Positions 1 through 37,477 of a stretch of DNA of 37,477 nt are shown here, piece after piece. Made by a program: the position numbers and the translations under genes. Numbering within the stretch: the first letter of the stretch is position 1; the number at the start of each line of letters is the position of its first letter. Below the pieces are notes generated by a model that saw nothing but the letters and a program-made list of their open reading frames with translations, had not been told where the DNA came from and made no database searches. The DNA comes from a virus, in the IMG/VR virus record IMGVR_UViG_3300045988_063029, positions 1 to 37,477 of that record. One strand, given 5' to 3'.

Positions 1-42
1 GACTCCAACGAGAATCGAACTCGTGATTCGACCTTGAGAGGG
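1..42 (-). repeat. attL core: displaced 3' fragment of a tRNA gene (direct repeat of 37436-37477)
   Basis: GACTCCAACGAGAATCGAACTCGTGATTCGACCTTGAGAGGG is repeated exactly at 37436-37477. The reverse complement shows a T-arm (ACGAG-TTCGATT-CTCGT) followed by the acceptor 3' strand TGGAGTC. Confidence 0.85.
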
Positions 43-142
43 CAATTTTATAAATTTCTTTCCTTTATTTCAACGATTTTATACCGCCTTTGCAAAATAA
101 TTTTGTAAAAAATATGTATATAATTCACATTCTAATATTGTT

Positions 143-165
143 TTGGTGGCGAAATTGGTGGCGAA
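143..165 (+). promoter_or_regulatory. Two tandem copies of TTGGTGGCGAA (143-153, 155-165): candidate arm-type integrase binding sites (P' arm)
   Basis: The same 11-mer occurs twice in tandem here and twice again at 37352-37375. All four copies have the same orientation and flank the att core in the circularised phage. Confidence 0.6.
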
Positions 166-223
166 GTTTTATTTAATAGCAAGATACTTCATTGATACAT
201 AGTTTTGTAGCTACTTTTTGCAA

Positions 224-251
224 TAAAAAAAGACCAGGGATTTCTCCCTGG
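224..251 (-). terminator. Rho-independent terminator after the lysis cassette
   Basis: The minus strand reads CCAGGGA-GAAA-TCCCTGG followed by TCTTTTTTT, directly downstream of the endolysin stop at 260. Confidence 0.8.
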
Positions 252-259
252 CTTAATCG

Positions 260-916
260 CTATTTAAGATATTTAGTTGCTACGTATCCAGTAGTTGTTT
301 TGTATTTAACCTTCGTCCATGAAGTTCCTTTTTTAACTACTTCTACCTTAATTCCTTTCGGAATCTTTCCAAGCTCTTTTGATTTCGCATTTGCAGCGCT
401 CCTGATCGTAAGAGGATCTTTCTTCGTATTTACTGTTGCATACGTTTTTTTCTTTGTGGCTTTCTTTTTAACCGCTGTAAGAAAAAGCTTTCGTTCTGCT
501 TTTCTTCTCCTGGTTAATCCATTTAATACTTTTCCGCCAGCTTTATTGTACTTGAGCATCTTTGATGCAATCGCTGTTCGTGATCTCGTTCCGTTTGCAG
601 TCAACGCATCAATACTTCCGATGTTGTATGCAAAACTTACTAATGCGTCAATCTCGTTCTGATTCCATTTATACTTGTTGTTATACTTCATAACTTTCGG
701 CAGATATTTTTTATTTAATGCTTTTTCAAGCCAGTTATCCGCTGTTTTTTCCGTAATCTTAAGCCCAGCTTGCACTGTTACTTTTGTAATCGCCTTATCT
801 GCATTTGTTATTCCGTAACCGATCGTCCAGACTCCGACTTCATCTTTGTAAGATTTTAGGTATAATCCTTCAAACTCTTTTACAAGTTTAATACATTTTT
901 TGCTTACTGTTGCCAT
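260..916 (-). CDS. Endolysin: GH24 (T4/lambda-type) lysozyme domain plus C-terminal SH3b-like cell-wall binding domain
   Basis: The N-terminus EFEGLYLKSYKDEVGVWTIGYG matches the GH24 E..D..T catalytic pattern. The Lys-rich linker is followed by a C-terminal domain (IRSAANAKSKELGKIPKGIKVEVVKKGTSWTKVKY) that resembles SH3b. The gene is adjacent to the holin. Confidence 0.85.
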   Translation of the reverse strand: MATVSKKCIKLVKEFEGLYLKSYKDEVGVWTIGYGITNADKAITKVTVQAGLKITEKTADNWLEKALNKKYLPKVMKYNNKYKWNQNEIDALVSFAYNIGSIDALTANGTRSRTAIASKMLKYNKAGGKVLNGLTRRRKAERKLFLTAVKKKATKKKTYATVNTKKDPLTIRSAANAKSKELGKIPKGIKVEVVKKGTSWTKVKYKTTTGYVATKYLK

Positions 917-918
917 AT

Positions 919-1410
919 TTATTCATCTCCCTTATCTGTGTCTTCCAGGATGTCTGCTTTGTTTTCCACTTGTGATCTGATATTTTTCACAAGTGGCTCT
1001 AAAAACGCTGGGATCTTTCCTCCTGCGTCTTTAATATTTTCCAAAATCGAAATAATCTCATTGCAATCAATCCAGACTGCCACAATGCACGCAACCAGGA
1101 AGGTAAACGGTAATGCTATTCCCATCATGCTAGTCGCATATACAAGCAATTGGTCAACGATTGCCCCAACAACTACAAGCAGCCACATGCATACTTTTTT
1201 AAAAATCCCTCGAATTGATTTATAAGAATTTATGTCTTCGGCCCTGTACTTGCTGGCAATCAGTCCTGTAATGTAGTCAACAATGTTACATAGAACCATT
1301 AAGTATACTGGGACTGCTAACACTCCAAGTAATGATGATAAAAAGGCAACTATCGCTGTAAGCATGATTTTAATATTGTTCGCCTGTTCCATTTTCTTCA
1401 TTTCCCTCAC
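919..1410 (-). CDS. Holin (Phage_holin_4_1-like, multi-TM)
   Basis: This is a small protein with 3-4 hydrophobic segments and a DYITG motif, immediately upstream of the endolysin. The listed start is GTG. In-frame ATGs at 1401 and 1392 (M-K-K-M) are more likely starts. Confidence 0.8.
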   Translation of the reverse strand: MREMKKMEQANNIKIMLTAIVAFLSSLLGVLAVPVYLMVLCNIVDYITGLIASKYRAEDINSYKSIRGIFKKVCMWLLVVVGAIVDQLLVYATSMMGIALPFTFLVACIVAVWIDCNEIISILENIKDAGGKIPAFLEPLVKNIRSQVENKADILEDTDKGDE

Positions 1411-1447
1411 TTTCCTTTCTTGGGTTAGAAAATTATTATTTACTGCA

Positions 1448-1472
1448 TAAAAATAAGACCTCTGCGGGTCTT
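1448..1472 (-). terminator. Rho-independent terminator between the DGR block and the lysis cassette
   Basis: The minus strand reads AAGACC-CGCAGA-GGTCTT followed by ATTTTTAT, downstream of the ORF ending at 1500. Confidence 0.65.
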
Positions 1473-1499
1473 GCTCTGATACTGTTCATTTTTTTGCTC

Positions 1500-2216
1500 C
1501 TATTGTTCTAATTGTTTTAATACTTCTGATCTAAATTCTTCTGGGATATTAACGCCATAGGTTATGTCGTTTAATCTATTTACATCCTCGATCGAATTGA
1601 TATAGATTTGCAGCGAATTCAAATATACTCTGTGATACATCACGTGCTTGTCCATTGCTTCTTTCAGTTTCAAGATATCTTCTTTACTAAATATCGTGTC
1701 AACCTCATTGTCTGCATGATATGGCAATAATGTATCGCCAGCATTCGCACGTGCTGCAAGTAAATTTATATATGTCTGATTTTGCTCTGTAAATGAAAAA
1801 TGACCTTTGACTGCGTTTAATTCAAGGTCTAATCCTATTGTTATGATCTGATTGCATTCATTGGTCATTTCTTTTATTTTTCCAGATCTTATAAATTCAA
1901 GATCCTTTGTATTTTCTTTTTTCTTTTCTGTATCATTGGATACTTCCTGCTCCTGGTTAAGTGCCGTGATGATCCCATCATAAATACTCTTGGATGTTAT
2001 TTCTTCCAGAATTACAGTTTCGTAGTCCCCTGCTTCTTTTGGCATATCATCCCAGTCTTTTACGTGGTAGATTCTAATACCATTTCTTTGTATAATTCCT
2101 TGCGGATTATCATCTTTATTACATCTTAAAAACATTTTTGCATTTTGATCATATTTTACATATTGTAATTGTTCATATGCATCAATGATTTTTCCATTTT
2201 TTACTGCCTTATACAT
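1500..2216 (-). CDS. Hypothetical phage protein. The C-terminal half resembles DUF4376-type tail-fibre-associated domains.
   Basis: The 238-aa ORF has a start that overlaps the RT stop by 16 nt (2201-2216), implying co-transcription and coupling. It lies between the tail-fibre/DGR region and the holin. The family call is from memory only. Confidence 0.55.
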   Translation of the reverse strand: MYKAVKNGKIIDAYEQLQYVKYDQNAKMFLRCNKDDNPQGIIQRNGIRIYHVKDWDDMPKEAGDYETVILEEITSKSIYDGIITALNQEQEVSNDTEKKKENTKDLEFIRSGKIKEMTNECNQIITIGLDLELNAVKGHFSFTEQNQTYINLLAARANAGDTLLPYHADNEVDTIFSKEDILKLKEAMDKHVMYHRVYLNSLQIYINSIEDVNRLNDITYGVNIPEEFRSEVLKQLEQ

Positions 2217-3331
2217 AGTCTTTCCTTTCCGAAAAGGTTAGAGTACAATTCTTCCATGTTTTTGATTGTATAATATGCGTTAAAATGTCTTGCGTATGAT
2301 CTCCAACTCTGAAAAGCACTCCACGCATCCTTTTCTGTCATTCTTCCAGCCTCACAGAATTTCTTTAACTTCTTTAGTTTTCTCCTTTCTCTTGTTACAC
2401 TTTTCTTGTAAATTTTCTTTACAATCTTTCCTGATGGTGTCAAGAAGAATCTTCCTTTCAACCATGTAAAACCATGACTAAGTTTTACTATTTGAGTCTT
2501 TTTGTCATTCAGAATAATTCCAAGTTTTTTACATTCCTCTTTTATGACATTCAGGCATTGTTTTAAATATTTTTTATCTGGATGAATCAAATAGCCATCA
2601 TCCATATATCTACCATAATATTTCACTTTTAGTTCTTCTTTAATCAAATGATCCAATTTATTACATGATGCAAGTGCTAGTGTTTGGCTGATCTGTGATC
2701 CAAGTCCAAGCCCTTTGTTTCCTTGAAAGCAATCAATAAAATGATTTATCAAATCAATAGTCCTTTGATCTTTAAATGATTTTTGAACGATTTCTTTAAT
2801 CACATCATGTGATACATTATCAAAAAACTTGCTAAAATCAAATAACAAAATATAGCCATCTGTGCAATATTTTCTATAATGATATTGTAAATGTCTAATC
2901 ATACGATTCATAGCAAAATGATATCCTTTGTTTTTGATTGATGCTCCATTGTCATAGATAAAGCTTCCTTCAATCACTGGTACTAACGCGTGATCGCAAA
3001 GGCACCTTTGAACAATGCGTTCTTCAATCTTCACGCTTTTAATCTTCCGCTTTTTCCCTCTTTCAAATAAATCAAATTCACAGAATCCTTTGCTTCTAAA
3101 TTTTCCATTCATCAATTCTTTTCTCGTTTGATAAACATTTAACGGTGCTTGTACGATGTATTTTTGTGTTGATGCCTTCCATCCAACATTTCTTCTACAT
3201 CGAATATAAGATTTATAAAGATTTTCATAAGAAAAAAGCTCATTAAAAGAAAGAAGCTTTTTCTTTTTCTTAACTTCTCTTCTTTCTTTTCTTCTTTTAT
3301 ATCTTACTTCTTTTCTCTCTTCGCTCGTCAT
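2201..3331 (-). CDS. DGR reverse transcriptase
   Basis: The RT palm motifs are present: FDFSKFFDNVSH, GLGLGSQISQ (the DGR-typical I/LGxxxSQ motif) and YMDD. The RBS AAGAGGT precedes the start. A TR/VR pair and avd lie immediately upstream. Confidence 0.9.
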   Translation of the reverse strand: MTSEERKEVRYKRRKERREVKKKKKLLSFNELFSYENLYKSYIRCRRNVGWKASTQKYIVQAPLNVYQTRKELMNGKFRSKGFCEFDLFERGKKRKIKSVKIEERIVQRCLCDHALVPVIEGSFIYDNGASIKNKGYHFAMNRMIRHLQYHYRKYCTDGYILLFDFSKFFDNVSHDVIKEIVQKSFKDQRTIDLINHFIDCFQGNKGLGLGSQISQTLALASCNKLDHLIKEELKVKYYGRYMDDGYLIHPDKKYLKQCLNVIKEECKKLGIILNDKKTQIVKLSHGFTWLKGRFFLTPSGKIVKKIYKKSVTRERRKLKKLKKFCEAGRMTEKDAWSAFQSWRSYARHFNAYYTIKNMEELYSNLFGKERLCIRQ

Positions 3332-3552
3332 ATTTACCTCTTATTCATTTGTACAGATATAATCCTGATTTTCCGCATATCTGCATAGCGATACTGGGAA
3401 TGAAACGGAAGATTATCAGGCAACTTCCGCCATGCAAGCAGCGTCCTCCCAATCGCATCAAATGTTATATTTACCTTTTTAGGAAGGTCATATTCTCCTT
3501 CTATCTTCTATTCTCACTGCTTTCGCCTTGTGGTTACTTGGTCTGAAAAAAT

Positions 3553-3662
3553 AGAATCCAACGCACACGCCATAGCCGCCGGTAGCATTATTACTATTGA
3601 TATTACCATTGTTATTGACATTGCGAAAAGACACCGCACCGCCTGCATCCGCAGACCTCAGT
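3553..3662 (-). repeat. DGR template repeat (TR), non-coding
   Basis: Positions 3558-3661 align without gaps to 4231-4334 (104 bp). The 6 mismatches are all at plus-strand T, which is coding-strand A, in the TR. The TR reading frame carries 8 AAY codons. The outer boundaries (3553, 3662) are less certain. Confidence 0.92.
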
Positions 3663-3689
3663 GTCACACAGAATATAACCTGTTTTTAA

Positions 3690-4100
3690 TTATTTTAAGA
3701 ATTTTTGAAATCTTTTTCTGTCTTTTGTCATAGCACCTTTAATCAAATTAATCTGAGTTGCTATTAACTCTGACCATTCTTCTAAAACCTTCGTTTCAAA
3801 ATGTATTAATTCATATGCAACCTCAATCTGTGATACTAAATTTTGACATTCCACATATGCTTTTAAGAAAAACTCTCTTCTTATTTGAACTTCTCTTGCA
3901 TTTGTCGGATAAATGCTGTTTGCCTTTTTGGTGTTTGCATATATTTGCGTTGCAGCATCTGCAAGATGTTGTCCCAAATAAAATGTATACCTTTTAGGAA
4001 TTGTATTTACACAACGCCTAATTGTATATATTTCAAGCTTTCTTGCGTTATTTAAAAACTCCATTTCTGAAAGTCCTCTTTGGCTTTTGATCACGCTCAT
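3690..4100 (-). CDS. avd: Accessory variability determinant (Avd-like four-helix-bundle protein)
   Basis: This small helical basic protein lies between VR and TR, the canonical avd position. The IPKRY segment resembles the Avd IPRKH region. GGAGG lies 8 nt upstream of the ATG at 4100. The ORF track start at 4115 has no RBS. Confidence 0.75.
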   Translation of the reverse strand: MSVIKSQRGLSEMEFLNNARKLEIYTIRRCVNTIPKRYTFYLGQHLADAATQIYANTKKANSIYPTNAREVQIRREFFLKAYVECQNLVSQIEVAYELIHFETKVLEEWSELIATQINLIKGAMTKDRKRFQKFLK

Positions 4101-4186
4101 TACTTCATCCTCCATGTGTCAGTATATCATATTTTTGTTTTTGAATCGACCGCCTTACGGCGGTTGATATATTGACTGCTTTTTTT

Positions 4187-4208
4187 CTGCCGGGACATAG
4201 CCCGGCAG
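4187..4208 (-). other. GC-rich hairpin/cruciform just downstream of VR (candidate DGR target-recognition element)
   Basis: CTGCCGGG-ACATAG-CCCGGCAG forms an 8-bp GC-rich stem that ends 10 nt (4208) from the target-gene stop codon (4218-4220). On the transcribed strand it is followed by A residues, not U, so it is not an intrinsic terminator. Confidence 0.6.
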
Positions 4209-4217
4209 ATAATCTGA

Positions 4218-7200
4218 TTAAACCGAGAAGCCAACGCACACGCCATAGCCGCCGGTAGCATTAGTACTATAGATACTACCATAGTTATTGACACCGCGAA
4301 AAGACACCGCACCGCCTGCATCCGCAGACCTCAGCCAATAATCCCATACTGATCCTGTACCGTTATAGATGCACTTTTTCCTCGAATTGTTGTCAGTGTA
4401 GCATGAGAACGTCACTTCTTCTGCTTCTGTTGAAACTTCGTTTTTATAAGGAACTGCCGTTAGCTCAGCTCCCACTTCACAAATTGACGGAATTCTCAAG
4501 TGATCCTGTGATGTTGTTATCGTCGTTGATTGGTTTCCGGCACTTGCCAGCGTATCCGACAACGCGATAAAGTTTCTCCATTGCGGTGGCAGCATAGGAT
4601 ATAATGTTTTATTCATCCATTCTCTTAGCGCGCTCTTATCCCATCCTCCTTTATTCGTTGCGGTCTTATTCATTTGTTGTCTGATTCCGAGCACACCAAT
4701 CATGTAGAAATCACCATTCGTCATTCCTGTTCCCGATGACAATGCGTAATGTCCTTTGGAATGATATCTAAATACAATACTTTCGTCCGGAATAATCTCG
4801 TTCTCTTTTGCTTTCTGCGGTACCATTTTGATTAATGCCGCCGGGGTGAATCCGTATTCTACAGCTTTGCCCATTTTAAAAATTGAGTAAAACTCTCCGA
4901 ACGTGTATGCAGATTTATCTTTTGGATCATCGCTGTAAGCATAGTCATACTGTGTTAAATCCTTGATCTGTCCTGGTAGCTGTGGGTAGATGTACGTTGC
5001 GTTAATGTCCATGTCTTGCGTAACGTCGTCCGCTGTCTTGTCCCATCCAATCCATACATATCCGGATTTTTCAAGGTCTTTTCCTTCGTAGATACAAGAT
5101 CCATGAGCTTTTACATTATGGATCTCGATTACTTCTCCTTCGTTCAGGTATCTTACAACGTATGCCCTTGTCTGTGATGTAAACAATGCTGTTACCGTTG
5201 TATCTTGTGTGATATTTTCAATCGGCACGTCCCATTTGAAGAAAGTATACACATTATCCTGGTCCGGCTCTTTGATCGGTGTCCCAATATATCCTACCTG
5301 GATCGGATCTTGTGCAGCTCCTCCATGCTCAACCTTTTGTGTATTCAGTGTTGTTCCATCCCAGTTCTTAAATGTTACTGTATGCTCTTCCAATAGCTGA
5401 CCGTATGTAAATGTTACTGTTCTGATCGCATCTGACAATTCTTTGTACTTTGTCGGCGAAATTCCGTCAAAATAAACAGATCCTGTCAATACTCCGTTTT
5501 CTGTGTTATGGCCATCGTCGTCAATACCATTCGCTTCATGTAATCTCATTAATGTCCTGTAGGCTTTGACCGTTGTCCTCCAATCAATGTCAATCAATCT
5601 TACTCTTGTCAGGTTTTCCGCGTTCATGGCAATTGTTAAAGTGTCAAGTGCTGGGCTTCCTGAAACATTCAATGTTGTTAAAAGATTGTACGCTTGTAAT
5701 GTAAATTCTTTTACATACATCAGGTTTTTTGCAAAAATTGATGTAACTGCATTCAGTTTTGCTTTTTGCAATCGCTGGTATGGTGCAAATGTGACGCCTG
5801 TGATTCCGCTTCCTCTTGTATAGCACTCTTTTACGTTAATGTTATTGCTAAGATCTAGCTCCTGCGCCAGTGCTGGGCAGTTTTCAACATTGATGTACTC
5901 CAAGGATGTCGCGTTTTTTACAGTTACTTCTTTCATATTTGTATTAACGTACCCATCTGTACTTGAGCCGATCTGTGCTCGTTTTAGTTTTTTACAACTT
6001 GCAATGTCTGTGTATCCAGGATATAAGCATGACAGGTCTCCAAGATCCTGAATAAATGCAGCGTTTCTAATATAGATTTCTGTGTCATTCATCTGCGGTA
6101 CGCCCAACTGTAATTCAACTGCTTTTCCCGCCGTTGTTCGTTTCTGCGTCGTTCCGGACCCAGCTTTTACAGTTATCCATAAGTCACTGTAAGGTGTGAT
6201 CGTCATCTTGCTTTCTGGTGTGATCACAAGATTCCCACTTGTTGGTGTGTACCCTCGAATCGTTGCGCTTTCTGCCGTTGCGTAGGGACTTATAAAGTAA
6301 GAGCTCATAAATGCTCTTTGGTAGTGTAAAAACTGTCGCCTTTGCAGTCTCTTCTGCCCATTCAGCATCGGAATGTATGCAGACGTTCCAAGGACTGTGT
6401 ATGTTTTAATGTCTTTCCGCCACACATCTTCAATCCATAGTGATTCTGCTGCAAGCGACTGTATTTCTTCGCAGTGATCTGCAAACGCATCAAGATCCCA
6501 TGCTCCAGCATTTTCACGATTGATGTACATGTTTGCCAATTCCTGTGGAAACGCTTTCCACATCATCTGAAAGACGGTTGCATCTGCTGCGTTAAATACG
6601 TCTCTGGTTCCAATCTTATCGTAATCCATGTACCCATACTTAAGTGTTAAGCCACCCTCGTTGTCGTTCCCCATTGCTGTATCATTATCATACGCAAAAC
6701 ATAGATTCCATTTTCCAGATAATTTACTGTATCCCCAGAAAGTGTTCTTCGCTCTGTTGTCGACCTGGCTAAATACCAGAGTGATCAGTACGTGCCACAT
6801 TACGGAATCTACAATCATGTGATCTGCTGCTTCTTTCCTGAATTTTGCAATCCTATACTCCTTTGAATCCACTGAAAAAGCCTGGCCGTCAATTGTCACT
6901 ACACTTGGCAGTGTTTTGTTTGTTGCTGCGTCTGCATTGCAAGATACTACCCATGTCAAAAAGTCTTTCCACAATTGCTTTGCTTCTTCTTCATTTTGTG
7001 ACTCCGCAAGGTGTCTAAATTCAAAGTTTGTATCTCCGTCCCATGTCTCTGTCGAAAGATCAGCAGACTTCATTCGGCACTGATTGGATGTATTGTTTGC
7101 TACCTCAATAACGATCACATCGTCTGTTTCATTTTGTGCAAATACATCCAGATTCTTTTTCGAATTGTTGATATTCCCCAACGAATAGAAAACTGTTTCA

Positions 7201-10200
7201 TCTGGTGCTACTGTCATAGGTCCAACCTGTACCGCTTCATTTCCAGTGTTGTGAAAAAATAAAGCTGCCATGTGTCCCTCGACTGTATCTCTTACCTTTT
7301 TATTTATTTGCTTTGCTGGTCGTGTATATGGCTGATATGTATTGTACCAGTCAGATACCAGAATGTTATTAATATGCTCCTGTGATGCAACATTAGTTTT
7401 AAAATTCAGGTAATTAACCCCGATAGAATTATCTGTCATGGCATATGTGTCAACGTGGCTTCCATCTTCAAGATCAAATCCATTTTTAAAATTAAAGTCT
7501 TCATTGCATCCGGCCTGTACATATCCAAGGGATGATGTACCCTGTGCCTTCTGTTCTACGTTTGTTGCTGTCCATGAATGTGCTGCGCCACCTTTTACAT
7601 ATTTATGCGTAACGCTTCCTGTGATCTTCTGGCTTTTTGCCGTTGATACATTCGGAGCATGCCACGTGAAAACGTGCAGACCTGGATTGAGCGTTGCAAC
7701 TTTATCAGGATCCAAGTTTCCAGAGGAATCATAAAGCTGATTCCTGTCATGTCTTGCCATGATCTCAGCCCCATCTTTCCCATCTGCGCAGAAGTTTGCC
7801 TTGATCTCGTCTGTTGTAAGATCTCGACTGTATACTCTAATCATGTAGATAACCACATCACAATCATCAGACCCGATTGTGATTCCTACAGGTGTTGTCT
7901 GTTTCAAGTTGTCATTGCTTGCATAGATTGCTGCTTTTGCTGGTGTTCCTCTTTCCCACAGCATCACCAGGCGATTTTCTGAATCCGGTTCAATGTTCAC
8001 TTCTGCTTCTGTCTTGTACCCCTCACATAATGGATATTCAAGCGTTGTCTGCTCGGTTTTCACTGTCATCGAATTGGCTTTCATACTTAATCCAATGTTG
8101 TTATTCATGCATGTAATTGCCTGCGCATCAAACAATGAGCTGTTTTCAACCTTGTAAATAAATTTAAAGTTTCGCCCATCTTTTCTTGCATCCGTTCCAA
8201 ACAATTTATAATCCAGTGTAATCCTGTCACCTTTTACTACCTTGATACATCGGATTCCTTCTGGATCCGTCTGTAATCCACCGTTATGCGTATCAAAATT
8301 TTCGGAAAGTGTCAGACCACTGACTATTTTTAGATCTGTGATCTTGTTCGGATCAATCTTTAATACAAGACTGTCTGTGATCTCACTGATATCAGATGAT
8401 AGTGCAGAGACTTCAATCGTCTTTTCCCACCTCTTTCCATCACATTCAATTGCAAGTTTTAGCGTTCCTGCATCCGTTGTTCTATAACTCCAGATGTGTT
8501 CCGATTGATCTACGCTTTCGGTTGACTGTAGAGTGTCATTAATGTAAAAATTTACTGTTGTCGGATTGGCAGAGCTTAATACTCTGTATGGGATTGCCAG
8601 TGTCGCGTACTGGTCGACCTTTTTCTCTGTCAGTTTGGCTGCAACGACTGTCCCACCACCATCTTGTGCAACCGCACACGTGAGTGTGTCAGATGTTAAC
8701 GTCACGCCGTTCAGTGACATTGTCCCGTACACGCTTACCTCATGTGCTCCAGCTGTAAGTGTTGTGCTAAACACAATCCTTCGCCCTGTCGTTGTTACCT
8801 CCTGCATGCTTTGTTGGATGCCGTCTACCGTCAAATAAATTCTTTTTACTCCTGATCCTGTTGGCGTTACGTAAATTGTCAACACTCCACTGTTCTTCTC
8901 GGTGTTTCCAAGATTCCAGTCTAACGTAAATGATTCCATTGTGATCGTTAACGTTCTTGTCGCTGTTGCTCCATATGTATCGGTCATTGTAAGCTTGACC
9001 GTATTGGCGCCGCTTGAAAGATGCTCAAAAATGTCCAATGTGATATTGTCGCCCTGTTCAATTGTTTTGTTCTCTTTCAGGATTCCTCCGACATAGATTG
9101 ATAAGTTTCCAGCCCCTGTTGGTGTCTGTGTCGTTGCGTCCAATGATGAGAATTTAAACTTGATTGGTGCTGTTCCATTTGTCTGTAAAACTGAAAATGC
9201 CGCCGGCGAGTACATTGCAAATACGAGTTTGGATCCGGAACTAGATCCCCCACCTGTCCCTATAAAGATTGGATCAAATCCTTCAATGTCTGTCCCGTCC
9301 TGTGTCAGGTGTAGATATCCATCTTCGCTCATATACCCAGAATTAAAAGCAAGCCCACCACTTCCTGATCCAGTTCCTACTGTGATACCGTCGCTTATGA
9401 TCTCGCCATTGTTTGTAAGGTATAACTTCCCATCTTCCATCCGGAAACCATTCGCATAATTGTTCGAGCTTTTTGTCAGTAGCTCTATGTTGTTCGTAAG
9501 TAGCCGAATTGCATCTTGTAAAGCATCTGTATCTTTTTCATTATCGATAATTCTTGACCTGAATTCTTCATTGAGCTTATCAAATGATACTGCCCCGTCT
9601 GCGATTTTTTTCGTTTTAATAGCTCCGTCTGCGATTTTTTCTGTTGTCACACTCTCGTTTGCCATCTTCTCGGATGTGATCGATCCGTCTTTAATTTTTC
9701 TTTCTGTTACAGAATTATCACTGATCTTATCTTCTGTTACTGCCTGATTTCCAATTTTTTCAGATGTCACAGATGAGTCTTGCAGCTTTTTTGACGATAC
9801 TGAGCTATCTTTTAATTCATCCGTAGAAACTGATTGATACTGAAGTTTCTTCCCTGTTACTGTTCTGTCACTGATCTTATCTTCTGTTATTGCTCCATCT
9901 GCAATTTTTTCACCTGAAATGCTTCCATCTGCAATCTGTGCAGCCTGGAACTCTCCCTGTGCTTTCCATGCTCCATTCGTATAAACGTACCAGTTTCCGT
10001 AGACGTAACCTGCTTCTGATCCGTAATAGACGTAGATCTTTGATGTGTCTGTCATTTCCGCTGCTGTTTTTGCAGATAGTGGTGCTCCATACTGGTTTTT
10101 GTCTGCTTTAGTCTGCTTTAGGTTTTCAATGTCCTTCTGTATATCATCCAGTACGCCCAGTTCGTTTTCACTGACTGTCGCAGATTTTAATAAAGATTTT

Positions 10201-10520
10201 TTTACATCTAAATTAAATACAAAGCTTTGCACGATCTCTTCATCTTTCGATAATTCAATCTGGCATTCTGTGATTCCTGTTTCTGCAAGTGCCTGTTCTG
10301 TCAGCTTTATGATTACTGCATTTTCCGAAATTTCGCAATTATTGTAAATTATTTTTTTCGATTGTTTTACTGCGATAAATCTCGCTGTTACCCCTGTAAG
10401 GTTTAGTCCTATAATGTTACATTTTAAAACGCGGCCGGTATCTCCTTGTGTAACCTCTGCTGTTTGTCTGATGCCCTCGCTTGTTAAATCAAGTGTTATT
10501 GTTTTATCTACCATTGCCAT
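4218..10520 (-). CDS. Giant tail fibre / receptor-binding protein, the DGR target (BppU-like N-terminus, fibre repeats, Ig-like and LRR-like regions, C-type-lectin-fold VR domain)
   Basis: The 2100-aa ORF follows Tal. Its N-terminal ~110 aa resemble the baseplate upper protein N domain. Residues 196-315 form 12 decapeptide repeats. The C-terminus YWLRSADAGG...GVCVGFSV is typical of DGR CLec-fold targets. An ATG at 10514 is better spaced from AGGAG than the ATG at 10520. Confidence 0.85.
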   Translation of the reverse strand: MAMVDKTITLDLTSEGIRQTAEVTQGDTGRVLKCNIIGLNLTGVTARFIAVKQSKKIIYNNCEISENAVIIKLTEQALAETGITECQIELSKDEEIVQSFVFNLDVKKSLLKSATVSENELGVLDDIQKDIENLKQTKADKNQYGAPLSAKTAAEMTDTSKIYVYYGSEAGYVYGNWYVYTNGAWKAQGEFQAAQIADGSISGEKIADGAITEDKISDRTVTGKKLQYQSVSTDELKDSSVSSKKLQDSSVTSEKIGNQAVTEDKISDNSVTERKIKDGSITSEKMANESVTTEKIADGAIKTKKIADGAVSFDKLNEEFRSRIIDNEKDTDALQDAIRLLTNNIELLTKSSNNYANGFRMEDGKLYLTNNGEIISDGITVGTGSGSGGLAFNSGYMSEDGYLHLTQDGTDIEGFDPIFIGTGGGSSSGSKLVFAMYSPAAFSVLQTNGTAPIKFKFSSLDATTQTPTGAGNLSIYVGGILKENKTIEQGDNITLDIFEHLSSGANTVKLTMTDTYGATATRTLTITMESFTLDWNLGNTEKNSGVLTIYVTPTGSGVKRIYLTVDGIQQSMQEVTTTGRRIVFSTTLTAGAHEVSVYGTMSLNGVTLTSDTLTCAVAQDGGGTVVAAKLTEKKVDQYATLAIPYRVLSSANPTTVNFYINDTLQSTESVDQSEHIWSYRTTDAGTLKLAIECDGKRWEKTIEVSALSSDISEITDSLVLKIDPNKITDLKIVSGLTLSENFDTHNGGLQTDPEGIRCIKVVKGDRITLDYKLFGTDARKDGRNFKFIYKVENSSLFDAQAITCMNNNIGLSMKANSMTVKTEQTTLEYPLCEGYKTEAEVNIEPDSENRLVMLWERGTPAKAAIYASNDNLKQTTPVGITIGSDDCDVVIYMIRVYSRDLTTDEIKANFCADGKDGAEIMARHDRNQLYDSSGNLDPDKVATLNPGLHVFTWHAPNVSTAKSQKITGSVTHKYVKGGAAHSWTATNVEQKAQGTSSLGYVQAGCNEDFNFKNGFDLEDGSHVDTYAMTDNSIGVNYLNFKTNVASQEHINNILVSDWYNTYQPYTRPAKQINKKVRDTVEGHMAALFFHNTGNEAVQVGPMTVAPDETVFYSLGNINNSKKNLDVFAQNETDDVIVIEVANNTSNQCRMKSADLSTETWDGDTNFEFRHLAESQNEEEAKQLWKDFLTWVVSCNADAATNKTLPSVVTIDGQAFSVDSKEYRIAKFRKEAADHMIVDSVMWHVLITLVFSQVDNRAKNTFWGYSKLSGKWNLCFAYDNDTAMGNDNEGGLTLKYGYMDYDKIGTRDVFNAADATVFQMMWKAFPQELANMYINRENAGAWDLDAFADHCEEIQSLAAESLWIEDVWRKDIKTYTVLGTSAYIPMLNGQKRLQRRQFLHYQRAFMSSYFISPYATAESATIRGYTPTSGNLVITPESKMTITPYSDLWITVKAGSGTTQKRTTAGKAVELQLGVPQMNDTEIYIRNAAFIQDLGDLSCLYPGYTDIASCKKLKRAQIGSSTDGYVNTNMKEVTVKNATSLEYINVENCPALAQELDLSNNINVKECYTRGSGITGVTFAPYQRLQKAKLNAVTSIFAKNLMYVKEFTLQAYNLLTTLNVSGSPALDTLTIAMNAENLTRVRLIDIDWRTTVKAYRTLMRLHEANGIDDDGHNTENGVLTGSVYFDGISPTKYKELSDAIRTVTFTYGQLLEEHTVTFKNWDGTTLNTQKVEHGGAAQDPIQVGYIGTPIKEPDQDNVYTFFKWDVPIENITQDTTVTALFTSQTRAYVVRYLNEGEVIEIHNVKAHGSCIYEGKDLEKSGYVWIGWDKTADDVTQDMDINATYIYPQLPGQIKDLTQYDYAYSDDPKDKSAYTFGEFYSIFKMGKAVEYGFTPAALIKMVPQKAKENEIIPDESIVFRYHSKGHYALSSGTGMTNGDFYMIGVLGIRQQMNKTATNKGGWDKSALREWMNKTLYPMLPPQWRNFIALSDTLASAGNQSTTITTSQDHLRIPSICEVGAELTAVPYKNEVSTEAEEVTFSCYTDNNSRKKCIYNGTGSVWDYWLRSADAGGAVSFRGVNNYGSIYSTNATGGYGVCVGFSV
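4226..4335 (-). repeat. DGR variable repeat (VR), encoding the last ~38 codons of the 2100-aa tail protein
   Basis: The VR aligns to the TR as described in the TR entry. VR encodes LRSADAGGAVSFRGVNNYGSIYSTNATGGYGVCVG. The TR frame encodes LRSADAGGAVSFRNVNNNGNINSNNATGGYGVCVG. Confidence 0.92.
9576..9935 (-). repeat. 12 tandem 30-nt (decapeptide) coding repeats in the tail fibre gene
   Basis: The repeats read IADGSISGEK / IADGAITEDK / ISDRTVTGKK / LQYQSVSTDE / LKDSSVSSKK / LQDSSVTSEK / IGNQAVTEDK / ISDNSVTERK / IKDGSITSEK / MANESVTTEK / IADGAIKTKK / IADGAVSFDK. Confidence 0.85.
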
Positions 10521-10524
10521 TCTC

Positions 10525-12639
10525 CTATCCTACAGTACCTGTGATGATTCCATTTTCCACAACGAGACCAGCATTGTCCGCCTTTAGTCCTCCAGATGAA
10601 TCCTGCGTAATCTTCCTGACATACTGAATTGTCCCATTGTAGCCACCGTCTATCTTGGCGTTCAAAATCTTGTTCCCTTTCATGTCAAGATCACACAGTA
10701 CATTTAATGCTTTTCCTGTCAATCCTGTGTATTTTCCTCTAGTGTACACCATGATCGGCGTATACCCTGAGCCATCACTGTTTTTTGTCCCCCAAAACAT
10801 ATAGTCGCCATCTTCTAATTCAAAAACAAGTCCCGTCACATCTTCGTGATCTCGTAAATTGTTTGATCCGATTCTTCCTGTGTAGTATTTATTATTTACA
10901 ATTTTCATGATCGCGTTCGCGATCTCAATCGAGTCATTTCCAGATAAATTTTTTATTGTTGCATTACCTGCAACAAATTCTCCAGTATTTAAATTCCAGT
11001 AGTTTCTTCCTGTCTGATCTGCTAACAATCCAGCTACGATCGTGTCTGCGATCATTCCTGCTGCTGTGATCGCTGTCGTCCAGTCCCAGTCTTTTCCGTC
11101 TGCTGTTCGTCTTTTGCTTATCATCAGCCCTTGTGTGCCAATTGCAAGTGCTCCATACGTTTCACTGCTTTCGTCTAGGTTTTCAAACAGGATGGCCATG
11201 ACATCCTGTTTTTTCGCAACATTGTACTGTGCTCTCAGGCTTGTCATTGCTCCGTTTATAAATCCTCTGATTTTTTCTGCAACGAGTGATCCATCTGACC
11301 GAATTGCTTCATCGATCTTGTTGATGCTTGCCGCAATATCGTCAAAGTAATTTGATTGTTTTTCAAAATCTCCCAAAACTACGTATGTTACTTTTTTCTT
11401 GATGCAGTCGTACTTCATTTCTACAACTCTTGCATCTGTATTAATATCCAGTTTGCAATGTCGGCAGGGGATCGTGTCTCCAAGCGACACTTCTTCAAGC
11501 ATTGCGTAGTCTTTGTACAAATCTGTGTTTTGCAAAAGGATCATATCGGCATCAATTGTTATTGTTGGCTCATCGAGTCCCATGTCAAACTGATCGTTGC
11601 ATTCTTTTGTTAATGCAGCGTCAAGTTCTTCCTGTGTCTCGCACACTGTCCATCCTTCTTTGATCGCTTCATCCCTTGCTTCCTGTTCTTCTTCTTCTCC
11701 TTTTGCTTTAAGATCTTCAATCTCCTTTTTGATCTCATTTCTTTCTGTCAAGATCTCATCCAGCTGTTTCTCGTAATCAGCCTCTTTTACCTTATTCAAT
11801 TGATGCTTTCTTCTTAACGTTCTTTCTTTGACGCCGTTTGCAACAAGCTTCACTTGCAGCTCCCCAAGCTGTTTTAAGTTTTCCTCCTCTTTTGTCGTAT
11901 CTTTCATCCGCACATTATCAAATGTTATTGTCGCACTTTTTACTGTTGGATAGTTATTTATTAGTGGCGAATCTACGTAACCATGATTAGACATCGTTAC
12001 TCCATCGTATCCCTTTGGGTAAATTCTAGTTACAACATTTCTGGTATCGATCTCTTCTGTCAGTCCATCCGCTTTTATGTTTTTCCCATACCTCAATTCT
12101 ACGCCATAATCGCCGCCAACTCTTTTATTGATAATCACCGTATGATTATTAAACAAGATCTCGCCGCCCCATCGATTTATAAACGAGTTTTCATCGTCGC
12201 CGTTGATAGCTTCGATTAAATTCATATATTCATAGTGCGCAACTGATACCCAGGGGATATCAGAGCTTGCAGAGTACTTATTGTTTGCTGCTGTCATGAT
12301 ATCCAAAGCTTCTTGACCGTTTTTCATCGTTGGTCTTACATCTACCAGGAAGCAATCATCTTTTGCATCCATAAAGATCGGTTCAAGTGATGCCGTTATC
12401 TGCGAGTCTGATTTTTCTTTTTTTCGGATTCTAAACAACTGATCTCCGTTAAAGCTTGGCATTTTTACGACTGCCTCATCTTCAATGTATTTCCAGCGAC
12501 CGCCTGCATCGATCGGATGCGACAGTTCTGCCGTCCACGTCCCATTCAAAACAGTGTGTACAATTGCTTTAGACGGCATCAATGTCATGTCTCCGTTTTT
12601 ATCAAAATTCGTATTGTCCGGCTTATAAATTTGTATCAT
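10525..12639 (-). CDS. Tail-associated lysin / tail endopeptidase-like protein (Tal, Prophage_tail-like N-terminus)
   Basis: The gene sits in the Tal position after Dit. The N-terminus (IYKPDNTNFDKNGDMTLMP ... LFRIRK ... RWGGEI) is typical of siphovirus Tal. The ATG at 12639 forms an ATGA overlap with the Dit stop and is preceded by GGAGG. Confidence 0.8.
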   Translation of the reverse strand: MIQIYKPDNTNFDKNGDMTLMPSKAIVHTVLNGTWTAELSHPIDAGGRWKYIEDEAVVKMPSFNGDQLFRIRKKEKSDSQITASLEPIFMDAKDDCFLVDVRPTMKNGQEALDIMTAANNKYSASSDIPWVSVAHYEYMNLIEAINGDDENSFINRWGGEILFNNHTVIINKRVGGDYGVELRYGKNIKADGLTEEIDTRNVVTRIYPKGYDGVTMSNHGYVDSPLINNYPTVKSATITFDNVRMKDTTKEEENLKQLGELQVKLVANGVKERTLRRKHQLNKVKEADYEKQLDEILTERNEIKKEIEDLKAKGEEEEQEARDEAIKEGWTVCETQEELDAALTKECNDQFDMGLDEPTITIDADMILLQNTDLYKDYAMLEEVSLGDTIPCRHCKLDINTDARVVEMKYDCIKKKVTYVVLGDFEKQSNYFDDIAASINKIDEAIRSDGSLVAEKIRGFINGAMTSLRAQYNVAKKQDVMAILFENLDESSETYGALAIGTQGLMISKRRTADGKDWDWTTAITAAGMIADTIVAGLLADQTGRNYWNLNTGEFVAGNATIKNLSGNDSIEIANAIMKIVNNKYYTGRIGSNNLRDHEDVTGLVFELEDGDYMFWGTKNSDGSGYTPIMVYTRGKYTGLTGKALNVLCDLDMKGNKILNAKIDGGYNGTIQYVRKITQDSSGGLKADNAGLVVENGIITGTVG

Positions 12640-13334
12640 AAGCACCTCCAGTTTGGTATAACCTTCAAGCCAAATCCTTCTGTTATCTCTATTGTGTTAT
12701 CCCCTTCTTTTAAGTACAGTTCCTGGTAATCTCCTGTGACGGATGTATTCATCATTCTGCCGTCTTGTCTATACGCAAGCATCAGATCGGTGTCAATTGT
12801 TACGTTTTGGCCAACCTCAGCTACAAATTCATTTCCATTCACTGTTAATGTACATCTGCCGTTGCCCGTAATCAGATACGTTGGATGCGAAACTGAATAA
12901 GGATTGTATAGCACTTCTTGTTTTTCGTACTCATAAGTTCCAGAAGCAAGATACTGATGTCCTTCACAAATAAATTCAGTTTCAAACTCTCCTACCTGTT
13001 TTACCTCTCGTTCTGAGCTGCCTATTGTTGTATGCTTCACTTTGTAATAATAGCCTGGCATGTCCTCAAGAATTAACTTGTTGTCCGTTTTATCAAGCAG
13101 CCATTTTCTCGCCTTGCGGAAAAGATCTTGCCATTTTGCTGGATCAGCTGCAAATACGAATGTGATCTTGATCGTAATGTCGTCAACAAATTCTTCTTCC
13201 GAGTACAGTGCCCCGTCTCTTCCTGGTATGTCTATCGTCTCATAACGATACTCTGGCGCCGGGATCGCTGGCCTTTCTTTTACCAGCACCCCGGCTTCTG
13301 TGTTTGTTTTTTTGTTTCTCTTTATCAAATACAT
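12636..13334 (-). CDS. Distal tail protein (Dit, Sipho_tail-like)
   Basis: The gene lies between TMP and Tal. Its size (232 aa) and the IPGRDGALY motif fit the phage tail family. The RBS is TAGGAG. Confidence 0.8.
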   Translation of the reverse strand: MYLIKRNKKTNTEAGVLVKERPAIPAPEYRYETIDIPGRDGALYSEEEFVDDITIKITFVFAADPAKWQDLFRKARKWLLDKTDNKLILEDMPGYYYKVKHTTIGSSEREVKQVGEFETEFICEGHQYLASGTYEYEKQEVLYNPYSVSHPTYLITGNGRCTLTVNGNEFVAEVGQNVTIDTDLMLAYRQDGRMMNTSVTGDYQELYLKEGDNTIEITEGFGLKVIPNWRCL

Positions 13335-13352
13335 GATGTTTTAGCTCCTATC

Positions 13353-13371
13353 TTTGTCAGAGTCTGACAAA
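13353..13371. repeat. Palindrome copy a: TTTGTCAGAGTCTGACAAA
   Basis: A perfect 9+1+9 palindrome lies in the 38-nt spacer between the TMP stop and the Dit start. It is one of six copies. Confidence 0.95.
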
Positions 13372-13372
13372 A

Positions 13373-16114
13373 TCAACGCCCTCTGAATCGTTTGCTTGTG
13401 ATCCTGTTGTTATTAATTCCTTTTTCTGCCGTTTTGACGATGTATGCGTCAAATTCATGATTGCCAACTTGTACAGTTACTGCATTGTTCAGATTCACAC
13501 TCGCTCCTGCTGGCTGTAATCCGTTCAGGTTTGTTGTGATACCTGTGTTCATTTGATCCGCAACGCTTTGCATTGCATCTTTTACCTTGTACACGTTCTT
13601 GTCAATTCCTTTTGCAAGTCCGTCCATAAAGTCCGGCATCCATGTCTCATAATCCCTTAATGGTCCTTCGTCTGGCCGTGAGAAATGTAGGAAACTTCTG
13701 ATCTTTCCGGCTAATCCTTTGACTCCTTCTACAATCTTATTGATCCCTGAAAAGATTCCGTTTTTTAATCCATTGATGAAATCAGATCCCCAATGATAAG
13801 CAGATCTTGCAAGGCCAAGTATAAATCCTTTAATTGTATTAAACGGACCTTTCACGATTCCGGCCAAGGTTGATACAACTGTTTTGATTCCTGATTTCAT
13901 TTTTGTAAATGCTCCAACTGCTACGCTTTTAATCGTGCTTGTTACAGTCGTGATCACACTCCTTATTCCATTAAATACTGTGGTGATCACTGTTTTAATT
14001 GCATTGACTACTGTTGTGATCGCTGTCTTGATTCCATTCCATACCGTGGTGACTACTGTCTTGACTGCATTGAATACAGTAGTTACTACTGTCTTGATCG
14101 CATTGAACACCGTTGTGATTACTGTCTTGATCGCATTAACTGCCGTTGTGATCGCTGTCTTGATTCCATTCCATACCGTGGATACAAACGTTTTCACTGC
14201 ACCGAACACCGTCATAATTACACTGCCTATTGCATTTACTGCACTTGATACAGCGCTTTTTACAGCATTCCATATATTACCAAGAAATGCCGTAATCGTA
14301 CTCCAGTTTCGTATAATTGCTATTACTGCTGTAATTGCTGCAATTACTCCAGCTACGATCGGCAAGAACGGTACAAGCGCCGTGGCCGAAAACGTTGTAA
14401 AGATCGTCATGATCGCAGCTATCGCTGGCGCTAATGTCGTAAACAGTGCAATCAATCCTGTAATTGCTATAATGACCGTTTGTATCGGTCCCGGTAATGA
14501 TCCGAATGCCTGTGCTATTGTTGATATAACATTAACAATAGGTTGTAGAGCTGTAACAATCTGTGTTCCAATCGGAATCAGGCTGTCCTGTAGCTTTCTG
14601 AGTGCTCCTTCCCATTTTTCTCCTGGTGTTTGCTTACTCATCTCCTTCGCTTTGCCCGTTACGTTGTCAAAGTCATTTCCAACTCCAAACAGCGCAACTG
14701 ATGCGTCGATACCTAAGTCTTCAAACTGTGTGGATAGTGTAGATAAGGCTTCTTGTTGTTCTTTTGGTGACATCTTTTTCAGGTCGTTCCCGACGCTTGC
14801 AGCAACGTCCTTGACCGTTGCTTTTCCTTTTTCCCATTCCCCAAATACTTTCTTTGTATTTGACGAAAAGTTATTGATATTCCCTTTAAACGTTCCGTCA
14901 CCCAAACGAATCTGAAACTCTTTCAATGCATCTGCTGCCTTATCTGTATTCATCGCTCCGTTTTCCATTCCGTTTTTCAGGAGCTGGAACATTTCTTTTC
15001 CTGAGTATCCGGCAGTTTTGAATAACGGCGAATACTCGTTGATCGTGTCCATAAAATCATCGGATGAGTTTAATCCGTTTTTATATCCAGCCGCCAGCAA
15101 GTCCATTGCTTCTTTACTGGATAAACCAAAATTTTTCATCAGCTTTCCAACAGCGACTGTGTTTTCTTTTACGTCTGTTCCAGTTCTTTTGGAGATTATT
15201 GCGAGCTGTCCGGCAACTTTCGAAAGATCTGTATCGTTCAGATCTGACATATTTTGCTTGACTGCGATGATGGCATCTGCTGCTTCATTTGCATCTTCCA
15301 CGACGCCTTGTTCAAAGACTTCCTGCGCGGCTTTTCCATATTCCTGTGTCTTTTGCTTCGACACATCAAGATTCGCCGCTATCTTTTGCTGGGCACTCTG
15401 CATATCATTTGCGGATTCTACCGCGCTTGATCCAACTTCTTTGATCTTCTCGCCAACAGCACTTAAGTTCTCCGCAGCTGTCATGATTGTTTGAGCACTT
15501 ATATTTTTTCCGATTCCACTGAGTTTTTCTGATGCCGTTTCGGATTTTTCGCCTAACTGTTCCAGTTTTTGTTGTGTTGCTACGATCTCTCGTTGTAGCG
15601 CATTGTACTGTTCTGGATTGATTGGTGCTCCAAATTCTTCTGTTACCTGCTTGGCTTCAGTTTTTAATCCTGATAATTTGTTTTTTGTTTCTGTTATCTC
15701 GTTTTGCAGCGCATTATACGCATCTGTATTTATCTCCCCTGCATCTTTCATGCTCTGCTGTTCATTTTGTAAGTCTTTTAATTTCTCCTTTGTTTCTGAT
15801 ATTTCTTTCTGAATCGGGTCGTACTTCGCCTTCCACGCATCGTAATTATCCGCAGATTTTGACACCTCTTCGTTTGCTTTTTTCAGCATCTCCAGTTTAT
15901 TTTTTGTTTCTTCTGCTGCCTGTGCCAGAAGTGTCTGCTGCTGCCTTAATAATTCTGTATTTCCTGGATCAAGTTTTAACAGACGGTCAACATCTTTCAA
16001 TTGAGCTTCGAGGCTGCTAATATTCCCATTGATTCCAGAAAGTGCTTTATCGAGTCCTGTCGCATCACCGTTTAATTCAATCGTGATTCCTTTTATATTT
16101 CTTCCTCTTGCCAT
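13373..16114 (-). CDS. Tail tape measure protein
   Basis: The 913-aa ORF has a coiled-coil N-terminus, a hydrophobic central segment and an 11-aa periodic repeat block (TVxNAIKTVxT, about 13909-14281). It sits after the G/GT chaperones. Confidence 0.9.
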   Translation of the reverse strand: MARGRNIKGITIELNGDATGLDKALSGINGNISSLEAQLKDVDRLLKLDPGNTELLRQQQTLLAQAAEETKNKLEMLKKANEEVSKSADNYDAWKAKYDPIQKEISETKEKLKDLQNEQQSMKDAGEINTDAYNALQNEITETKNKLSGLKTEAKQVTEEFGAPINPEQYNALQREIVATQQKLEQLGEKSETASEKLSGIGKNISAQTIMTAAENLSAVGEKIKEVGSSAVESANDMQSAQQKIAANLDVSKQKTQEYGKAAQEVFEQGVVEDANEAADAIIAVKQNMSDLNDTDLSKVAGQLAIISKRTGTDVKENTVAVGKLMKNFGLSSKEAMDLLAAGYKNGLNSSDDFMDTINEYSPLFKTAGYSGKEMFQLLKNGMENGAMNTDKAADALKEFQIRLGDGTFKGNINNFSSNTKKVFGEWEKGKATVKDVAASVGNDLKKMSPKEQQEALSTLSTQFEDLGIDASVALFGVGNDFDNVTGKAKEMSKQTPGEKWEGALRKLQDSLIPIGTQIVTALQPIVNVISTIAQAFGSLPGPIQTVIIAITGLIALFTTLAPAIAAIMTIFTTFSATALVPFLPIVAGVIAAITAVIAIIRNWSTITAFLGNIWNAVKSAVSSAVNAIGSVIMTVFGAVKTFVSTVWNGIKTAITTAVNAIKTVITTVFNAIKTVVTTVFNAVKTVVTTVWNGIKTAITTVVNAIKTVITTVFNGIRSVITTVTSTIKSVAVGAFTKMKSGIKTVVSTLAGIVKGPFNTIKGFILGLARSAYHWGSDFINGLKNGIFSGINKIVEGVKGLAGKIRSFLHFSRPDEGPLRDYETWMPDFMDGLAKGIDKNVYKVKDAMQSVADQMNTGITTNLNGLQPAGASVNLNNAVTVQVGNHEFDAYIVKTAEKGINNNRITSKRFRGR

Positions 16115-16223
16115 CTGTTGTCCTCAAAATCGCATCAAAAAAAGACACCTTCCGATGTCTTTTTTCTTTGCTTTTATTTAATGTTCGAAACGATGTGTAT
16201 GATTTTATCCGCAAAGTAGTCGC

Positions 16224-16759
16224 TTAGAATCTGTTAAAGTCTTCCTGTCCTGCTTTGTCTGGATAATCATAATCATCATTTTTATTTTCAACCGCCATAT
16301 CCATGATCATTCCTATTGTGAGTTCTTCCAAATCGTTCATGGATAGTCCGATTTGGACACATCTTAAAAGAAACAACGCTGTTGTTACTTCCCGATCAAT
16401 GTCGCGCTCTTTTTTTTTGCATATTCCAACTGCTTGTTGTTCAGATTCCACAATTCAAAGATTTCTGGAAGAATTTGATAAATCGAAAACGTTTCAAAGC
16501 GATCTAACCACTTTCCAATATCGTTCGGTACACGGCTCGGATCTGCATGCTTTGCCATAATGTATGCAATATTTTCAAACATTTCCAAATTTTCAACCGG
16601 GAGCTCGTCCCCTTGTTTTTTCTTTCGATCCATTGCCTTTTTCAGCGCCATCATGTCTTTGAATATATCTTTCCCGAATATATTCCGATACATCCGTGGA
16701 ATCGCAGCACTGGACTTTAATCTGACGTTTTTCCCGTCAATCTTTACTGTCTTTTCCAT
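16224..16759 (-). CDS. Tail assembly chaperone -1 frameshift fusion (gpGT-like)
   Basis: The 16224-16451 ORF is in the -1 frame relative to gpG and overlaps its 3' end. The shift is possible on the A AAA AAA/G run at 16410-16418. This is the conserved G/GT arrangement of long-tailed phages. Confidence 0.7.
16385..16759 (-). CDS. Tail assembly chaperone (gpG-like)
   Basis: The 124-aa ORF lies between the major tail and TMP genes. It ends just after an A9 slippery run. Confidence 0.8.
   Translation of the reverse strand: MEKTVKIDGKNVRLKSSAAIPRMYRNIFGKDIFKDMMALKKAMDRKKKQGDELPVENLEMFENIAYIMAKHADPSRVPNDIGKWLDRFETFSIYQILPEIFELWNLNNKQLEYAKKKSATLIGK
16410..16418 (-). promoter_or_regulatory. Slippery sequence for programmed -1 ribosomal frameshift (A9 on the minus strand)
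   Basis: In the G frame the minus strand reads GCA AAA AAA AAG. The -1 frame reads TGC AAA AAA AAA GAG and stays open to 16224. Confidence 0.7.
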
Positions 16760-16771
16760 CTGATCACTCCT

Positions 16772-17344
16772 TTACGCTGCAACTTCTGGCGCTTCATACA
16801 CGTTGTTAAACCATCCATTATAAGTTGTCTCGTCTGTTTCGTCTGTTGTTTTTGCTTTAACTCTTCCGTCTGCCAACGGAGAAACTGTTAATGATAATGT
16901 CTCTGTTTTTGGTTCGATCGTGTCTTCTTTTGTTTCACTTTCGATTGTTGGGCGTGTTGCCTTGCAGTTGTACAGAACATGACGAATTCCATTGACATCT
17001 CCGTCAAACTGGAACAATAGAGCAAACGATTTAACTGTTGCATCTGCATTCTCTGTCAATACATTTTTTGTATCTTTTGTATCTCCTAAGATTCCTGTCC
17101 TAAAATCATCTGGAATCAACGCCATTTCTAAATCTCCAGAATATCCGTTATTGGTGACAGATACATAATAAGCTACTCCGTCTGCGTAAAATGTACTTGT
17201 GCCTCCCTCTGCATCTAATGATAATGATACGGCCCCAGGAACTGCGACTGGTGTCCCCCATGTTATTTTCCCCTCAGTTTCCGTAATCTCAGCGTAATGC
17301 ACATTTTTCAAATTGAACTTAATCTTGTTTTTACCTTTTTTCAT
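16772..17344 (-). CDS. Major tail protein (phi13-family-like)
   Basis: The 190-aa ORF has the N-terminus KFNLKNVHYAEITE...GTPVAVPGAVSLSLDAEG typical of phi13-type major tail proteins. It lies upstream of the chaperones. Confidence 0.8.
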   Translation of the reverse strand: MKKGKNKIKFNLKNVHYAEITETEGKITWGTPVAVPGAVSLSLDAEGGTSTFYADGVAYYVSVTNNGYSGDLEMALIPDDFRTGILGDTKDTKNVLTENADATVKSFALLFQFDGDVNGIRHVLYNCKATRPTIESETKEDTIEPKTETLSLTVSPLADGRVKAKTTDETDETTYNGWFNNVYEAPEVAA

Positions 17345-17347
17345 TTT

Positions 17348-17668
17348 TTACACCTCCATCTGGTAAAGGACCTCATACATCTGTTCACTATCGATGTACG
17401 TTTCTTCCTTTTCCCAGGATACGTTATAGTTTTTAAATATCTCTTCGATTCTTTCTTCTAGCTTATGATCTTTTTCGTCTGTATATAGTTCAATGCTCAC
17501 AGCGTCGATTACTGCATACACGACACCGTCGGCATAGAAATTTGCGCTTTCTTCATTTATCCATACAATAAACGGCGGATCAACTGCGTTTTCTTCCGTG
17601 AAATGATGGTACTGGAACGGGAGTCCTGTTTCTGCAAGCATTTCTTCAATTCTTTCTTTGCTCATCAT
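17348..17668 (-). CDS. Putative tail terminator / tail completion protein
   Basis: The call rests on position only. This 106-aa ORF lies between the gp10-like protein and the major tail protein, and its start overlaps the stop of the gp10-like gene by 4 nt (17665-17668). Confidence 0.45.
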   Translation of the reverse strand: MMSKERIEEMLAETGLPFQYHHFTEENAVDPPFIVWINEESANFYADGVVYAVIDAVSIELYTDEKDHKLEERIEEIFKNYNVSWEKEETYIDSEQMYEVLYQMEV

Positions 17669-18024
17669 CCTTTTACCACCTCTTCCTCAAGCTTCTTGAT
17701 TGCCTTTTGCTCTACTTTTTTGATGTGCGGAATCGCAGAAACACGACCGCCTCCACGTTTTGCGTGGCCTTTTTCAAGTAAATGTGTTAAGCGGTACTCT
17801 CCGTTCCCAGCGTAGATCGTAGACGAATCTCCATTTGTCTTCTTCTCTGTTTTACTTCTCCAACTTCCTGCATAATCTCCTGTTTTTTTAGGTGATGTTG
17901 TTTTTAATTCTTTCACTGCTTCTTTTGTTGCCTGCTTTACTGCTTCATTCAGTACTTTCTTTTCAACTTTTGCGTATTTTTGCAGTTCTTTTCTGATTGC
18001 TTTCCCCAAATCTTTTGCTTCCAC
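17665..18024 (-). CDS. HK97 gp10-family head-tail joining protein
   Basis: The 119-aa ORF has a C-terminal LTHLLEKGHAKRGGGRV motif typical of the gp10 family. Synteny supports the call. Confidence 0.7.
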   Translation of the reverse strand: MEAKDLGKAIRKELQKYAKVEKKVLNEAVKQATKEAVKELKTTSPKKTGDYAGSWRSKTEKKTNGDSSTIYAGNGEYRLTHLLEKGHAKRGGGRVSAIPHIKKVEQKAIKKLEEEVVKG

Positions 18025-18365
18025 TATCTCACATCCTTATACGCAATTGGTGATCTTGACAATGATAAAAGCAGATACGGCGGCATCTGATCGAATTTAT
18101 CCTGTATCTGCTCTATCTTGTATTGTTTCCCATTGATCAGGATCAGATCCATCCTTGATATATCTGGAATTTTGGGAATTGCTACCGTTTTCTCTATGTC
18201 ATTTCCTGCCACTTTTGCATCCCAGAAGCGTTTGATACCGACTGTCATGTCTCCGTATCGGACCCTGTCCATTTTTGTTCTTACGATCTTTCGTTCTGAC
18301 AGCTCACAGATCTGTAAGATTCCATCGTTGAACGTAACGAAATTATGATTTTTTATTCTTGGCAT
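18024..18365 (-). CDS. Head closure / head-tail adaptor protein
   Basis: Synteny and size fit this role. AGGTGG lies upstream of the ATG at 18365 (MPRIKNH...). The longer ORF starting at 18425 would overlap the upstream gene by 83 nt. Confidence 0.65.
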   Translation of the reverse strand: MPRIKNHNFVTFNDGILQICELSERKIVRTKMDRVRYGDMTVGIKRFWDAKVAGNDIEKTVAIPKIPDISRMDLILINGKQYKIEQIQDKFDQMPPYLLLSLSRSPIAYKDVR

Positions 18366-18630
18366 CTGCCCACCTTCCGATCTGTAACGAAATGATCTCA
18401 CTTTTGTAATTGTTCCAAAAATCATCTAATGCACCGCTTCTTGCATACATGCAATAATCTAACAATAGTTGTTTTTCTACTGTTTCGTTTTCAAAATCGC
18501 ATGTACCAATTTTTCCTTCAATCGCTGCTTTCCCTCTGGTAATAATGCCAGTGAGCTTTTGTGTCTCACTGGCATCCATATCCCATGTTATATCTAAGTA
18601 GTTTTTTACGTCTTCAATTAACTGTTCCAT
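18343..18630 (-). CDS. gp6-like head-tail connector protein
   Basis: The 95-aa ORF lies directly after the capsid gene. The N-terminus (LIEDVKNYLDITWD...) is typical of this family. Confidence 0.7.
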   Translation of the reverse strand: MEQLIEDVKNYLDITWDMDASETQKLTGIITRGKAAIEGKIGTCDFENETVEKQLLLDYCMYARSGALDDFWNNYKSEIISLQIGRWADAKNKKS

Positions 18631-18640
18631 AGGCTTTTAC

Positions 18641-20110
18641 CTATTCTTTTGTGACTGTGATCGTATATGTTTTTGTTTCCGCTCCGTCAGTTACGATAAT
18701 TTTTACAGTATTTTCCCCAGCATCCCATGTCAGTTTTGTTCCGTTTGGATACTTCTTAGTCTTAAATTCGATCTCAACCTCTGCTGTTGCATCCGCTGGC
18801 AGTGCTGTGATTGTGTTGCCTGCATCTGTTGTTGTTACAGTGTATGCTGTAGTTCCTGCTGCAAATGTTTCGTTAAATTTCTTGTTAGAGAATTTCAGAT
18901 CTGCAAGTGTCGCATCATCTACATCTGCTGTATTCGTTACTGTTTCGATCTTGTAATAAGCTGGCTGTAAGTTCCTAATATCAAATACGATAAATGCATT
19001 ATTATCAACTGGGAATCCATGAGCGTACATCTTGATCAGATATACCCTTTCATCTTCTAGGAAGTGATATTCGTCAGAATACAGGATTTTTCCATTGTTG
19101 CCCATTCCCGCACCCATAAAGTAAAGGTTTGCAATTCCAAAAACTGCTTTTCCTTTTGGCACTGCTGCACTCTGCATAATATTGATATCAAACGGAAGTG
19201 CTGACACATATCCACCACCCGGTGCTGGGTACTGGATTGCTGGTAGAATCTTGCTGTAGTAATCGCTTGGATTTACAAGAAGGATCAAGTCTGTTACTGT
19301 TCTAGGCTGTCCTTTTTCATTCAGTGCCAGAATTGCAGCCTGTTTGTTTAACTGAATATTATCAAATTTTGTGATCTTTACAACGGATTTATCTGGATAC
19401 ACACCAGCAGTTACTGTAACATTATCGCCTACCTGTTTTGTCATTCCGATCGGTTCATCTTTTCCAGTTCCGTTGACAATTCCGTCTTCTAATCCATTTG
19501 CAAGTGCTTCATACAGAATTGTTCTGATGTAATTATCTAACCATTCTGGTCCAAGATCTAACATAGCTTTTGAAATTGGAATAAATGCTGATAATTTGTC
19601 CTGTGTTACATCAACTTCTTTAAATCCTGATTCTAACTCTTGAATGATTTTGTCTGTCAGTTTACCCCATGCAGCTTTCTGAAATCCGTTGGTATTCATC
19701 ATCATTCTTGTAAGTCCTGTTACACTTGTGAACTGGATCTTACTTAATAATGGGTGATTTGTTTCCAGATCATTAAATACGGAATTAATGATTGTTTCTG
19801 GCATGACAACGTCAAGATTTCCAAGTGCCTGTTTTGGATTATCGGATTTCATCGCATCCATAACTGCTTGATAGTATTCTGTTTCTACACTTGTCAGCTG
19901 TCTGACTCCTCTTGTTGCAAGTACTGTAACGTCATTGCTCTGTCTGAACTCTGATCTTGCCTGTGTCAGCACTGCTTCCTGGATGTTCTCACATAACTGC
20001 ATAAATCCATTGTCAAATGCTTTCAGGTCATCCTGCTGCATTGCTTCATGCATCAGCTGTAAGATTTCCTGTTTTTTTGTTTCTAACATGTCTAAATTTT
20101 TAATCGCCAT
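18641..20110 (-). CDS. Major capsid protein (HK97 fold) with C-terminal Ig/cadherin-like beta-sandwich domain
   Basis: The 489-aa ORF follows the protease. It has an N-terminal coiled scaffold-like segment. The C-terminal ~85 aa (YTVTTTDAGNTITALPADATAEVEIEF...YTITVTKE) look like a surface Ig-like domain. Confidence 0.85.
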   Translation of the reverse strand: MAIKNLDMLETKKQEILQLMHEAMQQDDLKAFDNGFMQLCENIQEAVLTQARSEFRQSNDVTVLATRGVRQLTSVETEYYQAVMDAMKSDNPKQALGNLDVVMPETIINSVFNDLETNHPLLSKIQFTSVTGLTRMMMNTNGFQKAAWGKLTDKIIQELESGFKEVDVTQDKLSAFIPISKAMLDLGPEWLDNYIRTILYEALANGLEDGIVNGTGKDEPIGMTKQVGDNVTVTAGVYPDKSVVKITKFDNIQLNKQAAILALNEKGQPRTVTDLILLVNPSDYYSKILPAIQYPAPGGGYVSALPFDINIMQSAAVPKGKAVFGIANLYFMGAGMGNNGKILYSDEYHFLEDERVYLIKMYAHGFPVDNNAFIVFDIRNLQPAYYKIETVTNTADVDDATLADLKFSNKKFNETFAAGTTAYTVTTTDAGNTITALPADATAEVEIEFKTKKYPNGTKLTWDAGENTVKIIVTDGAETKTYTITVTKE

Positions 20111-20871
20111 TATTTCCCTCCAAAAAATTTCTTAAATTTGTTTACTGGCTCTTTTGGTTCTGGATCTTTCAATCCTTGCTGTAGTTTTTTTAGATCTTCT
20201 TTAAACGATGTCTGCATATTCATCTGCTGCCGCATTGCCTGGAGCTGCTGCATCATTGCCTTTTGCTGGACATCTCCATCGTCTTTCTGTTTCGATGTCG
20301 CAACTTCATCAATCAGTCCATACTCTAATGCTTTATCTGGCGTCAGATAAGTTTCTGCATCCATAAGCTCCTGTAGTGTAGCCTCGTCGATCGTTGCACG
20401 TTCCAGGAATACCTGCCGGTTTGATTCCATTAATGTATCAAGGTCATCTGCATATTTTCGCAACTGTTCCGCATTTCCGTAGCATTCCATCCACATGTTG
20501 TGCACAAGTGCAGATGTGCCAAGATTCATGATTCGTTTGTCACACGCCTGTAAGACCAGGAATGCAATACTATGTGCTACTCCGTCTACAATTCCTGTAA
20601 CTGTGCAATCTTTTTGTTTCAGCAAATTGTAGATTGTAACACCTTCTGATACAGAACCGCCATTACTGTTGATATGCAATTCAATTTCTGAACCATCCTG
20701 GATCTCTTTCAATGCTTCTTTGAAATAGTTCGCAGACGTTTCCGACTCGCTGTATGACCAGGTGTACCAGTCAAATCCTCCGTATTTAGTCACATCATCA
20801 TACAAATATAATTTGGTTGGTCCTGCTGCCTGTTGTGACTGTTCCAACCGCCAATACGTTTTAGGTTCCAA
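20110..20871 (-). CDS. ClpP-like head maturation protease
   Basis: INSNGGSVSEGVTIYNLL and GVAHSIAFLVLQACDKR resemble S14/ClpP motifs. The gene lies between portal and capsid. Confidence 0.8.
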   Translation of the reverse strand: MEPKTYWRLEQSQQAAGPTKLYLYDDVTKYGGFDWYTWSYSESETSANYFKEALKEIQDGSEIELHINSNGGSVSEGVTIYNLLKQKDCTVTGIVDGVAHSIAFLVLQACDKRIMNLGTSALVHNMWMECYGNAEQLRKYADDLDTLMESNRQVFLERATIDEATLQELMDAETYLTPDKALEYGLIDEVATSKQKDDGDVQQKAMMQQLQAMRQQMNMQTSFKEDLKKLQQGLKDPEPKEPVNKFKKFFGGK

Positions 20872-22045
20872 TGTTCCCTCCTGTCTCGATCATTGCGTCA
20901 AGCACATCTTCTACGTTTGCATAATTCTTTGTGATGATGTGCTGGTTTGCCCAGTCCTCGTTGATCCTTGGTTTTCCAAGAAGTTCAAGGATATCATTCA
21001 CACTAAATGCTCCGCAGCTGATCAGCTTATCAATTGGTGTTGCAATGTCGAATATATCAATGTGTTTTACTGTTGTGGTATCAATCCTCACATAGTTTCC
21101 ACGTGAGAAATTTTCATATCCTCCTTCCTTTCGATTAATCTCCTGTGTGATCATCTTTGCCAATGGATCAATCACGAAAGTCAGAAGCTCATCCACCGCT
21201 TTACTAGTGTCTTGTACATCACCTTTCGCAAGGCTTGGTGGAAATGAAAAAGCCCTCGCAGTGAACTCAAATGTATCATCTGCCAGAGCTTTGATATCTC
21301 TTGTGTTTTCTGTCGAATATGTTTTACTGTTCTGACTGATATCCTGATAAGAATAACCGTCAAATAGCGGAAGCACTGCATTGTCTTGTTTAAAGAAATT
21401 TGCAAAATGTTCGCTCATCAGAGTCGCAAACGTCTCATCAAAGTTTTGCGCCTGTTGCGCCATAGCGCTAATGTTCAGGATTCCTCTGCTGCCTCGTGAT
21501 TTCTGATAAGCCTTGAATGCACAGCTCATTAATTTGCTGTATGATGCGTTCATATTGTCAATATATCTTTTCACATCCTTTGAGTTTAATTCAAAGAAAA
21601 ATACATCTGACATGCAAAACGTGTCTGACAATGTATAATCATCAATCAGAACGTTTTTGAACTCATAGTCACGCAATGCATACCTTTCTTTTTGATAAGA
21701 ATCTGCGATGTAAAGAGCTCCATTGATTTCTACAACCAGTGCTTCATTCCTGCGGTATAAGGTACCGATCAGTTTGTTAATAAATGCTGTCGCATTCTGG
21801 TTTGGATTTGGTTCGACATTCCAGCGATACCATTCCTTTTCTTTCTTTTCTGTGTTTTTGTAGTATGTCTTGAATTCACATTTTGATAAGGCATTTGCAA
21901 TCTTATTTACGCATGTCCAAAATGCTAATTCTTTTAGGTACAACTCGCTGACCGCCTGCTGCACATCCTCATCTTTTATGAGTTCCTCGACCGTTACAGT
22001 CTTTGGTGGTGCAAATTTCTGAATCAACCAGTCTTTGAATCCCAC
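20861..22045 (-). CDS. Portal protein (HK97-family-like)
   Basis: The 394-aa ORF lies directly after the large terminase. It has a GTG start with AGGAGG upstream. Confidence 0.8.
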   Translation of the reverse strand: MGFKDWLIQKFAPPKTVTVEELIKDEDVQQAVSELYLKELAFWTCVNKIANALSKCEFKTYYKNTEKKEKEWYRWNVEPNPNQNATAFINKLIGTLYRRNEALVVEINGALYIADSYQKERYALRDYEFKNVLIDDYTLSDTFCMSDVFFFELNSKDVKRYIDNMNASYSKLMSCAFKAYQKSRGSRGILNISAMAQQAQNFDETFATLMSEHFANFFKQDNAVLPLFDGYSYQDISQNSKTYSTENTRDIKALADDTFEFTARAFSFPPSLAKGDVQDTSKAVDELLTFVIDPLAKMITQEINRKEGGYENFSRGNYVRIDTTTVKHIDIFDIATPIDKLISCGAFSVNDILELLGKPRINEDWANQHIITKNYANVEDVLDAMIETGGNIGT

Positions 22046-22061
22046 TGCTGCATCACCTCCT

Positions 22062-23753
22062 TTAATAGCTATAAATTTTAATCTTAGGTGTCGTCGTGAT
22101 TGCTTTCTCTGGCAATACGTCCTCGACTACCATGCTTGCAACTAGCGCCATAAATGGATCTGTTTTTCTTGATTTTGCTTCGATTTTTCCATATACATAG
22201 TTCCCAAAGTCCATATCATCCGGCTGTCCTATCTTTCGATTGTGCCTGACTAGCTTCGTATTATTCGCTGCCCATCTTAATTCTGGAGCTTCGCCCCAAT
22301 GGAACCAGTGATTTACGAAGCAGTGATCTATCACAGGGACTACGCGCATAATGTCTGATGGTCTGATTAGTTTCAGATTTTTGTAGATTTTCTTATCGAA
22401 TCCGATTGTTTCCAAATACTTGCTTAGTAAAGCATATCGGAAATCATCTATTGCTAGCATTTCAATTCTGTAATACTGTTTCATTTTTTGAATATAATCC
22501 GTTATAATCTGCGGATGTATCTCTGCTTCATCAACGATCGTGATTCGTCCATCTTCCGCCCAGTCTTTCCATGGTATTTTTAACCTTGGAATATCCTTTG
22601 ACTGGCTGCATATCCAGGAATGATTGATATCATACCTTTGATCCCCGTTCCTGAAGTGGAGGTTAACAGATACCCAGTCTGTGACTTTTGAAAAATCAAT
22701 ACCGCATGTACACGACCATTGCGTGACGTCTATAATCTCTTTTTTTGTTGCTGCGATGTTTTCCCAATCTGTTACCTTGATCTCGCTGGATCCGTCTGGG
22801 ATATTCATTCTTTTTGTCATAAAAGCGGATAATCTTTGTGGATTTTTCTTCCAATCCCTGTACTCTTTCCGGATCTCTTCAAGAAGATTCGGAAAGTATG
22901 GAAGTGATGGATTTGCCTTCGGCCAATTTGCTTCATCATCTACCTCCTCTTTTGAATCAAGGCGGCACAAAAACGGCAGTAACCCATAATCAGGTTCATT
23001 CCCTTGTAGAATTTCCTCTGACTTATCAATCAGATCATCGCACACACCTTCTCTTACATCTCCGTTTGTCGTGTAATAAGATCGCCGTGGATGTTTCTTC
23101 TTTCCAAGCCCTGTTGTGAAAACGTTGATGTTTTTGTAATCCTGGTATTGGTGGACCTCGTTAAAAATACAAATACCTGATCTAAGTCCGTCCTTTCCTT
23201 TCGGCGAGTTTGTCCGTCCTTTGATCACAGCTTTTGTTCTTAGTGATCTAACCTGCTCTTTGGTCCAGTAAAAGAATCTCTTTAATTTCTTCCTGTATTT
23301 CGGCTCGTCAAACGCATTGATGATATCATACACAGGTCTCATTGCCTGTTCTTCATTGTTTGCGCAGATATCAACGTCATATTCTCGTATTCCACGATTA
23401 TACGGCGAGGCAAGGCAGACAGATTCCCATGCAATCGTTCCATCTTTTCCGGCACCACGTCCGATCAGACAAAACAGATCCGGCCAGCGTGGCATCCCCG
23501 TCTCTCTCCAGTACGTGCAGTCGTGCAGACCGATCACAAATTTCTGCCACGGCATCAGGTAGTCATATGGAAAATATTTGATCAGGCTAATGTACTTTTC
23601 AAGCTGTTCATCATCTGTATAAATATCTTCCGCAGCAAAGCAATGTTTGACATGTTTTATCAGTCTTTTCTGATCCTCACACGTTTTATACGTTCCGTTT
23701 TCTACAATGTCAATCCATTCCTGAATGTGTTTATTGATTTTAGAGTTCGTCAT
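22062..23753 (-). CDS. Terminase large subunit
   Basis: A Walker-A-like motif CLIGRGAGKDG is present, and size and synteny fit. The ATG at 23753 (MTNSKINK) overlaps the terS 3' end and has a GGTGA RBS. The ORF track start is 23792. Confidence 0.85.
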   Translation of the reverse strand: MTNSKINKHIQEWIDIVENGTYKTCEDQKRLIKHVKHCFAAEDIYTDDEQLEKYISLIKYFPYDYLMPWQKFVIGLHDCTYWRETGMPRWPDLFCLIGRGAGKDGTIAWESVCLASPYNRGIREYDVDICANNEEQAMRPVYDIINAFDEPKYRKKLKRFFYWTKEQVRSLRTKAVIKGRTNSPKGKDGLRSGICIFNEVHQYQDYKNINVFTTGLGKKKHPRRSYYTTNGDVREGVCDDLIDKSEEILQGNEPDYGLLPFLCRLDSKEEVDDEANWPKANPSLPYFPNLLEEIRKEYRDWKKNPQRLSAFMTKRMNIPDGSSEIKVTDWENIAATKKEIIDVTQWSCTCGIDFSKVTDWVSVNLHFRNGDQRYDINHSWICSQSKDIPRLKIPWKDWAEDGRITIVDEAEIHPQIITDYIQKMKQYYRIEMLAIDDFRYALLSKYLETIGFDKKIYKNLKLIRPSDIMRVVPVIDHCFVNHWFHWGEAPELRWAANNTKLVRHNRKIGQPDDMDFGNYVYGKIEAKSRKTDPFMALVASMVVEDVLPEKAITTTPKIKIYSY

Positions 23754-24063
23754 CAAAATCACCATCCATTTCCTGGACAGCTTTGATTCCAAGGGAATCC
23801 AGGATCCTCAGCATTTGAGTATTTACTTTTAAGAGTTGTTCAATACTTTCGTTTTTCTTAACTCCTTTCTGACCACCGCCATTGTTGTACTCAACTGTCA
23901 CTCCTCGGTTTTGAATGTCCTGGATTAACAGGTTTTTTGTCTCATAAAATGACATATAATCGTCCAGAAGGTCAGAAAAATGCTCTCCATGTGTCTGATT
24001 TCTCTCCATTTGATCCTGAAGATCTGCCTTGATTTTTCTGTACTTTGCTGGTTTTTTTGCCAT
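23740..24063 (-). CDS. Terminase small subunit (P27-family-like)
   Basis: The protein starts MAKKPAKYRK..., with GGGGGTGG 7 nt upstream of the ATG at 24063. Its size is ~107 aa. The 152-aa ORF track version adds an N-terminal extension that has no RBS. Confidence 0.75.
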   Translation of the reverse strand: MAKKPAKYRKIKADLQDQMERNQTHGEHFSDLLDDYMSFYETKNLLIQDIQNRGVTVEYNNGGGQKGVKKNESIEQLLKVNTQMLRILDSLGIKAVQEMDGDFDDEL

Positions 24064-24191
24064 TTTTTGACCACCCCCTTCACGTGCGCGAGGCAAAAAT
24101 CTCGGTTGTCGAGTCCACCCACCGGTCTCCGGTATCGGAATTAATTTCCAATTTTTTCGACCCGGGGGTATCTCTTCCGTTTTCTTCCAAC

Positions 24192-24530
24192 CTACCAACG
24201 TTCCTCTGTCAACGGTTCCGTTCTCTTCTTCTTTCTGTATCCATGCACCTCTTCATGACAGTCATGGCACAGGCTGATCAGATTTCTTTTTCTTTCTCCT
24301 TGGAATGTGTACCAGATTTCAAGAGCTTTATCTGGATGTTTCCTGACACTGTTTATATGATGAACTGTTGTCGCTTTTGTAAAGGTTCCTCGTCGCTTAC
24401 ACAGTTGACATTCTTCTTTGTCCATTTTTAAGACATCCTTCCTCAAACGTCTCCATTTCCTCCATATGTAAAAACGATGTACGTCTTCTCGCACACAACG
24501 TTTTACATGGTTAATTTCTTCTTCTGTCAT
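24192..24530 (-). CDS. HNH endonuclease (packaging-associated)
   Basis: CQLCKRRG...HHINSVRKH...LCHDCHEEVH forms an HNH/zinc-finger motif. The gene lies immediately upstream of terS, as in HK97-like cos phages. Confidence 0.85.
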   Translation of the reverse strand: MTEEEINHVKRCVREDVHRFYIWRKWRRLRKDVLKMDKEECQLCKRRGTFTKATTVHHINSVRKHPDKALEIWYTFQGERKRNLISLCHDCHEEVHGYRKKKRTEPLTEERW

Positions 24531-24731
24531 CCTTCTTATTATCTTTTACTCCTTGTCTTTCTTTAATAACCTGTTGCATTGATCTGTACAATTTAGTATT
24601 TTTCAAAACAAAGTCAGGAAAACAGATCAATAAAATTACGCAAATAACATCTTCAACCAATCTCATCTTTATTCCCACTCATACCTTCCTGCGCCTGCTC
24701 CGTATCTTTCTGTCATCATCTTCTTCCTTTC

Positions 24732-24750
24732 TTTGTCAGAGTCTGACAAA
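24732..24750. repeat. Palindrome copy b: TTTGTCAGAGTCTGACAAA
   Basis: A perfect copy lies in the 500-bp intergenic region upstream of the packaging/late operon. Confidence 0.95.
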
Positions 24751-24756
24751 AAAAGA

Positions 24757-24900
24757 TTGCAGCATCTGGATTCGAACCAGAAGGATAATTGAGTAACAAA
24801 CCATACATCATGAAAGGAGGCGAACAGGTGAGATGAAAAACCTGTTCCTTTATACCGTTGAGACCAGCAATTATTTTATCCTGCTCCTACAGCTGCCGCA
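24757..24900 (-). other. tRNA-like element (T-arm plus acceptor-type long-range stem). It is either a candidate ncRNA or a relic tRNA fragment.
   Basis: The minus strand has TCTGG-TTCGAAT-CCAGA (24765-24781), followed by TGCTGCA, which can pair with TGCGGCA at 24894-24900. An internal 8-bp hairpin GAACAGGT/ACCTGTTC is present. TTGCAA-18-TAAAAA lies upstream and a T7 run downstream. At about 144 nt it is too long for a canonical tRNA. Confidence 0.25.
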
Positions 24901-25035
24901 CTGTTTTTTAGTTGACATATCTTATATTTTGCAAATATGTCTTTTATTTTTCTCTACTATAAAAGGCATCTGATTTTATTCCTTGTACTTAACACCGACC
25001 ATTACAGTAAATGTTTCTGTACAAAAATAAATAAA

Positions 25036-25584
25036 TCAAATGCCAAAATTTAATTTTGATATTGCTTTATCTGTCTGATCCTGTTCCACTCCAATGTATC
25101 TCAATGTGATATGAATGTCAGCATGATTAAACAGTTTCATAAGCATTGCAGCGTCTTTCGTTGCCTGGTACATATGATAGCCGAATGTCTTGCGCATCGT
25201 GTGAGTTCCTAAGTTGTGTACTCCAAACCTCTCTCCTGCTTCTTTGATCGTTTCATATGCCCATTGTCTTGTGATTGGTTTATGTGTCCTCGGATTTTCT
25301 AACAGATATTCAAGATCATCTTTTCCTTTTGTGTATTCTTCTAAAGTCTTCTTCAAGTTCTTATTGATCAGGAAACGCTTTTCTTTTCCTGTCTTCTTCT
25401 CTCTCATGTATATATGATCTTTTTCCCTGACATCTCTGACTCTCAGTTTTAAGATATCTGAAATTCTAAGCCCTGAATAAATACCGGTCACGAACATAAC
25501 ATAATCTCGTTCACTTTTTTCTCTTAAATATCTTGCAATGTCAAGGATCGTATCCATGTCCCTGATCGGTTGCACTGTGTTCAT
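25036..25584 (-). CDS. Small tyrosine recombinase, catalytic domain only (182 aa)
   Basis: The catalytic signature appears complete: GLRISD (Arg), HTMRKT (His-x-x-Arg), NHAD (His) and LRY (Tyr). There is no N-terminal core-binding/SAM-like domain. It is distinct from the 396-aa integrase at the att site. Confidence 0.8.
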   Translation of the reverse strand: MNTVQPIRDMDTILDIARYLREKSERDYVMFVTGIYSGLRISDILKLRVRDVREKDHIYMREKKTGKEKRFLINKNLKKTLEEYTKGKDDLEYLLENPRTHKPITRQWAYETIKEAGERFGVHNLGTHTMRKTFGYHMYQATKDAAMLMKLFNHADIHITLRYIGVEQDQTDKAISKLNFGI

Positions 25585-25609
25585 TTCTTCTCACCTTCTT
25601 TTTTGGACA

Positions 25610-25652
25610 TGAAAAAAGCACACTGAAACAGATTTCTCTATTTCGTGTGCTT
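25610..25652 (-). terminator. Terminator-like hairpin upstream of the small recombinase
   Basis: The minus strand has AAGCACAC...GTGTGCTT (8-bp stem, 21-nt loop) followed by TTTTTT. The large loop lowers confidence. Confidence 0.4.
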
Positions 25653-25722
25653 CGTTATCAATTTATTACCTTTACACTATATCGCATCTTATAGGTGACA
25701 TTCTACGACAACTTTTATTTTT

Positions 25723-26076
25723 CTATATTTTATTTAATGGGCATGTCATGCATGGACTGTCATCTGCAAACAGATCTTCTCTGCTGCCTACTTGTGTTGG
25801 ATATTTACAATAGTAATCGCACATCTCCTGTTTTACTTCTTCCAGGATGTCAGACACTGTTTTGGTTCTCTCGTGATCTTCTTTTATAACGCCTGTAAGA
25901 TTCTTTGTTATTGATGTACCAAACGCTCTTTCGTATATTCTATCAATTTCTTCTGCGTCAAGTTCTACAAAGCCTTTTCCTATACTTTTTTTACATTCTT
26001 CCCAGAGTTCACACATCTGACACTTGCGATCATTACAATACTCACATAGTCTCAATACCTTTTCTTCTCTTGTCAT
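25723..26076 (-). CDS. Cysteine-rich hypothetical protein
   Basis: GAGAGGGGGA lies upstream of the ATG at 26076 (MTREEK...). The protein has 9 Cys, in clusters CEYCNDRKCQMCELWEEC and CDYYC...CMTC. Confidence 0.6.
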   Translation of the reverse strand: MTREEKVLRLCEYCNDRKCQMCELWEECKKSIGKGFVELDAEEIDRIYERAFGTSITKNLTGVIKEDHERTKTVSDILEEVKQEMCDYYCKYPTQVGSREDLFADDSPCMTCPLNKI

Positions 26077-26089
26077 AATGTTCCCCCTC

Positions 26090-26407
26090 TCATAATCTGC
26101 CCCAGGTGTAAAACAGCGCAAGCCCTCCATGTTTTTTGATCACTTCTTCTACTTCTTCTACTGGTACAAATCCATAAACCGCATCTTCTGGATCGTCCAA
26201 TGGTTCTTCTGCATACATCAGAAATAACGGTTCTACTTCGCTTGGCATTCCAATCTCAACTGTATTGTATTTTGTCGAATGATCACAATAATGATTATTG
26301 CTCCATTGTACACTCATATTAAAGCCATCTCTGCAAAACAATCTCGGTCTTATTTCGTTTTTTTCGTTAAAGTGTTCTGTATACTCTAAAAATTTTATGA
26401 TTTCCAT
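26090..26407 (-). CDS. Hypothetical protein
   Basis: The 105-aa ORF runs in the operon direction. No family was recognised with confidence. Confidence 0.55.
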   Translation of the reverse strand: MEIIKFLEYTEHFNEKNEIRPRLFCRDGFNMSVQWSNNHYCDHSTKYNTVEIGMPSEVEPLFLMYAEEPLDDPEDAVYGFVPVEEVEEVIKKHGGLALFYTWGRL

Positions 26408-26533
26408 CTCTTTCGCCTTTCCGCATGTTTTAGTGCTTCATGTGCTTGCATCAATATAATATTGTCAATCTGTTTTTATCCATAGATAGCATCGATTCAG
26501 ATAATGTTACATAGATTGTTAGTGTCTTATCAT

Positions 26534-26731
26534 TTACTTCCAATATCCTGCGATGCTGTTTACTTGATGCCACCGTGCTGGTCCTCCTTTTATCAACTCT
26601 TCTATCTCTCTTTCCTTGTTCAATTCATCCATTACGATATATTGGAAATTTGATTTCCATACTTCTACTGTCTTTTTACTTACTCCGATTCTTCGTGCTG
26701 TTTCTTTAATCGACCAATTTCTTTGAAACAT
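26534..26731 (-). CDS. Small HTH DNA-binding protein
   Basis: SIKETARRIGVSKKTVEVW is a convincing helix-turn-helix. No Shine-Dalgarno sequence precedes the ATG, so the start is uncertain. Confidence 0.5.
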   Translation of the reverse strand: MFQRNWSIKETARRIGVSKKTVEVWKSNFQYIVMDELNKEREIEELIKGGPARWHQVNSIAGYWK

Positions 26732-26945
26732 CTTTTTGATCGTATCTTTTTTAAAATCCTATGTATATACTGTCTTCGGCATCTGTTCCCCTTTCCGCCC
26801 GGCAAATGCCGGGCTTTGGTGTTTTGTTGCTTTGTTAACCAGAATGCTATGTTTTTAGTTTCGCGTGGTATACAAAAACATCTGGTAGCATTAGCCAAAC
26901 GGCTCAACTCTTTACCTGACCATAATTGTAATAATTTTGTTCAAA

Positions 26946-27419
26946 TCAGGATTCTTTTGTTTTAGTGCCAGGTAAAGAGCTAAAACGTTTGTCAGAGTCT
27001 GACAAAATCGCATCTAATTCCTGGACTGCTGTCTTATGTTTTCTTAAGATCGTTCTTGTGCTGTATCCCATCTCTTCCGCTATATCTTCCATGGACATGT
27101 ATCGTATGTAATGCAGCACAAGAATTTTCTCATTTTCTTTGTTTTTCATTCGTCTCAAGTTATTTGAAACGTTTTTTTTGTAATCAATCAACCAATCTAT
27201 TTTGTAATTGATGGCTTTCTTTGTATCAACAATCTTTCCAACGATCTCCGCCATCTTGTCATTGTTTTCTTTTGCGGATGGCGCTGCATTGGGGTCAATG
27301 GATCCCGTTGTCTTTGTCGCGAGATCCATATAGCTTTTTGCATCCTCGATCATTGCATCGATTGCATTATCTACCTGTCTGATTTTTCCTAAATATATTT
27401 TTGTCTCTTCAAAACTCAA
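26946..27419 (-). CDS. Sigma-70 region-4-like / ArpU-RinA-type phage late transcriptional regulator
   Basis: The C-terminus (ILVLHYIRYMSMEDIAEEMGYSTRTILRKHKTAVQEL) resembles a sigma region 4 HTH. The TTG start has GGGAGGT 6 nt upstream. Confidence 0.65.
   Translation of the reverse strand: MSFEETKIYLGKIRQVDNAIDAMIEDAKSYMDLATKTTGSIDPNAAPSAKENNDKMAEIVGKIVDTKKAINYKIDWLIDYKKNVSNNLRRMKNKENEKILVLHYIRYMSMEDIAEEMGYSTRTILRKHKTAVQELDAILSDSDKRFSSLPGTKTKES
26988..27006. repeat. Palindrome copy c: TTTGTCAGAGTCTGACAAA
   Basis: A perfect copy lies inside the last codons (ILSDSDKRF) of the late-regulator gene. Confidence 0.95.
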
Positions 27420-27502
27420 TGCTTTACCTCCCTCAAACTGTTATGTTATACTAGCAGTTGGAGACATTGAATCTTTCCCCGGTTCTTGTCTCTTTTTTTG
27501 TT

Positions 27503-27793
27503 TTAACTAAGCTGATAACGCCAATTGTATAATTCTTTTTTTAAGAAACATTCGTTGTAACACGGTTGTCCTTTTTTCTGCACCTGGATCAGAATCACGT
27601 CTCTGTGGACCCTTTTCACTTTTCCAGTCACAATCCTGTATGGGCTTTTGTCATACTCTGTTTTCTTTCTCGGAATCCACATCTTGATCTTTTTCCCAGT
27701 TTTTATGTCTTTTATTTTTTCATTGATCATCTCAAACGTGATCAGGCTCTCAGTGATTGTATTTGTTTTTGTTGCATACTTTGCTATTGCCAT
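27503..27793 (-). CDS. Hypothetical protein
   Basis: AGGAGG lies upstream of the ATG at 27793 (MAIAKYATK...). The protein is 96 aa. Confidence 0.55.
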   Translation of the reverse strand: MAIAKYATKTNTITESLITFEMINEKIKDIKTGKKIKMWIPRKKTEYDKSPYRIVTGKVKRVHRDVILIQVQKKGQPCYNECFLKKELYNWRYQLS

Positions 27794-27939
27794 TACATTC
27801 CCTCCTGCTTCGTACAATCATTCCCTAATATACGGCCTGCTTCTTCTTCCATCTTAAGGATCTCTTCTACACTTCCACATTCTTTTTTCAATGATTCCTA
27901 CCCATTGTGGCTCTAGTCCTAACACATAAATTACTCTTG

Positions 27940-28479
27940 TCATTTTCCCACCTCCAGCATTTTCGTCATTGTCTTATCTTGTAACAACATTTCCATCATT
28001 GCCATTCTTTTTAATTCTTTTTCTGAATACTTATGTTCAGCAGTATTATTTTTACTGCTGCCGTTTAAATCAAAAATATTATGCTTTTGGATAAATACTT
28101 TAAAGAGAAATTCTACTTCTTCTTTCCATAGTTCTTTGTAAAACTCATATTCAATTCTTATCTGCGTTTCTTCAATTTTCGTACATTCTATCAGAATAAT
28201 AGATCTTTTGCCTATTCCACTGGAATAAGTATATATCTTATTAAACCACTCATTTCCAAAAGTCTTATTCGCTATTTGCAGAATCAACTGTTTTTCAAAT
28301 TTATTCTTATATTTAAATTCAAAGTTTTCCTTTTTTTCATCTGATAAATCAATTTCTTCAACGCCATACTTTTTCATTAACTCTTTTAATTTGCGTTGCG
28401 CAGTTTCTTTTTCTCCACCAATACCACGCTCTGCTAACGTCTTCAGCTTATTCAGCAATTGTTTTTTCTTATCATCCAT
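27940..28479 (-). CDS. Hypothetical protein with DUF2786-like N-terminus
   Basis: The N-terminus LLNKLKTLAERGIGGEKETAQRKLKELMKKYG resembles the DUF2786 helix pair. The family call is from memory. Confidence 0.55.
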   Translation of the reverse strand: MDDKKKQLLNKLKTLAERGIGGEKETAQRKLKELMKKYGVEEIDLSDEKKENFEFKYKNKFEKQLILQIANKTFGNEWFNKIYTYSSGIGKRSIILIECTKIEETQIRIEYEFYKELWKEEVEFLFKVFIQKHNIFDLNGSSKNNTAEHKYSEKELKRMAMMEMLLQDKTMTKMLEVGK

Positions 28480-28589
28480 TATTTTTCCTCACTTTTAAGG
28501 TATTTTCCAATATTATCTAAATTTTCAGGTGTGATCAGATCTCTCGCTTTCGCTGTAAAGCCTGATACTGCATATTTTCTCTTTGCCAT
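28479..28589 (-). CDS. Small hypothetical protein (36 aa)
   Basis: The AGGAGG RBS is embedded in the end of the upstream gene. The ATG follows that gene's TAA directly, and the stop forms a TAATG overlap with the next gene. The ORF falls below the ORF track length cutoff. Confidence 0.45.
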   Translation of the reverse strand: MAKRKYAVSGFTAKARDLITPENLDNIGKYLKSEEK

Positions 28590-29444
28590 TTACATTCCCT
28601 CCTGCTGCTTTCTCAGTAACTGTTTTTCCAAGTCGTCAAAATCATAGTCTCTTTGCGTAAAATTATGCTGTATTTGCAGCTTTGGAGCATTTGCTCGTGC
28701 CTTAGGTTCTTCAACAAATTGCTCATATGCTCTATTGATCCATCCATTCAGGAATCGTGGCATACCACGTTTTGTTTTTTGTTTTTGTTTGTTGTTGGTT
28801 AGCCAAGCAAGTGCTTTTCGCATCTGTGCATCAATATCAATACCAGGATAGAGTTGTTCAAATTCTTTCACGTCGTTCTCAGTGACCACGTAATCATCAC
28901 CATTTTTCAATGGCATATGATATTCTCTTGCCCCCTGATAGAGCTGTTTGGAATCTTGACTATCGTTCTCCTGCTTCTGTTGTCCGGCTTGCTCCGGCAG
29001 TATGTTATTATTACTCTTACCTAAACTAACCTTACTCTTACTTATACTGGGGATACATTCTGTATCCAAGTTGTATCCATCTTGTAATTGATCACTTTTT
29101 TGGAACTCATAAGCACCATTTTCATCAATTTCAAGCATCCTCTTTTCTTGTTTATAATCTGTTTCATGATACCGGTCTCTTTGTATGTAGTTATGCATTC
29201 TCCAGTGTTTTACAACAATCACACCAGTATCATCAAATACAAGAATAAATGATTTTGCAATCAAGATATTTAGATCATCTTTGTTGCTTCCAATCATCCG
29301 TTGAATCCTATTGGCATTATTAATGAAACCATCATCATCAGCTCGCATTGACAGGTGAAAATATAATGCTTGAGCTGACAATGGTAAATCTAGAAATGCA
29401 TCTGAATCAATTAATTTCTTATTGAACATCCTTCTGTTCGCCAT
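28590..29444 (-). CDS. Phage replisome organizer (DnaD-like N-terminal domain)
   Basis: RMFNKKLIDSDAFLDLPLSAQALYFHLSMRADDDGF is the characteristic N-terminus of replisome organizers. Confidence 0.8.
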   Translation of the reverse strand: MANRRMFNKKLIDSDAFLDLPLSAQALYFHLSMRADDDGFINNANRIQRMIGSNKDDLNILIAKSFILVFDDTGVIVVKHWRMHNYIQRDRYHETDYKQEKRMLEIDENGAYEFQKSDQLQDGYNLDTECIPSISKSKVSLGKSNNNILPEQAGQQKQENDSQDSKQLYQGAREYHMPLKNGDDYVVTENDVKEFEQLYPGIDIDAQMRKALAWLTNNKQKQKTKRGMPRFLNGWINRAYEQFVEEPKARANAPKLQIQHNFTQRDYDFDDLEKQLLRKQQEGM

Positions 29445-30684
29445 CGTAATCCACCCTTTCTGTCATATCTCTCATGTACTTTTGTAATGCTTCCGTCATA
29501 ACCTTCAGGCGAATCATAGCATCTTTATCTTTAATTTTCGTATTTGGAATTTGCTTTTTTACATATCCCAACACAGTCTTCACATCCTGGAAGGTGAAGG
29601 TTATGCTTCCCAAATCCTCTTCCGACATTTGTTTATTTTCTAAAACATTTTCACAAACATGCTCGCATTCAAGTGTGTACCCACATAATTTGCAACATCC
29701 TGGACATTCTGCAATATTCCTGTTTTGCTTGTATTTCTCTATGATTTCATCAATGTTGCACTCATATTTCTGATTATAAGCACACTTCGCAGTTACTTCC
29801 GGCAGTTGCTTTGTTTCATATCCCGATGGCATATTCTCGCACTGATAGCGGCAACCATGTGCATGATCACACAATCTACAACAACCAGAACATGGTCCAT
29901 TTGTCTGTAAATGCTCCTGCTGCTTCGCAATAAGCTTTGTATGACAAATCTTTGAATCATCATATTTACATTTTGTCTTTTCTTTGAAATCTTCTTTAAT
30001 TTCTTTCACCTGCGACAGCTTAACATCGTCTTGTTCTGCAAGATCTTGCTGTACCTCCTGCGGTAATGTTGCCATTTCGTTCGCAACAGATACTGGAATT
30101 TCGCCCTTTTCAAATTTCTCTTTTGCATTATCAACAAGATTGCGGTTAATGCTCTCTAATTGTGCAATTTTTGTTCCAGAAACACCTAAGATTGTGGATA
30201 TCAATTTACGCATATCAGTAGATGATATCTTTGTCTCATTCTCCTTTGCGTACTGATCGAGTAAGATTCTGAGTTTTTCCGCTTCTTGCATCTTCTCGTA
30301 TTCCGTACGCTCTCGCTGTGTTGAATTGCTCAAGATCAGATTCAACTTCCCAACAGTGCTTGTCGTATCTTCTACAACGCATGGCACAAATTCAAATTCA
30401 TTCATTCCCATTTCTTCTACGTTATAAATCGTCGCCAATCTCCTGCGATGGCCCTCATTTATTTCGTACTCATCAATGTCTGTCTTTTTCACACGTAGTG
30501 GATTCTTGATTTCTCCTGCGATTCTAATTGCAGCCGCAAGCTTCTCAATTCCTTCGGTATCGTAAAAGTTATCGGGGCTTGGTTTCAATTTTGTGTAATG
30601 GATCATCTGCACTCTTGGAGCAGACTTCTTTTTTCCCTGCTGTGGTTTTTGCCCGATGCTATTTAAGACGTCATTCATGTCCAT
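29419..30684 (-). CDS. parB: ParB/Srx-domain protein with HTH and two C-terminal Cys-rich modules
   Basis: The ParB N-domain motif NPLRVKK...YEINEGHRRRLA is present. The gene lies downstream of the ParA-like gene. Two CxGCCxLC-x5-C-x3-CEN modules lie at residues 265-284 and 327-346. Confidence 0.7.
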   Translation of the reverse strand: MDMNDVLNSIGQKPQQGKKKSAPRVQMIHYTKLKPSPDNFYDTEGIEKLAAAIRIAGEIKNPLRVKKTDIDEYEINEGHRRRLATIYNVEEMGMNEFEFVPCVVEDTTSTVGKLNLILSNSTQRERTEYEKMQEAEKLRILLDQYAKENETKISSTDMRKLISTILGVSGTKIAQLESINRNLVDNAKEKFEKGEIPVSVANEMATLPQEVQQDLAEQDDVKLSQVKEIKEDFKEKTKCKYDDSKICHTKLIAKQQEHLQTNGPCSGCCRLCDHAHGCRYQCENMPSGYETKQLPEVTAKCAYNQKYECNIDEIIEKYKQNRNIAECPGCCKLCGYTLECEHVCENVLENKQMSEEDLGSITFTFQDVKTVLGYVKKQIPNTKIKDKDAMIRLKVMTEALQKYMRDMTERVDYDGEQKDVQ

Positions 30685-31419
30685 TTACAGCACCTCCTTG
30701 ATCAATTCCTCAGTGAAATCGTTATAATCAAGGCATGCGTTCTTTGTACTTCTACATTTTCTTAATGGCATTCTACGGTAGGTAGAATAATTTACCGATG
30801 CACAATCTCTGATCAGACTCTTGAATATCGGATACTGATGTCTATTTACCAAATCGATCAGCCCGATCTTATTTGCCTTTGTCGGCTTCCAAAGCGTGAT
30901 CAATACCTTATACTCACAATTTGGTGCAAGATCTAAGATATCTTGGAAGTGTTCATCAAAGAAAGCCAATCCGTTAATACTATTTCTGTCAAGTTTGACA
31001 GGGACAACGCAAAGATCTGCTGCTACAAGAGCAATCTTTGTATAAAGTTCAAAAGTCGGATGGCAGTCGATGATTACGAAATCATATCGATCTTCGCCTA
31101 ACTGATTAATCTGATCTTTTAGTTCTACTGGACTGTAGATCTTAACAAATTCAAGGTGTCGATCTGCCTGTACAATATCAAGATTTTTGAATTTTGTTCT
31201 TCTGATTGCTACTTCAAGGGTATATTTACCTTGTAAAACTCCTGTTAAACTTTTCTTTTTTTCATCGTATTTGCCATAAAAATATGACGCGTTTCCCTGT
31301 GGATCGCAGTCGATCAACAGAGTTTTGTATCCTTTTTCACTCAAATTGTAAGCAAGATTTACCGCTGTAGCCGTTTTACCAACGCCGCCTTTGTAATTCA
31401 TTATTGTTATTGTTTTCAT
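30685..31419 (-). CDS. parA: ParA/Soj-family partition ATPase
   Basis: The deviant Walker A motif NYKGGVGKT is present, followed by LLIDCDPQGN. The protein is 244 aa. Confidence 0.85.
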   Translation of the reverse strand: MKTITIMNYKGGVGKTATAVNLAYNLSEKGYKTLLIDCDPQGNASYFYGKYDEKKKSLTGVLQGKYTLEVAIRRTKFKNLDIVQADRHLEFVKIYSPVELKDQINQLGEDRYDFVIIDCHPTFELYTKIALVAADLCVVPVKLDRNSINGLAFFDEHFQDILDLAPNCEYKVLITLWKPTKANKIGLIDLVNRHQYPIFKSLIRDCASVNYSTYRRMPLRKCRSTKNACLDYNDFTEELIKEVL

Positions 31420-31639
31420 CTTCTTTTTCCTCCATTATCTTCCTGTGAAATCTTTCGAGTTCTTCTCTATTGTGTTTCAGGTGTTTCGTTTCGTTTAAGA
31501 TATAAAGTTCTTCACTTCCGCATCTTGGGCAGACACAGTCAAGTGTGACACTCCAGAATCTCTTTGAACATTTCGAACACAAATTATCCCAAAATGGTTC
31601 TGTAAAATCTGTTATTCCATCTCTGTAAGTACGTTTCAT
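31376..31639 (-). CDS. Zinc-ribbon hypothetical protein
   Basis: CSKC...CPRC form a zinc-ribbon pair. The likely start is the ATG at 31639, after AGGGG. The 3' end overlaps the parA start. Confidence 0.5.
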   Translation of the reverse strand: MKRTYRDGITDFTEPFWDNLCSKCSKRFWSVTLDCVCPRCGSEELYILNETKHLKHNREELERFHRKIMEEKEDENNNNNELQRRRW

Positions 31640-31744
31640 AAACACCCCTTGAAAAAAATTAACGATAATGGTACACTTTTATTAGTTCTAAATATGTACA
31701 TCGTGATTTTTTTCACGTACTAGGCACTCATATGGGTGCCTTTT

Positions 31745-31840
31745 TTATTTGATGTCAACCTTTTCTGCTCTTATAGTTGCTTTTAAAAGCATTTCAATAA
31801 TTTGCGCTGCTTCTCTTGCAGCCTGATAAATGTTTTTCAT
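31745..31840 (-). CDS. Small hypothetical protein (31 aa, amphipathic helix)
   Basis: AAGGAG lies 7 nt upstream of the ATG at 31840. The sequence is MKNIYQAAREAAQIIEMLLKATIRAEKVDIK. It falls below the ORF track cutoff. Confidence 0.4.
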   Translation of the reverse strand: MKNIYQAAREAAQIIEMLLKATIRAEKVDIK

Positions 31841-31851
31841 AGTTAGTCTCC

Positions 31852-32000
31852 TTTTTACTCTTCTGATGATTTACAGAGCTCTCTGAATTTGTATGTAATA
31901 CTGAGAAGGATTTGCTCTGTTACTGTTATTGATGATTTTAAAGGGGGTATTTAGCTGTAGTGTATTTAGAGAGCTCTGTAAATCATCAGAAGTTTTTACT
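31852..32000. mobile_element. MITE-like element: 133 bp with 25-bp perfect terminal inverted repeats and 8-bp direct flanking duplication
   Basis: CTTCTGATGATTTACAGAGCTCTCT (31860-31884) has its exact reverse complement at 31968-31992. TTTTTACT lies immediately outside both ends (31852-31859 and 31993-32000). The element contains no ORF. Confidence 0.6.
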
Positions 32001-32002
32001 GT

Positions 32003-32266
32003 CTACAAAATCTTGCGTATTTTTAACCGATTAATCTCGTTTTTAAGTTGCTGCAGCAATTCCATTTTTACAGTCTGCGCATATTGTGGATCTGAATGCA
32101 TCTCAAGGTTTTCTGCGAATGTATCAATCTTATCTCTCAGGATGCCGTATGTGTCTGAGCTGTCTTTTAGCTGTTGATATAGTGCGCATTTCTCAATTGC
32201 ATGTGTTCCTGCATGTCGTTTTGCTAATGCGTAGAGTGATATATCTTTCTGTTTCATCTTTTTCAC
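32003..32266 (-). CDS. Hypothetical protein
   Basis: The 87-aa ORF runs in the early-operon direction and overlaps the upstream gene by 4 nt. Confidence 0.55.
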   Translation of the reverse strand: MKKMKQKDISLYALAKRHAGTHAIEKCALYQQLKDSSDTYGILRDKIDTFAENLEMHSDPQYAQTVKMELLQQLKNEINRLKIRKIL

Positions 32267-32532
32267 GCTCCTTTAAAGACGATATCTTTCCAGGATGGTT
32301 CTATCCCTTCTTTTTCTTCAAATTGGCTCATTGGGATTCTGATCAGCTTGCCCATTCGCAAAGCCTGAATTTCTCCGCTCTTTACCATCTTTGTTACAAA
32401 TGACTGGGAACAGCTCATTTTCTCGGCAAATTCTTTTGGAGAGAGATACTGTTCATTTTTCTTTTGCTCTTTCAATTCTCTGATTTCTCTTTCGAGCTGT
32501 TCAACTCTCTGTTCCAAATACATTCCTTGCAT
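32263..32532 (-). CDS. Excisionase-family (MerR-like) HTH protein with N-terminal coiled coil
   Basis: LSPKEFAEKMSCSQSFVTKMVKSGEIQALRMGKLIRIPMSQF matches the excisionase-type DNA-binding domain pattern. Confidence 0.65.
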   Translation of the reverse strand: MQGMYLEQRVEQLEREIRELKEQKKNEQYLSPKEFAEKMSCSQSFVTKMVKSGEIQALRMGKLIRIPMSQFEEKEGIEPSWKDIVFKGA

Positions 32533-32545
32533 CTTTTTCCCTCCT

Positions 32546-32773
32546 TTATTTAGATGTCTCAGTTTCTGGAAAAGGTAATTCTTCTGTTTTTCCTTTTTTA
32601 TCTGGATATTCTTTTAATCCAGTCATCATTTCCCTGATGTATTTATGCGGTACATCGCACTGAATTGCGTTCATCATAATTTCTGCTTTTGCCCCTTCTC
32701 TCATTAATGTATACAGTTTTGACATCATGATTTCTGTTCTATCTTCTTTACTAAATGCATCTACAAGACCCAT
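32546..32773 (-). CDS. Hypothetical protein
   Basis: The 75-aa ORF has GGAGG upstream (TTGGAGGAAAAATAATG). Confidence 0.55.
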   Translation of the reverse strand: MGLVDAFSKEDRTEIMMSKLYTLMREGAKAEIMMNAIQCDVPHKYIREMMTGLKEYPDKKGKTEELPFPETETSK

Positions 32774-32801
32774 TATTTTTCCTCCAATCTATTTTCTCTT
32801 A

Positions 32802-32948
32802 TTATTTAAATATTTCATTTAAACACAAAAACATCAGCATATATATAATCACCGAATTTGCTCTTGTCATTGGTTCCACTCGTGTTATTAAATATTCTAT
32901 AAAGGTTGCGCTTATTAATGCTATAACCGACATTATTGCTATTTTCAT
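32802..32948 (-). CDS. Possible small membrane protein (48 aa)
   Basis: GAGGT lies 4 nt upstream of the ATG. Two hydrophobic segments are present (MKIAIMSVIALISATFIEYLI..., ...SVIIYMLMFLCL). It competes with a plus-strand 76-aa ORF that has no RBS. Confidence 0.3.
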   Translation of the reverse strand: MKIAIMSVIALISATFIEYLITRVEPMTRANSVIIYMLMFLCLNEIFK

Positions 32949-33035
32949 TTCTACCTCGCTTGTCAAGTTCTTTTTCCTCGTATAATTTGCTTACAGGGCA
33001 CTGGCATGTCCGAGTTTTATGAAAGGAGTTATTAT

Positions 33036-33212
33036 ATGGATAAAATATCTATTGATCAGCTTCGTGAAAACCTAAATGACTACTCTGCACATTTACAACG
33101 TTTCCAAGCTGATTCTAATGCTGATTCTGATTCTATAATCTTGTTTGATGAACTAGCTAAATATCATCACTATATGATTTCCGATATTATTGATTATCTG
33201 GATCAGCTTTAG
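33036..33212 (+). CDS. Small acidic hypothetical protein (58 aa), oriented against the early operon
   Basis: AAAGGAG lies 7 nt upstream of the ATG at 33036. A TTGTCA ... TATAAT promoter-like pair lies at 32960-32986, with a short 15-nt spacer. Confidence 0.45.
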   Translation: MDKISIDQLRENLNDYSAHLQRFQADSNADSDSIILFDELAKYHHYMISDIIDYLDQL

Positions 33213-33357
33213 TTTCTTGTTCTGTGTCATCTACTAGTTCGACACCAATCGCAAATTGTAGATGATGCAGAATCTTTGATGCTTCTTCTATCATCTTCTT
33301 TGCTTTATTTAATTCTTCTAAGGTCTCGTTTTTTCCAGTTATTTTTAAATACATCAT
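33187..33357 (-). CDS. Small hypothetical protein (56 aa)
   Basis: AGGAGGTGAG lies upstream of ATGATG at 33357. The gene runs in the early-operon direction. Its 3' end overlaps the plus-strand ORF by 26 nt. Confidence 0.45.
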   Translation of the reverse strand: MMYLKITGKNETLEELNKAKKMIEEASKILHHLQFAIGVELVDDTEQETKADPDNQ

Positions 33358-33473
33358 TTTCTCACCTCCTGGTACTGTTACTACTGGTTTTCGGTAAAAA
33401 TCGGTAGTGTTGATTACTGGTGTTTCTACTCTTATTTATTGTATTATTATTTTATACTCCTTTTAGTAGTATT

Positions 33474-33671
33474 TTATAATAAAAAAATATCAGGAAAAAG
33501 TTTTTCAGGTGGTTCTTTATACAGTCTACATATTTTTGCAGCTAATAAAATGCTTGGGTTTCTTTGGCCTAGTTCAATTTTTGACAGGCAATCTTGAGTA
33601 ATTCCTAATTTATCAGCGATAACTGTCTGTGATTGATCGCCACGGCTTAATATTAATTCCGTTCTTTTCAT
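33474..33671 (-). CDS. Cro-like XRE-family HTH regulator
   Basis: The 65-aa protein has the HTH QTVIADKLGITQDCLSKIELGQRNPS. It is divergent from the repressor gene, and its RBS is AAAGGAGA. Confidence 0.8.
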   Translation of the reverse strand: MKRTELILSRGDQSQTVIADKLGITQDCLSKIELGQRNPSILLAAKICRLYKEPPEKLFPDIFLL

Positions 33672-33704
33672 CCTGTATCTCCTTTCTTTTCTTTTGTTAC
33701 TCTT

Positions 33705-33780
33705 ATAATATACTACAAAAAGTAGTATGTAAATACTTTTACAACTTTTTGTAGTTTTTATTTTACTACTTTTTGTAGTA
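33705..33780. promoter_or_regulatory. Genetic switch: three TACTAC-N5-GTAGTA operators and the early (cro) promoter
   Basis: O1 is at 33711-33727 (perfect), O2 at 33741-33755 (ACAAC-N5-GTAGT) and O3 at 33764-33780 (perfect). The minus-strand promoter has TTTACA (33728-33733), a 17-bp spacer that equals O1, and TATTAT (33705-33710). Confidence 0.7.
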
Positions 33781-33804
33781 AAATAATGAAAAAGAGGTGA
33801 TAAA

Positions 33805-34221
33805 ATGCGTAGAATTGCTATGTTAAGAAAAGAAATGGGTATGAATCAAATGGAATTAGCAAAATATTTAAGATTATCCCAACAAACTATAAGTAAATAC
33901 GAAAACGGAAAAGCTGACCCAGACAAAGAAACTTTAATTAGATTATCCGAATTATTTAATGTCTCTACTGATTACATTATTGGGAACTCAGATAAGCGTG
34001 ATCATTCAGAGTTAACATATAAAGACAATCGTAATATAGCAAAAACCCTAGACGTGCTTAAAGATCAGGTAGACAACAACGAAAGTGGTGAATTAAATTA
34101 TAACGGGATTGAAGTTACAGATGATGATGCCGAGCTTCTTATGGATGCTCTTGATATGGCATTACGTCGGATAAAAAAGAAAAATAAAGAAAAGTATACA
34201 CCTAAAAAATATAAAAAATAA
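33805..34221 (+). CDS. CI-like XRE-family repressor (no S24 peptidase domain; ImmR-like)
   Basis: The N-terminal HTH is MNQMELAKYLRLSQQTISKYENGKADP, with RBS AGAGGTGA. The gene is divergent from cro and co-directional with immA-like and int. Confidence 0.8.
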   Translation: MRRIAMLRKEMGMNQMELAKYLRLSQQTISKYENGKADPDKETLIRLSELFNVSTDYIIGNSDKRDHSELTYKDNRNIAKTLDVLKDQVDNNESGELNYNGIEVTDDDAELLMDALDMALRRIKKKNKEKYTPKKYKK

Positions 34222-34222
34222 T

Positions 34223-34241
34223 TTTGTCAAAGTCTGACAAA
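34223..34241. repeat. Palindrome copy d (one mismatch): TTTGTCAAAGTCTGACAAA
   Basis: The copy starts 2 nt after the repressor stop and ends 20 nt before the exonuclease-BRCT start. Confidence 0.9.
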
Positions 34242-34260
34242 GAATAGGAGGATTGATATT

Positions 34261-35322
34261 ATGCCAATAACTATTTCATTTAATCAAGAAACTGGCTCTA
34301 TTTCTGTCGAAAGTGAAAAACTCTTAAGTTCAAAGCGAAATAAAGGAAATAGTCTTTTAGATTTTCCTCAAAATTATACTGTAATTGATATCGAAACTAC
34401 TGGTTTAGATCCAAATTTTGATTCAATAATTGAAATCGCAGCTATTAAAGTTGTTAATAATTCTATTGAATCAACTTTTTCTTCCCTAGTAAAGCCTCCA
34501 GTAATTGAATATGACGAAGAATATGACGACTGTGATTTTTTATCTGATGATGATGGGCACAAATATTATTATGTTGATGATTACATTTCTAAGCTTACGC
34601 ATATCACAAATGAAATGTTAGATACTGCACCAGAAGTTAAAGATGTGTTAGATAATTTTGTCAATTTTATTTCCGATGATATTTTAGTAGGTCATAACGT
34701 CAACTTTGATATCAATTTTTTATACGATAATCTTTTGGATTATTGTGATTATAAATTGACCAATGATTTTATTGATACCTTAAGATTATGTCGTCGTTTA
34801 CATAAAGAACTCACTCATCATAGACTTTCTGACATGGTAGAGTTCTATAAAATAGATACTTCTTCTGCGGCTCATCGTGCTCTTTCTGATTGTGAGACTA
34901 CGAATAAATTATTTGAAAGATTACATGATTCAATGTTAGAACAATTTGAATCATTGGATAATTTTAAACTTTCTTTAAAAAGAAAGCGTAAAACATTAGA
35001 TGTCAATTCAATTACAACATCCAATGAAAACTTTAATACCTTACATCCATTGTACCGAAAAGTTTGTTGCTTTACAGGAAAGCTTGAAAATCTCCAAAGA
35101 AAAGATGCTATGCAACTTGTCGTAGATCTTGGCGGTATTGTAGCTAATTCTGTTACTAAAAAAACAAATTATCTTATTCTCGGTAACAATGATTACTGTC
35201 CTACTATTAAAGATGGAAAAAGTAGCAAACAAAAGAAGGCTGAAAAGTTAAAATTATCCGGACAAGATATTGACATTATTTCAGAAAACACATTTTATGA
35301 AATGCTTAATTATGAACTTTGA
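34261..35322 (+). CDS. DEDDh (DnaQ/epsilon-like) 3'-5' exonuclease fused to a C-terminal BRCT domain
   Basis: The exonuclease motifs are ExoI VIDIETTGL, ExoII GHNVNFDINFL and ExoIII AHRALSDCE. The C-terminus FTGKL...RKDAMQLVVDLGGIVANSVTKKTNYLILG is BRCT-like. The RBS is TAGGAGG. The gene is visibly more AT-rich than its neighbours. Confidence 0.8.
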   Translation: MPITISFNQETGSISVESEKLLSSKRNKGNSLLDFPQNYTVIDIETTGLDPNFDSIIEIAAIKVVNNSIESTFSSLVKPPVIEYDEEYDDCDFLSDDDGHKYYYVDDYISKLTHITNEMLDTAPEVKDVLDNFVNFISDDILVGHNVNFDINFLYDNLLDYCDYKLTNDFIDTLRLCRRLHKELTHHRLSDMVEFYKIDTSSAAHRALSDCETTNKLFERLHDSMLEQFESLDNFKLSLKRKRKTLDVNSITTSNENFNTLHPLYRKVCCFTGKLENLQRKDAMQLVVDLGGIVANSVTKKTNYLILGNNDYCPTIKDGKSSKQKKAEKLKLSGQDIDIISENTFYEMLNYEL

Positions 35323-35348
35323 TGTTATATATTTTTATACAAAATGAT

Positions 35349-35367
35349 TTTGTCAGAGTCTGACAAG
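35349..35367. repeat. Palindrome copy e: TTTGTCAGAGTCTGACAAG
   Basis: The 17-bp core is perfect. The copy lies 27 nt after the exonuclease-BRCT stop. Confidence 0.9.
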
Positions 35368-35604
35368 ATGCAAGTGGAAAAGATAATTTTCAACCCGTTC
35401 CGTAAATATAATCAAAAATAAAGGTTGTTAAATATTGCATTATGTTCTTATGCATTAAAAAAATAGTCGTCCTGTCTCCTGGGAAGAATAGAACGACTGT
35501 TAAGAAAGTTTTTCGTCGGGTTAGATGAATTTACTCCATCTATCGCGCCGACCTCTTCACTAGCTATTATAAACAAATACTTTAGAATTATCAACTAATT
35601 TTAT

Positions 35605-35623
35605 TTTGTCAGAGTCTGACAAA
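35605..35623. repeat. Palindrome copy f: TTTGTCAGAGTCTGACAAA
   Basis: A perfect copy ends 8 nt before the ImmA-like ORF. Confidence 0.95.
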
Positions 35624-35631
35624 CTAAGGAA

Positions 35632-36072
35632 GTGGTTTACCTGAATACGAAAATAAAAGAAAACATCAGAAAGCTAAAAAAGAAATATAACTCTTCTGAT
35701 CCCTATGAATTAATGGATTATCTGGAAATCGAACGTTTTGATGTGCCACTTGGTCATCGTTTGGGATGCTATATGTATTTACAGCGGTCGAAGTGTATAT
35801 TTTTAAACGCTGATATCGAAGATGATCGGATACATCGAATCGTTGCAGCACATGAACTTGGCCATGCTATCCAGCATCCAAAAATAAATTGCAGCTTTAT
35901 CCGGAATTATACCATGTACAGTAAAAACATATTTGAAATTGAGGCAAATAAATTTGCTGCGGAACTCCTTATTCCGGATGAAGTGTTAATTGAATACCAG
36001 GGAATGACAGTGGATCAGATTGCTGCTTATTTAAATGTGATCCCTGAACTTGTAAAGCTTAAATTTCTTTAG
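35632..36072 (+). CDS. ImmA/IrrE-family zinc metallopeptidase (candidate anti-repressor protease)
   Basis: The HEXXH motif is AAHELGHAI, with a downstream EANKFAAELLIP. The only in-frame start is the GTG at 35632, with AAGGA only 1 nt upstream, so the start is uncertain. Confidence 0.75.
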   Translation: MVYLNTKIKENIRKLKKKYNSSDPYELMDYLEIERFDVPLGHRLGCYMYLQRSKCIFLNADIEDDRIHRIVAAHELGHAIQHPKINCSFIRNYTMYSKNIFEIEANKFAAELLIPDEVLIEYQGMTVDQIAAYLNVIPELVKLKFL

Positions 36073-36157
36073 CTTTTTATTTTTTACCCAGTAATCGAAC
36101 ATATGTTTTGTATTTTAAAACAACCAAATAGTATATTTAAAGAAAGGATGATCATAT

Positions 36158-37348
36158 ATGTCTGTAATTACTAAAACTTATACAAGTAAAAAAACAGGAA
36201 AAATCAAAAAAAGTTATTGTGCTGTCCAATGGCACCCACTTTTGAAACGTAAGGTATCTGGTCCTCGCAGATCGAACAAAAAGGAAGCTAAGCAGGACGA
36301 TGCTAAACTTACCCTTCAAATAAAAAAAGAAGTTAAAGAAGAAAATGTGAAAAAGCAATCAGAGGAATATTTCGGTAAAGTTGCTGATTTGTGGTTAGAG
36401 GCGAATAAAAAAACTTACGCAGATGAAACTTATCGAACTTATCGCGGATATTTAGACAGATATATCTTTCCTGTCTTCGAAGATGTTCCGATTTCTGGAA
36501 TCGAATCAAGGCATATTTTAAATTTTAAGAAAAGTTTAGAAAATGGAAATAATCCAAGAAAACATAAATACGGAGCTGAAACTGTAAACAAAAACATTAA
36601 TATCCTCTGTGATGTGTTCAATTTCGCCGTATCTCCATTAAAATTGATTGATGGTAAAGATAATCCAATGATTGGAATAAAGCGAAATAAAGTGGCATAC
36701 ATGGTCAAACGAACATGGTCTGACGAACAGATCTCTATCTTTTTAAGTTCTATGGAAGCAAAAGCATCGCATTATTATGCCATGTTCTGCTGTCAGATTC
36801 TTCTCGGTCCTCGTCCGAGCGAGACATGTGGTCTTGCAGAAAGCGATTATGATCCTGATCGTCAATGCTTTTATATGCATCGAACTTTAAACAAATACGG
36901 AGTTCTTGAAGACAATATGAAGAGTTCTAATTCTTTCAGAGCTGTTTACATTCCTGATACTCTAAATAAGGCTGTCAAGAAAAATCTACTCTGGAAGAAA
37001 GAAATGAGGTTAAAATATCCTGATCGGTTTGATAATGATTTTCTTTTTAACACTGAAATTGGCACTCCTGTCCGTCCTGATCACTTGTATCGAATGTTTA
37101 CCAGAACTGAAAAACGTTATAATGCAAATCATAATGAAACCTTGCCTGTGATTACTCTGTACGATTGCAGACACACATTCGCAACGACTAATTACGAGCG
37201 TGGAGAATCTGATAAGGTTCTATCTGAGATTATGGGAAATACTCCTTCTACTTTTTTGCAGAAATATGCACACATTCATGGCGATCGAAAGCAGCAATCC
37301 TTGGAAGCTTTTGAGGATATTATTTTTAAGTCAGGCAACAAAAAATAA
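36158..37348 (+). CDS. int: Tyrosine integrase (full length, with N-terminal arm/core-binding regions)
   Basis: The 396-aa protein has LGPRPSE (Arg), DCRHTFATT (His-x-x-Arg) and QKYAHI (Tyr). It lies adjacent to attR. Confidence 0.9.
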   Translation: MSVITKTYTSKKTGKIKKSYCAVQWHPLLKRKVSGPRRSNKKEAKQDDAKLTLQIKKEVKEENVKKQSEEYFGKVADLWLEANKKTYADETYRTYRGYLDRYIFPVFEDVPISGIESRHILNFKKSLENGNNPRKHKYGAETVNKNINILCDVFNFAVSPLKLIDGKDNPMIGIKRNKVAYMVKRTWSDEQISIFLSSMEAKASHYYAMFCCQILLGPRPSETCGLAESDYDPDRQCFYMHRTLNKYGVLEDNMKSSNSFRAVYIPDTLNKAVKKNLLWKKEMRLKYPDRFDNDFLFNTEIGTPVRPDHLYRMFTRTEKRYNANHNETLPVITLYDCRHTFATTNYERGESDKVLSEIMGNTPSTFLQKYAHIHGDRKQQSLEAFEDIIFKSGNKK

Positions 37349-37351
37349 ATT

Positions 37352-37375
37352 TTGGTGGCGAACTTTGGTGGCGAA
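37352..37375 (+). promoter_or_regulatory. Two tandem copies of TTGGTGGCGAA (37352-37362, 37365-37375): candidate arm-type integrase binding sites (P arm)
   Basis: The same 11-mer occurs at 143-165 in the same orientation. This pair lies about 60 bp from the att core. Confidence 0.6.
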
Positions 37376-37385
37376 CTTTTCTCTT

Positions 37386-37432
37386 AAAAAAACAAAAAAG
37401 CTACAAACCGCGTATTTGCTAGGTTTGTAGCT
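37386..37432 (-). terminator. Rho-independent terminator for the minus-strand tRNA gene, supplied by the phage
   Basis: The minus strand has AGCTACAAACC-(12-nt loop)-GGTTTGTAGCT followed by TTTTTGTTTTTTT, starting 3 nt after the tRNA 3' end. Confidence 0.8.
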
Positions 37433-37435
37433 TAT

Positions 37436-37477
37436 GACTCCAACGAGAATCGAACTCGTGATTCGACCTTGAGAGGG
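37436..37477 (-). tRNA. attR core = 3' part of the reconstituted host tRNA gene (the 5' part lies beyond the window). It is possibly tRNA-Glu(CUC).
   Basis: The reverse complement CCCTCTCAAGGTCGAATCACGAGTTCGATTCTCGTTGGAGTCA has a T-arm, a 7-nt acceptor strand and discriminator A. With a 4-nt variable loop the anticodon loop reads CUCUCAA. The isotype call is tentative because the gene is incomplete. Confidence 0.7.

Follow-up and report, generated by a model that had tools for sequence, protein, structure and literature searches.

The window, which is the whole 37,477-nt stretch of DNA that was analysed, almost certainly carries a complete diversity-generating retroelement (DGR) of the BPP-1 type, located in a ~37-kb prophage of siphovirus type whose host belongs to the Anaerostipes hadrus group. 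The DGR appears to be active and to rewrite the tip of a giant tail protein in this human-gut prophage. It is a clean example of a familiar class of very high abundance, but an ordinary one that brings nothing of a new kind to this class. A survey cited in bioRxiv 10.1101/2023.10.23.563531 has catalogued about 31,000 DGRs, which are enriched in the human gut, and DGR targets of the DUF6273 type have been described in gut Firmicutes prophages (PMC10743442, PMC11792537).

Organization of the DGR

On the minus strand, the target gene with VR at its 3′ end is followed by a GC-rich hairpin, avd, the non-coding TR, a spacer and the RT gene (Table 1). The preliminary description had proposed the order target-avd-TR-RT as in BPP-1, and every component was verified. 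The target ORF (4218-10520) has the 2100 codons ascribed to it, and VR stops 5 nt short of its stop codon. The ATG at 4100, which yields the 136-aa Avd-like protein, is supported by homologues and by an upstream GGAGGA. The intergenic position of TR was confirmed, in line with its being non-coding, and the spacer, given before as ~220 nt, measures 221 nt between TR and the RT gene. The GLGLGSQISQ and YMDD motifs attributed to the RT were both found. Prophage genes were identified as the context of the DGR, and the host was placed in the Anaerostipes hadrus group.

Table 1. Positions of the DGR components and of the predicted RNA and DNA elements in the window.
Feature	Position	Strand	Description
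DGR RT gene	2201..3331	-	376 aa; RVT_1 6e-19; PHROG 1423 2e-87
Spacer RNA, TR to RT	3324..3551	-	Rfam RF03077 'RT-2 RNA'; 228 nt
Spacer strand of the upstream:Sp duplex	3486..3496	-	AGAAUAUGACC; followed by stem-loop 3474-3483 and A-rich UAAAUAU 3467-3473
Spacer primer strand	3499..3505	-	GAUAGAA; A3499 is the predicted priming adenosine
TR 3′ end and adjoining bases	3550..3556	-	UUCUAUU; predicted template strand; pairs with spacer
TR	3553..3661	-	Non-coding; 24 adenines; 8 AAY codons in the VR frame
Upstream duplex strand	3670..3680	-	GGUUAUAUUCU; ends 8 nt before TR; pairs with spacer
avd	3690..4100	-	136 aa; four-helix bundle; within ORF 3690-4115
GC-rich hairpin or cruciform	4186..4209	-	TCTGCCGGG-CTATGT-CCCGGCAGA; 9-bp stem
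Target gene	4218..10520	-	2100 aa; tail or baseplate-attached; BppU_N N-terminal, DUF6273 (putative C-lectin-like variable domain) C-terminal
VR	4226..4334	-	Last part of target gene; codons 2062-2097 of the 2100-codon ORF
Invariant GC-rich VR 3′ part, IMH-like	4226..4255	-	CCGGCGGCTATGGCGTGTGCGTTGG-C-TTCT; unvarying in 16 loci
VR mutable core	4256-4295	-	Codons 2076-2089

The TR/VR pair and the target site

TR and VR form a direct repeat of 109 nt (3553-3661 and 4226-4334, offset 673) with 7 mismatches, every one of which falls on a TR adenine; with 24 adenines in 109 nt, the chance of 7 out of 7 is 1.2e-5. Within the 104-nt span delimited earlier (3558-3661 and 4231-4334), exactly 6 mismatches were counted, all at TR adenines of the minus strand as had been reported, and an independent alignment of TR and VR of the window gave no non-adenine mismatch. 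The repeat runs 5 nt beyond that span, which adds the seventh mismatch (A3557 in TR, C4230 in VR). This one is a fixed TR/VR difference, C being present at 4230 in every VR of 16 related loci. The six core mismatches are at codon position 1 or 2 of AAT codons, and the TR adenines are distributed over codon positions 1, 2 and 3 as 12, 10 and 2. No further repeat copy or second VR was found in the window; a TR pattern made degenerate by writing N for each A matched TR and VR only, with 0 sites expected.

TR and VR diverge beyond TTCT. DGR target sites typically have an invariant GC-rich IMH at the VR 3′ end, different from the IMH* of TR, and a GC-rich hairpin 4-34 bp downstream. The VR has both an invariant GC-rich 3′ end that differs from the TR copy and a GC-rich hairpin downstream, and by analogy with BPP-1 the segment 4226..4255 probably acts as the IMH. 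The hairpin begins 16 nt past the end of the TR/VR homology and has no T-run after it. It was present in 22 of 25 related cassettes checked, as a covarying GC stem of 7-14 bp placed 20-37 nt after the homology end, and its loop is conserved in these relatives (5-6 nt, CTTTGT). Hairpins downstream of VR are required in BPP-1, where a 4-nt GRNA loop is needed (PMC3240598). The loop here is 6 nt (CTATGT) and not a GRNA tetraloop, which counts against full BPP-1 likeness; the hairpin may have a role in retrohoming.

The target is a tail protein with a DUF6273 tip

The target protein matched BppU_N (1e-9) and DUF6273 (1.2e-12) in Pfam as well as PHROG tail-fibre families, and its gene comes directly after Dit and a Tal-like Prophage_tail gene. 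An AF2 model of the last 220 aa (pLDDT 88.4) matched phage DUF6273 proteins in BFVD with E-values down to 5e-12. The variable residues in the model lie on two strands (E193-197 and E203-207) and the intervening loop. DUF6273 of gut phage DGR targets has been described as C-type-lectin-like with a hypermutated β-hairpin (PMC11792537, PMC10743442). Position and homology suggest that the tip of the target is receptor-binding. The DGR could instead serve something other than phage host-range switching: the DUF6273 tip might, for example, attach to mucus, to immune factors or to further ligands that do not belong to the host, or it might work for the lysogen and not for the virion. Non-host ligands have been raised as a possibility for DGR-diversified gut phage proteins (PMC10743442), and among solved structures the closest neighbour of the DUF6273 model is 9qa6, part of a gut-bacterial IgA peptidase. 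We consider this reading unlikely for a protein that bears the baseplate-attachment domain BppU_N and is encoded between the gene for the Tal-like protein and those for lysis, the usual place of siphovirus receptor-binding proteins.

Avd and the RT

Avd matched PHROG 3206 'Avd protein of DGR' at 7.8e-11, and its match to Pfam 23S_rRNA_IVP (PF05635) was below threshold at 1.2e-3. Foldseek searches with the AF2 model (pLDDT 88.7) gave the PF05635-family structures 2gsc and 2rld as best PDB folds, with TM scores (normalised to the target) of 0.86-0.90 and rmsd of 1.4-1.9 Å; bAvd was absent from the top 50 matches. Avd has more than 500 homologues, and the exact protein occurs on roughly 180-200 public contigs. 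It provides the element with one of the accessory proteins (Avd or HRDC) of DGRs.

The assignment of the RT to the DGR kind, rather than to retrons or group II introns, was borne out by its closest solved relative and by its signature motif. The best PDB sequence match was BPP-1 bRT (8ub7, E 3e-20), with group II RTs at 5e-10. R95 of the RT aligns with R74 of bRT, and LGSQISQ (210-216) aligns with bRT I181-Q187. LGSQISQ fits the DGR RT signature [I/V/L]GxxxSQ, found in place of QGxxxSP (PMC7826257), and YMDD fits YxDD. NCBIfam scores were far under the cut-offs for group II (92.6 bits, cut-off 300), retron (47.8, cut-off 235) and Drt3a (57.5, cut-off 200) RTs, and PADLOC reported generic RT similarity only. 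An Rfam scan of the window detected RT-2 alone; neither an intron RNA of group II nor a retron ncRNA was among its matches.

VR and TR variation among natural loci

VR diversity was analysed in 16 near-identical loci from human-gut metagenomes, which are 96.9-99.3% identical. They carry 15 different VRs, and each of the 17 VR columns that vary falls on a TR adenine (P ~1e-14), as anticipated from the window alone. Within the AAY codons, the changes affect only the first and second positions. Columns of the mutable core vary ~40 times more often than flanking columns, 15 of 1417 of which vary. Adenine-only VR diversity against ~1% flanking variation indicates that the element has been active in nature; because this diversity is between assemblies of different samples, it speaks for past rather than current activity. 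The finding of 15 VRs in 16 loci that differ by 1-3% elsewhere also means that VR turnover is faster than strain divergence.

TR is identical in 13 of the 16 loci. In three loci TR itself was altered, at adenines only, with 4-7 adenines lost in each. In L011 and L013, TR has C at 3583 and 3597 and VR has the matching C at 4256 and 4270, position 4256 being A in all the other loci. The matching C at 4256 shows TR-to-VR transfer of a non-adenine change. L011 and L013 also show two TR/VR mismatches at TR cytosines, which would call for a conversion tract that was incomplete or for a change in TR at a later time. Judged from these sequences, the diversity of VRs in nature, together with the C transferred to 4256, argues strongly for mutagenic retrohoming from TR to VR.

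A different explanation would be that the DGR is decayed or now inactive, with intact parts, no retrohoming in this lysogen and VR differences among strains that are old. The window, L001 and L002 are separate assemblies with one identical VR, and the disappearance of 4-7 TR adenines in three loci would be a first step of erosion. Such inactivity is nonetheless quite improbable: RT, Avd and TR are all intact, the RT keeps YMDD, R95 and LGSQISQ, and both the number of VRs and the excess variability of the core point the other way. Almost no weight can be given to the idea that VR variation reflects ordinary point mutation in a receptor-binding loop under diversifying selection, or strain recombination, next to an unrelated RT (retron, group II intron or defence). 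Diversifying selection on receptor-binding tips is common, and the RT is generically similar to many RT classes. However, every variable column matches an adenine of a non-coding repeat 673 nt away, the changes keep to two positions of AAY codons, and the VRs of L011 and L013 mirror a TR change that is not at an adenine-type difference. The RT has bRT as its closest solved relative and scores far below the NCBIfam cut-offs of the other classes, and RT-2 is the only Rfam hit in the window. The idea is effectively refuted.

The spacer RNA and its long-range duplexes

The spacer matched RT-2 over its full length in cmscan (149 bits with a gathering score of 40, E 2e-35). RT-2 is found directly after TR in 36 of the 38 loci encoding an Avd of the same family, and most of these related cassettes also have A-only TR/VR mismatches. 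Two strands of the spacer, parted by GG 3497-3498 (2 nt), form duplexes with sequences outside it. Pairing between the TR 3′ end and the spacer was assessed in 37 related cassettes, 32 of which are distinct. The paired fractions were 1.0, 0.41, 0.97, 1.0, 1.0, 0.97, 0.97 and 0.78, and none of 2000 partner permutations reached the observed pairing. The duplex of the spacer with the strand upstream of TR has 11 of 11 pairs in the window and a mean of 10.64 of 11 in 25 cassettes, with compensatory changes, versus 8.80 ± 0.17 when Sp strands were swapped between loci. The RNA displays the BPP-1-type arrangement of two covarying duplexes 2 nt apart (25-37 cassettes), followed by a stem-loop and adenosines. 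The priming adenosine of BPP-1 is Sp A56 (bioRxiv 10.1101/2023.10.23.563531), and by analogy we predict cis-priming at A3499. The strand at 3670..3680 corresponds to that of the avd:Sp 'cPRT Stop' duplex in BPP-1 and may have the same stop function.

We give an even chance to a broader proposal, in which a large lineage of Clostridia-phage DGRs uses RT-2 as its scaffold RNA for cis-priming, the RNA rebuilding the two-duplex architecture of the BPP-1 cryo-EM structure via partners outside the Rfam model, and in which the directionality of retrohoming leaks in the wild, so that TR is rewritten at adenines only in 3 of 16 elements, progressively removing mutable sites, and then propagates faithfully into VR. 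If the RT-2 part is true, A3499 offers a specific priming site that could be tested in a gut phage of a Gram-positive host. The element would give the orphan Rfam RNA RT-2 a defined role. It would also carry the cis-priming architecture of BPP-1 over to phages of Bacillota, backed by covariation and with one particular nucleotide predicted to prime.

A model for VR diversification

In the mechanism that we propose, a transcript comprising the RT-2 spacer, TR and the avd 3′ end would take up its fold around the complex of RT and Avd. The spacer would pair with the TR 3′ end (3499-3505 with 3550-3556) and, 2 nt on, with the sequence just upstream of TR (3486-3496 with 3670-3680). Spacer A3499 would then cis-prime cDNA synthesis, and TR would be copied with random misincorporation opposite adenines until copying halts at the upstream duplex. 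The cDNA would replace VR at the 3′ end of the tail gene, guided by the invariant GC-rich VR 3′ end and the hairpin at 4186-4209. Randomisation of the eight AAY codons could by itself generate 15^8, or ~2.6e9, protein variants. The randomised codons sit on the β-hairpin of the C-terminal DUF6273 in the model, and the presumed receptor-binding surface would thereby be varied.

Discussion

The value of this element is that of a clean natural example. The Anaerostipes hadrus group has cultured species, so the lysogen could be sought among isolates, and the exact Avd on ~180-200 public contigs means that VR turnover can be followed across people. The adenine-only polymorphism of TR offers a route to studying how DGRs lose or retune mutational capacity.

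The closest characterised system is the DGR of Bordetella phage BPP-1 (mtd-avd-TR-brt). Both elements have the order target-avd-TR-spacer-RT, VR at the very 3′ end of the gene for a (here presumed) receptor-binding tail protein, adenine-only TR/VR differences and a GC-rich hairpin downstream of VR (PMC3240598). They also share a four-helix-bundle Avd, an RT with [I/V/L]GxxxSQ, YMDD and the R74 equivalent, and a spacer that pairs with the TR 3′ end and with sequence upstream of TR, 2 nt apart, ahead of a stem-loop and adenosines (10.1101/2023.10.23.563531). The two RTs are, however, distant in sequence (E 3e-20), and the spacer of BPP-1 is RT-10 (PMC5737381), whereas the one described here is RT-2. 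In BPP-1 the upstream strand of the duplex is part of avd, whereas here it falls in the gap between avd and TR, and the hairpin loop has 6 nt (CTATGT, family consensus CTTTGT) instead of the GRNA tetraloop. In place of the 381-aa Mtd, the target is a BppU_N...DUF6273 protein of 2100 aa, and the host is a Gram-positive gut anaerobe.

The element also resembles the DGRs with DUF6273 targets in Faecalibacterium phages Lelie, Roos and Pioen, in nd4- and nd12-like phages and in the tentaclin study, in which VR lies at the DUF6273 C-terminus. These too belong to temperate phages of gut Clostridia, with TR adenines that differ between related genomes (PMC11792537, PMC10743442). It differs from them in host genus, which is Anaerostipes, in the absence of a second VR within the window, and in having one 2100-aa BppU_N-anchored target as opposed to DUF6273 proteins of ~170-380 aa or tentaclins with an N-terminal VR.

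The spacer agrees with Rfam RF03077 RT-2 RNA (Weinberg et al., 2017) in its full-length match and its place immediately upstream of the RT gene. In its description, RT-2 was an orphan motif from the vicinity of RT genes. Of the RT motifs, RT-10 alone had been connected with a DGR, and for the rest such a role was speculative (PMC5737381). Our analysis goes beyond that description in that, in 36/38 cassettes, RT-2 begins at the boundary of a TR whose TR/VR pair is A-mutagenised. It also goes beyond the RT-2 model, in that two stretches unpaired in the Rfam consensus form covarying duplexes with partners outside it.

Organization of the cassette and the TR/VR pair

The target, avd, TR, spacer and RT were all found within 2201-10520 on the minus strand, in the order given by the preliminary description. 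MAFFT and a repeat finder agreed on a single direct repeat of 109 nt (3553-3661 and 4226-4334, offset 673). The 104-nt span originally described contains exactly six mismatches, every one at an adenine of the intergenic copy (minus strand); the 5-nt extension adds a seventh, A3557 versus C4230, also at a TR adenine. With 24 adenines in 109 nt, the probability of seven out of seven mismatches falling on A by chance is 1.2e-5. The six core mismatches occupy position 1 or 2 of AAT codons and convert N to G, Y, S, Y and T. Read in the VR frame, the TR has eight AAY codons, and its adenines are distributed as 12, 10 and 2 over codon positions 1, 2 and 3. A TR pattern with N at every adenine matched the window only at the TR and the VR, indicating a single DGR target here. 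As far as sequence can tell, the element has all the defining features of a DGR, which supports the interpretation first proposed for it.

Features of the DGR cassette and the prophage
Feature	Position	Strand	Remarks
Target ORF	4218-10520	minus	2100 aa; first in transcription order
DUF6273 domain of target	4221-4880	minus	
VR-proximal hairpin	4209-4186		TCTGCCGGG-CTATGT-CCCGGCAGA; GC-rich, 9-bp stem; 16 nt past TR/VR homology end
avd ORF	3690-4115	minus	short, helical; likely start ATG 4100 (136 aa)
TR	3553-3661	minus	non-coding repeat copy, after avd
Gap between TR and RT ORF		minus	221 nt
Duplex 1	3556-3550 + 3505-3499		UUCUAUU + GAUAGAA
Duplex 2	3680-3670 + 3496-3486		GGUUAUAUUCU + AGAAUAUGACC; 11/11 pairs
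Spacer stem-loop	3474-3483		short, after duplex 2; followed by UAAAUAU
RT ORF	2201-3331	minus	376 aa; last in transcription order
Integrase	36158-37348		

The last gene of the cassette encodes a reverse transcriptase (Pfam RVT_1, 6e-19; PHROG 1423, 2e-87). Of the solved structures, the BPP-1 DGR RT 8ub7 matches it best (E 3e-20), with group II RTs coming next at 5e-10 and weaker. The protein scored far under the NCBIfam cut-offs for group II, retron and Drt RTs, and its similarity to defence RTs is generic only. Residues L210-G-S-Q-I-S-Q216 aligned to I181-Q187 of bRT, the BPP-1 enzyme, and constitute the DGR signature [I/V/L]GxxxSQ; R95 aligned to bRT R74, and YMDD to the catalytic YMDD of bRT. 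Both R74 and I181 of bRT have been shown to promote adenine mutagenesis (PMC7826257).

The small protein was matched to PHROG 3206 ('Avd protein of DGR') at 7.8e-11 and to Pfam PF05635 below threshold. PDB sequence searches with Avd, its profile, the target C-terminus and the profile of the latter returned nothing meaningful, and structure prediction was therefore needed. The AF2 model of Avd is a four-helix bundle (pLDDT 88.7) that can be superposed on 2gsc and 2rld, pentamers of the PF05635 family, with a TM score (normalised to target) of 0.86-0.90 and an rmsd of 1.4-1.9 Å; the BPP-1 protein bAvd was absent from the best 50 structure matches of the model.

Adenine-restricted variation in natural VRs and TRs

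Near-identical loci were gathered from human-gut metagenomes and IMG/VR by exact RT, exact Avd and TR pattern; about 180-200 contigs carried the exact Avd. Sixteen loci, aligned over 1634 columns at 96.9-99.3% identity, contained 15 distinct VRs versus only three TRs. All of the 17 variable VR columns (4256-4295) were at TR adenines (P 1e-14), and 15 of 1417 flanking columns were variable. The adenine restriction is not a search artefact, because loci were recruited via the TR, Avd or RT and never via the VR. Across the 16 loci, the VR always has C at position 4230 where the TR has A; this is thus a fixed boundary difference of the kind of IMH and IMH*, the 3' end elements of VR and TR in BPP-1, rather than a product of mutagenesis. 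The VR of one locus (L007) carries an in-frame 3-nt deletion (window-equivalent 4276-4278), and the lysine/glutamate-rich N-terminus of the RT in another (L013) lacks 27 nt in frame (window-equivalent 3273-3299).

The TR differs from the common TR in three of the 16 loci (L011, L012 and L013), within 3583-3621. There are seven changes in L012 and four that are common to L011 and L013, and the changed columns are adenines in nine out of nine cases (P 3e-7). All seven changed TR bases of L012 equal the bases of its own VR, and the leftover TR/VR mismatches are at leftover adenines. In L011 and L013, the new C of the TR is mirrored in the VR at two 3'-proximal sites, 4270 and 4256, the latter being A in every other locus; at two 5' sites of TR change the VR retains A or G. 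Assembly chimerism was rejected as the source of the TR variants: matching and non-matching TR/VR sites are interleaved at spacings far under any assembler k-mer, and the same variant TR occurs in L011 and L013, which are independent assemblies. The L011/L013 pattern suggests TR-to-VR transfer with a variable 5' boundary, leaving partial conversion tracts. The TR polymorphism suggests that the TR itself is occasionally rewritten, either by mis-homing (self-homing) of mutagenised cDNA or by VR-to-TR conversion.

The target protein and its hairpin

BppU_N is the N-terminal and DUF6273 the C-terminal domain of the target, which also matches tail-fibre PHROGs; its gene lies after Dit and a Tal-like Prophage_tail gene and before the holin and endolysin. 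The variable residues (2076, 2078-2080, 2082, 2084, 2086 and 2087) map in the predicted model to two adjacent strands and the intervening loop, a placement consistent with the published 'hypermutated beta-hairpin' of DUF6273 (PMC11792537, PMC10743442). A Foldseek search of the PDB with the DUF6273 model gave no significant C-type-lectin or Mtd match, and we therefore do not claim a C-lectin fold from the present data; the nearest neighbour of the model among solved structures is 9qa6, an IgA peptidase from Thomasclavelia ramosa (E 1e-3; TM 0.60, normalised to query). DUF6273 belongs to a large family, with 1854 cluster representatives at E <= 1e-3. The domain occurs as a stand-alone protein of 168 aa, at the C-terminal end of proteins of ~2000 aa, and repeated within one protein, the maximum being the 11 copies of the 3973-aa P0128; Mtd_N (PF18454) is present in some members. 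Near the N-terminus of the target, residues ~195-315 (~9575-9935, minus strand) form ~10-residue tandem repeats with the rough consensus S-[VI]-T-x-E-K-I-x-D-x, which correspond to repeats D2 and D4 of the repeat finder and are matched by tail-fibre PHROGs 892 and 28766. Visual inspection of mid-target suggested a CotH-like motif as well as leucine-rich and Listeria-Bacteroides repeats. These were dropped; Pfam gave no CotH there and only sub-threshold LRR_EndoS (0.029) and Flg_new (4e-4).

Downstream of the VR is a hairpin with no T-run after it on the coding strand. An equivalent hairpin was present in 22 of the 25 relatives checked, 20-37 nt past the homology end, with stem sequences that vary yet stay complementary and a conserved loop of 5-6 nt, CTTTGT. 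BPP-1 requires a hairpin 4-34 bp from the VR, in which the structure and not the sequence of the stem matters and the loop is a sequence-specific GRNA tetraloop (PMC3240598); the 6-nt loop of the window is a lineage variant. The stretch from the stop codon to the hairpin contains conserved TAATC motifs (window 4186-4220 and equivalent regions in the Clostridia loci L018-L052). A second small hairpin, ACCGCC-GTAA-GGCGGT (4149-4164, minus strand), lies between the VR hairpin and avd, and in some distant relatives, such as L038, the sole hairpin after the VR has a GTAA loop.

Long-range pairing in the spacer RNA

The TR-RT spacer (3324-3551) matched Rfam RT-2 (RF03077) at full length, with 149 bits. 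RT-1 to RT-19 were reported by Weinberg et al. as motifs found close to RT genes, of which only RT-10, the BPP-1 spacer, was tied to a DGR, a similar role for the others being speculation (PMC5737381). RT-2 was present in 36 of 38 GTDB-genome loci encoding an Avd of this family (Clostridia MAGs, L018-L055), usually starting ~4 nt past a TR whose mismatches to the VR fall exclusively or almost exclusively on A. An entire DGR lineage thus has RT-2 as its spacer RNA. One locus (L046) has two RT-2 copies, and two identical cassettes (L052 and L053) are separated by 37 kb on a single contig.

No useful information came from MFE folding of the avd-TR-spacer RNA (z-score -0.84). Two long-range pairings, both unpaired in the Rfam consensus, were spotted by eye across relatives and then tested by anchored, permutation-controlled counts. 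Duplex 1 joins the bases after a conserved GGN at the TR 3' end to the spacer bases that adjoin a conserved GGAG on its 5' side. The paired fractions at its eight positions in the anchored registers were 1.0, 0.41, 0.97, 1.0, 1.0, 0.97, 0.97 and 0.78, and positions 5-7 each showed several pair types. The observed value was not equalled in any of 2000 partner permutations, and every shifted register was worse. Duplex 2 joins a segment 3-31 nt upstream of the TR to the spacer beginning two nucleotides after duplex 1; across 25 cassettes it averaged 10.64 of 11 pairs, with many compensatory changes, versus 8.80 +/- 0.17 when spacer strands were exchanged between loci.

The spacer duplexes, stem-loop and A-rich stretch of the window have the layout of the BPP-1 RNP, where the template-primer duplex between TR and Sp ends at the priming spacer (Sp) nucleotide A56 and is followed by two unpaired nucleotides, the avd:Sp 'cPRT Stop' duplex, a stem-loop and adenosines making A-minor contacts (10.1101/2023.10.23.563531). 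Compensatory mutations failed to rescue the stop duplex in BPP-1. By analogy with BPP-1, cDNA would be primed from spacer A3499, and its synthesis is predicted to terminate just before 3670-3680.

Prophage context and host

The window represents a prophage of siphovirus type, with endolysin, holin, Dit, tape measure, major tail, capsid, portal, large terminase and replication genes. An exact-pattern scan of GTDB representative genomes did not find this TR; flanking genes were used for the host assignment. A metagenome contig with 100% identity to the window over 13.3 kb runs on into host thiS/G/H and pyr genes, and the flanking ThiH is 99% identical to that of Anaerostipes hadrus and A. amylophilus; judged by these genes, the prophage belongs to the A. 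hadrus/A. amylophilus group. Megablast of window 1-25000 against INPHARED GenBank phages (August 2025) gave zero matches, and thus no named phage relative is available. Near-identical contigs occur in IMG/VR and many human-gut metagenomes, Hadza samples included. A scan for consensus promoters and terminators around the cassette gave nothing above shuffled expectation. A 238-aa ORF (1500-2216, minus strand) overlaps the RT stop by 16 nt and has weak tail-fibre similarity (phrog_1348, 4.6e-5; DUF4376 sub-threshold), so that the avd-TR-RT module is inserted between two tail-fibre-type genes.

Comparison with known systems

In a prophage of the human gut, a well-formed DGR is to be expected and comes as no surprise; the modest additions for DGR specialists are the covariation-backed BPP-1 RNA architecture on RT-2 and the adenine-only TR polymorphism. 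In mechanism and gene order the element comes closest to BPP-1, and in target type to the DGRs of gut Firmicutes prophages that target DUF6273 (PMC11792537, PMC10743442). The window element differs from these in its host genus and in its very large BppU_N-anchored target. Unlike BPP-1, it has a spacer of the RT-2 class, an intergenic upstream duplex strand, and a 6-nt hairpin loop in place of the tetraloop. These differences are variations within a known kind.

Follow-up and report, generated by a model that had tools for sequence, protein, structure and literature searches.

A variable repeat in the DUF6273 tip of a giant prophage tail protein and its recent diversification in natural populations

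The 3' end of a 2100-codon tail gene (4218-10520, minus strand) carries a stretch of sequence that is repeated in non-coding DNA close to a reverse transcriptase (RT) gene. This arrangement raises the question of whether the two copies are the variable repeat (VR) and template repeat (TR) of a DGR and, if so, whether the VR has been rewritten recently. A sequence-only reading of the window, by which we mean the whole 37,477-nt stretch of DNA that was analysed, had taken the in-gene copy to be the current state of the VR in a recently active element. Our analysis supports that view, and all of the defining parts of such an element were found intact alongside. We consider it very likely that 4226-4334 is the VR of a complete, canonical DGR in a temperate siphovirus-type prophage, probably of Anaerostipes. 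DGRs are already well known as a kind of system, and this locus adds another.

Direct alignment of the TR (3553-3661, minus strand) with the VR (4226-4334, minus strand) gives a 109-nt repeat at an offset of 673, with seven mismatches. All seven fall where the TR has T on the plus strand and hence A on the minus strand, which is the coding one. Six of them, at TR/VR positions 3591/4264, 3598/4271, 3603/4276, 3610/4283, 3621/4294 and 3622/4295, are exactly those listed in the sequence-only reading, and its count of 23 adenines in the 104-nt TR core (3558-3661) is likewise correct; the full 109 nt contain 24. The seventh, 3557/4230, changes GGA to GGC and is synonymous. The probability that seven of seven mismatches would fall by chance on 24 adenines in 109 nt is 1.2e-5, and for six of six in the 104-nt core it is 6.7e-5. 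The TR is adenine-rich and contains eight AAY codons in the frame of the VR, which template the eight codons of the VR hypervariable core (4261-4295, minus strand). In this frame the TR reads N-V-N-N-N-G-N-I-N-S-N-N and the VR G-V-N-N-Y-G-S-I-Y-S-T-N, so that, precisely as had been described, five of the eight AAY codons are recoded (N to G, Y, S, Y and T) with no stop codon. The scaffold on either side, LRSADAGGAVSFR and ATGGYGVCVG, is the same in both copies, as had also been noted, and the identical flanks shared by TR and VR extend over 39 nt and about 30 nt. The VR ends 6 nt ahead of the stop codon of the target gene, and 221 nt separate the TR from the start of the RT gene downstream. 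When both strands of the full window were searched for further copies, with adenines free to change and as many as eight changes tolerated at non-A positions, only this TR and this VR came up, with no second VR.

The genes and elements of the cassette lie on one strand in the order target-VR-hairpin-avd-TR-RNA-RT, and the genes are free of frameshifts and internal stops. The RT (2201-3331, minus strand; 376 aa) matches RVT_1 with E 6e-19 and has YMDD at residue 242 and LGSQISQ at residues 210-216, which fits the DGR RT signature [I/V/L]GxxxSQ (PMC7826257). Its best relative among solved structures is 8ub7_A (E 3e-20), with group II intron maturases scoring more weakly. By its numbering 8ub7_A is the BPP-1 bRT (I181-Q187 matches), and the equivalent of R74 is conserved in the RT described here. 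NCBIfam gave only sub-threshold matches to group II, retron and Drt models, and none of its DGR-specific models fired.

Between VR and TR lies an avd-like accessory gene (3690-4115, minus strand) encoding a 141-aa protein predicted to be a four-helix bundle. It matches Pfam PF05635 with E 1.2e-3, below the gathering threshold but spanning positions 3-104 of the 106 in the profile, and PF05635 is matched by 18 of 51 homologues (best E 5.4e-6). The AF2 model (pLDDT 88.6) has four long helices, and its top Foldseek matches are 2gsc and 2rld (TM 0.85-0.88, probability 1.00), the title of the latter entry assigning it to the 'S23 ribosomal protein family'. No meaningful match was found among PDB sequences by either sequence or profile search. 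Assignment of this protein as Avd, a PF05635 four-helix bundle, is made with moderate rather than strong confidence.

The spacer between TR and RT is filled by a structured RNA (3324-3551, minus strand) that matches the Rfam RT-2 motif (RF03077) over all 222 model positions (1-222), scoring 149 bits where the gathering score is 40. In BPP-1 the analogous position is held by the RT-10 motif (PMC5737381), and by analogy the RT-2 RNA is presumed to act as the DGR spacer RNA, recruiting the RT and priming the synthesis of cDNA. Literature searches on RT-2 in DGRs and on the PDB code 8UB7 found nothing specific. Just downstream of the target gene, 16 nt from the VR and 8 nt from the stop codon, is a GC-rich inverted repeat (4186-4209, minus strand) with a 9-bp stem (TCTGCCGGG/CCCGGCAGA) and a 6-nt loop, CTATGT. 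Folded as DNA it has a centroid energy of -11.1 kcal/mol (z -3.67), and none of 200 shuffled sequences was as stable. This repeat is a candidate target-recognition hairpin or cruciform. Such hairpins are described 4-34 bp downstream of the VR, with a 4-nt GRNA loop that was critical in BPP-1 (Guo 2011, PMC3240598); the spacing here fits that range, whereas the 6-nt loop differs from the GRNA consensus. A role for the hairpins after the VR as a canonical terminator was rejected, as no T-run follows on the sense strand. Around the cassette, a scan for promoters and terminators found nothing stronger than expected from shuffled sequence.

The target protein begins with a BppU_N domain (residues 5-132, Pfam E 1e-9) and ends with a DUF6273 domain (PF19789; residues 1948-2099, E 1.2e-12, 48.5 bits against a gathering cut-off of 23.5), the C-terminus of which carries the VR. 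Nearly all of 555 homologues belong to PF19789. Immediately upstream of the gene are tape measure, Dit and tail-protein genes identified by PHROGs matches, and in a relative the neighbouring gene matches Prophage_tail. With BppU_N and a position following Dit/Tal, the protein has the features of a BppU-type siphophage baseplate or receptor-binding protein. An AF2 model of its last 251 residues (pLDDT 87.8) places the variable residues on a β-hairpin formed by model strands 224-228 and 234-238 (pLDDT about 97), which matches the β-hairpin that the VR of DUF6273 has been described as forming on a C-lectin-like domain (PMC10743442). The best fold match to the tip in the PDB found by Foldseek is 9qa6, the N-terminal domain of which is a DUF6273 domain (PMC12402451), and DUF6273 proteins in BFVD match with E 1e-10; a profile of the target domain searched against PDB sequences gave a weak match to 9qa6 only. 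Foldseek matches of the tip to C-type lectins were statistically weak (E 0.3 to 4), and Mtd and TvpA were not returned from the PDB. A CLec fold for the variable domain, as modelled, thus finds only indirect support.

Whether the element has been active recently was decided by comparing related copies, as the sequence-only reading had proposed. It had drawn recent activity from the lack of non-A changes; no non-A mismatch exists, but within a single window this says little about recency, since the cassette as a whole hardly varies across the lineage. Complete TR/VR pairs, 16 in all, were recovered from 16 related contigs that derive independently from metagenomes and viromes and span many studies and assemblers. 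The TR is identical to that of the window in 13 of these pairs, and those 13 have 13 different VRs. Over all 16 pairs there are 15 distinct VR sequences, with cores differing from the TR at 5-11 adenines, so that the VRs vary beside a constant TR. The finding that would have spoken against activity, identical VRs alongside decayed TR or RT genes, is not what was seen, the RT being full-length (376 aa) in nine of ten related loci. In the 13 loci with the canonical TR, the 88 substitutions are confined to the 16 AAY adenines (P about 1e-14) and leave every non-A position unchanged; counting the 13 copies of the fixed difference at 3557, 101 of 101 TR/VR differences are at TR adenines. The concentration in AAY codons that had been claimed from the window is not significant there (P = 0.08) and emerges only across the related loci. 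Seven contigs from different studies show 0-7 differences over a 5.1-kb backbone, as against 5-13 over the 34 positions of the VR core, a roughly 500-fold excess per site. Recent diversification in natural populations is evident from this comparison, and it is the comparison that carries the argument for recency.

AAY adenines are substituted at a rate of 42%, comparable with the 52% misincorporation measured for bRT-Avd in vitro (PMC7826257). In the 13 canonical-TR loci the seven non-AAY adenines are invariant, and their constancy requires either selection or position-dependent mutagenesis as an explanation.

Differences at TR positions 3552, 3557 and 3662 had been raised as possible further changes at the repeat boundaries. 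They do exist, but the VR base at each is constant across related VRs: all 16 complete VRs have C at 3557, the base at 3662 is the same in every VR recovered, and the VR 3' flank spanning 3552 is identical among the VRs compared there. These are therefore fixed boundary differences between TR and VR and not current diversification, and 3557 A>C was rejected as a seventh mutagenesis event. Divergence beyond 3553 together with the fixed difference at 3557 is found in all 16 VRs and may constitute a VR-specific 3' boundary of the IMH versus IMH* type.

Other histories for this repeat were weighed. In a silent or recently inactivated DGR the cassette would be intact and the VR frozen, with its differences from the TR dating from an earlier phage generation. 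A complete lack of non-A differences within the window would be expected anyway, as the cassette is nearly invariant across the lineage; moreover, the exact target protein of the window (called as 2098 aa), and hence its exact VR, is present on three contigs, which indicates that a VR state can persist. We nevertheless regard this as unlikely for the window, the RT, Avd, TR, spacer RNA and hairpin of which are identical or nearly identical to those of clearly diversified lineages (0-7 differences in the 1131 nt of the RT gene and none in the TR), with no frameshifts or stops and with YMDD and the DGR motif intact.

Phage receptor-binding tips are common hotspots of diversifying selection and recombination, and an ordinary duplication, the in-gene copy of which diverged by such selection or by recombination between tail-fibre alleles, might produce a varied repeat with no reverse transcription. 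Such a process cannot explain why 88 of 88 changes fall at template adenines and the non-coding copy is nevertheless identical in 13 of 16 pairs; background differences outside the VR are spread evenly across A, C, G and T, and the repeat adjoins a DGR-type RT, an Avd-like gene and an RT-2 RNA. This explanation is effectively refuted. Assembly of two near-identical repeats from metagenomes could also create spurious differences between contigs, given the long identical flanks that TR and VR share, and two contigs do end inside the VR core, one of them with a Nextera adapter there. Within-sample heterogeneity of the VR would lead to such breaks as well. Chimeras would yield TR-like cores, however, and not 15 different cores at 5-11 adenines from the TR in contigs of such varied origin; in every VR, the frame is preserved and each of the two flanks is of the VR-specific type. 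Assembly chimerism was accordingly rejected as the source of VR diversity, and we think it highly improbable that it accounts for the differences between contigs.

What remains strongly favoured is a canonical DGR: an adenine-only TR/VR pair, a signature RT, a VR in the 3' end of the target gene, a non-coding TR adjacent to the RT, a structured RNA between TR and RT, and a VR that varies beside a constant TR among near-identical genomes. Following the BPP-1 paradigm, we infer that the avd-TR-spacer-RT region is transcribed and that the RT and Avd-like protein bind the RT-2 spacer RNA just 3' of the TR, which would prime reverse transcription of the TR with random bases inserted opposite template adenines. 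The mutagenised cDNA would then overwrite the VR in the tail gene, guided to it by the VR-specific 3' boundary and the downstream GC-rich hairpin. Since the TR contains eight AAY codons, every rewrite would re-randomise eight residues on the β-hairpin of the DUF6273 (C-type-lectin-like) domain, presumed by the same analogy to bind the receptor. The accessible peptide space would be about 15^8 = 2.6e9 with no stop codon possible, and the G-V-N-N-Y-G-S-I-Y-S-T-N of the window would be one such draw.

The BPP-1 DGR (mtd-VR, avd, TR, brt) has the same order of target with C-terminal VR, avd, TR, structured spacer RNA and RT, the same adenine-only differences concentrated in AAY codons, the same RT motif and a GC-rich hairpin a few nucleotides past the VR. 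It differs in its target (the 381-aa Mtd, against a BppU-family tail protein of 2100 aa that ends in DUF6273), in its spacer RNA (RT-10 rather than RT-2) and in its hairpin loop (GAAA rather than 6 nt). The aligned region of bRT and the present RT is of low identity, solved Avd structures have no detectable sequence match to the avd-like protein, and, unlike that of BPP-1, the probable host here is a Gram-positive gut anaerobe. DUF6273 targets are also found in the DGRs of the Faecalibacterium prophages Roos, Pioen, Lelie and CP11 and the gut phages nd4 and nd12; in these temperate gut Firmicutes phages the VR maps to the DUF6273 C-terminus (PMC11792537), as it does here, and activity was likewise inferred by comparing cognate genomes. 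The RTs of these phages are only 32-35% identical to that of the window, their targets are a small stand-alone DUF6273 protein or tentaclin rather than a single, very long BppU-type fusion, and the putative host genus differs. The closest RT in a deposited phage genome is that of Roseburia phage Shimadzu (LR596903), with 44.8% identity over 90% of the protein. This is likewise a Lachnospiraceae gut phage, although there is no similarity at the nucleotide level; the protein comparison covered its RT.

The element is integrated as a prophage at tRNA-Glu(CTC). An exact 42-nt direct repeat occupies both ends of the window, as attL (1-42) and attR (37436-37477), and the integrase gene (36158-37348) adjoins attR. 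In Anaerostipes genomes this 42-mer sits in the 3' portion of tRNA-Glu(CTC) and ends 2 nt before the tRNA 3' end; ARAGORN found no complete tRNA in the window. The att sequence points to Anaerostipes as the probable host, and the host was inferred solely from this 42-mer because the other genome searches gave no relative: an exact 39-mer of the repeat had no match, and an RT protein-pattern search no confirmed relative, among GTDB representative genomes. Megablast of positions 2000-6000 against deposited phage genomes also returned no match, and a literature search on Anaerostipes DGR prophages found nothing specific.

The locus provides a clean natural-population example of a DGR diversifying the putative receptor-binding tip of a giant tail protein, in a prophage assigned to a butyrate-producing gut genus. 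It allows a site-by-site substitution table of which adenines vary freely and which may be held by selection, and its many natural VR alleles on an isogenic backbone are suited to studies of receptor specificity. It also gives a place to RT-2, an orphan Rfam motif, as the RNA between TR and RT of an active DGR, where it forms a second RNA class to set beside the BPP-1 spacer.

Finally, three related copies (L017, L018 and L019) carry adenine-only changes in the TR itself. The TR of L018 differs from the canonical TR at seven positions, all adenines, although its 5.1-kb backbone has no differences from L015 and L021. The VR of L018 corresponds to the altered TR with three further changes at remaining variable adenines, plus the fixed 3557 difference. 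L017 and L019, from two samples, have in common a TR with four A-to-C changes. It seems somewhat more probable than otherwise that the TR in natural populations is now and then replaced by sequence mutagenised at adenines, that the accessible space thereby shifts and shrinks heritably, and that the DGR goes on to diversify from the altered template; replacement might proceed by homing of cDNA into the TR or by VR-to-TR gene conversion. We found no description of TR drift in natural DGRs. In synthetic E. coli DGRs the TR itself mutates, preferentially losing adenines (bioRxiv 10.64898/2026.07.21.739853), which resembles the variants described here. Those systems are engineered and recombineering-coupled, and are contrasted with natural DGRs in that preprint, whereas the present variants are from natural prophage populations, as represented by assemblies only. 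Adenine-only TR changes suggest template erosion in nature, which bears on the functional lifespan of DGRs and on the design of DGR-based directed evolution.

A repeat search of the first 9 kb of the window found a single long direct repeat, 109 nt in length with an offset of 673, which pairs a template repeat (TR, 3553-3661) with a variable repeat (VR, 4226-4334) of the diversity-generating retroelement (DGR); no second VR was found in the window. Base-by-base comparison revealed 7 mismatches in 109 nt, every one of them at a TR position with T on the plus strand and hence A on the coding (minus) strand (chance probability for all seven falling on A, 1.2e-5). Six match exactly the substitution sites listed in a sequence-only reading of this DNA (TR 3591, 3598, 3603, 3610, 3621 and 3622), and the seventh is 3557/4230. 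Our recount agreed with the 23 adenines which that reading placed in the 104-nt TR core; the full 109 nt hold 24. In the frame of the 2100-residue ORF 10520..4218, the TR encodes N-V-N-N-N-G-N-I-N-S-N-N and the VR G-V-N-N-Y-G-S-I-Y-S-T-N, so translation gave the same picture of five of the eight AAY codons recoded, no stop codons and identical flanks. As a whole, the earlier observation describes the current VR allele correctly.

All elements of the cassette lie on the minus strand. Following that strand, the target gene (10520-4218), with BppU_N at its N-terminus and DUF6273 at residues 1948-2099, carries the VR (4334-4226) just ahead of its stop codon (4220-4218). Downstream are a GC-rich hairpin with a 9-bp stem and 6-nt loop (4209-4186; z -3.67, with 0 of 200 shuffles as stable), an ORF of 141 residues resembling the accessory variability determinant, Avd (4115-3690), the TR (3661-3553), a full-length Rfam RT-2 RNA (3551-3324) and a reverse transcriptase (RT) of 376 residues (3331-2201; RVT_1, E 6e-19). 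The RT contains LGSQISQ at 210-216 and YMDD at 242, the former fitting the [I/V/L]GxxxSQ signature of DGR RTs (PMC7826257). Its closest solved relative is 8ub7_A (E 3e-20), in which residues I181 to Q187 (numbered as in bRT, the RT from BPP-1, a Bordetella phage) form the same motif and the counterpart of R74 is retained; scores for group II intron maturases and retron RTs were far lower. The Avd-like protein matches PF05635 weakly (E 1.2e-3), but 18 of its 51 homologues give hits to PF05635, and its AF2 model is a four-helix bundle (pLDDT 88.6) whose top structural matches are 2gsc and 2rld (TM 0.85-0.88), the latter assigned by its entry title to the 'S23 ribosomal protein family'.

The RNA element RT-2 (RF03077), an orphan Rfam motif, scored 149 bits against a gathering threshold of 40 and fills the TR-to-RT spacer exactly (3324-3551, minus strand). 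RT-2 is thereby assigned as the spacer RNA in an active DGR, in the place that RT-10 takes in BPP-1. Weinberg et al. located RT-10 at the BPP-1 spacer and offered a DGR role for other RT motifs only as speculation (PMC5737381). The hairpin beyond the VR has a stem length and distance inside the ranges of Guo 2011 (PMC3240598), but its loop is of 6 nt, whereas BPP-1 has a GRNA tetraloop that is critical there (PMC3240598). A second small hairpin (4146-4169, minus strand), with a 6-bp ACCGCC/GGCGGT stem and a 4-nt sense-strand loop, GTAA, is found in the stretch separating the first one from avd; its tetraloop is nearer the BPP-1 type than the loop of the first, but it lies 56 nt beyond the VR, outside the published distance range of 4-34 bp.

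To compare alleles we collected related loci by two routes, an invariant 39-mer of the repeat, which returned 3 viral and 4 metagenome contigs from public collections, and an exact look-up of the Avd protein, which returned 10 more contigs. With the window included, 16 complete TR/VR pairs were obtained. Thirteen carry the canonical TR, that is the TR as in the window, and their 13 VRs are all distinct. These hold 88 VR substitutions, all on the 16 adenines of the eight AAY codons; none is at a non-A position, and across the 13 loci none is at the seven non-AAY adenines (3658, 3648, 3644, 3601, 3595, 3583 and 3573). None of the 16 AAY adenines is constant across the loci; the mean rate is 42%, comparable to the 52% misincorporation measured for bRT-Avd in vitro (PMC7826257), and by type the changes number 42 A>T, 32 A>G and 27 A>C, the A>C count taking in 13 fixed 3557 sites. 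The proposed concentration in AAY codons falls short of significance in the window alone (P = 0.08) but is decisive across loci (P about 1e-14). One locus (L002), with a canonical TR, has a VR 3 nt shorter through in-frame loss of one AAT-templated codon (4276-4278, TR 3603-3605), so the VR undergoes length change besides substitution.

The remainder of the cassette is nearly invariant. Relative to the window, the related contigs show 0-7 differences in the 1131 nt of the RT gene and 0-1 in avd; the spacer RNA has 0-1 in one contig set and 2 in the related contigs L017 and L019; and the contigs of the cassette comparison have none in the TR and about 10 in the 34-nt VR core. Among seven contigs drawn from separate studies, the backbone differs at 0-7 sites over 5.1 kb, against 5-13 in the VR core, and background differences outside the core show an even distribution across A, C, G and T. 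Two contigs end inside the VR core (L003:1-86 and L005:1-47), one joined to a Nextera adapter; such breaks would fit several VR alleles within one sample. The absence of non-A changes had been taken as a sign of recent activity; alone it says little, since the whole cassette barely diverges, but recency is borne out by the population data, where the opposite of identical VRs beside decayed TR or RT genes was seen, namely 13 distinct VRs with an identical TR. Judged from these sequences, the DGR of this lineage has been active on a timescale in which 5 kb gains about zero substitutions.

The possible extra differences noted earlier at 3552, 3557 and 3662 exist, but they mark boundaries that are fixed between TR and VR, analogous to IMH versus IMH*. 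All 16 VRs have C at position 3557 (A>C), which was rejected as a mutagenesis event; the VRs recovered all agree in their base at 3662, and those printed have an identical flank over 3552. Inside the variable stretch, the adenines of the ATC (Ile) and AGT (Ser) codons (TR 3601 and 3595, VR 4274 and 4268) are unchanged in all 13 loci, which at a 42% rate has a probability of about 8e-4 for each. This points either to purifying selection on Ile and Ser as scaffold residues, the simplest reading, or to position-dependent mutagenesis.

Three TRs depart from the canonical sequence, those of L017, L018 and L019, and do so at adenines only (core at 2994-3028 in each contig, window 3588-3622). The L018 TR has seven adenine changes in a 5.1-kb backbone identical to those of two other related contigs, L015 and L021. 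Its VR holds all seven, which relates the altered TR and VR by descent, together with three further changes at remaining variable adenines, indicating that diversification went on from the altered template, and the fixed 3557 difference. L017 and L019, from two samples of one study, have a common TR with four A>C changes; their VR has two of these four and departs from its own TR at positions that are not A there, a mosaic that points to partial conversion. Assembly error would be an unlikely source of adenine-only TR changes. The pattern suggests natural rewriting of the template, for which rare cDNA homing into the TR and VR-to-TR gene conversion are candidate causes. TR drift with adenine loss has been described in synthetic DGRs, which that account sets against natural ones (bioRxiv 10.64898/2026.07.21.739853), and Treponema TR variants were reported without such a pattern (PMC4891356).

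The last 251 residues of the target were modelled with AF2 (71 sequences, pLDDT 87.8), and the variable residues (227, 229-231, 233, 235, 237 and 238 of the model; protein 2076-2087) fall on a beta-hairpin of strands 224-228 and 234-238, with local pLDDT of about 97. The variable residues may plausibly form a single exposed surface. The top solved match to the tip is 9qa6 (E 1.6e-3), which bears an N-terminal domain annotated as DUF6273 (PMC12402451), followed with weak E-values by Legionella Lcl and many C-type lectin-like domains; DUF6273 phage proteins in BFVD match at E 1e-10.

The anatomy of the cassette, its adenine specificity, its intact genes and its natural diversification are matters of direct observation, and the element is a complete DGR of canonical type that has been active recently. 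By the BPP-1 paradigm, a TR-plus-spacer RNA would be transcribed, RT and Avd would bind the structured spacer RNA, here RT-2, and cDNA would be synthesised with random bases opposite A; this cDNA would then take the place of the VR, with the VR 3' boundary and the hairpin downstream of it as guides (Guo 2011, PMC3240598). For related gut phages, publications already cover this kind of system, this target domain and this way of inferring activity. The case is of modest interest, with useful by-products in the RT-2 placement, the isogenic allele series and a possible natural TR erosion.

An exact 42-nt direct repeat occupies both window ends (1-42 and 37436-37477). In genomes of Anaerostipes hadrus, A. 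amylophilus and uncultured Anaerostipes this 42-mer falls in the 3' part of tRNA-Glu(CTC) and stops 2 nt short of the tRNA's 3' end, and the repeats are prophage att sites. An integrase gene (36158-37348) adjoins the right repeat, and the remaining genes include terminase, portal, major head, tape measure, Dit and tail proteins, holin and endolysin. These end repeats, the integrase, and the structural and lysis genes make the window a complete temperate prophage of siphovirus type, and its DGR target occupies the place expected for the receptor-binding protein. The window is matched exactly by a contig from a human-gut metagenome, ERZ1742150 NODE_435, over its positions 1-37477; a megablast of window 2000-6000 against deposited phage genomes gave no match, and among the RTs of deposited phages the nearest belongs to Roseburia phage Shimadzu (44.8% identity). 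Beyond the RT, a 238-residue ORF (1500-2216, minus strand) overlaps the RT stop by 16 nt and has a weak DUF4376 match and no PHROG match. It is kept in all related loci, with a divergence of about 5-9% (37-65 of about 700 nt) against <1% for the DGR genes. Similarity to most relatives stops at window 1390, one reaching 1190, so the lysis module past 1390 is mosaic.

Follow-up and report, generated by a model that had tools for sequence, protein, structure and literature searches.

A probable giant CotH-class tail fibre with a DGR-diversified C-type-lectin tip in a temperate siphophage

The window, which is the whole 37,477-nucleotide stretch of viral DNA analysed here (IMG/VR record IMGVR_UViG_3300045988_063029), carries at 4218..10520 on the minus strand one intact ORF of 2100 aa with an ATG start and zero internal stops, whose translation and gene position point to a tail fibre or receptor-binding protein that is also a DGR variable protein. 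All domains of this protein and all elements of the DGR described below lie on the same strand. The gene is real, and every feature that the initial annotation had described in it was located in its place. The first ATG (10520) is only 1 nt past an AGGAGA motif, whereas the second in-frame ATG (10514, Met3) is set at the usual distance of 7 nt from it, and on this spacing the true product may be 2098 rather than 2100 aa long. Directly upstream are the tail genes coding for Tal (10525-12645), Dit (12636-13334) and the tape-measure protein (13373-16114), with the Tal stop codon overlapping the ribosome-binding site of the fibre gene, while a holin and an endolysin are encoded downstream of it. 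The window further encodes a tyrosine integrase, TerL, portal and capsid proteins, and the phage is a temperate siphophage. The closest relatives of the fibre protein are found in gut and rumen Clostridia MAGs, which makes Clostridia the likely host group.

A full DGR follows the target gene, in the order variable repeat (VR), hairpin, Avd-like gene, template repeat (TR) and reverse transcriptase (RT). The VR (4226..4334) makes up the final ~36 codons of the target and thus caps the protein, as had been proposed. It is a 109-nt repeat, 94% identical to the TR (3553..3661), which was identified by its match to the VR and contains many AAY codons (RNVNNNGNINSNNATGGYGVCVGF). Over these 109 nt there are only seven mismatches, taken from a single sequence, and all seven fall on TR adenines (7/7; the TR has 24 A). 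Exactly two copies of the 23-nt 3' core of this repeat are present in the window, where zero would be expected by chance. Nine nucleotides past the target stop codon lies a GC-rich hairpin with a 9-bp stem and a 6-nt loop (4186..4209), with a DNA folding energy of -11.1 kcal/mol (z-score -5.4) that was matched by 0 of 200 shuffled sequences. In Bordetella phage BPP-1, recognition of the DGR target involves a hairpin/cruciform immediately 3' of the VR, and by analogy the hairpin in the window may serve the same role. The Avd-like accessory gene (141 aa; 3690..4115) is located between the VR and TR and scores 19.5 bits against PF05635, below the cutoff of 33.8, while the RT (376 aa; 2201..3331) matches RVT_1 well above the cutoff of 29.6, with 68.9 bits. 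Searches with tblastn located Avd homologues in ~30 loci of the same protein family, mostly immediately upstream of the RT, and RT homologues downstream of the target in 33 loci (32 of the 59 loci in which the downstream sequence extends for 3 kb or more); adenine-biased TR/VR pairs are present in all 33 RT-bearing loci. A DGR cassette with an adenine-only footprint is thus present, and it may still be active.

The N-terminus of the protein (aa 5-132; 10125..10508) is a BppU_N baseplate-attachment domain, which passes the Pfam cutoff (PF10651, 38.7-40.6 bits against 23.1), in agreement with the BppU-like domain initially noted, and which is present in 11 of 67 family N-termini. It is followed by exactly 12 tandem decapeptide fibre repeats in perfect 10-residue register (aa 194-313; 9582..9941), the number originally counted, which match the PHROG tail-fibre families phrog_892 and phrog_28766 at E values of 1e-23 to 1e-27. 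The translation of the next segment (aa ~355-431; 9228..9458) contains a doubled short motif together with two Gly/Ser linkers, TGSGSGG (aa 383-389) and TGGGSSSGS (aa 422-430), a stretch of low pLDDT at the start of AF2 model 2. The Ig-like stretches of the initial annotation correspond in this model to three Ig/MG-like beta-sandwich domains (aa ~430-529, 533-619 and 625-705; 8406..9233) with block pLDDT values mostly of 79-94. Foldseek relates this region to the tandem MG/Ig arrays of complement C3/C4/C5 and alpha2-macroglobulin and to the adhesin 4p99 (E 1e-7 to 1e-10), and weak Big_7, Big_13 and CE2_N matches occur both in the target protein and in its relatives. An all-beta domain in AF2 model 2 (aa ~719-910; 7791..8366), missed by the initial annotation, is probably a LamG/ConA-like jelly-roll. 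Laminin_G_3 is matched by 3 of 64 family members over the stretch aa 395-1000 (best E 3.5e-9), while aa ~719-910 of the target protein itself yielded zero Pfam matches.

The centre of the protein (aa ~915-1418; 6267..7778) is predicted to adopt a CotH-like atypical kinase fold, on the evidence of AF2 model 1 (pLDDT 90.5, pTM 0.87), Foldseek and homologues. The only strong PDB matches of this model are the Bacillus cereus CotH structures 5jda (E 6.1e-7) and 5jd9 (E 1.2e-6), both with probability 1.0, and its BFVD matches carry CotH or spore coat protein annotations. Pfam CotH reaches 15.4 bits in the target protein, below the cutoff of 23.8, which is however exceeded by the homologues P0002 (30.1 bits; 63% identical) and P0016 (25.1 bits). 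The CotH crystal structures were not reached by any sequence-only search, and an HMM link to the 5JDA/5JD9 chains was not found. The CotH identity, initially suggested with low confidence, is thereby confirmed at the level of the predicted fold. Within the domain are a catalytic-loop-like D-x4-N motif, DNRAKN (aa 1254-1259; 6744..6761), in which D1254, K1258 and N1259 are invariant (alignment A3), and a metal-binding-like D-x-D motif, YDNDTAMG (aa 1277-1284; 6669..6692), in which D1278 and D1280 are invariant (alignments A2 and A3). Their counterparts are DQRAKN and YYDGDTQMG in Hankyphage and DSRAKN and YDFDTAIG in NatCom_3357, and several further polar residues of the domain are also invariant in the family alignment. 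The Bacillus CotH spore-coat kinase (5JDA/5JD9; PF08757), the best and sole strong structural match to aa 1000-1420, shares the D-x4-N and a downstream acidic motif; by motif form and spacing (24 residues here, 23 in CotH), D1254 and D1278 would be equivalent to the catalytic D228 and D251 of the B. subtilis enzyme. The two differ in that sequence identity is ~10% and in that Bacillus CotH is a free 42-kDa cytoplasmic/spore-coat enzyme, whereas here the domain forms part of a predicted virion protein of 2100 aa. An ATP supply for a kinase on the exterior of a virion has no obvious source.

A small beta-sandwich (aa ~1419-1485; 6066..6266; strands at positions 420-485 of AF2 model 1, pLDDT >90), conserved in most loci, separates the CotH-like domain from a leucine-rich-repeat solenoid of regular short strands in the same model (aa ~1490-1685; 5466..6053). 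Foldseek matches of the latter are weak and rank below CotH (InlJ 3bz5, E 0.02, and Leptospira LRR proteins), and the family profile matches the LRR chains 8glv and 4ezg. The LRR-like block proposed initially is thus upheld by the model and by strong scores in homologues (LRR_5 down to 2.9e-72, LRR_8 7e-12), although LRR_EndoS is below its cutoff in the target protein (16.1 bits). Much the same holds for the two Listeria-Bacteroides-repeat-like modules, which begin at HTVTFKNWDG (aa 1713) and YVVRYLNEGE (aa 1787) and cover aa 1713-1782 and 1787-1845 (4986..5384). Flg_new is found in 10 of 61 homologues (best 7e-7) and Flg_new_2 in five, but in the target protein Flg_new scores 20.2 bits across two stretches, below the cutoff of 27, so that among the CotH, LRR and Flg_new searches proposed with the initial annotation none exceeds its threshold in the target itself and CotH does so in P0002 and P0016. 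The C-terminal tip that bears the VR (aa 1948-2099; 4224..4679), annotated from the outset as a CLec fold, passes the Pfam cutoff as the C-type-lectin domain DUF6273 (PF19789, 48.5-51.6 bits against 23.5), which 48 of 61 family C-termini also carry.

The same domain order recurs in 79 genome loci, and that of the core modules is backed by the models, by Pfam matches in relatives and by collinearity over ~70 loci. One complete ORF is found in 53 of the 76 related loci (median 2050 aa), and among the best 150 representative clusters (50% identity) more than 100 are proteins of ~1800-2700 aa matched by the profile from end to end. The target had been called unusually large, but with this median and a Hankyphage target of 2245 aa its size is normal for the published family. 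The term mosaic suits chiefly the N-terminal ~395 aa, where family members differ from one another, whereas residues 395-1850 form a conserved, collinear core, usually capped by a C-type lectin. The protein is therefore an ordinary member of a known and very common family of giant phage tail fibres with a DGR-diversified tip, which occurs also in phages of Bacteroidales such as Hankyphage.

Two known systems share single ends of this architecture. Mtd of BPP-1, the prototype DGR target, likewise binds the receptor for its phage and has a C-type-lectin fold at its C-terminus, and its VR is overwritten with copies of the TR in which RT and Avd make errors specific to adenines. Mtd comprises 381 aa with little beyond the CLec domain, whereas the CLec tip in the window caps ~1950 aa of extra modules. 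BppU of the lactococcal phage TP901-1, the source of Pfam BppU_N, shares the N-terminal BppU_N domain, and its gene likewise follows Dit and Tal among the tail genes of a siphophage; the protein is ~300 aa long and holds a separate receptor-binding protein, BppL, whereas the window protein joins anchor and receptor-binding modules in one polypeptide.

The best-known member of the giant (~2000 aa) CotH-domain DGR target class is the tail fibre of the Bacteroides phage Hankyphage p00 (BK010646, 31489-38226, 2245 aa), described as a DGR variable protein and putative tail fibre (Benler et al. 2018, PMC6199706; PMC12135933), and the Hankyphage DGR has been shown to be active on this 'tail fiber'. 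Both proteins are giant single ORFs located after tape-measure, baseplate-hub and minor-tail genes, are collinear over ~1200 aa spanning the Ig, LamG, CotH-like and LRR modules (query aa 494-1682, E 8e-41), conserve the D-x-R-A-K-N and Y-D-x-D-T motifs, and carry the VR in the last ~40 residues with Avd, TR and RT downstream. They differ in that identity is only ~23%, the Hankyphage N-terminus is another one, in which the BppU_N segment of the window is unmatched, the host phylum is Bacteroidota as opposed to probable Clostridia, and Hankyphage is a Mu-like transposable phage whereas the window encodes a tyrosine integrase. A tblastn match of the Flg_new and DUF6273/CLec segments to Hankyphage was also not found at E 1e-4, suggesting that its VR tip belongs to a different sequence class. 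Further giant CotH DGR targets have been published as 'category f1' (Wu et al. 2018, PMC5758913), where a LamG-like motif was also reported, as PC_00012 (Roux et al., bioRxiv 10.1101/2020.04.01.020958) and as 'domain group 3' (Macadangdang et al. 2024, bioRxiv 10.1101/2024.11.15.621889), and in a remark in Benler et al. 2021 (PMC8008677). These share with the window protein a size of at least ~2000 aa, CotH-like motifs, Laminin_G_3 or other carbohydrate-binding motifs, LRRs, a C-terminal C-type-lectin VR and a phage context, whereas their descriptions are without BppU_N, decapeptide fibre repeats and Flg_new modules, and group 3 was defined in Bacteroides.

The protein is very probably the distal tail fibre or receptor-binding protein, and the DGR variable protein, of a temperate siphophage, and belongs to the giant CotH class. 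Judging from the Pfam family name and gene position, BppU_N would dock the fibre on the Dit/Tal baseplate, and the decapeptide repeats and Gly/Ser-linked motifs would form the shaft. The core, in the order three Ig-like sandwiches, probable LamG-like jelly-roll, CotH fold, small beta-sandwich, LRR solenoid and two Flg_new-like modules, would extend the tip outward and provide fixed surfaces that probably bind glycans or further components of the cell surface. RT and Avd would copy the TR with adenine errors, and replacement of the VR in the DUF6273 tip by this copy would re-randomise up to ~12 AAY-coded residues and so retarget adsorption. The initial proposal of several fixed modules combined with a single hypervariable tip is consistent with this evidence.

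Sequencing or assembly error could in principle have fused an N-terminal fibre gene with a C-terminal CotH-LRR-CLec DGR target. Two adjacent genes of ~800-1250 aa each are indeed present in nine relatives (L003, L004, L011, L041, L043, L050, L062, L066 and L070), and a word-index protein search returned only matches below 1200 aa. The breaks in these relatives fall, however, inside the CotH-like domain (query aa ~1090-1280) rather than at a domain boundary, with homology continuing across them; the ORF is continuous over this region in the 53 of 76 loci, Hankyphage and NatCom_3357, the long representative proteins span the whole profile unbroken, and AF2 predicts a continuous fold there, with pLDDT >80. 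Such an error, which the initial annotation had named as its own possible undoing, is accordingly rejected as extremely improbable. The encoding of the CotH-like domain in two pieces in several relatives is equally compatible with a scaffold and with a split enzyme. The domain might be a degenerate pseudo-kinase that acts as a rigid structural or ligand-binding spacer, its motifs holding only the fold or a structural metal. The domain would be extracellular, where ATP is scarce, it scores far below canonical CotH in sequence, and a six-locus sub-family splits it between D-x4-N and D-x-D, with the second half having its own Shine-Dalgarno sequence and ATG. Against this stand the invariant residues of both motifs and the retention of these motifs even where relatives have diverged furthest, to ~22% identity, as such conservation is rarely due to fold maintenance alone. 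The spacer reading is therefore a serious but somewhat doubtful one, and a putative working nucleotide- or metal-dependent active site appears likelier than an inert scaffold.

A further alternative is that the protein is mainly an effector, a kinase carried by or released from the virion that alters host signalling, sporulation or surface chemistry, with the DGR retargeting its choice of substrate. Many of the likely hosts are Clostridia that form spores, and the catalytic-type motifs are conserved. A similar idea was put forward for PC_00012, for which manipulation of host signalling was proposed and a contact between kinase and VR predicted (Roux et al., bioRxiv 10.1101/2020.04.01.020958). 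An N-terminal BppU_N domain and a gene immediately following Tal nevertheless indicate a baseplate-anchored structural protein, and the family occurs also in phages of Bacteroidales, which are not known to form spores. Close contact between the CotH-like domain and the CLec tip is further disfavoured because the rigid beta-sandwich, the LRR and Flg_new modules and ~100 more residues intervene. A mainly effector role is thus improbable, and the Hankyphage target has been handled as a tail fibre in experimental work.

The fibre gene of the window (4218-10520, minus strand) comprises a single ORF of 2100 codons, in which ORF calling and translation reveal no internal stop of any kind. Its product belongs to a family of diversity-generating retroelement (DGR) targets that is known, abundant and, in bioinformatic terms, well described, and it represents nothing new in kind. 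In tblastn searches of phage records, residues 494-1682 align with the target of the Bacteroides phage Hankyphage p00 (BK010646; E = 8e-41) and its relatives, and residues 395-1845 with that of a further phage relative, NatCom_3357 (E = 4e-145). The Hankyphage ORF (6738 nt; 2245 aa) likewise carries the DGR variable repeat (VR) at its C-terminus, while the C-type lectin (CLec) segment of the window protein shows no tblastn match to the Hankyphage tip at E = 1e-4. Proteins of this kind are treated in four papers: Wu et al. 2018 (PMC5758913) described 13 'category f1' DGRs with 'very long (~2000 aa)' targets containing CotH and Laminin_G_3 motifs, Roux et al. (bioRxiv 10.1101/2020.04.01.020958) the cluster PC_00012 with a 2284-aa example bearing a CotH-like kinase, Benler et al. 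2021 (PMC8008677) phage fusions of CotH kinase domains with hypervariable C-type lectins, which they termed 'currently unstudied', and Macadangdang et al. 2024 (bioRxiv 10.1101/2024.11.15.621889) a 'domain group 3' of more than 2000 aa with CotH (5JDA), carbohydrate-binding and LRR motifs. The window protein shares with the Hankyphage fibre and the f1, PC_00012 and group 3 classes a single ORF of ~2000 or more residues, as well as the combination of a CotH fold, a LamG module (in its relatives and as a jelly-roll in its own model) and an LRR region.

A genome scan limited to one genome per species yielded 79 loci, most of them from Clostridia of gut and rumen and some from Bacteroidales and other phyla; 76 were analysable. 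One complete ORF is present in 53 of the 76 loci (median length 2050 aa, longest 3003 aa), and when 1.84 billion representative proteins were searched with a profile, more than 100 of the top 150 clusters were ~1800-2700 aa long and matched end to end. The initial annotation had called the target unusually large and mosaic. The first description does not hold, given the family median, the Hankyphage length and the published ~2000-aa class: what was taken for an unusual protein has the form that is standard in a very abundant family of gut-phage tail fibres. The second applies mainly to the first ~395 residues, as the N-terminus is variable among members (62 to 939 aa ahead of the Ig region), while the remaining order of Ig, LamG, CotH, beta-sandwich, LRR, Flg_new and CLec is collinear in nearly all of the 79 loci. 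The annotation is thus partly supported, being correct in observation and architecture and not in the matter of size. Members of the family occur widely in phages of Clostridia and Bacteroidales from gut and rumen. Of the sufficiently flanked copies, about half are DGR-linked, with a reverse transcriptase (RT) in 32 of the 59 loci that have enough downstream sequence. The value of the result for the window lies mainly in annotation, in that a 6.3-kb gene and its DGR are identified.

Only two Pfam domains, BppU_N and DUF6273, are matched above curated cutoffs in the window protein. BppU_N (PF10651; aa 5-132, 38.7 bits against a cutoff of 23.1) bears out the BppU-like N-terminal domain read from the sequence, and the gene lies directly after those for Dit and Tal. 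The same domain occurs in 11 of 67 family members, the window protein included, and its presence here and in the ten others provides a direct sequence argument for mounting of these proteins on the baseplate, and so lends support to calling the Hankyphage protein a 'tail fibre'. The sequence elements quoted in the initial annotation were each found in place, including the decapeptide repeats, of which there are exactly 12, in register, at aa 194-313, and two Gly/Ser linkers. The AlphaFold model of aa 395-1000 contains three beta-sandwiches and a jelly-roll; its pLDDT (77.5 overall, ~79-94 for most domain blocks) is lower because an alignment of only 10 rows served as input. The sandwiches match tandem MG/Ig arrays in Foldseek, in agreement with the Ig-like stretches noted earlier. 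A Laminin_G_3 module, which the first reading had overlooked, was assigned to the jelly-roll region. Pfam finds no Laminin_G_3 match in the window protein itself, and tandem Ig/MG arrays dominate the fold search with the model, without a LamG match being singled out, so the assignment derives from the literature and from Pfam matches in 3 of the 64 relatives compared across aa 395-1000 (best E = 3.5e-9).

The central region had been likened, with low confidence, to CotH-type domains. When overlapping pieces of the window protein were searched, CotH (PF08757) reached 15.4 bits, below the Pfam gathering threshold of 23.8, which is passed by the protein homologues P0002 (30.1 bits; 63% identical in this region) and P0016 (25.1 bits). 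Membership of the CotH kinase family would thus come to the window protein through transitive homology only. The fold comparison upholds the likeness. A model of aa 1000-1700, predicted from an alignment of 28 homologues (pLDDT 90.5, pTM 0.87), matches the Bacillus cereus CotH kinase structures 5JDA (E = 6.1e-7, prob 1.0, target-normalised TM-score 0.51 over 399 columns) and 5JD9 (E = 1.2e-6, prob 1.0). These are its only strong matches in the PDB, followed by LRR proteins at E = 0.02 or weaker. CotH was not reached when PDB chains were searched by sequence, whether the query was the full-length protein, either of two family profiles (A2 and A3) or P0016, and the link therefore rests on the fold comparison and the Pfam matches in homologues. 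Structural matches in BFVD include gut-phage proteins already labelled 'Spore coat protein H kinase fold' or 'CotH kinase protein', as well as gp353 of Bacillus phage G and crAss-like phage proteins, among them a 'Spore coat protein-like protein'.

In two motifs of this domain, D1254-x4-N1259 and Y-D1278-x-D1280-T, the numbered residues are invariant in the family alignment, and both motifs are retained in Hankyphage and NatCom_3357 at 22-29% identity; the kinase-fold domain with conserved active-site-like motifs was present in every family copy examined. The two aspartates are 24 residues apart, compared to 23 between D228 (catalytic) and D251 (metal-binding) of Bacillus subtilis CotH, in which mutation of either residue inactivates the enzyme. 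Judged from the sequences, the invariance of the motifs and the CotH-like spacing would constitute moderate evidence for a real active site. The absence of extracellular ATP favours action inside the producing cell, a chemistry other than that of a kinase, or a pseudo-enzyme. It appears improbable that the fibre combines a catalytically competent CotH-type phosphotransferase with the DGR-diversified lectin tip, such that the DGR retargets an enzyme and not just a binding site. If this were the case, the retargeted enzyme would reach new cell-surface or fibre substrates, a candidate being the Ser/Thr/Lys-rich decapeptide repeats of the fibre itself, which could be phosphorylated before lysis. 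Its catalytic core, repeatedly found in two pieces or interrupted by endonuclease genes in relatives, would make it a 'genes-in-pieces' enzyme.

The C-terminal part was assessed through the region following the CotH-like domain in 61 relatives. DUF6273, a C-type-lectin-type domain, is found in 48 of these and at aa 1948-2099 of the window protein (48.5-51.6 bits against a cutoff of 23.5), where it encloses the VR, so that the proposed CLec-fold VR domain is confirmed. The LRR-like block and the two Listeria-Bacteroides-repeat-like modules of the first reading are recovered through relatives, while in the window protein itself both stay below the Pfam cutoffs. LRR_EndoS reaches 16.1 bits there (cutoff 27.9), and the corresponding region of the aa 1000-1700 model forms a regular beta-solenoid with weak fold matches to InlJ and Leptospira LRR proteins. 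LRR_5 is matched in 11 of the 61 relatives (best E = 2.9e-72) and LRR_8 in seven (best E = 7e-12). Similarly, Flg_new (PF09479, the Listeria-Bacteroides repeat) scores 20.2 bits over two stretches of the window protein (cutoff 27), and is found at E < 0.01 in ten relatives (best E = 7e-7), with Flg_new_2 in five.

The DGR cassette lies on the same strand at the 3' end of the target ORF. The VR (4226-4334; aa ~2063-2098) is followed by a 141-aa Avd-like accessory ORF (3690-4115), the template repeat (TR; 3553-3661) and the RT gene (2201-3331; RVT_1, 68.9 bits against a cutoff of 29.6). The Avd-like protein matches PF05635 at 19.5 bits, below the cutoff of 33.8, and tblastn locates homologues in the same position in ~30 related loci. 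TR and VR align over 109 nt with seven mismatches, all seven of which fall at TR adenines; the TR has 24 adenines. Homologous RTs adjoin adenine-biased TR/VR pairs in 33 related loci (tblastn), and in each of these 33 RT-bearing loci at least 80% of the mismatches occur at TR adenines. A hairpin with a 9-bp GC-rich stem (4186-4209; -11.1 kcal/mol, z-score -5.4) lies 9 nt past the stop codon of the target, and on the coding strand a run of A comes after it. The sequence after the TR shows no comparable inverted repeat. The hairpin fits better with a DGR target-recognition element than with an intrinsic terminator. In the proposed working of the fibre, BppU_N would anchor the protein to the Dit/Tal hub, the decapeptide repeats would form a shaft and the core modules would supply reach and fixed binding surfaces, while the DUF6273 tip would act as an adaptable receptor-binding site rewritten by the RT and Avd.

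Interruptions of the gene, of which the window has none, occur among relatives, and of the ~2000 aa only the stretch at query aa ~1090-1280 is affected. Six loci (L041, L043, L050, L058, L062 and L066) show a clean two-gene split between the DNRAKN (D-x4-N) and YDxDT (D-x-D) motifs, for example at 10760-10860 in L043 and 5660-5760 in L041, and the gene for the second half has its own GGAGG Shine-Dalgarno sequence and ATG (MRKKIVFLPYDMDTAIG...). A single Lachnospiraceae MAG accounts for three of the six copies, and another comes from the genome of an isolate, Sporofaciens sp. SGI.106. The halves of two further genes are separated by ~1 kb inserts. That of L054 (3459-4493) contains an ORF (3616-4353) for a homing-endonuclease-like protein with NUMOD3, NUMOD1 and a weak GIY-YIG match, and that of L081 (2220-3418) one (2527-3285) for a weakly PD-(D/E)XK-like protein, the break lying inside the invariant motif WDYDND|TALG. 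An Rfam scan of both loci found neither a group I nor a group II intron, so that the inserts represent either free-standing endonuclease genes ('genes in pieces') or introns that escaped recognition. The two-gene copies bear on the alternative that the 2100-codon frame is an erroneous fusion of separate genes. Their breaks fall inside the CotH-like domain, homology extends across them and the single ORF is the majority form, and this explanation was rejected.

TAG recoding is known in some gut phages. In a contig from a 'Mollicutes bacterium' MAG (L053, 123-6251; JALEXS010000063.1) the gene forms one frame of 2042 codons with 23 in-frame TAG and no TAA or TGA codons; it is a single frame only if the TAGs are sense, which suggests a TAG-recoded phage. 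One in-frame TAG occurs in each of L004, at a site where relatives have Gln, and L011, and could reflect the same recoding or nonsense mutations. Recoding or read-through of TAG is ruled out for the window gene, whose ORF lacks such codons. A single in-frame TAA is present within the CotH-like region of L003 (11043-11063) and L070 (3911-3913). In L003 it stands immediately before AAAGGAG-N6-ATG, and both halves could be translated. The 69.5-kb contig of L004 also encodes, at 1-1130 and ~7 kb upstream of the split homologue, a second DUF6273 protein (764 aa, with Big_2), so that this one phage may have two lectin targets of the DGR type.

Upstream of the fibre gene, Pfam identifies the tape-measure (PhageMin_Tail; 13373-16114), Dit (Sipho_tail; 12636-13334) and Tal (Prophage_tail; 10525-12645) genes, the last directly before it and with a stop codon that overlaps the fibre's Shine-Dalgarno sequence. 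In the start region (10514-10530), the first ATG of the fibre gene (10520) is 1 nt from this AGGAGA box, and the in-frame ATG at 10514 (Met3), with a canonical 7-nt spacing, may be the real start. On the 3' side of the DGR and on the same strand are an ORF of 238 aa and genes for a holin and a lysozyme-SH3 endolysin. The 238-aa ORF (1500-2216) stands between DGR and holin and shares 16 nt with the 3' end of the RT gene; its only match, a weak one below the cutoff, is to DUF4376 (18.3 bits). Integrase, TerL, portal and capsid genes are also encoded in the window, and the phage is a temperate siphophage. When 20 kb of the window were compared by megablast with 50,697 phage records, no match was obtained, and an exact-sequence look-up of the 2100-aa product found no entry. 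From the sequences of the closest loci, such as that in an uncultured Ruminococcus MAG (L005, 63% identity), the host might be guessed to belong to the Clostridia. At its C-terminus the major capsid protein (Phage_capsid; 18641-20110) has a Cadherin-like beta-sandwich domain (28.3 bits; cutoff 24.2) that may serve the head as a fused decoration or adhesion domain. The sole plus-strand block of the window (33800-37348), with a low GC content of ~30%, has genes for a BRCT-domain-containing DEDDh exonuclease (34261-35322) and for a tyrosine integrase (36158-37348), and is probably the lysogeny end of the prophage.

Follow-up and report, generated by a model that had tools for sequence, protein, structure and literature searches.

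The stoperators of cluster A mycobacteriophages are asymmetric, are oriented with transcription and are bound by the immunity repressor. The IR sites of phage N15 are scattered in the phage genome. These sites of SopB are four separate palindromes, IR1-4, with the form GTGCGACC-NN-GGTCGCAC (PMC7205306), and the title of Ravin, Rech and Lane 2008, as cited in PMC11652158, reports that the N15 Sop system facilitates late gene expression. On plasmid RK2, KorB is a ParB-family CTPase with IncC/ParA as its partner; its OB oligonucleotide, as given in PMC11790492, has the core TTTAGC-G-GCTAAA, and the title of reference 20 of that paper speaks of 12 KorB sites dispersed over the replicon. BisD of the Pseudomonas element ICEclc is presented in PMC12409273 as a ParB-like CTP clamp that is loaded at parS-like sites and influences the expression of element genes across tens of kb.

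The DNA analysed here (the window, 37,477 nucleotides in full) is an integrated prophage; it ends in 42-bp direct att repeats resembling a tRNA 3' end and encodes a tyrosine integrase, and its relatives also encode integrases. Six copies of the 19-mer TTTGTCAGAGTCTGACAAA, a palindrome of the form TTTGTCAGA-G-TCTGACAAA, are spread across 22 kb of the window. Dinucleotide shuffles gave a mean of 0.02 matches to the 19-mer, and none of the 100 shuffles reached 12 strand-matches. Copy a (13353..13371, exact) lies 1 bp past the TMP stop and 18 bp 5' of the Dit start, a junction at which 4 related IMG/VR contigs have a site as well. Copy b (24732..24750, exact) separates the gene of the small tyrosine recombinase from the HNH/terminase packaging operon and is 53 bp upstream of that operon's first small ORF; the same interval in relatives usually holds paired sites, 183-198 bp apart. 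Copy c (26988..27006, exact) lies within the 3' end of the ArpU/DUF1492 late-regulator gene, which occupies 26946-27419 on the minus strand, and is translated there as I-L-S-D-S-D-K. Copy d (34223..34241, one mismatch, G8A) lies 1 bp past the repressor stop and 19 bp 5' of the exo-BRCT start, and this position is occupied in relatives with different repressors. Copy e (35349..35367, one mismatch, A19G) follows 26 bp past the exo-BRCT stop, and copy f (35605..35623, exact) lies 8 bp 5' of the ImmA-like ORF, where many relatives have a site 6-10 bp 5' of ImmA. The preliminary description of this DNA had placed all six copies at the right coordinates and, by the measured distances, beside the right genes; four are exact, and copy d, which it took for the only mismatched copy, shares that state with copy e. 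It had also put copy c in the last codons of the late regulator, which is correct as to the 3' end of the gene, but the palindrome is actually 42-60 nt upstream of the stop. The positions are mostly gene 3' ends, the flanks of the six copies are without conservation outside the 19 bp, and at copies d and e promoter-like matches do not exceed their frequency in shuffles.

The identical palindrome was found in 63 IMG/VR contigs from the human gut, with 1-7 copies per contig and 4-7 in each near-complete relative. The centre base on the plus strand is G in all six window copies, as had been described (the odds of six like orientations being 1 in 32), but this does not hold as a general rule: with the 63 contigs set in the orientation of the window, 62 centres read '+' and 106 read '-', mixed even within single phages, and in more distant relatives it can be any of A, C, G and T. 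At the position of copy c, the palindrome is invariant in 9 distinct ArpU 3' ends whose proteins are 43-49% identical to that of the window, and the major-allele frequency is 0.99 in the palindrome as against 0.80 and 0.57 in the flanks. Because the site is invariant while the ArpU protein and the flanks diverge, selection appears to act on the DNA itself at copy c. In most relatives the ArpU stop comes 1-4 codons past the palindrome. A count of occurrences in genomes, which the preliminary description had proposed, revealed no generic host repeat: across 185,579 species-representative genomes the exact 19-mer turned up in just 30 stretches, the actual host genome of the window not being available for this count. 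About half of these stretches represent an unrelated Ca. Solibacter repeat, and the matches in gut Clostridia lie in DNA with genes of the phage group of the window.

These observations support the earlier proposal that a dimeric protein binds DNA specifically at these dispersed sites. In the eight near-complete relatives with an identical palindrome, the four HTH proteins then offered as binders are either missing or 31-74% diverged: none of the eight encodes Cro, and the repressor is either missing or has an identity of 34-59%. For this lack of conservation among palindrome-bearing relatives, the repressor and the other HTH proteins were rejected. Left out of that list was a ParA/ParB pair at 29419-31419, and it is the recognition helix of this ParB that the palindrome family tracks.

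The ParB-family protein (421 aa, 29419..30684, minus strand) is encoded directly downstream of parA in the same operon and comprises an N-terminal ParB/CTPase-type fold, an HTH with the recognition helix SGTKIAQLESINRNL, a duplicated Cys-rich segment and a helical C-terminus. It matched phrog_4715 (E 2e-42) and, with a score of 21.4 under the curated cut-off of 26.3, Pfam ParB_N (E 2.7e-4); its NCBIfam ParB scores are also under the curated cut-offs, and its closest named homologue is 'ParB/RepB/Spo0J, Anaerostipes hadrus', at 82%. An AlphaFold model of the protein matched Noc (7nfu, TM 0.72 on target) and also ParB, Spo0J and KorB (8qa9/8qa8), with structural matches that span both the N-terminal and the DNA-binding domains. 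At the arginine patch GxxRxxA, its GHRRRLA aligns with GERRWRA of M. xanthus ParB 7bnr; in a 23-sequence alignment G78 and R81 do not vary, and H79 and R80 are conserved to at least 90%, and its SNSTQR was aligned to ENLQR. The motif [LFI]G[KR]G[LFI], defined as the ParA-interaction/stimulation motif at the ParB N-terminus (PMC12704722), found no match in the 421 residues. The N-terminus carries a lysine-rich tail, GKKKSAPR.

The ParA-type Walker ATPase (244 aa, 30685..31419, minus strand) abuts parB immediately upstream in this operon. It matched phrog_164 (E 3e-55) and Pfam AAA_31 (E 2.7e-39), fell under the curated cut-off of NCBIfam ParA_partition (E 1e-23) and keeps 71-96% identity across all eight near-complete relatives. 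Upstream of parA lies a small conserved ORF (31376..31645, minus strand; 89 aa as listed, with a likely start near 31637). ParB, ParA, this small ORF, the small recombinase and ArpU are each present in 8/8 near-complete relatives. The parAB genes belong to the presumed lytic early operon and not to the lysogeny module. None of the six copies in the window lies within or beside parAB, the nearest being copy c at 2.4 kb and copy d at 2.8 kb.

We defined the family palindrome as GTC-N-GA-N-TC-N'-GAC and examined 82 loci with ParB relatives. Family sites were present in 47 of the 50 loci whose ParB helix reads T[KR][VI]A[QEN], compared with one of the 32 with other helices (p = 5e-18, uncorrected for relatedness and, like the other association statistics, inflated by shared ancestry, with some six independent clades on the positive side and some five on the negative). 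The three exceptions in the first class are two loci with one-mismatch sites and one short locus, and where the ParB has at least 67% identity, all 25 loci carry the exact palindrome. A second set of 79 loci was fetched with the recombinase and thus picked without reference to ParB; here the family palindrome was found in 8 of the 9 loci with a ParB homologue versus 12 of the 70 without (Fisher p = 4e-5), and several of these 12 are truncated loci or one-mismatch matches. Five loci (L135, L137, L139, L165 and L157) hold one perfect family palindrome each, with no ParB detectable in the fetched DNA. The variable base of the half-site tracks the ParB helix as well, AQ going with A and AE with G: ParBs that are 28-36% identical overall and share the TK[VI]AQ helix retain GTCAGA, and two ParBs with TK[IV]AEL have the half-site GTCGGA. 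C-variant sites (GTCCGA) were seen in three loci with other helices, namely L253, Saumur and Cormatin, the last two being cultured prophages among the 13 induced prophages of the OMM12 consortium, described with host-genome coordinates (PMC10197239). Saumur has a one-mismatch family site between parA and parB (34128) and Cormatin an exact one in the 5' end of parB (28506); sites also lie inside parB in L129 and L261-L282, and such locations are the classical ones for parS.

Because the recognition helix covaries with the site, we regard ParB as the reader of the palindromes and propose, from sequence comparison, that the six copies are quite probably parS/OB-like binding sites for the ParB-family protein of the same prophage. 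A ParB dimer would read both half-sites TTTGTCAGA via its HTH, as the covariation suggests, whereas the centre base, as its free variation shows, is not read. As the GxxRxxA patch and the ParB/Noc/KorB fold are kept, binding probably triggers clamp closure, which by homology would be nucleotide-dependent and accompanied by sliding; the motifs seen that bear on CTP binding and hydrolysis and on N-gate closure stimulated by parS are GHRRRLA and SNSTQR. With 4-7 sites over a genome of ~37 kb, ParB could be loaded along the entire phage DNA when the parAB early operon is expressed. Together with ParA, it might then position or segregate excised or incoming circular phage DNA; an alternative or added output might be modulation of transcription at the site-bearing gene ends, comparable to what KorB does on RK2, BisD on ICEclc and SopB in N15. 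In a rough division, ParB binding as such is highly probable; within it, segregation or positioning takes somewhat under half of our expectation, a transcriptional or insulating role about a third, and other functions the small remainder. Since the phage integrates, as its integrase and att repeats indicate, a role in plasmid partition is not obviously needed.

The alternative that survives best, although we consider it improbable, is that the palindromes act mainly in RNA, where hairpins of 8-9 bp after stop codons would serve in 3'-end protection, processing or read-through attenuation independently of ParB. Most sites indeed lie 0-8 bp past a stop codon between co-directional genes, the transcript stems fold at -6 to -15 kcal/mol, and arm changes between lineages are fully compensated, as would also be expected of a hairpin. 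However, the folding z-scores are modest (-1.8 to -4.0), one sequence serves oppositely transcribed regions with either centre base, and a function in RNA leaves unexplained both the restriction of the family to one ParB helix class and the site that Saumur and Cormatin have where parA meets parB. Weak terminator-like tails, a point in favour, occur at copies c and e only, where a terminator test was marginal, on the minus strand alone and with stems of 3 G-C pairs; a U tract is missing at 4/6 copies. The preliminary description was therefore right that these are not canonical terminators, and intrinsic terminators, defined by a GC-rich stem and a U tract, were rejected. A DNA site may still have a secondary RNA effect.

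Next in order, and decidedly improbable in our view, is another conserved binder, be it the small tyrosine recombinase, the ArpU-like regulator, the small ORF upstream of parA or a host factor. In its recombinase variant, the palindromes, comparable to pdif or attC, would be sites of recombination marking the limits of exchangeable cassettes. The recombinase (25036-25584), a catalytic-domain-only protein, is found in all palindrome-bearing relatives with 75-100% identity, and its catalytic residues RHR-H-Y (R40, H128, R131, H154, Y163), as read from the alignment, are intact. A site pair usually lies 265 bp downstream of its gene, and in the lysogeny module sites lie on either side of variable cargo genes. 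Similarity breakpoints accumulate near sites (11 observed versus 2.6 expected), but this enrichment is confounded with gene boundaries, and 58 of the 70 recombinase-bearing, ParB-less loci have no palindrome. ArpU is only 41-46% identical in relatives with an identical site, and helix-site covariation would be unexpected from a host factor. The small ORF was rejected as a binder; it is also present without palindromes, with homologues in L141, L142 and L145, loci that have neither ParB nor palindromes. The recombinase also has two invariant lysines, K64 and K67, either of which could be the catalytic lysine.

It is very unlikely that the palindrome is a selfish REP/MITE-like repeat or a chance-expanded microhomology without a dedicated binder. 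A short palindromic element with unconserved flanks would fit such an origin, as would the independent repetition of the identical 19-mer in Ca. Solibacter genomes, but the sites recur invariantly at the same few homologous positions in phages with diverged flanks, do not occur in the host chromosomes of the species-representative genomes except in phage DNA, and track ParB. Least credible of all is silencing of the prophage through stoperator-like sites by the immunity repressor or another small HTH protein: dispersed intergenic sites, one of them directly behind the repressor gene, would fit this reading, but the repressor (33805-34221) has separate operators, TACTAC-N5-GTAGTA, which we confirmed at 33455, 33711 and 33764 as distinct from the palindrome just as first described, the repressors of phages that share the identical palindrome have 27-72% identity or no relationship, one near-identical copy (98%) excepted, Cro is missing as noted above, and the palindromes are symmetric, without orientation to transcription.

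A broader extension of ParB binding, which we put forward only as a doubtful possibility, is that the ParA/ParB-CTPase pair is a genome-wide organiser, with exchange junctions and a helix specificity code, in integrating prophages of gut Clostridia. If so, the early-lytic parAB would be no plasmid-maintenance device in a widespread prophage group of human-gut Clostridia. ParB would load at 4-7 palindromes at the 3' ends of key genes, where they follow the repressor and the capsid or tape-measure gene, precede ImmA and the packaging operon, or close the late activator gene; sliding ParB would insulate or time transcription units or, after excision, ready the phage DNA for replication and packaging. 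These palindromes would also serve as exchange junctions for cargo genes of the lysogeny module, and a single helix residue (Q or E, versus other helices) would set the half-site base as A, G or C, providing a simple specificity code for this ParB family.

Compared with known systems, the window resembles the cluster A mycobacteriophages in having many dispersed copies of one short intergenic motif in a temperate phage. The likeness to stoperators drawn in the preliminary description nevertheless fails on asymmetry, on orientation with transcription and, by inference, on binding by the immunity repressor, for the window motif is a perfect palindrome with the centre as its only asymmetric base and mixed orientation, and the repressor is unconserved. 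With ParABS (Spo0J/ParB-parS) and Noc-NBS it shares the N-terminal fold, the arginine patch, the HTH domain, a palindromic site and several sites per replicon, and relatives of the window have sites in or beside parB. It differs from them in its odd-length site, unrelated to TGTTNCACGTGAAACA, and in that the window protein lacks [LFI]G[KR]G[LFI] and scores below the curated family cut-offs; unlike the replicons that ParABS partition serves, it is an integrated prophage, not an extrachromosomal low-copy replicon. BisD-bisS is likewise a ParB-like protein on an integrating mobile element, but it has two bisS sites and an activator domain working with BisC, and no such domain or partner was identified in the window. 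N15 is also a temperate phage with ParA/ParB-type proteins that recognise several separate palindromes; unlike the integrated window phage, however, it is a linear plasmid prophage without integrase that uses sop for lysogenic maintenance in Gram-negative hosts, and its SopA is of type Ia with an N-terminal HTH, whereas the window ParA is short (244 aa). KorB-OB shares a ParB with a ParA partner and a short odd-length palindrome in multiple copies dispersed over the replicon, and KorB slides from OB sites and regulates genes at a distance. The site, however, is 19 bp in the window and 13 bp in RK2, it lies at gene 3' ends while OB sites are near promoters, the C-terminal half of the window ParB with its Cys-rich repeats is unrelated to KorB, and no KorA-like clamp-locking partner was identified in the window, although no KorA-specific search was made. 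RK2, moreover, is a plasmid and the window an integrating prophage. Dispersed centromere-like sites are already known from plasmid RK2 and phage N15, and here they would occur in a phage that integrates into the chromosome.

A scan of the window bore out the six palindrome copies of the preliminary description: the 19-mer TTTGTCAGAGTCTGACAAA is exact at 13353, 24732, 26988 and 35605, and one-mismatch copies lie at 34223 (G8A) and 35349 (A19G), against a chance expectation of 0.02 matches in the shuffled window. The copy at 34223 had been described as the only mismatched one, which the A19G change at 35349 contradicts. The separation of the palindromes from the switch operators stands, as TACTAC-N5-GTAGTA was found separately at 33455, 33711 and 33764. 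Beyond the 19 bp, the flanks of the six copies have nothing in common.

The window, at 38% G+C, represents a siphovirus prophage of the Firmicutes type. At its right end, the plus strand encodes an HTH_3 repressor (33805-34221), an RNase_T/BRCT exonuclease (exo-BRCT, 34261-35322), an ImmA-like metalloprotease (35632-36072) and a tyrosine integrase (36158-37348). The minus strand carries an ArpU/DUF1492 late regulator (26946-27419) and a tyrosine recombinase of 182 aa (25036-25584) that has no more than the catalytic domain, together with the Cro-like gene, the early genes, HNH, the terminase and the structural genes. Positions 1-42 and 37436-37477 form a perfect 42-bp direct repeat, GACTCCAACGAGAATCGAACTCGTGATTCGACCTTGAGAGGG, whose reverse complement resembles the T-arm and acceptor end of a tRNA (the 3' end of a tRNA gene). 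This repeat probably represents the att core of an integrated prophage whose target was a tRNA gene, in which case the window would be cut exactly at attL and attR; ARAGORN found no complete tRNA within it.

The exact 19-mer recurs in 95 IMG/VR stretches, representing 63 contigs with 1-7 copies each, which look like human-gut metagenomes judging from their sample identifiers. A genome-wide count, which the preliminary description had called for against a generic REP-like host repeat, revealed no such repeat: among 185,579 species (one genome each) only 30 stretches contain the 19-mer, and about half of these are an unrelated repeat in high-G+C Ca. Solibacter genomes. Among the non-Solibacter stretches, the contigs that share any genes with the window are six, all from gut MAGs labelled Lachnospiraceae, Clostridia, Anaerostipes, Prevotella or Melainabacteria, and they carry genes of this phage group. 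The rarity in species genomes and the phage-gene context together argue that the 19-mer is phage-associated and not a generic host repeat. Megablast detected nothing near-identical to the window's DNA among the cultured phages of INPHARED. In the Ca. Solibacter MAG contigs (L097-L122, 61-66% G+C) the 19-mer is repeated in three MAGs, with some pairs 64 bp apart; these loci have no genes in common with the window except for one weak 20% match, and the repeat looks like an independent family or a convergent site. Contigs L106, L125 (MAG labelled Prevotella sp.) and L120 (Melainabacteria) carry genes 71-98% identical to those of the window phage, itself of Lachnospiraceae type, and their placement probably reflects binning errors of public MAGs.

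When contigs were rebuilt, ORFs called and proteins clustered, the sites fell into few position classes across phages with different structural modules. They occupy the last codons of the ArpU gene; lie 0-3 bp past the stop of the tape-measure gene or of a 334-aa gene, probably that of the major capsid protein; form a pair 183-198 bp apart in the interval from the small recombinase to HNH/terS; or, in the lysogeny module, lie 1 bp past the repressor stop, 6 bp past an integrase stop or 6-10 bp before ImmA. The ArpU-class palindrome, which encodes ILS(D/E)SDK, does not vary among nine distinct sequences, even though their flanks diverge (major-allele frequency of 0.99 in the palindrome vs 0.80 and 0.57 in the flanks) and their ArpU proteins are only 43-49% identical to that of the window. 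An invariant palindrome within diverged flanks and a diverged protein indicates that selection acts on the DNA sequence itself. The G at the centre of all six copies on the plus strand, emphasized in the preliminary description, is true of the window but is not a rule: turned to the window's orientation, relatives have 62 '+' and 106 '-' centres, mixed within single phages, and distant relatives can have any of the four bases there. These observations rule out a strand rule arising from the directionality of replication, packaging or recombination, and the six G's have no demonstrable meaning. Which cargo genes the palindromes of the lysogeny module enclose, between repressor or integrase and ImmA, differs from phage to phage. 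In the window (33805-36072) the cargo is the 353-aa exo-BRCT, which separates the usual repressor-ImmA pair; in IMG/VR loci (L006, L012, L015, L045, L057, L060 and others) it consists of unrelated genes of 343, 535, about 270, 359 and 426 aa. The cargo genes could have a defence function.

Five products are present in all eight near-complete relatives that carry the identical 19-mer, namely ParB, ParA, a small ORF, the small recombinase and ArpU. A PHROG scan of the early genes assigned 30685-31419 (minus strand) to a ParA-like ATPase (E 3e-55) and the adjoining 29419-30684 (minus strand) to a ParB-like protein (E 2e-42); Pfam and NCBIfam concur, with ParB scoring below the curated cut-offs. 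The HTH of ParB is conserved (ILGVSGTKIAQLESINRNL, in an alignment of 23 homologues), and its N-terminus aligns with Myxococcus xanthus ParB (7bnr) such that GHRRRLA stands opposite GERRWRA. Over both the N-terminal and the DNA-binding domains, the AlphaFold model (mean pLDDT 70, confident for residues 20-235) matches KorB, Spo0J and the ParB proteins of three species as well as Noc (TM 0.72 on the target). Since the nearest named homologue (82%) is annotated ParB/RepB/Spo0J in Anaerostipes hadrus, the host is probably Anaerostipes or a related Lachnospiraceae member. In the C-terminal half of ParB, residues from about 238 to 345 comprise two copies of a Cys-rich motif, roughly C-x7-C...C-x2-CC-x2-C-x5-C-x3-C, of which shorter homologues have one; this segment is of low confidence in the model, is not a known ParB domain and could bind metal. 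Near the par genes, a 31-codon minus-strand ORF (31745-31840) precedes a strong 8-bp hairpin, AGGCACTCATATGGGTGCCT (31722-31741), whose T tract is confined to the plus strand. The hairpin sits directly upstream of the small ORF and parA and might be a regulatory boundary ahead of the par genes.

The association between palindrome and ParB was seen in loci picked regardless of ParB. In 79 IMG/VR loci anchored on recombinase homology (51-97% identity), most of which lack the palindrome while the remainder carry variants of TGTC-N-GA-N-TC-N'-GACA, family palindromes occurred in 8/9 loci with a ParB homologue vs 12/70 without (Fisher p = 4e-5); several of these 12 are truncated upstream or have one-mismatch matches. 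Among 78 further loci anchored on ParB, all 25 with a ParB of at least 67% identity have TTTGTCAGA.TCTGACAAA. No ParB was found in the DNA fetched for five loci with a single orphan palindrome (L135, L137, L139, L165 and L157).

Alignment of all 82 ParB homologues further revealed that the recognition helix and the site vary together. The helix TK[VI]AQ[LI][EQ]S accompanies the half-site GTCAGA even in several clades just 28-36% identical overall to the window ParB, as does TRVANMQN (L129), in which parB contains two of the three sites. The half-site becomes GTCGGA with TK[IV]AEL (two loci, L149 and L153) and GTCCGA with TQVGRM (one site, L253), and 31 loci with the helices TK[VI]GTL, S/T-x-I-[GS]-[RK]-L, SQVARL or VQVGRY have none. 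A site is present in 47 of the 50 loci with a T[KR][VI]A[QEN] helix vs 1 of the 32 with other helices (p = 5e-18, a value that ignores relatedness); two of the three exceptions have one-mismatch sites and the third is a short locus. In L261-L282 a site lies 292 bp into parB, which is the classical location of parS. A de novo search of the ParB clades with other helices gave only CTAGTA-TT-TACTAG, present once per locus, some 55 bp upstream of parB, in 11 loci (L232, L236, L237, L239, L242-L246, L252 and L255); these have TK[VI]GTL or a related non-AQ helix and lack the dispersed family, and the palindrome may be a parS of their own or else an operator. From the association and the covariation of helix and site, we conclude that the dispersed palindromes are most likely the cognate sites of the phage ParB.

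Other readings fare less well. It is possible that the palindromes act as RNA hairpins as a side effect, with stems of -6 to -15 kcal/mol; however, weak U-rich tails occur at two copies only, and such a role leaves the link to ParB unexplained. Mosaicism may in part stem from recombination at the sites: 11 breakpoints in the similarity of window and relatives map no more than 25 bp from the copies at 34223 and 35605, vs 2.6 expected, although this enrichment is confounded with gene boundaries. The small tyrosine recombinase, as binder or as part of integron/pdif-like cassettes, was an attractive candidate, being the most conserved neighbour, with intact catalytic residues and two sites downstream. 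Its R, H-x-x-R, H and Y residues (R-H-R-H-Y) are invariant, and so are two lysines that are candidate catalytic residues; the family numbers at least 7,962 relatives in the protein collection. The protein has no core-binding domain, is encoded with the late regulator on one side and the packaging genes on the other, and coexists with a full-length integrase. It was not retained as the main explanation, because the palindrome is missing from most phages with the recombinase. The preliminary description had favoured four HTH proteins (33805-34221, 33474-33671, 32263-32532 and 26534-26731), and none of them held up: they are absent or 31-74% identical in the eight relatives, with Cro absent from all eight, so that the immunity repressor, Cro, HTH_17 and the HTH protein at 26534-26731 are unconserved among phages with an identical site. 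Across palindrome-bearing phages the repressors are mostly unrelated to one another, and identities range over 43-99% for ArpU, 34-100% for ImmA and 75-100% for the small recombinase. No methyltransferase for the constant central GANTC (a HinfI-type site) was found among the window proteins scanned, a set excluding structural and lysis genes. Promoters with CTGACA arms as -35-like elements were dismissed, since promoter-like sites are in total below the shuffle expectation and the -10 at 34223 overlaps the exo start codon, the matches at 34223 and 35349 being 10/12.

Saumur and Cormatin, two cultured and inducible prophages from the OMM12 mouse consortium (PMC10197239), both have ParA and a ParB of the window's family. 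The ParB of Saumur (WAK79578.1), a prophage carried by E. clostridioformis YL32, is 30% identical with the helix TEAQLGRY; one site, TGTCCGATTCGGTCA, lies between parA and parB and departs from the family pattern at one position, and another that fits it exactly is 6 kb away. Cormatin ParB has the helix PKLARLKV and a site, TGTGTCCGAATCGGACACA, in the first codons of parB. The C-terminal segment of Saumur ParB (Clostridium phage Saumur, ON453901.1, 32694-34109), YDDVASGKKSFELRKNDRHYKVGDKLHLLEF, resembles by eye the DUF3850/ASCH-like domain, which is reported to be the only ParB fusion consistently encoded beside parA (PMC12704722). Site sequences of the palindrome family were absent from the literature searched. 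The analysis offers a defined site family, TGTC-N-GA-N-TC-N'-GACA, with a candidate one-residue specificity code for ParB and abundant natural variants in human-gut viromes, and Saumur and Cormatin allow direct testing of the ParB-site prediction. For annotation, it means that the binder of repeated gene-end palindromes in gut prophages can be assigned from covariation alone.

By homology of its arginine patch and CTP-dependent clamp fold, site binding by ParB would probably license clamp closure and sliding. ParB could thereby cover the genome, because six sites on an excised circle of ~37.4 kb leave no gap larger than ~15 kb. Together with ParA, it could position or segregate extrachromosomal copies; alternatively, it could control transcription, as KorB, BisD and SopB do. 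The phage integrates and its parAB genes lie in a presumed early lytic operon, adjoining a DnaD-like loader, which argues against a simple plasmid-maintenance role and raises the question of what use a ParABS system is to an integrating phage. The sites sit at gene ends: they follow the repressor, precede ImmA, close the late-activator gene and lie ahead of the packaging operon. We speculate that this arrangement suits an insulating or timing role.

Compared with ParABS systems, the window has ParA, the ParB fold and the arginine patch, whereas it lacks sites adjoining the operon, the canonical ParA-interaction motif and an extrachromosomal replicon. ParB-CTP clamps have roles beyond segregation, among them gene silencing (KorB), gene activation (BisD) and the tethering of DNA to the membrane (Noc). 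The palindrome system of the window would work like ParB-parS or KorB-OB. Twelve dispersed OB palindromes are described for KorB on RK2 (PMC11790492), transcription control for BisD on ICEclc (PMC12409273) and four IR palindromes for SopB on N15 (PMC7205306), where late gene expression reportedly benefits from SopB (cited in PMC11652158).
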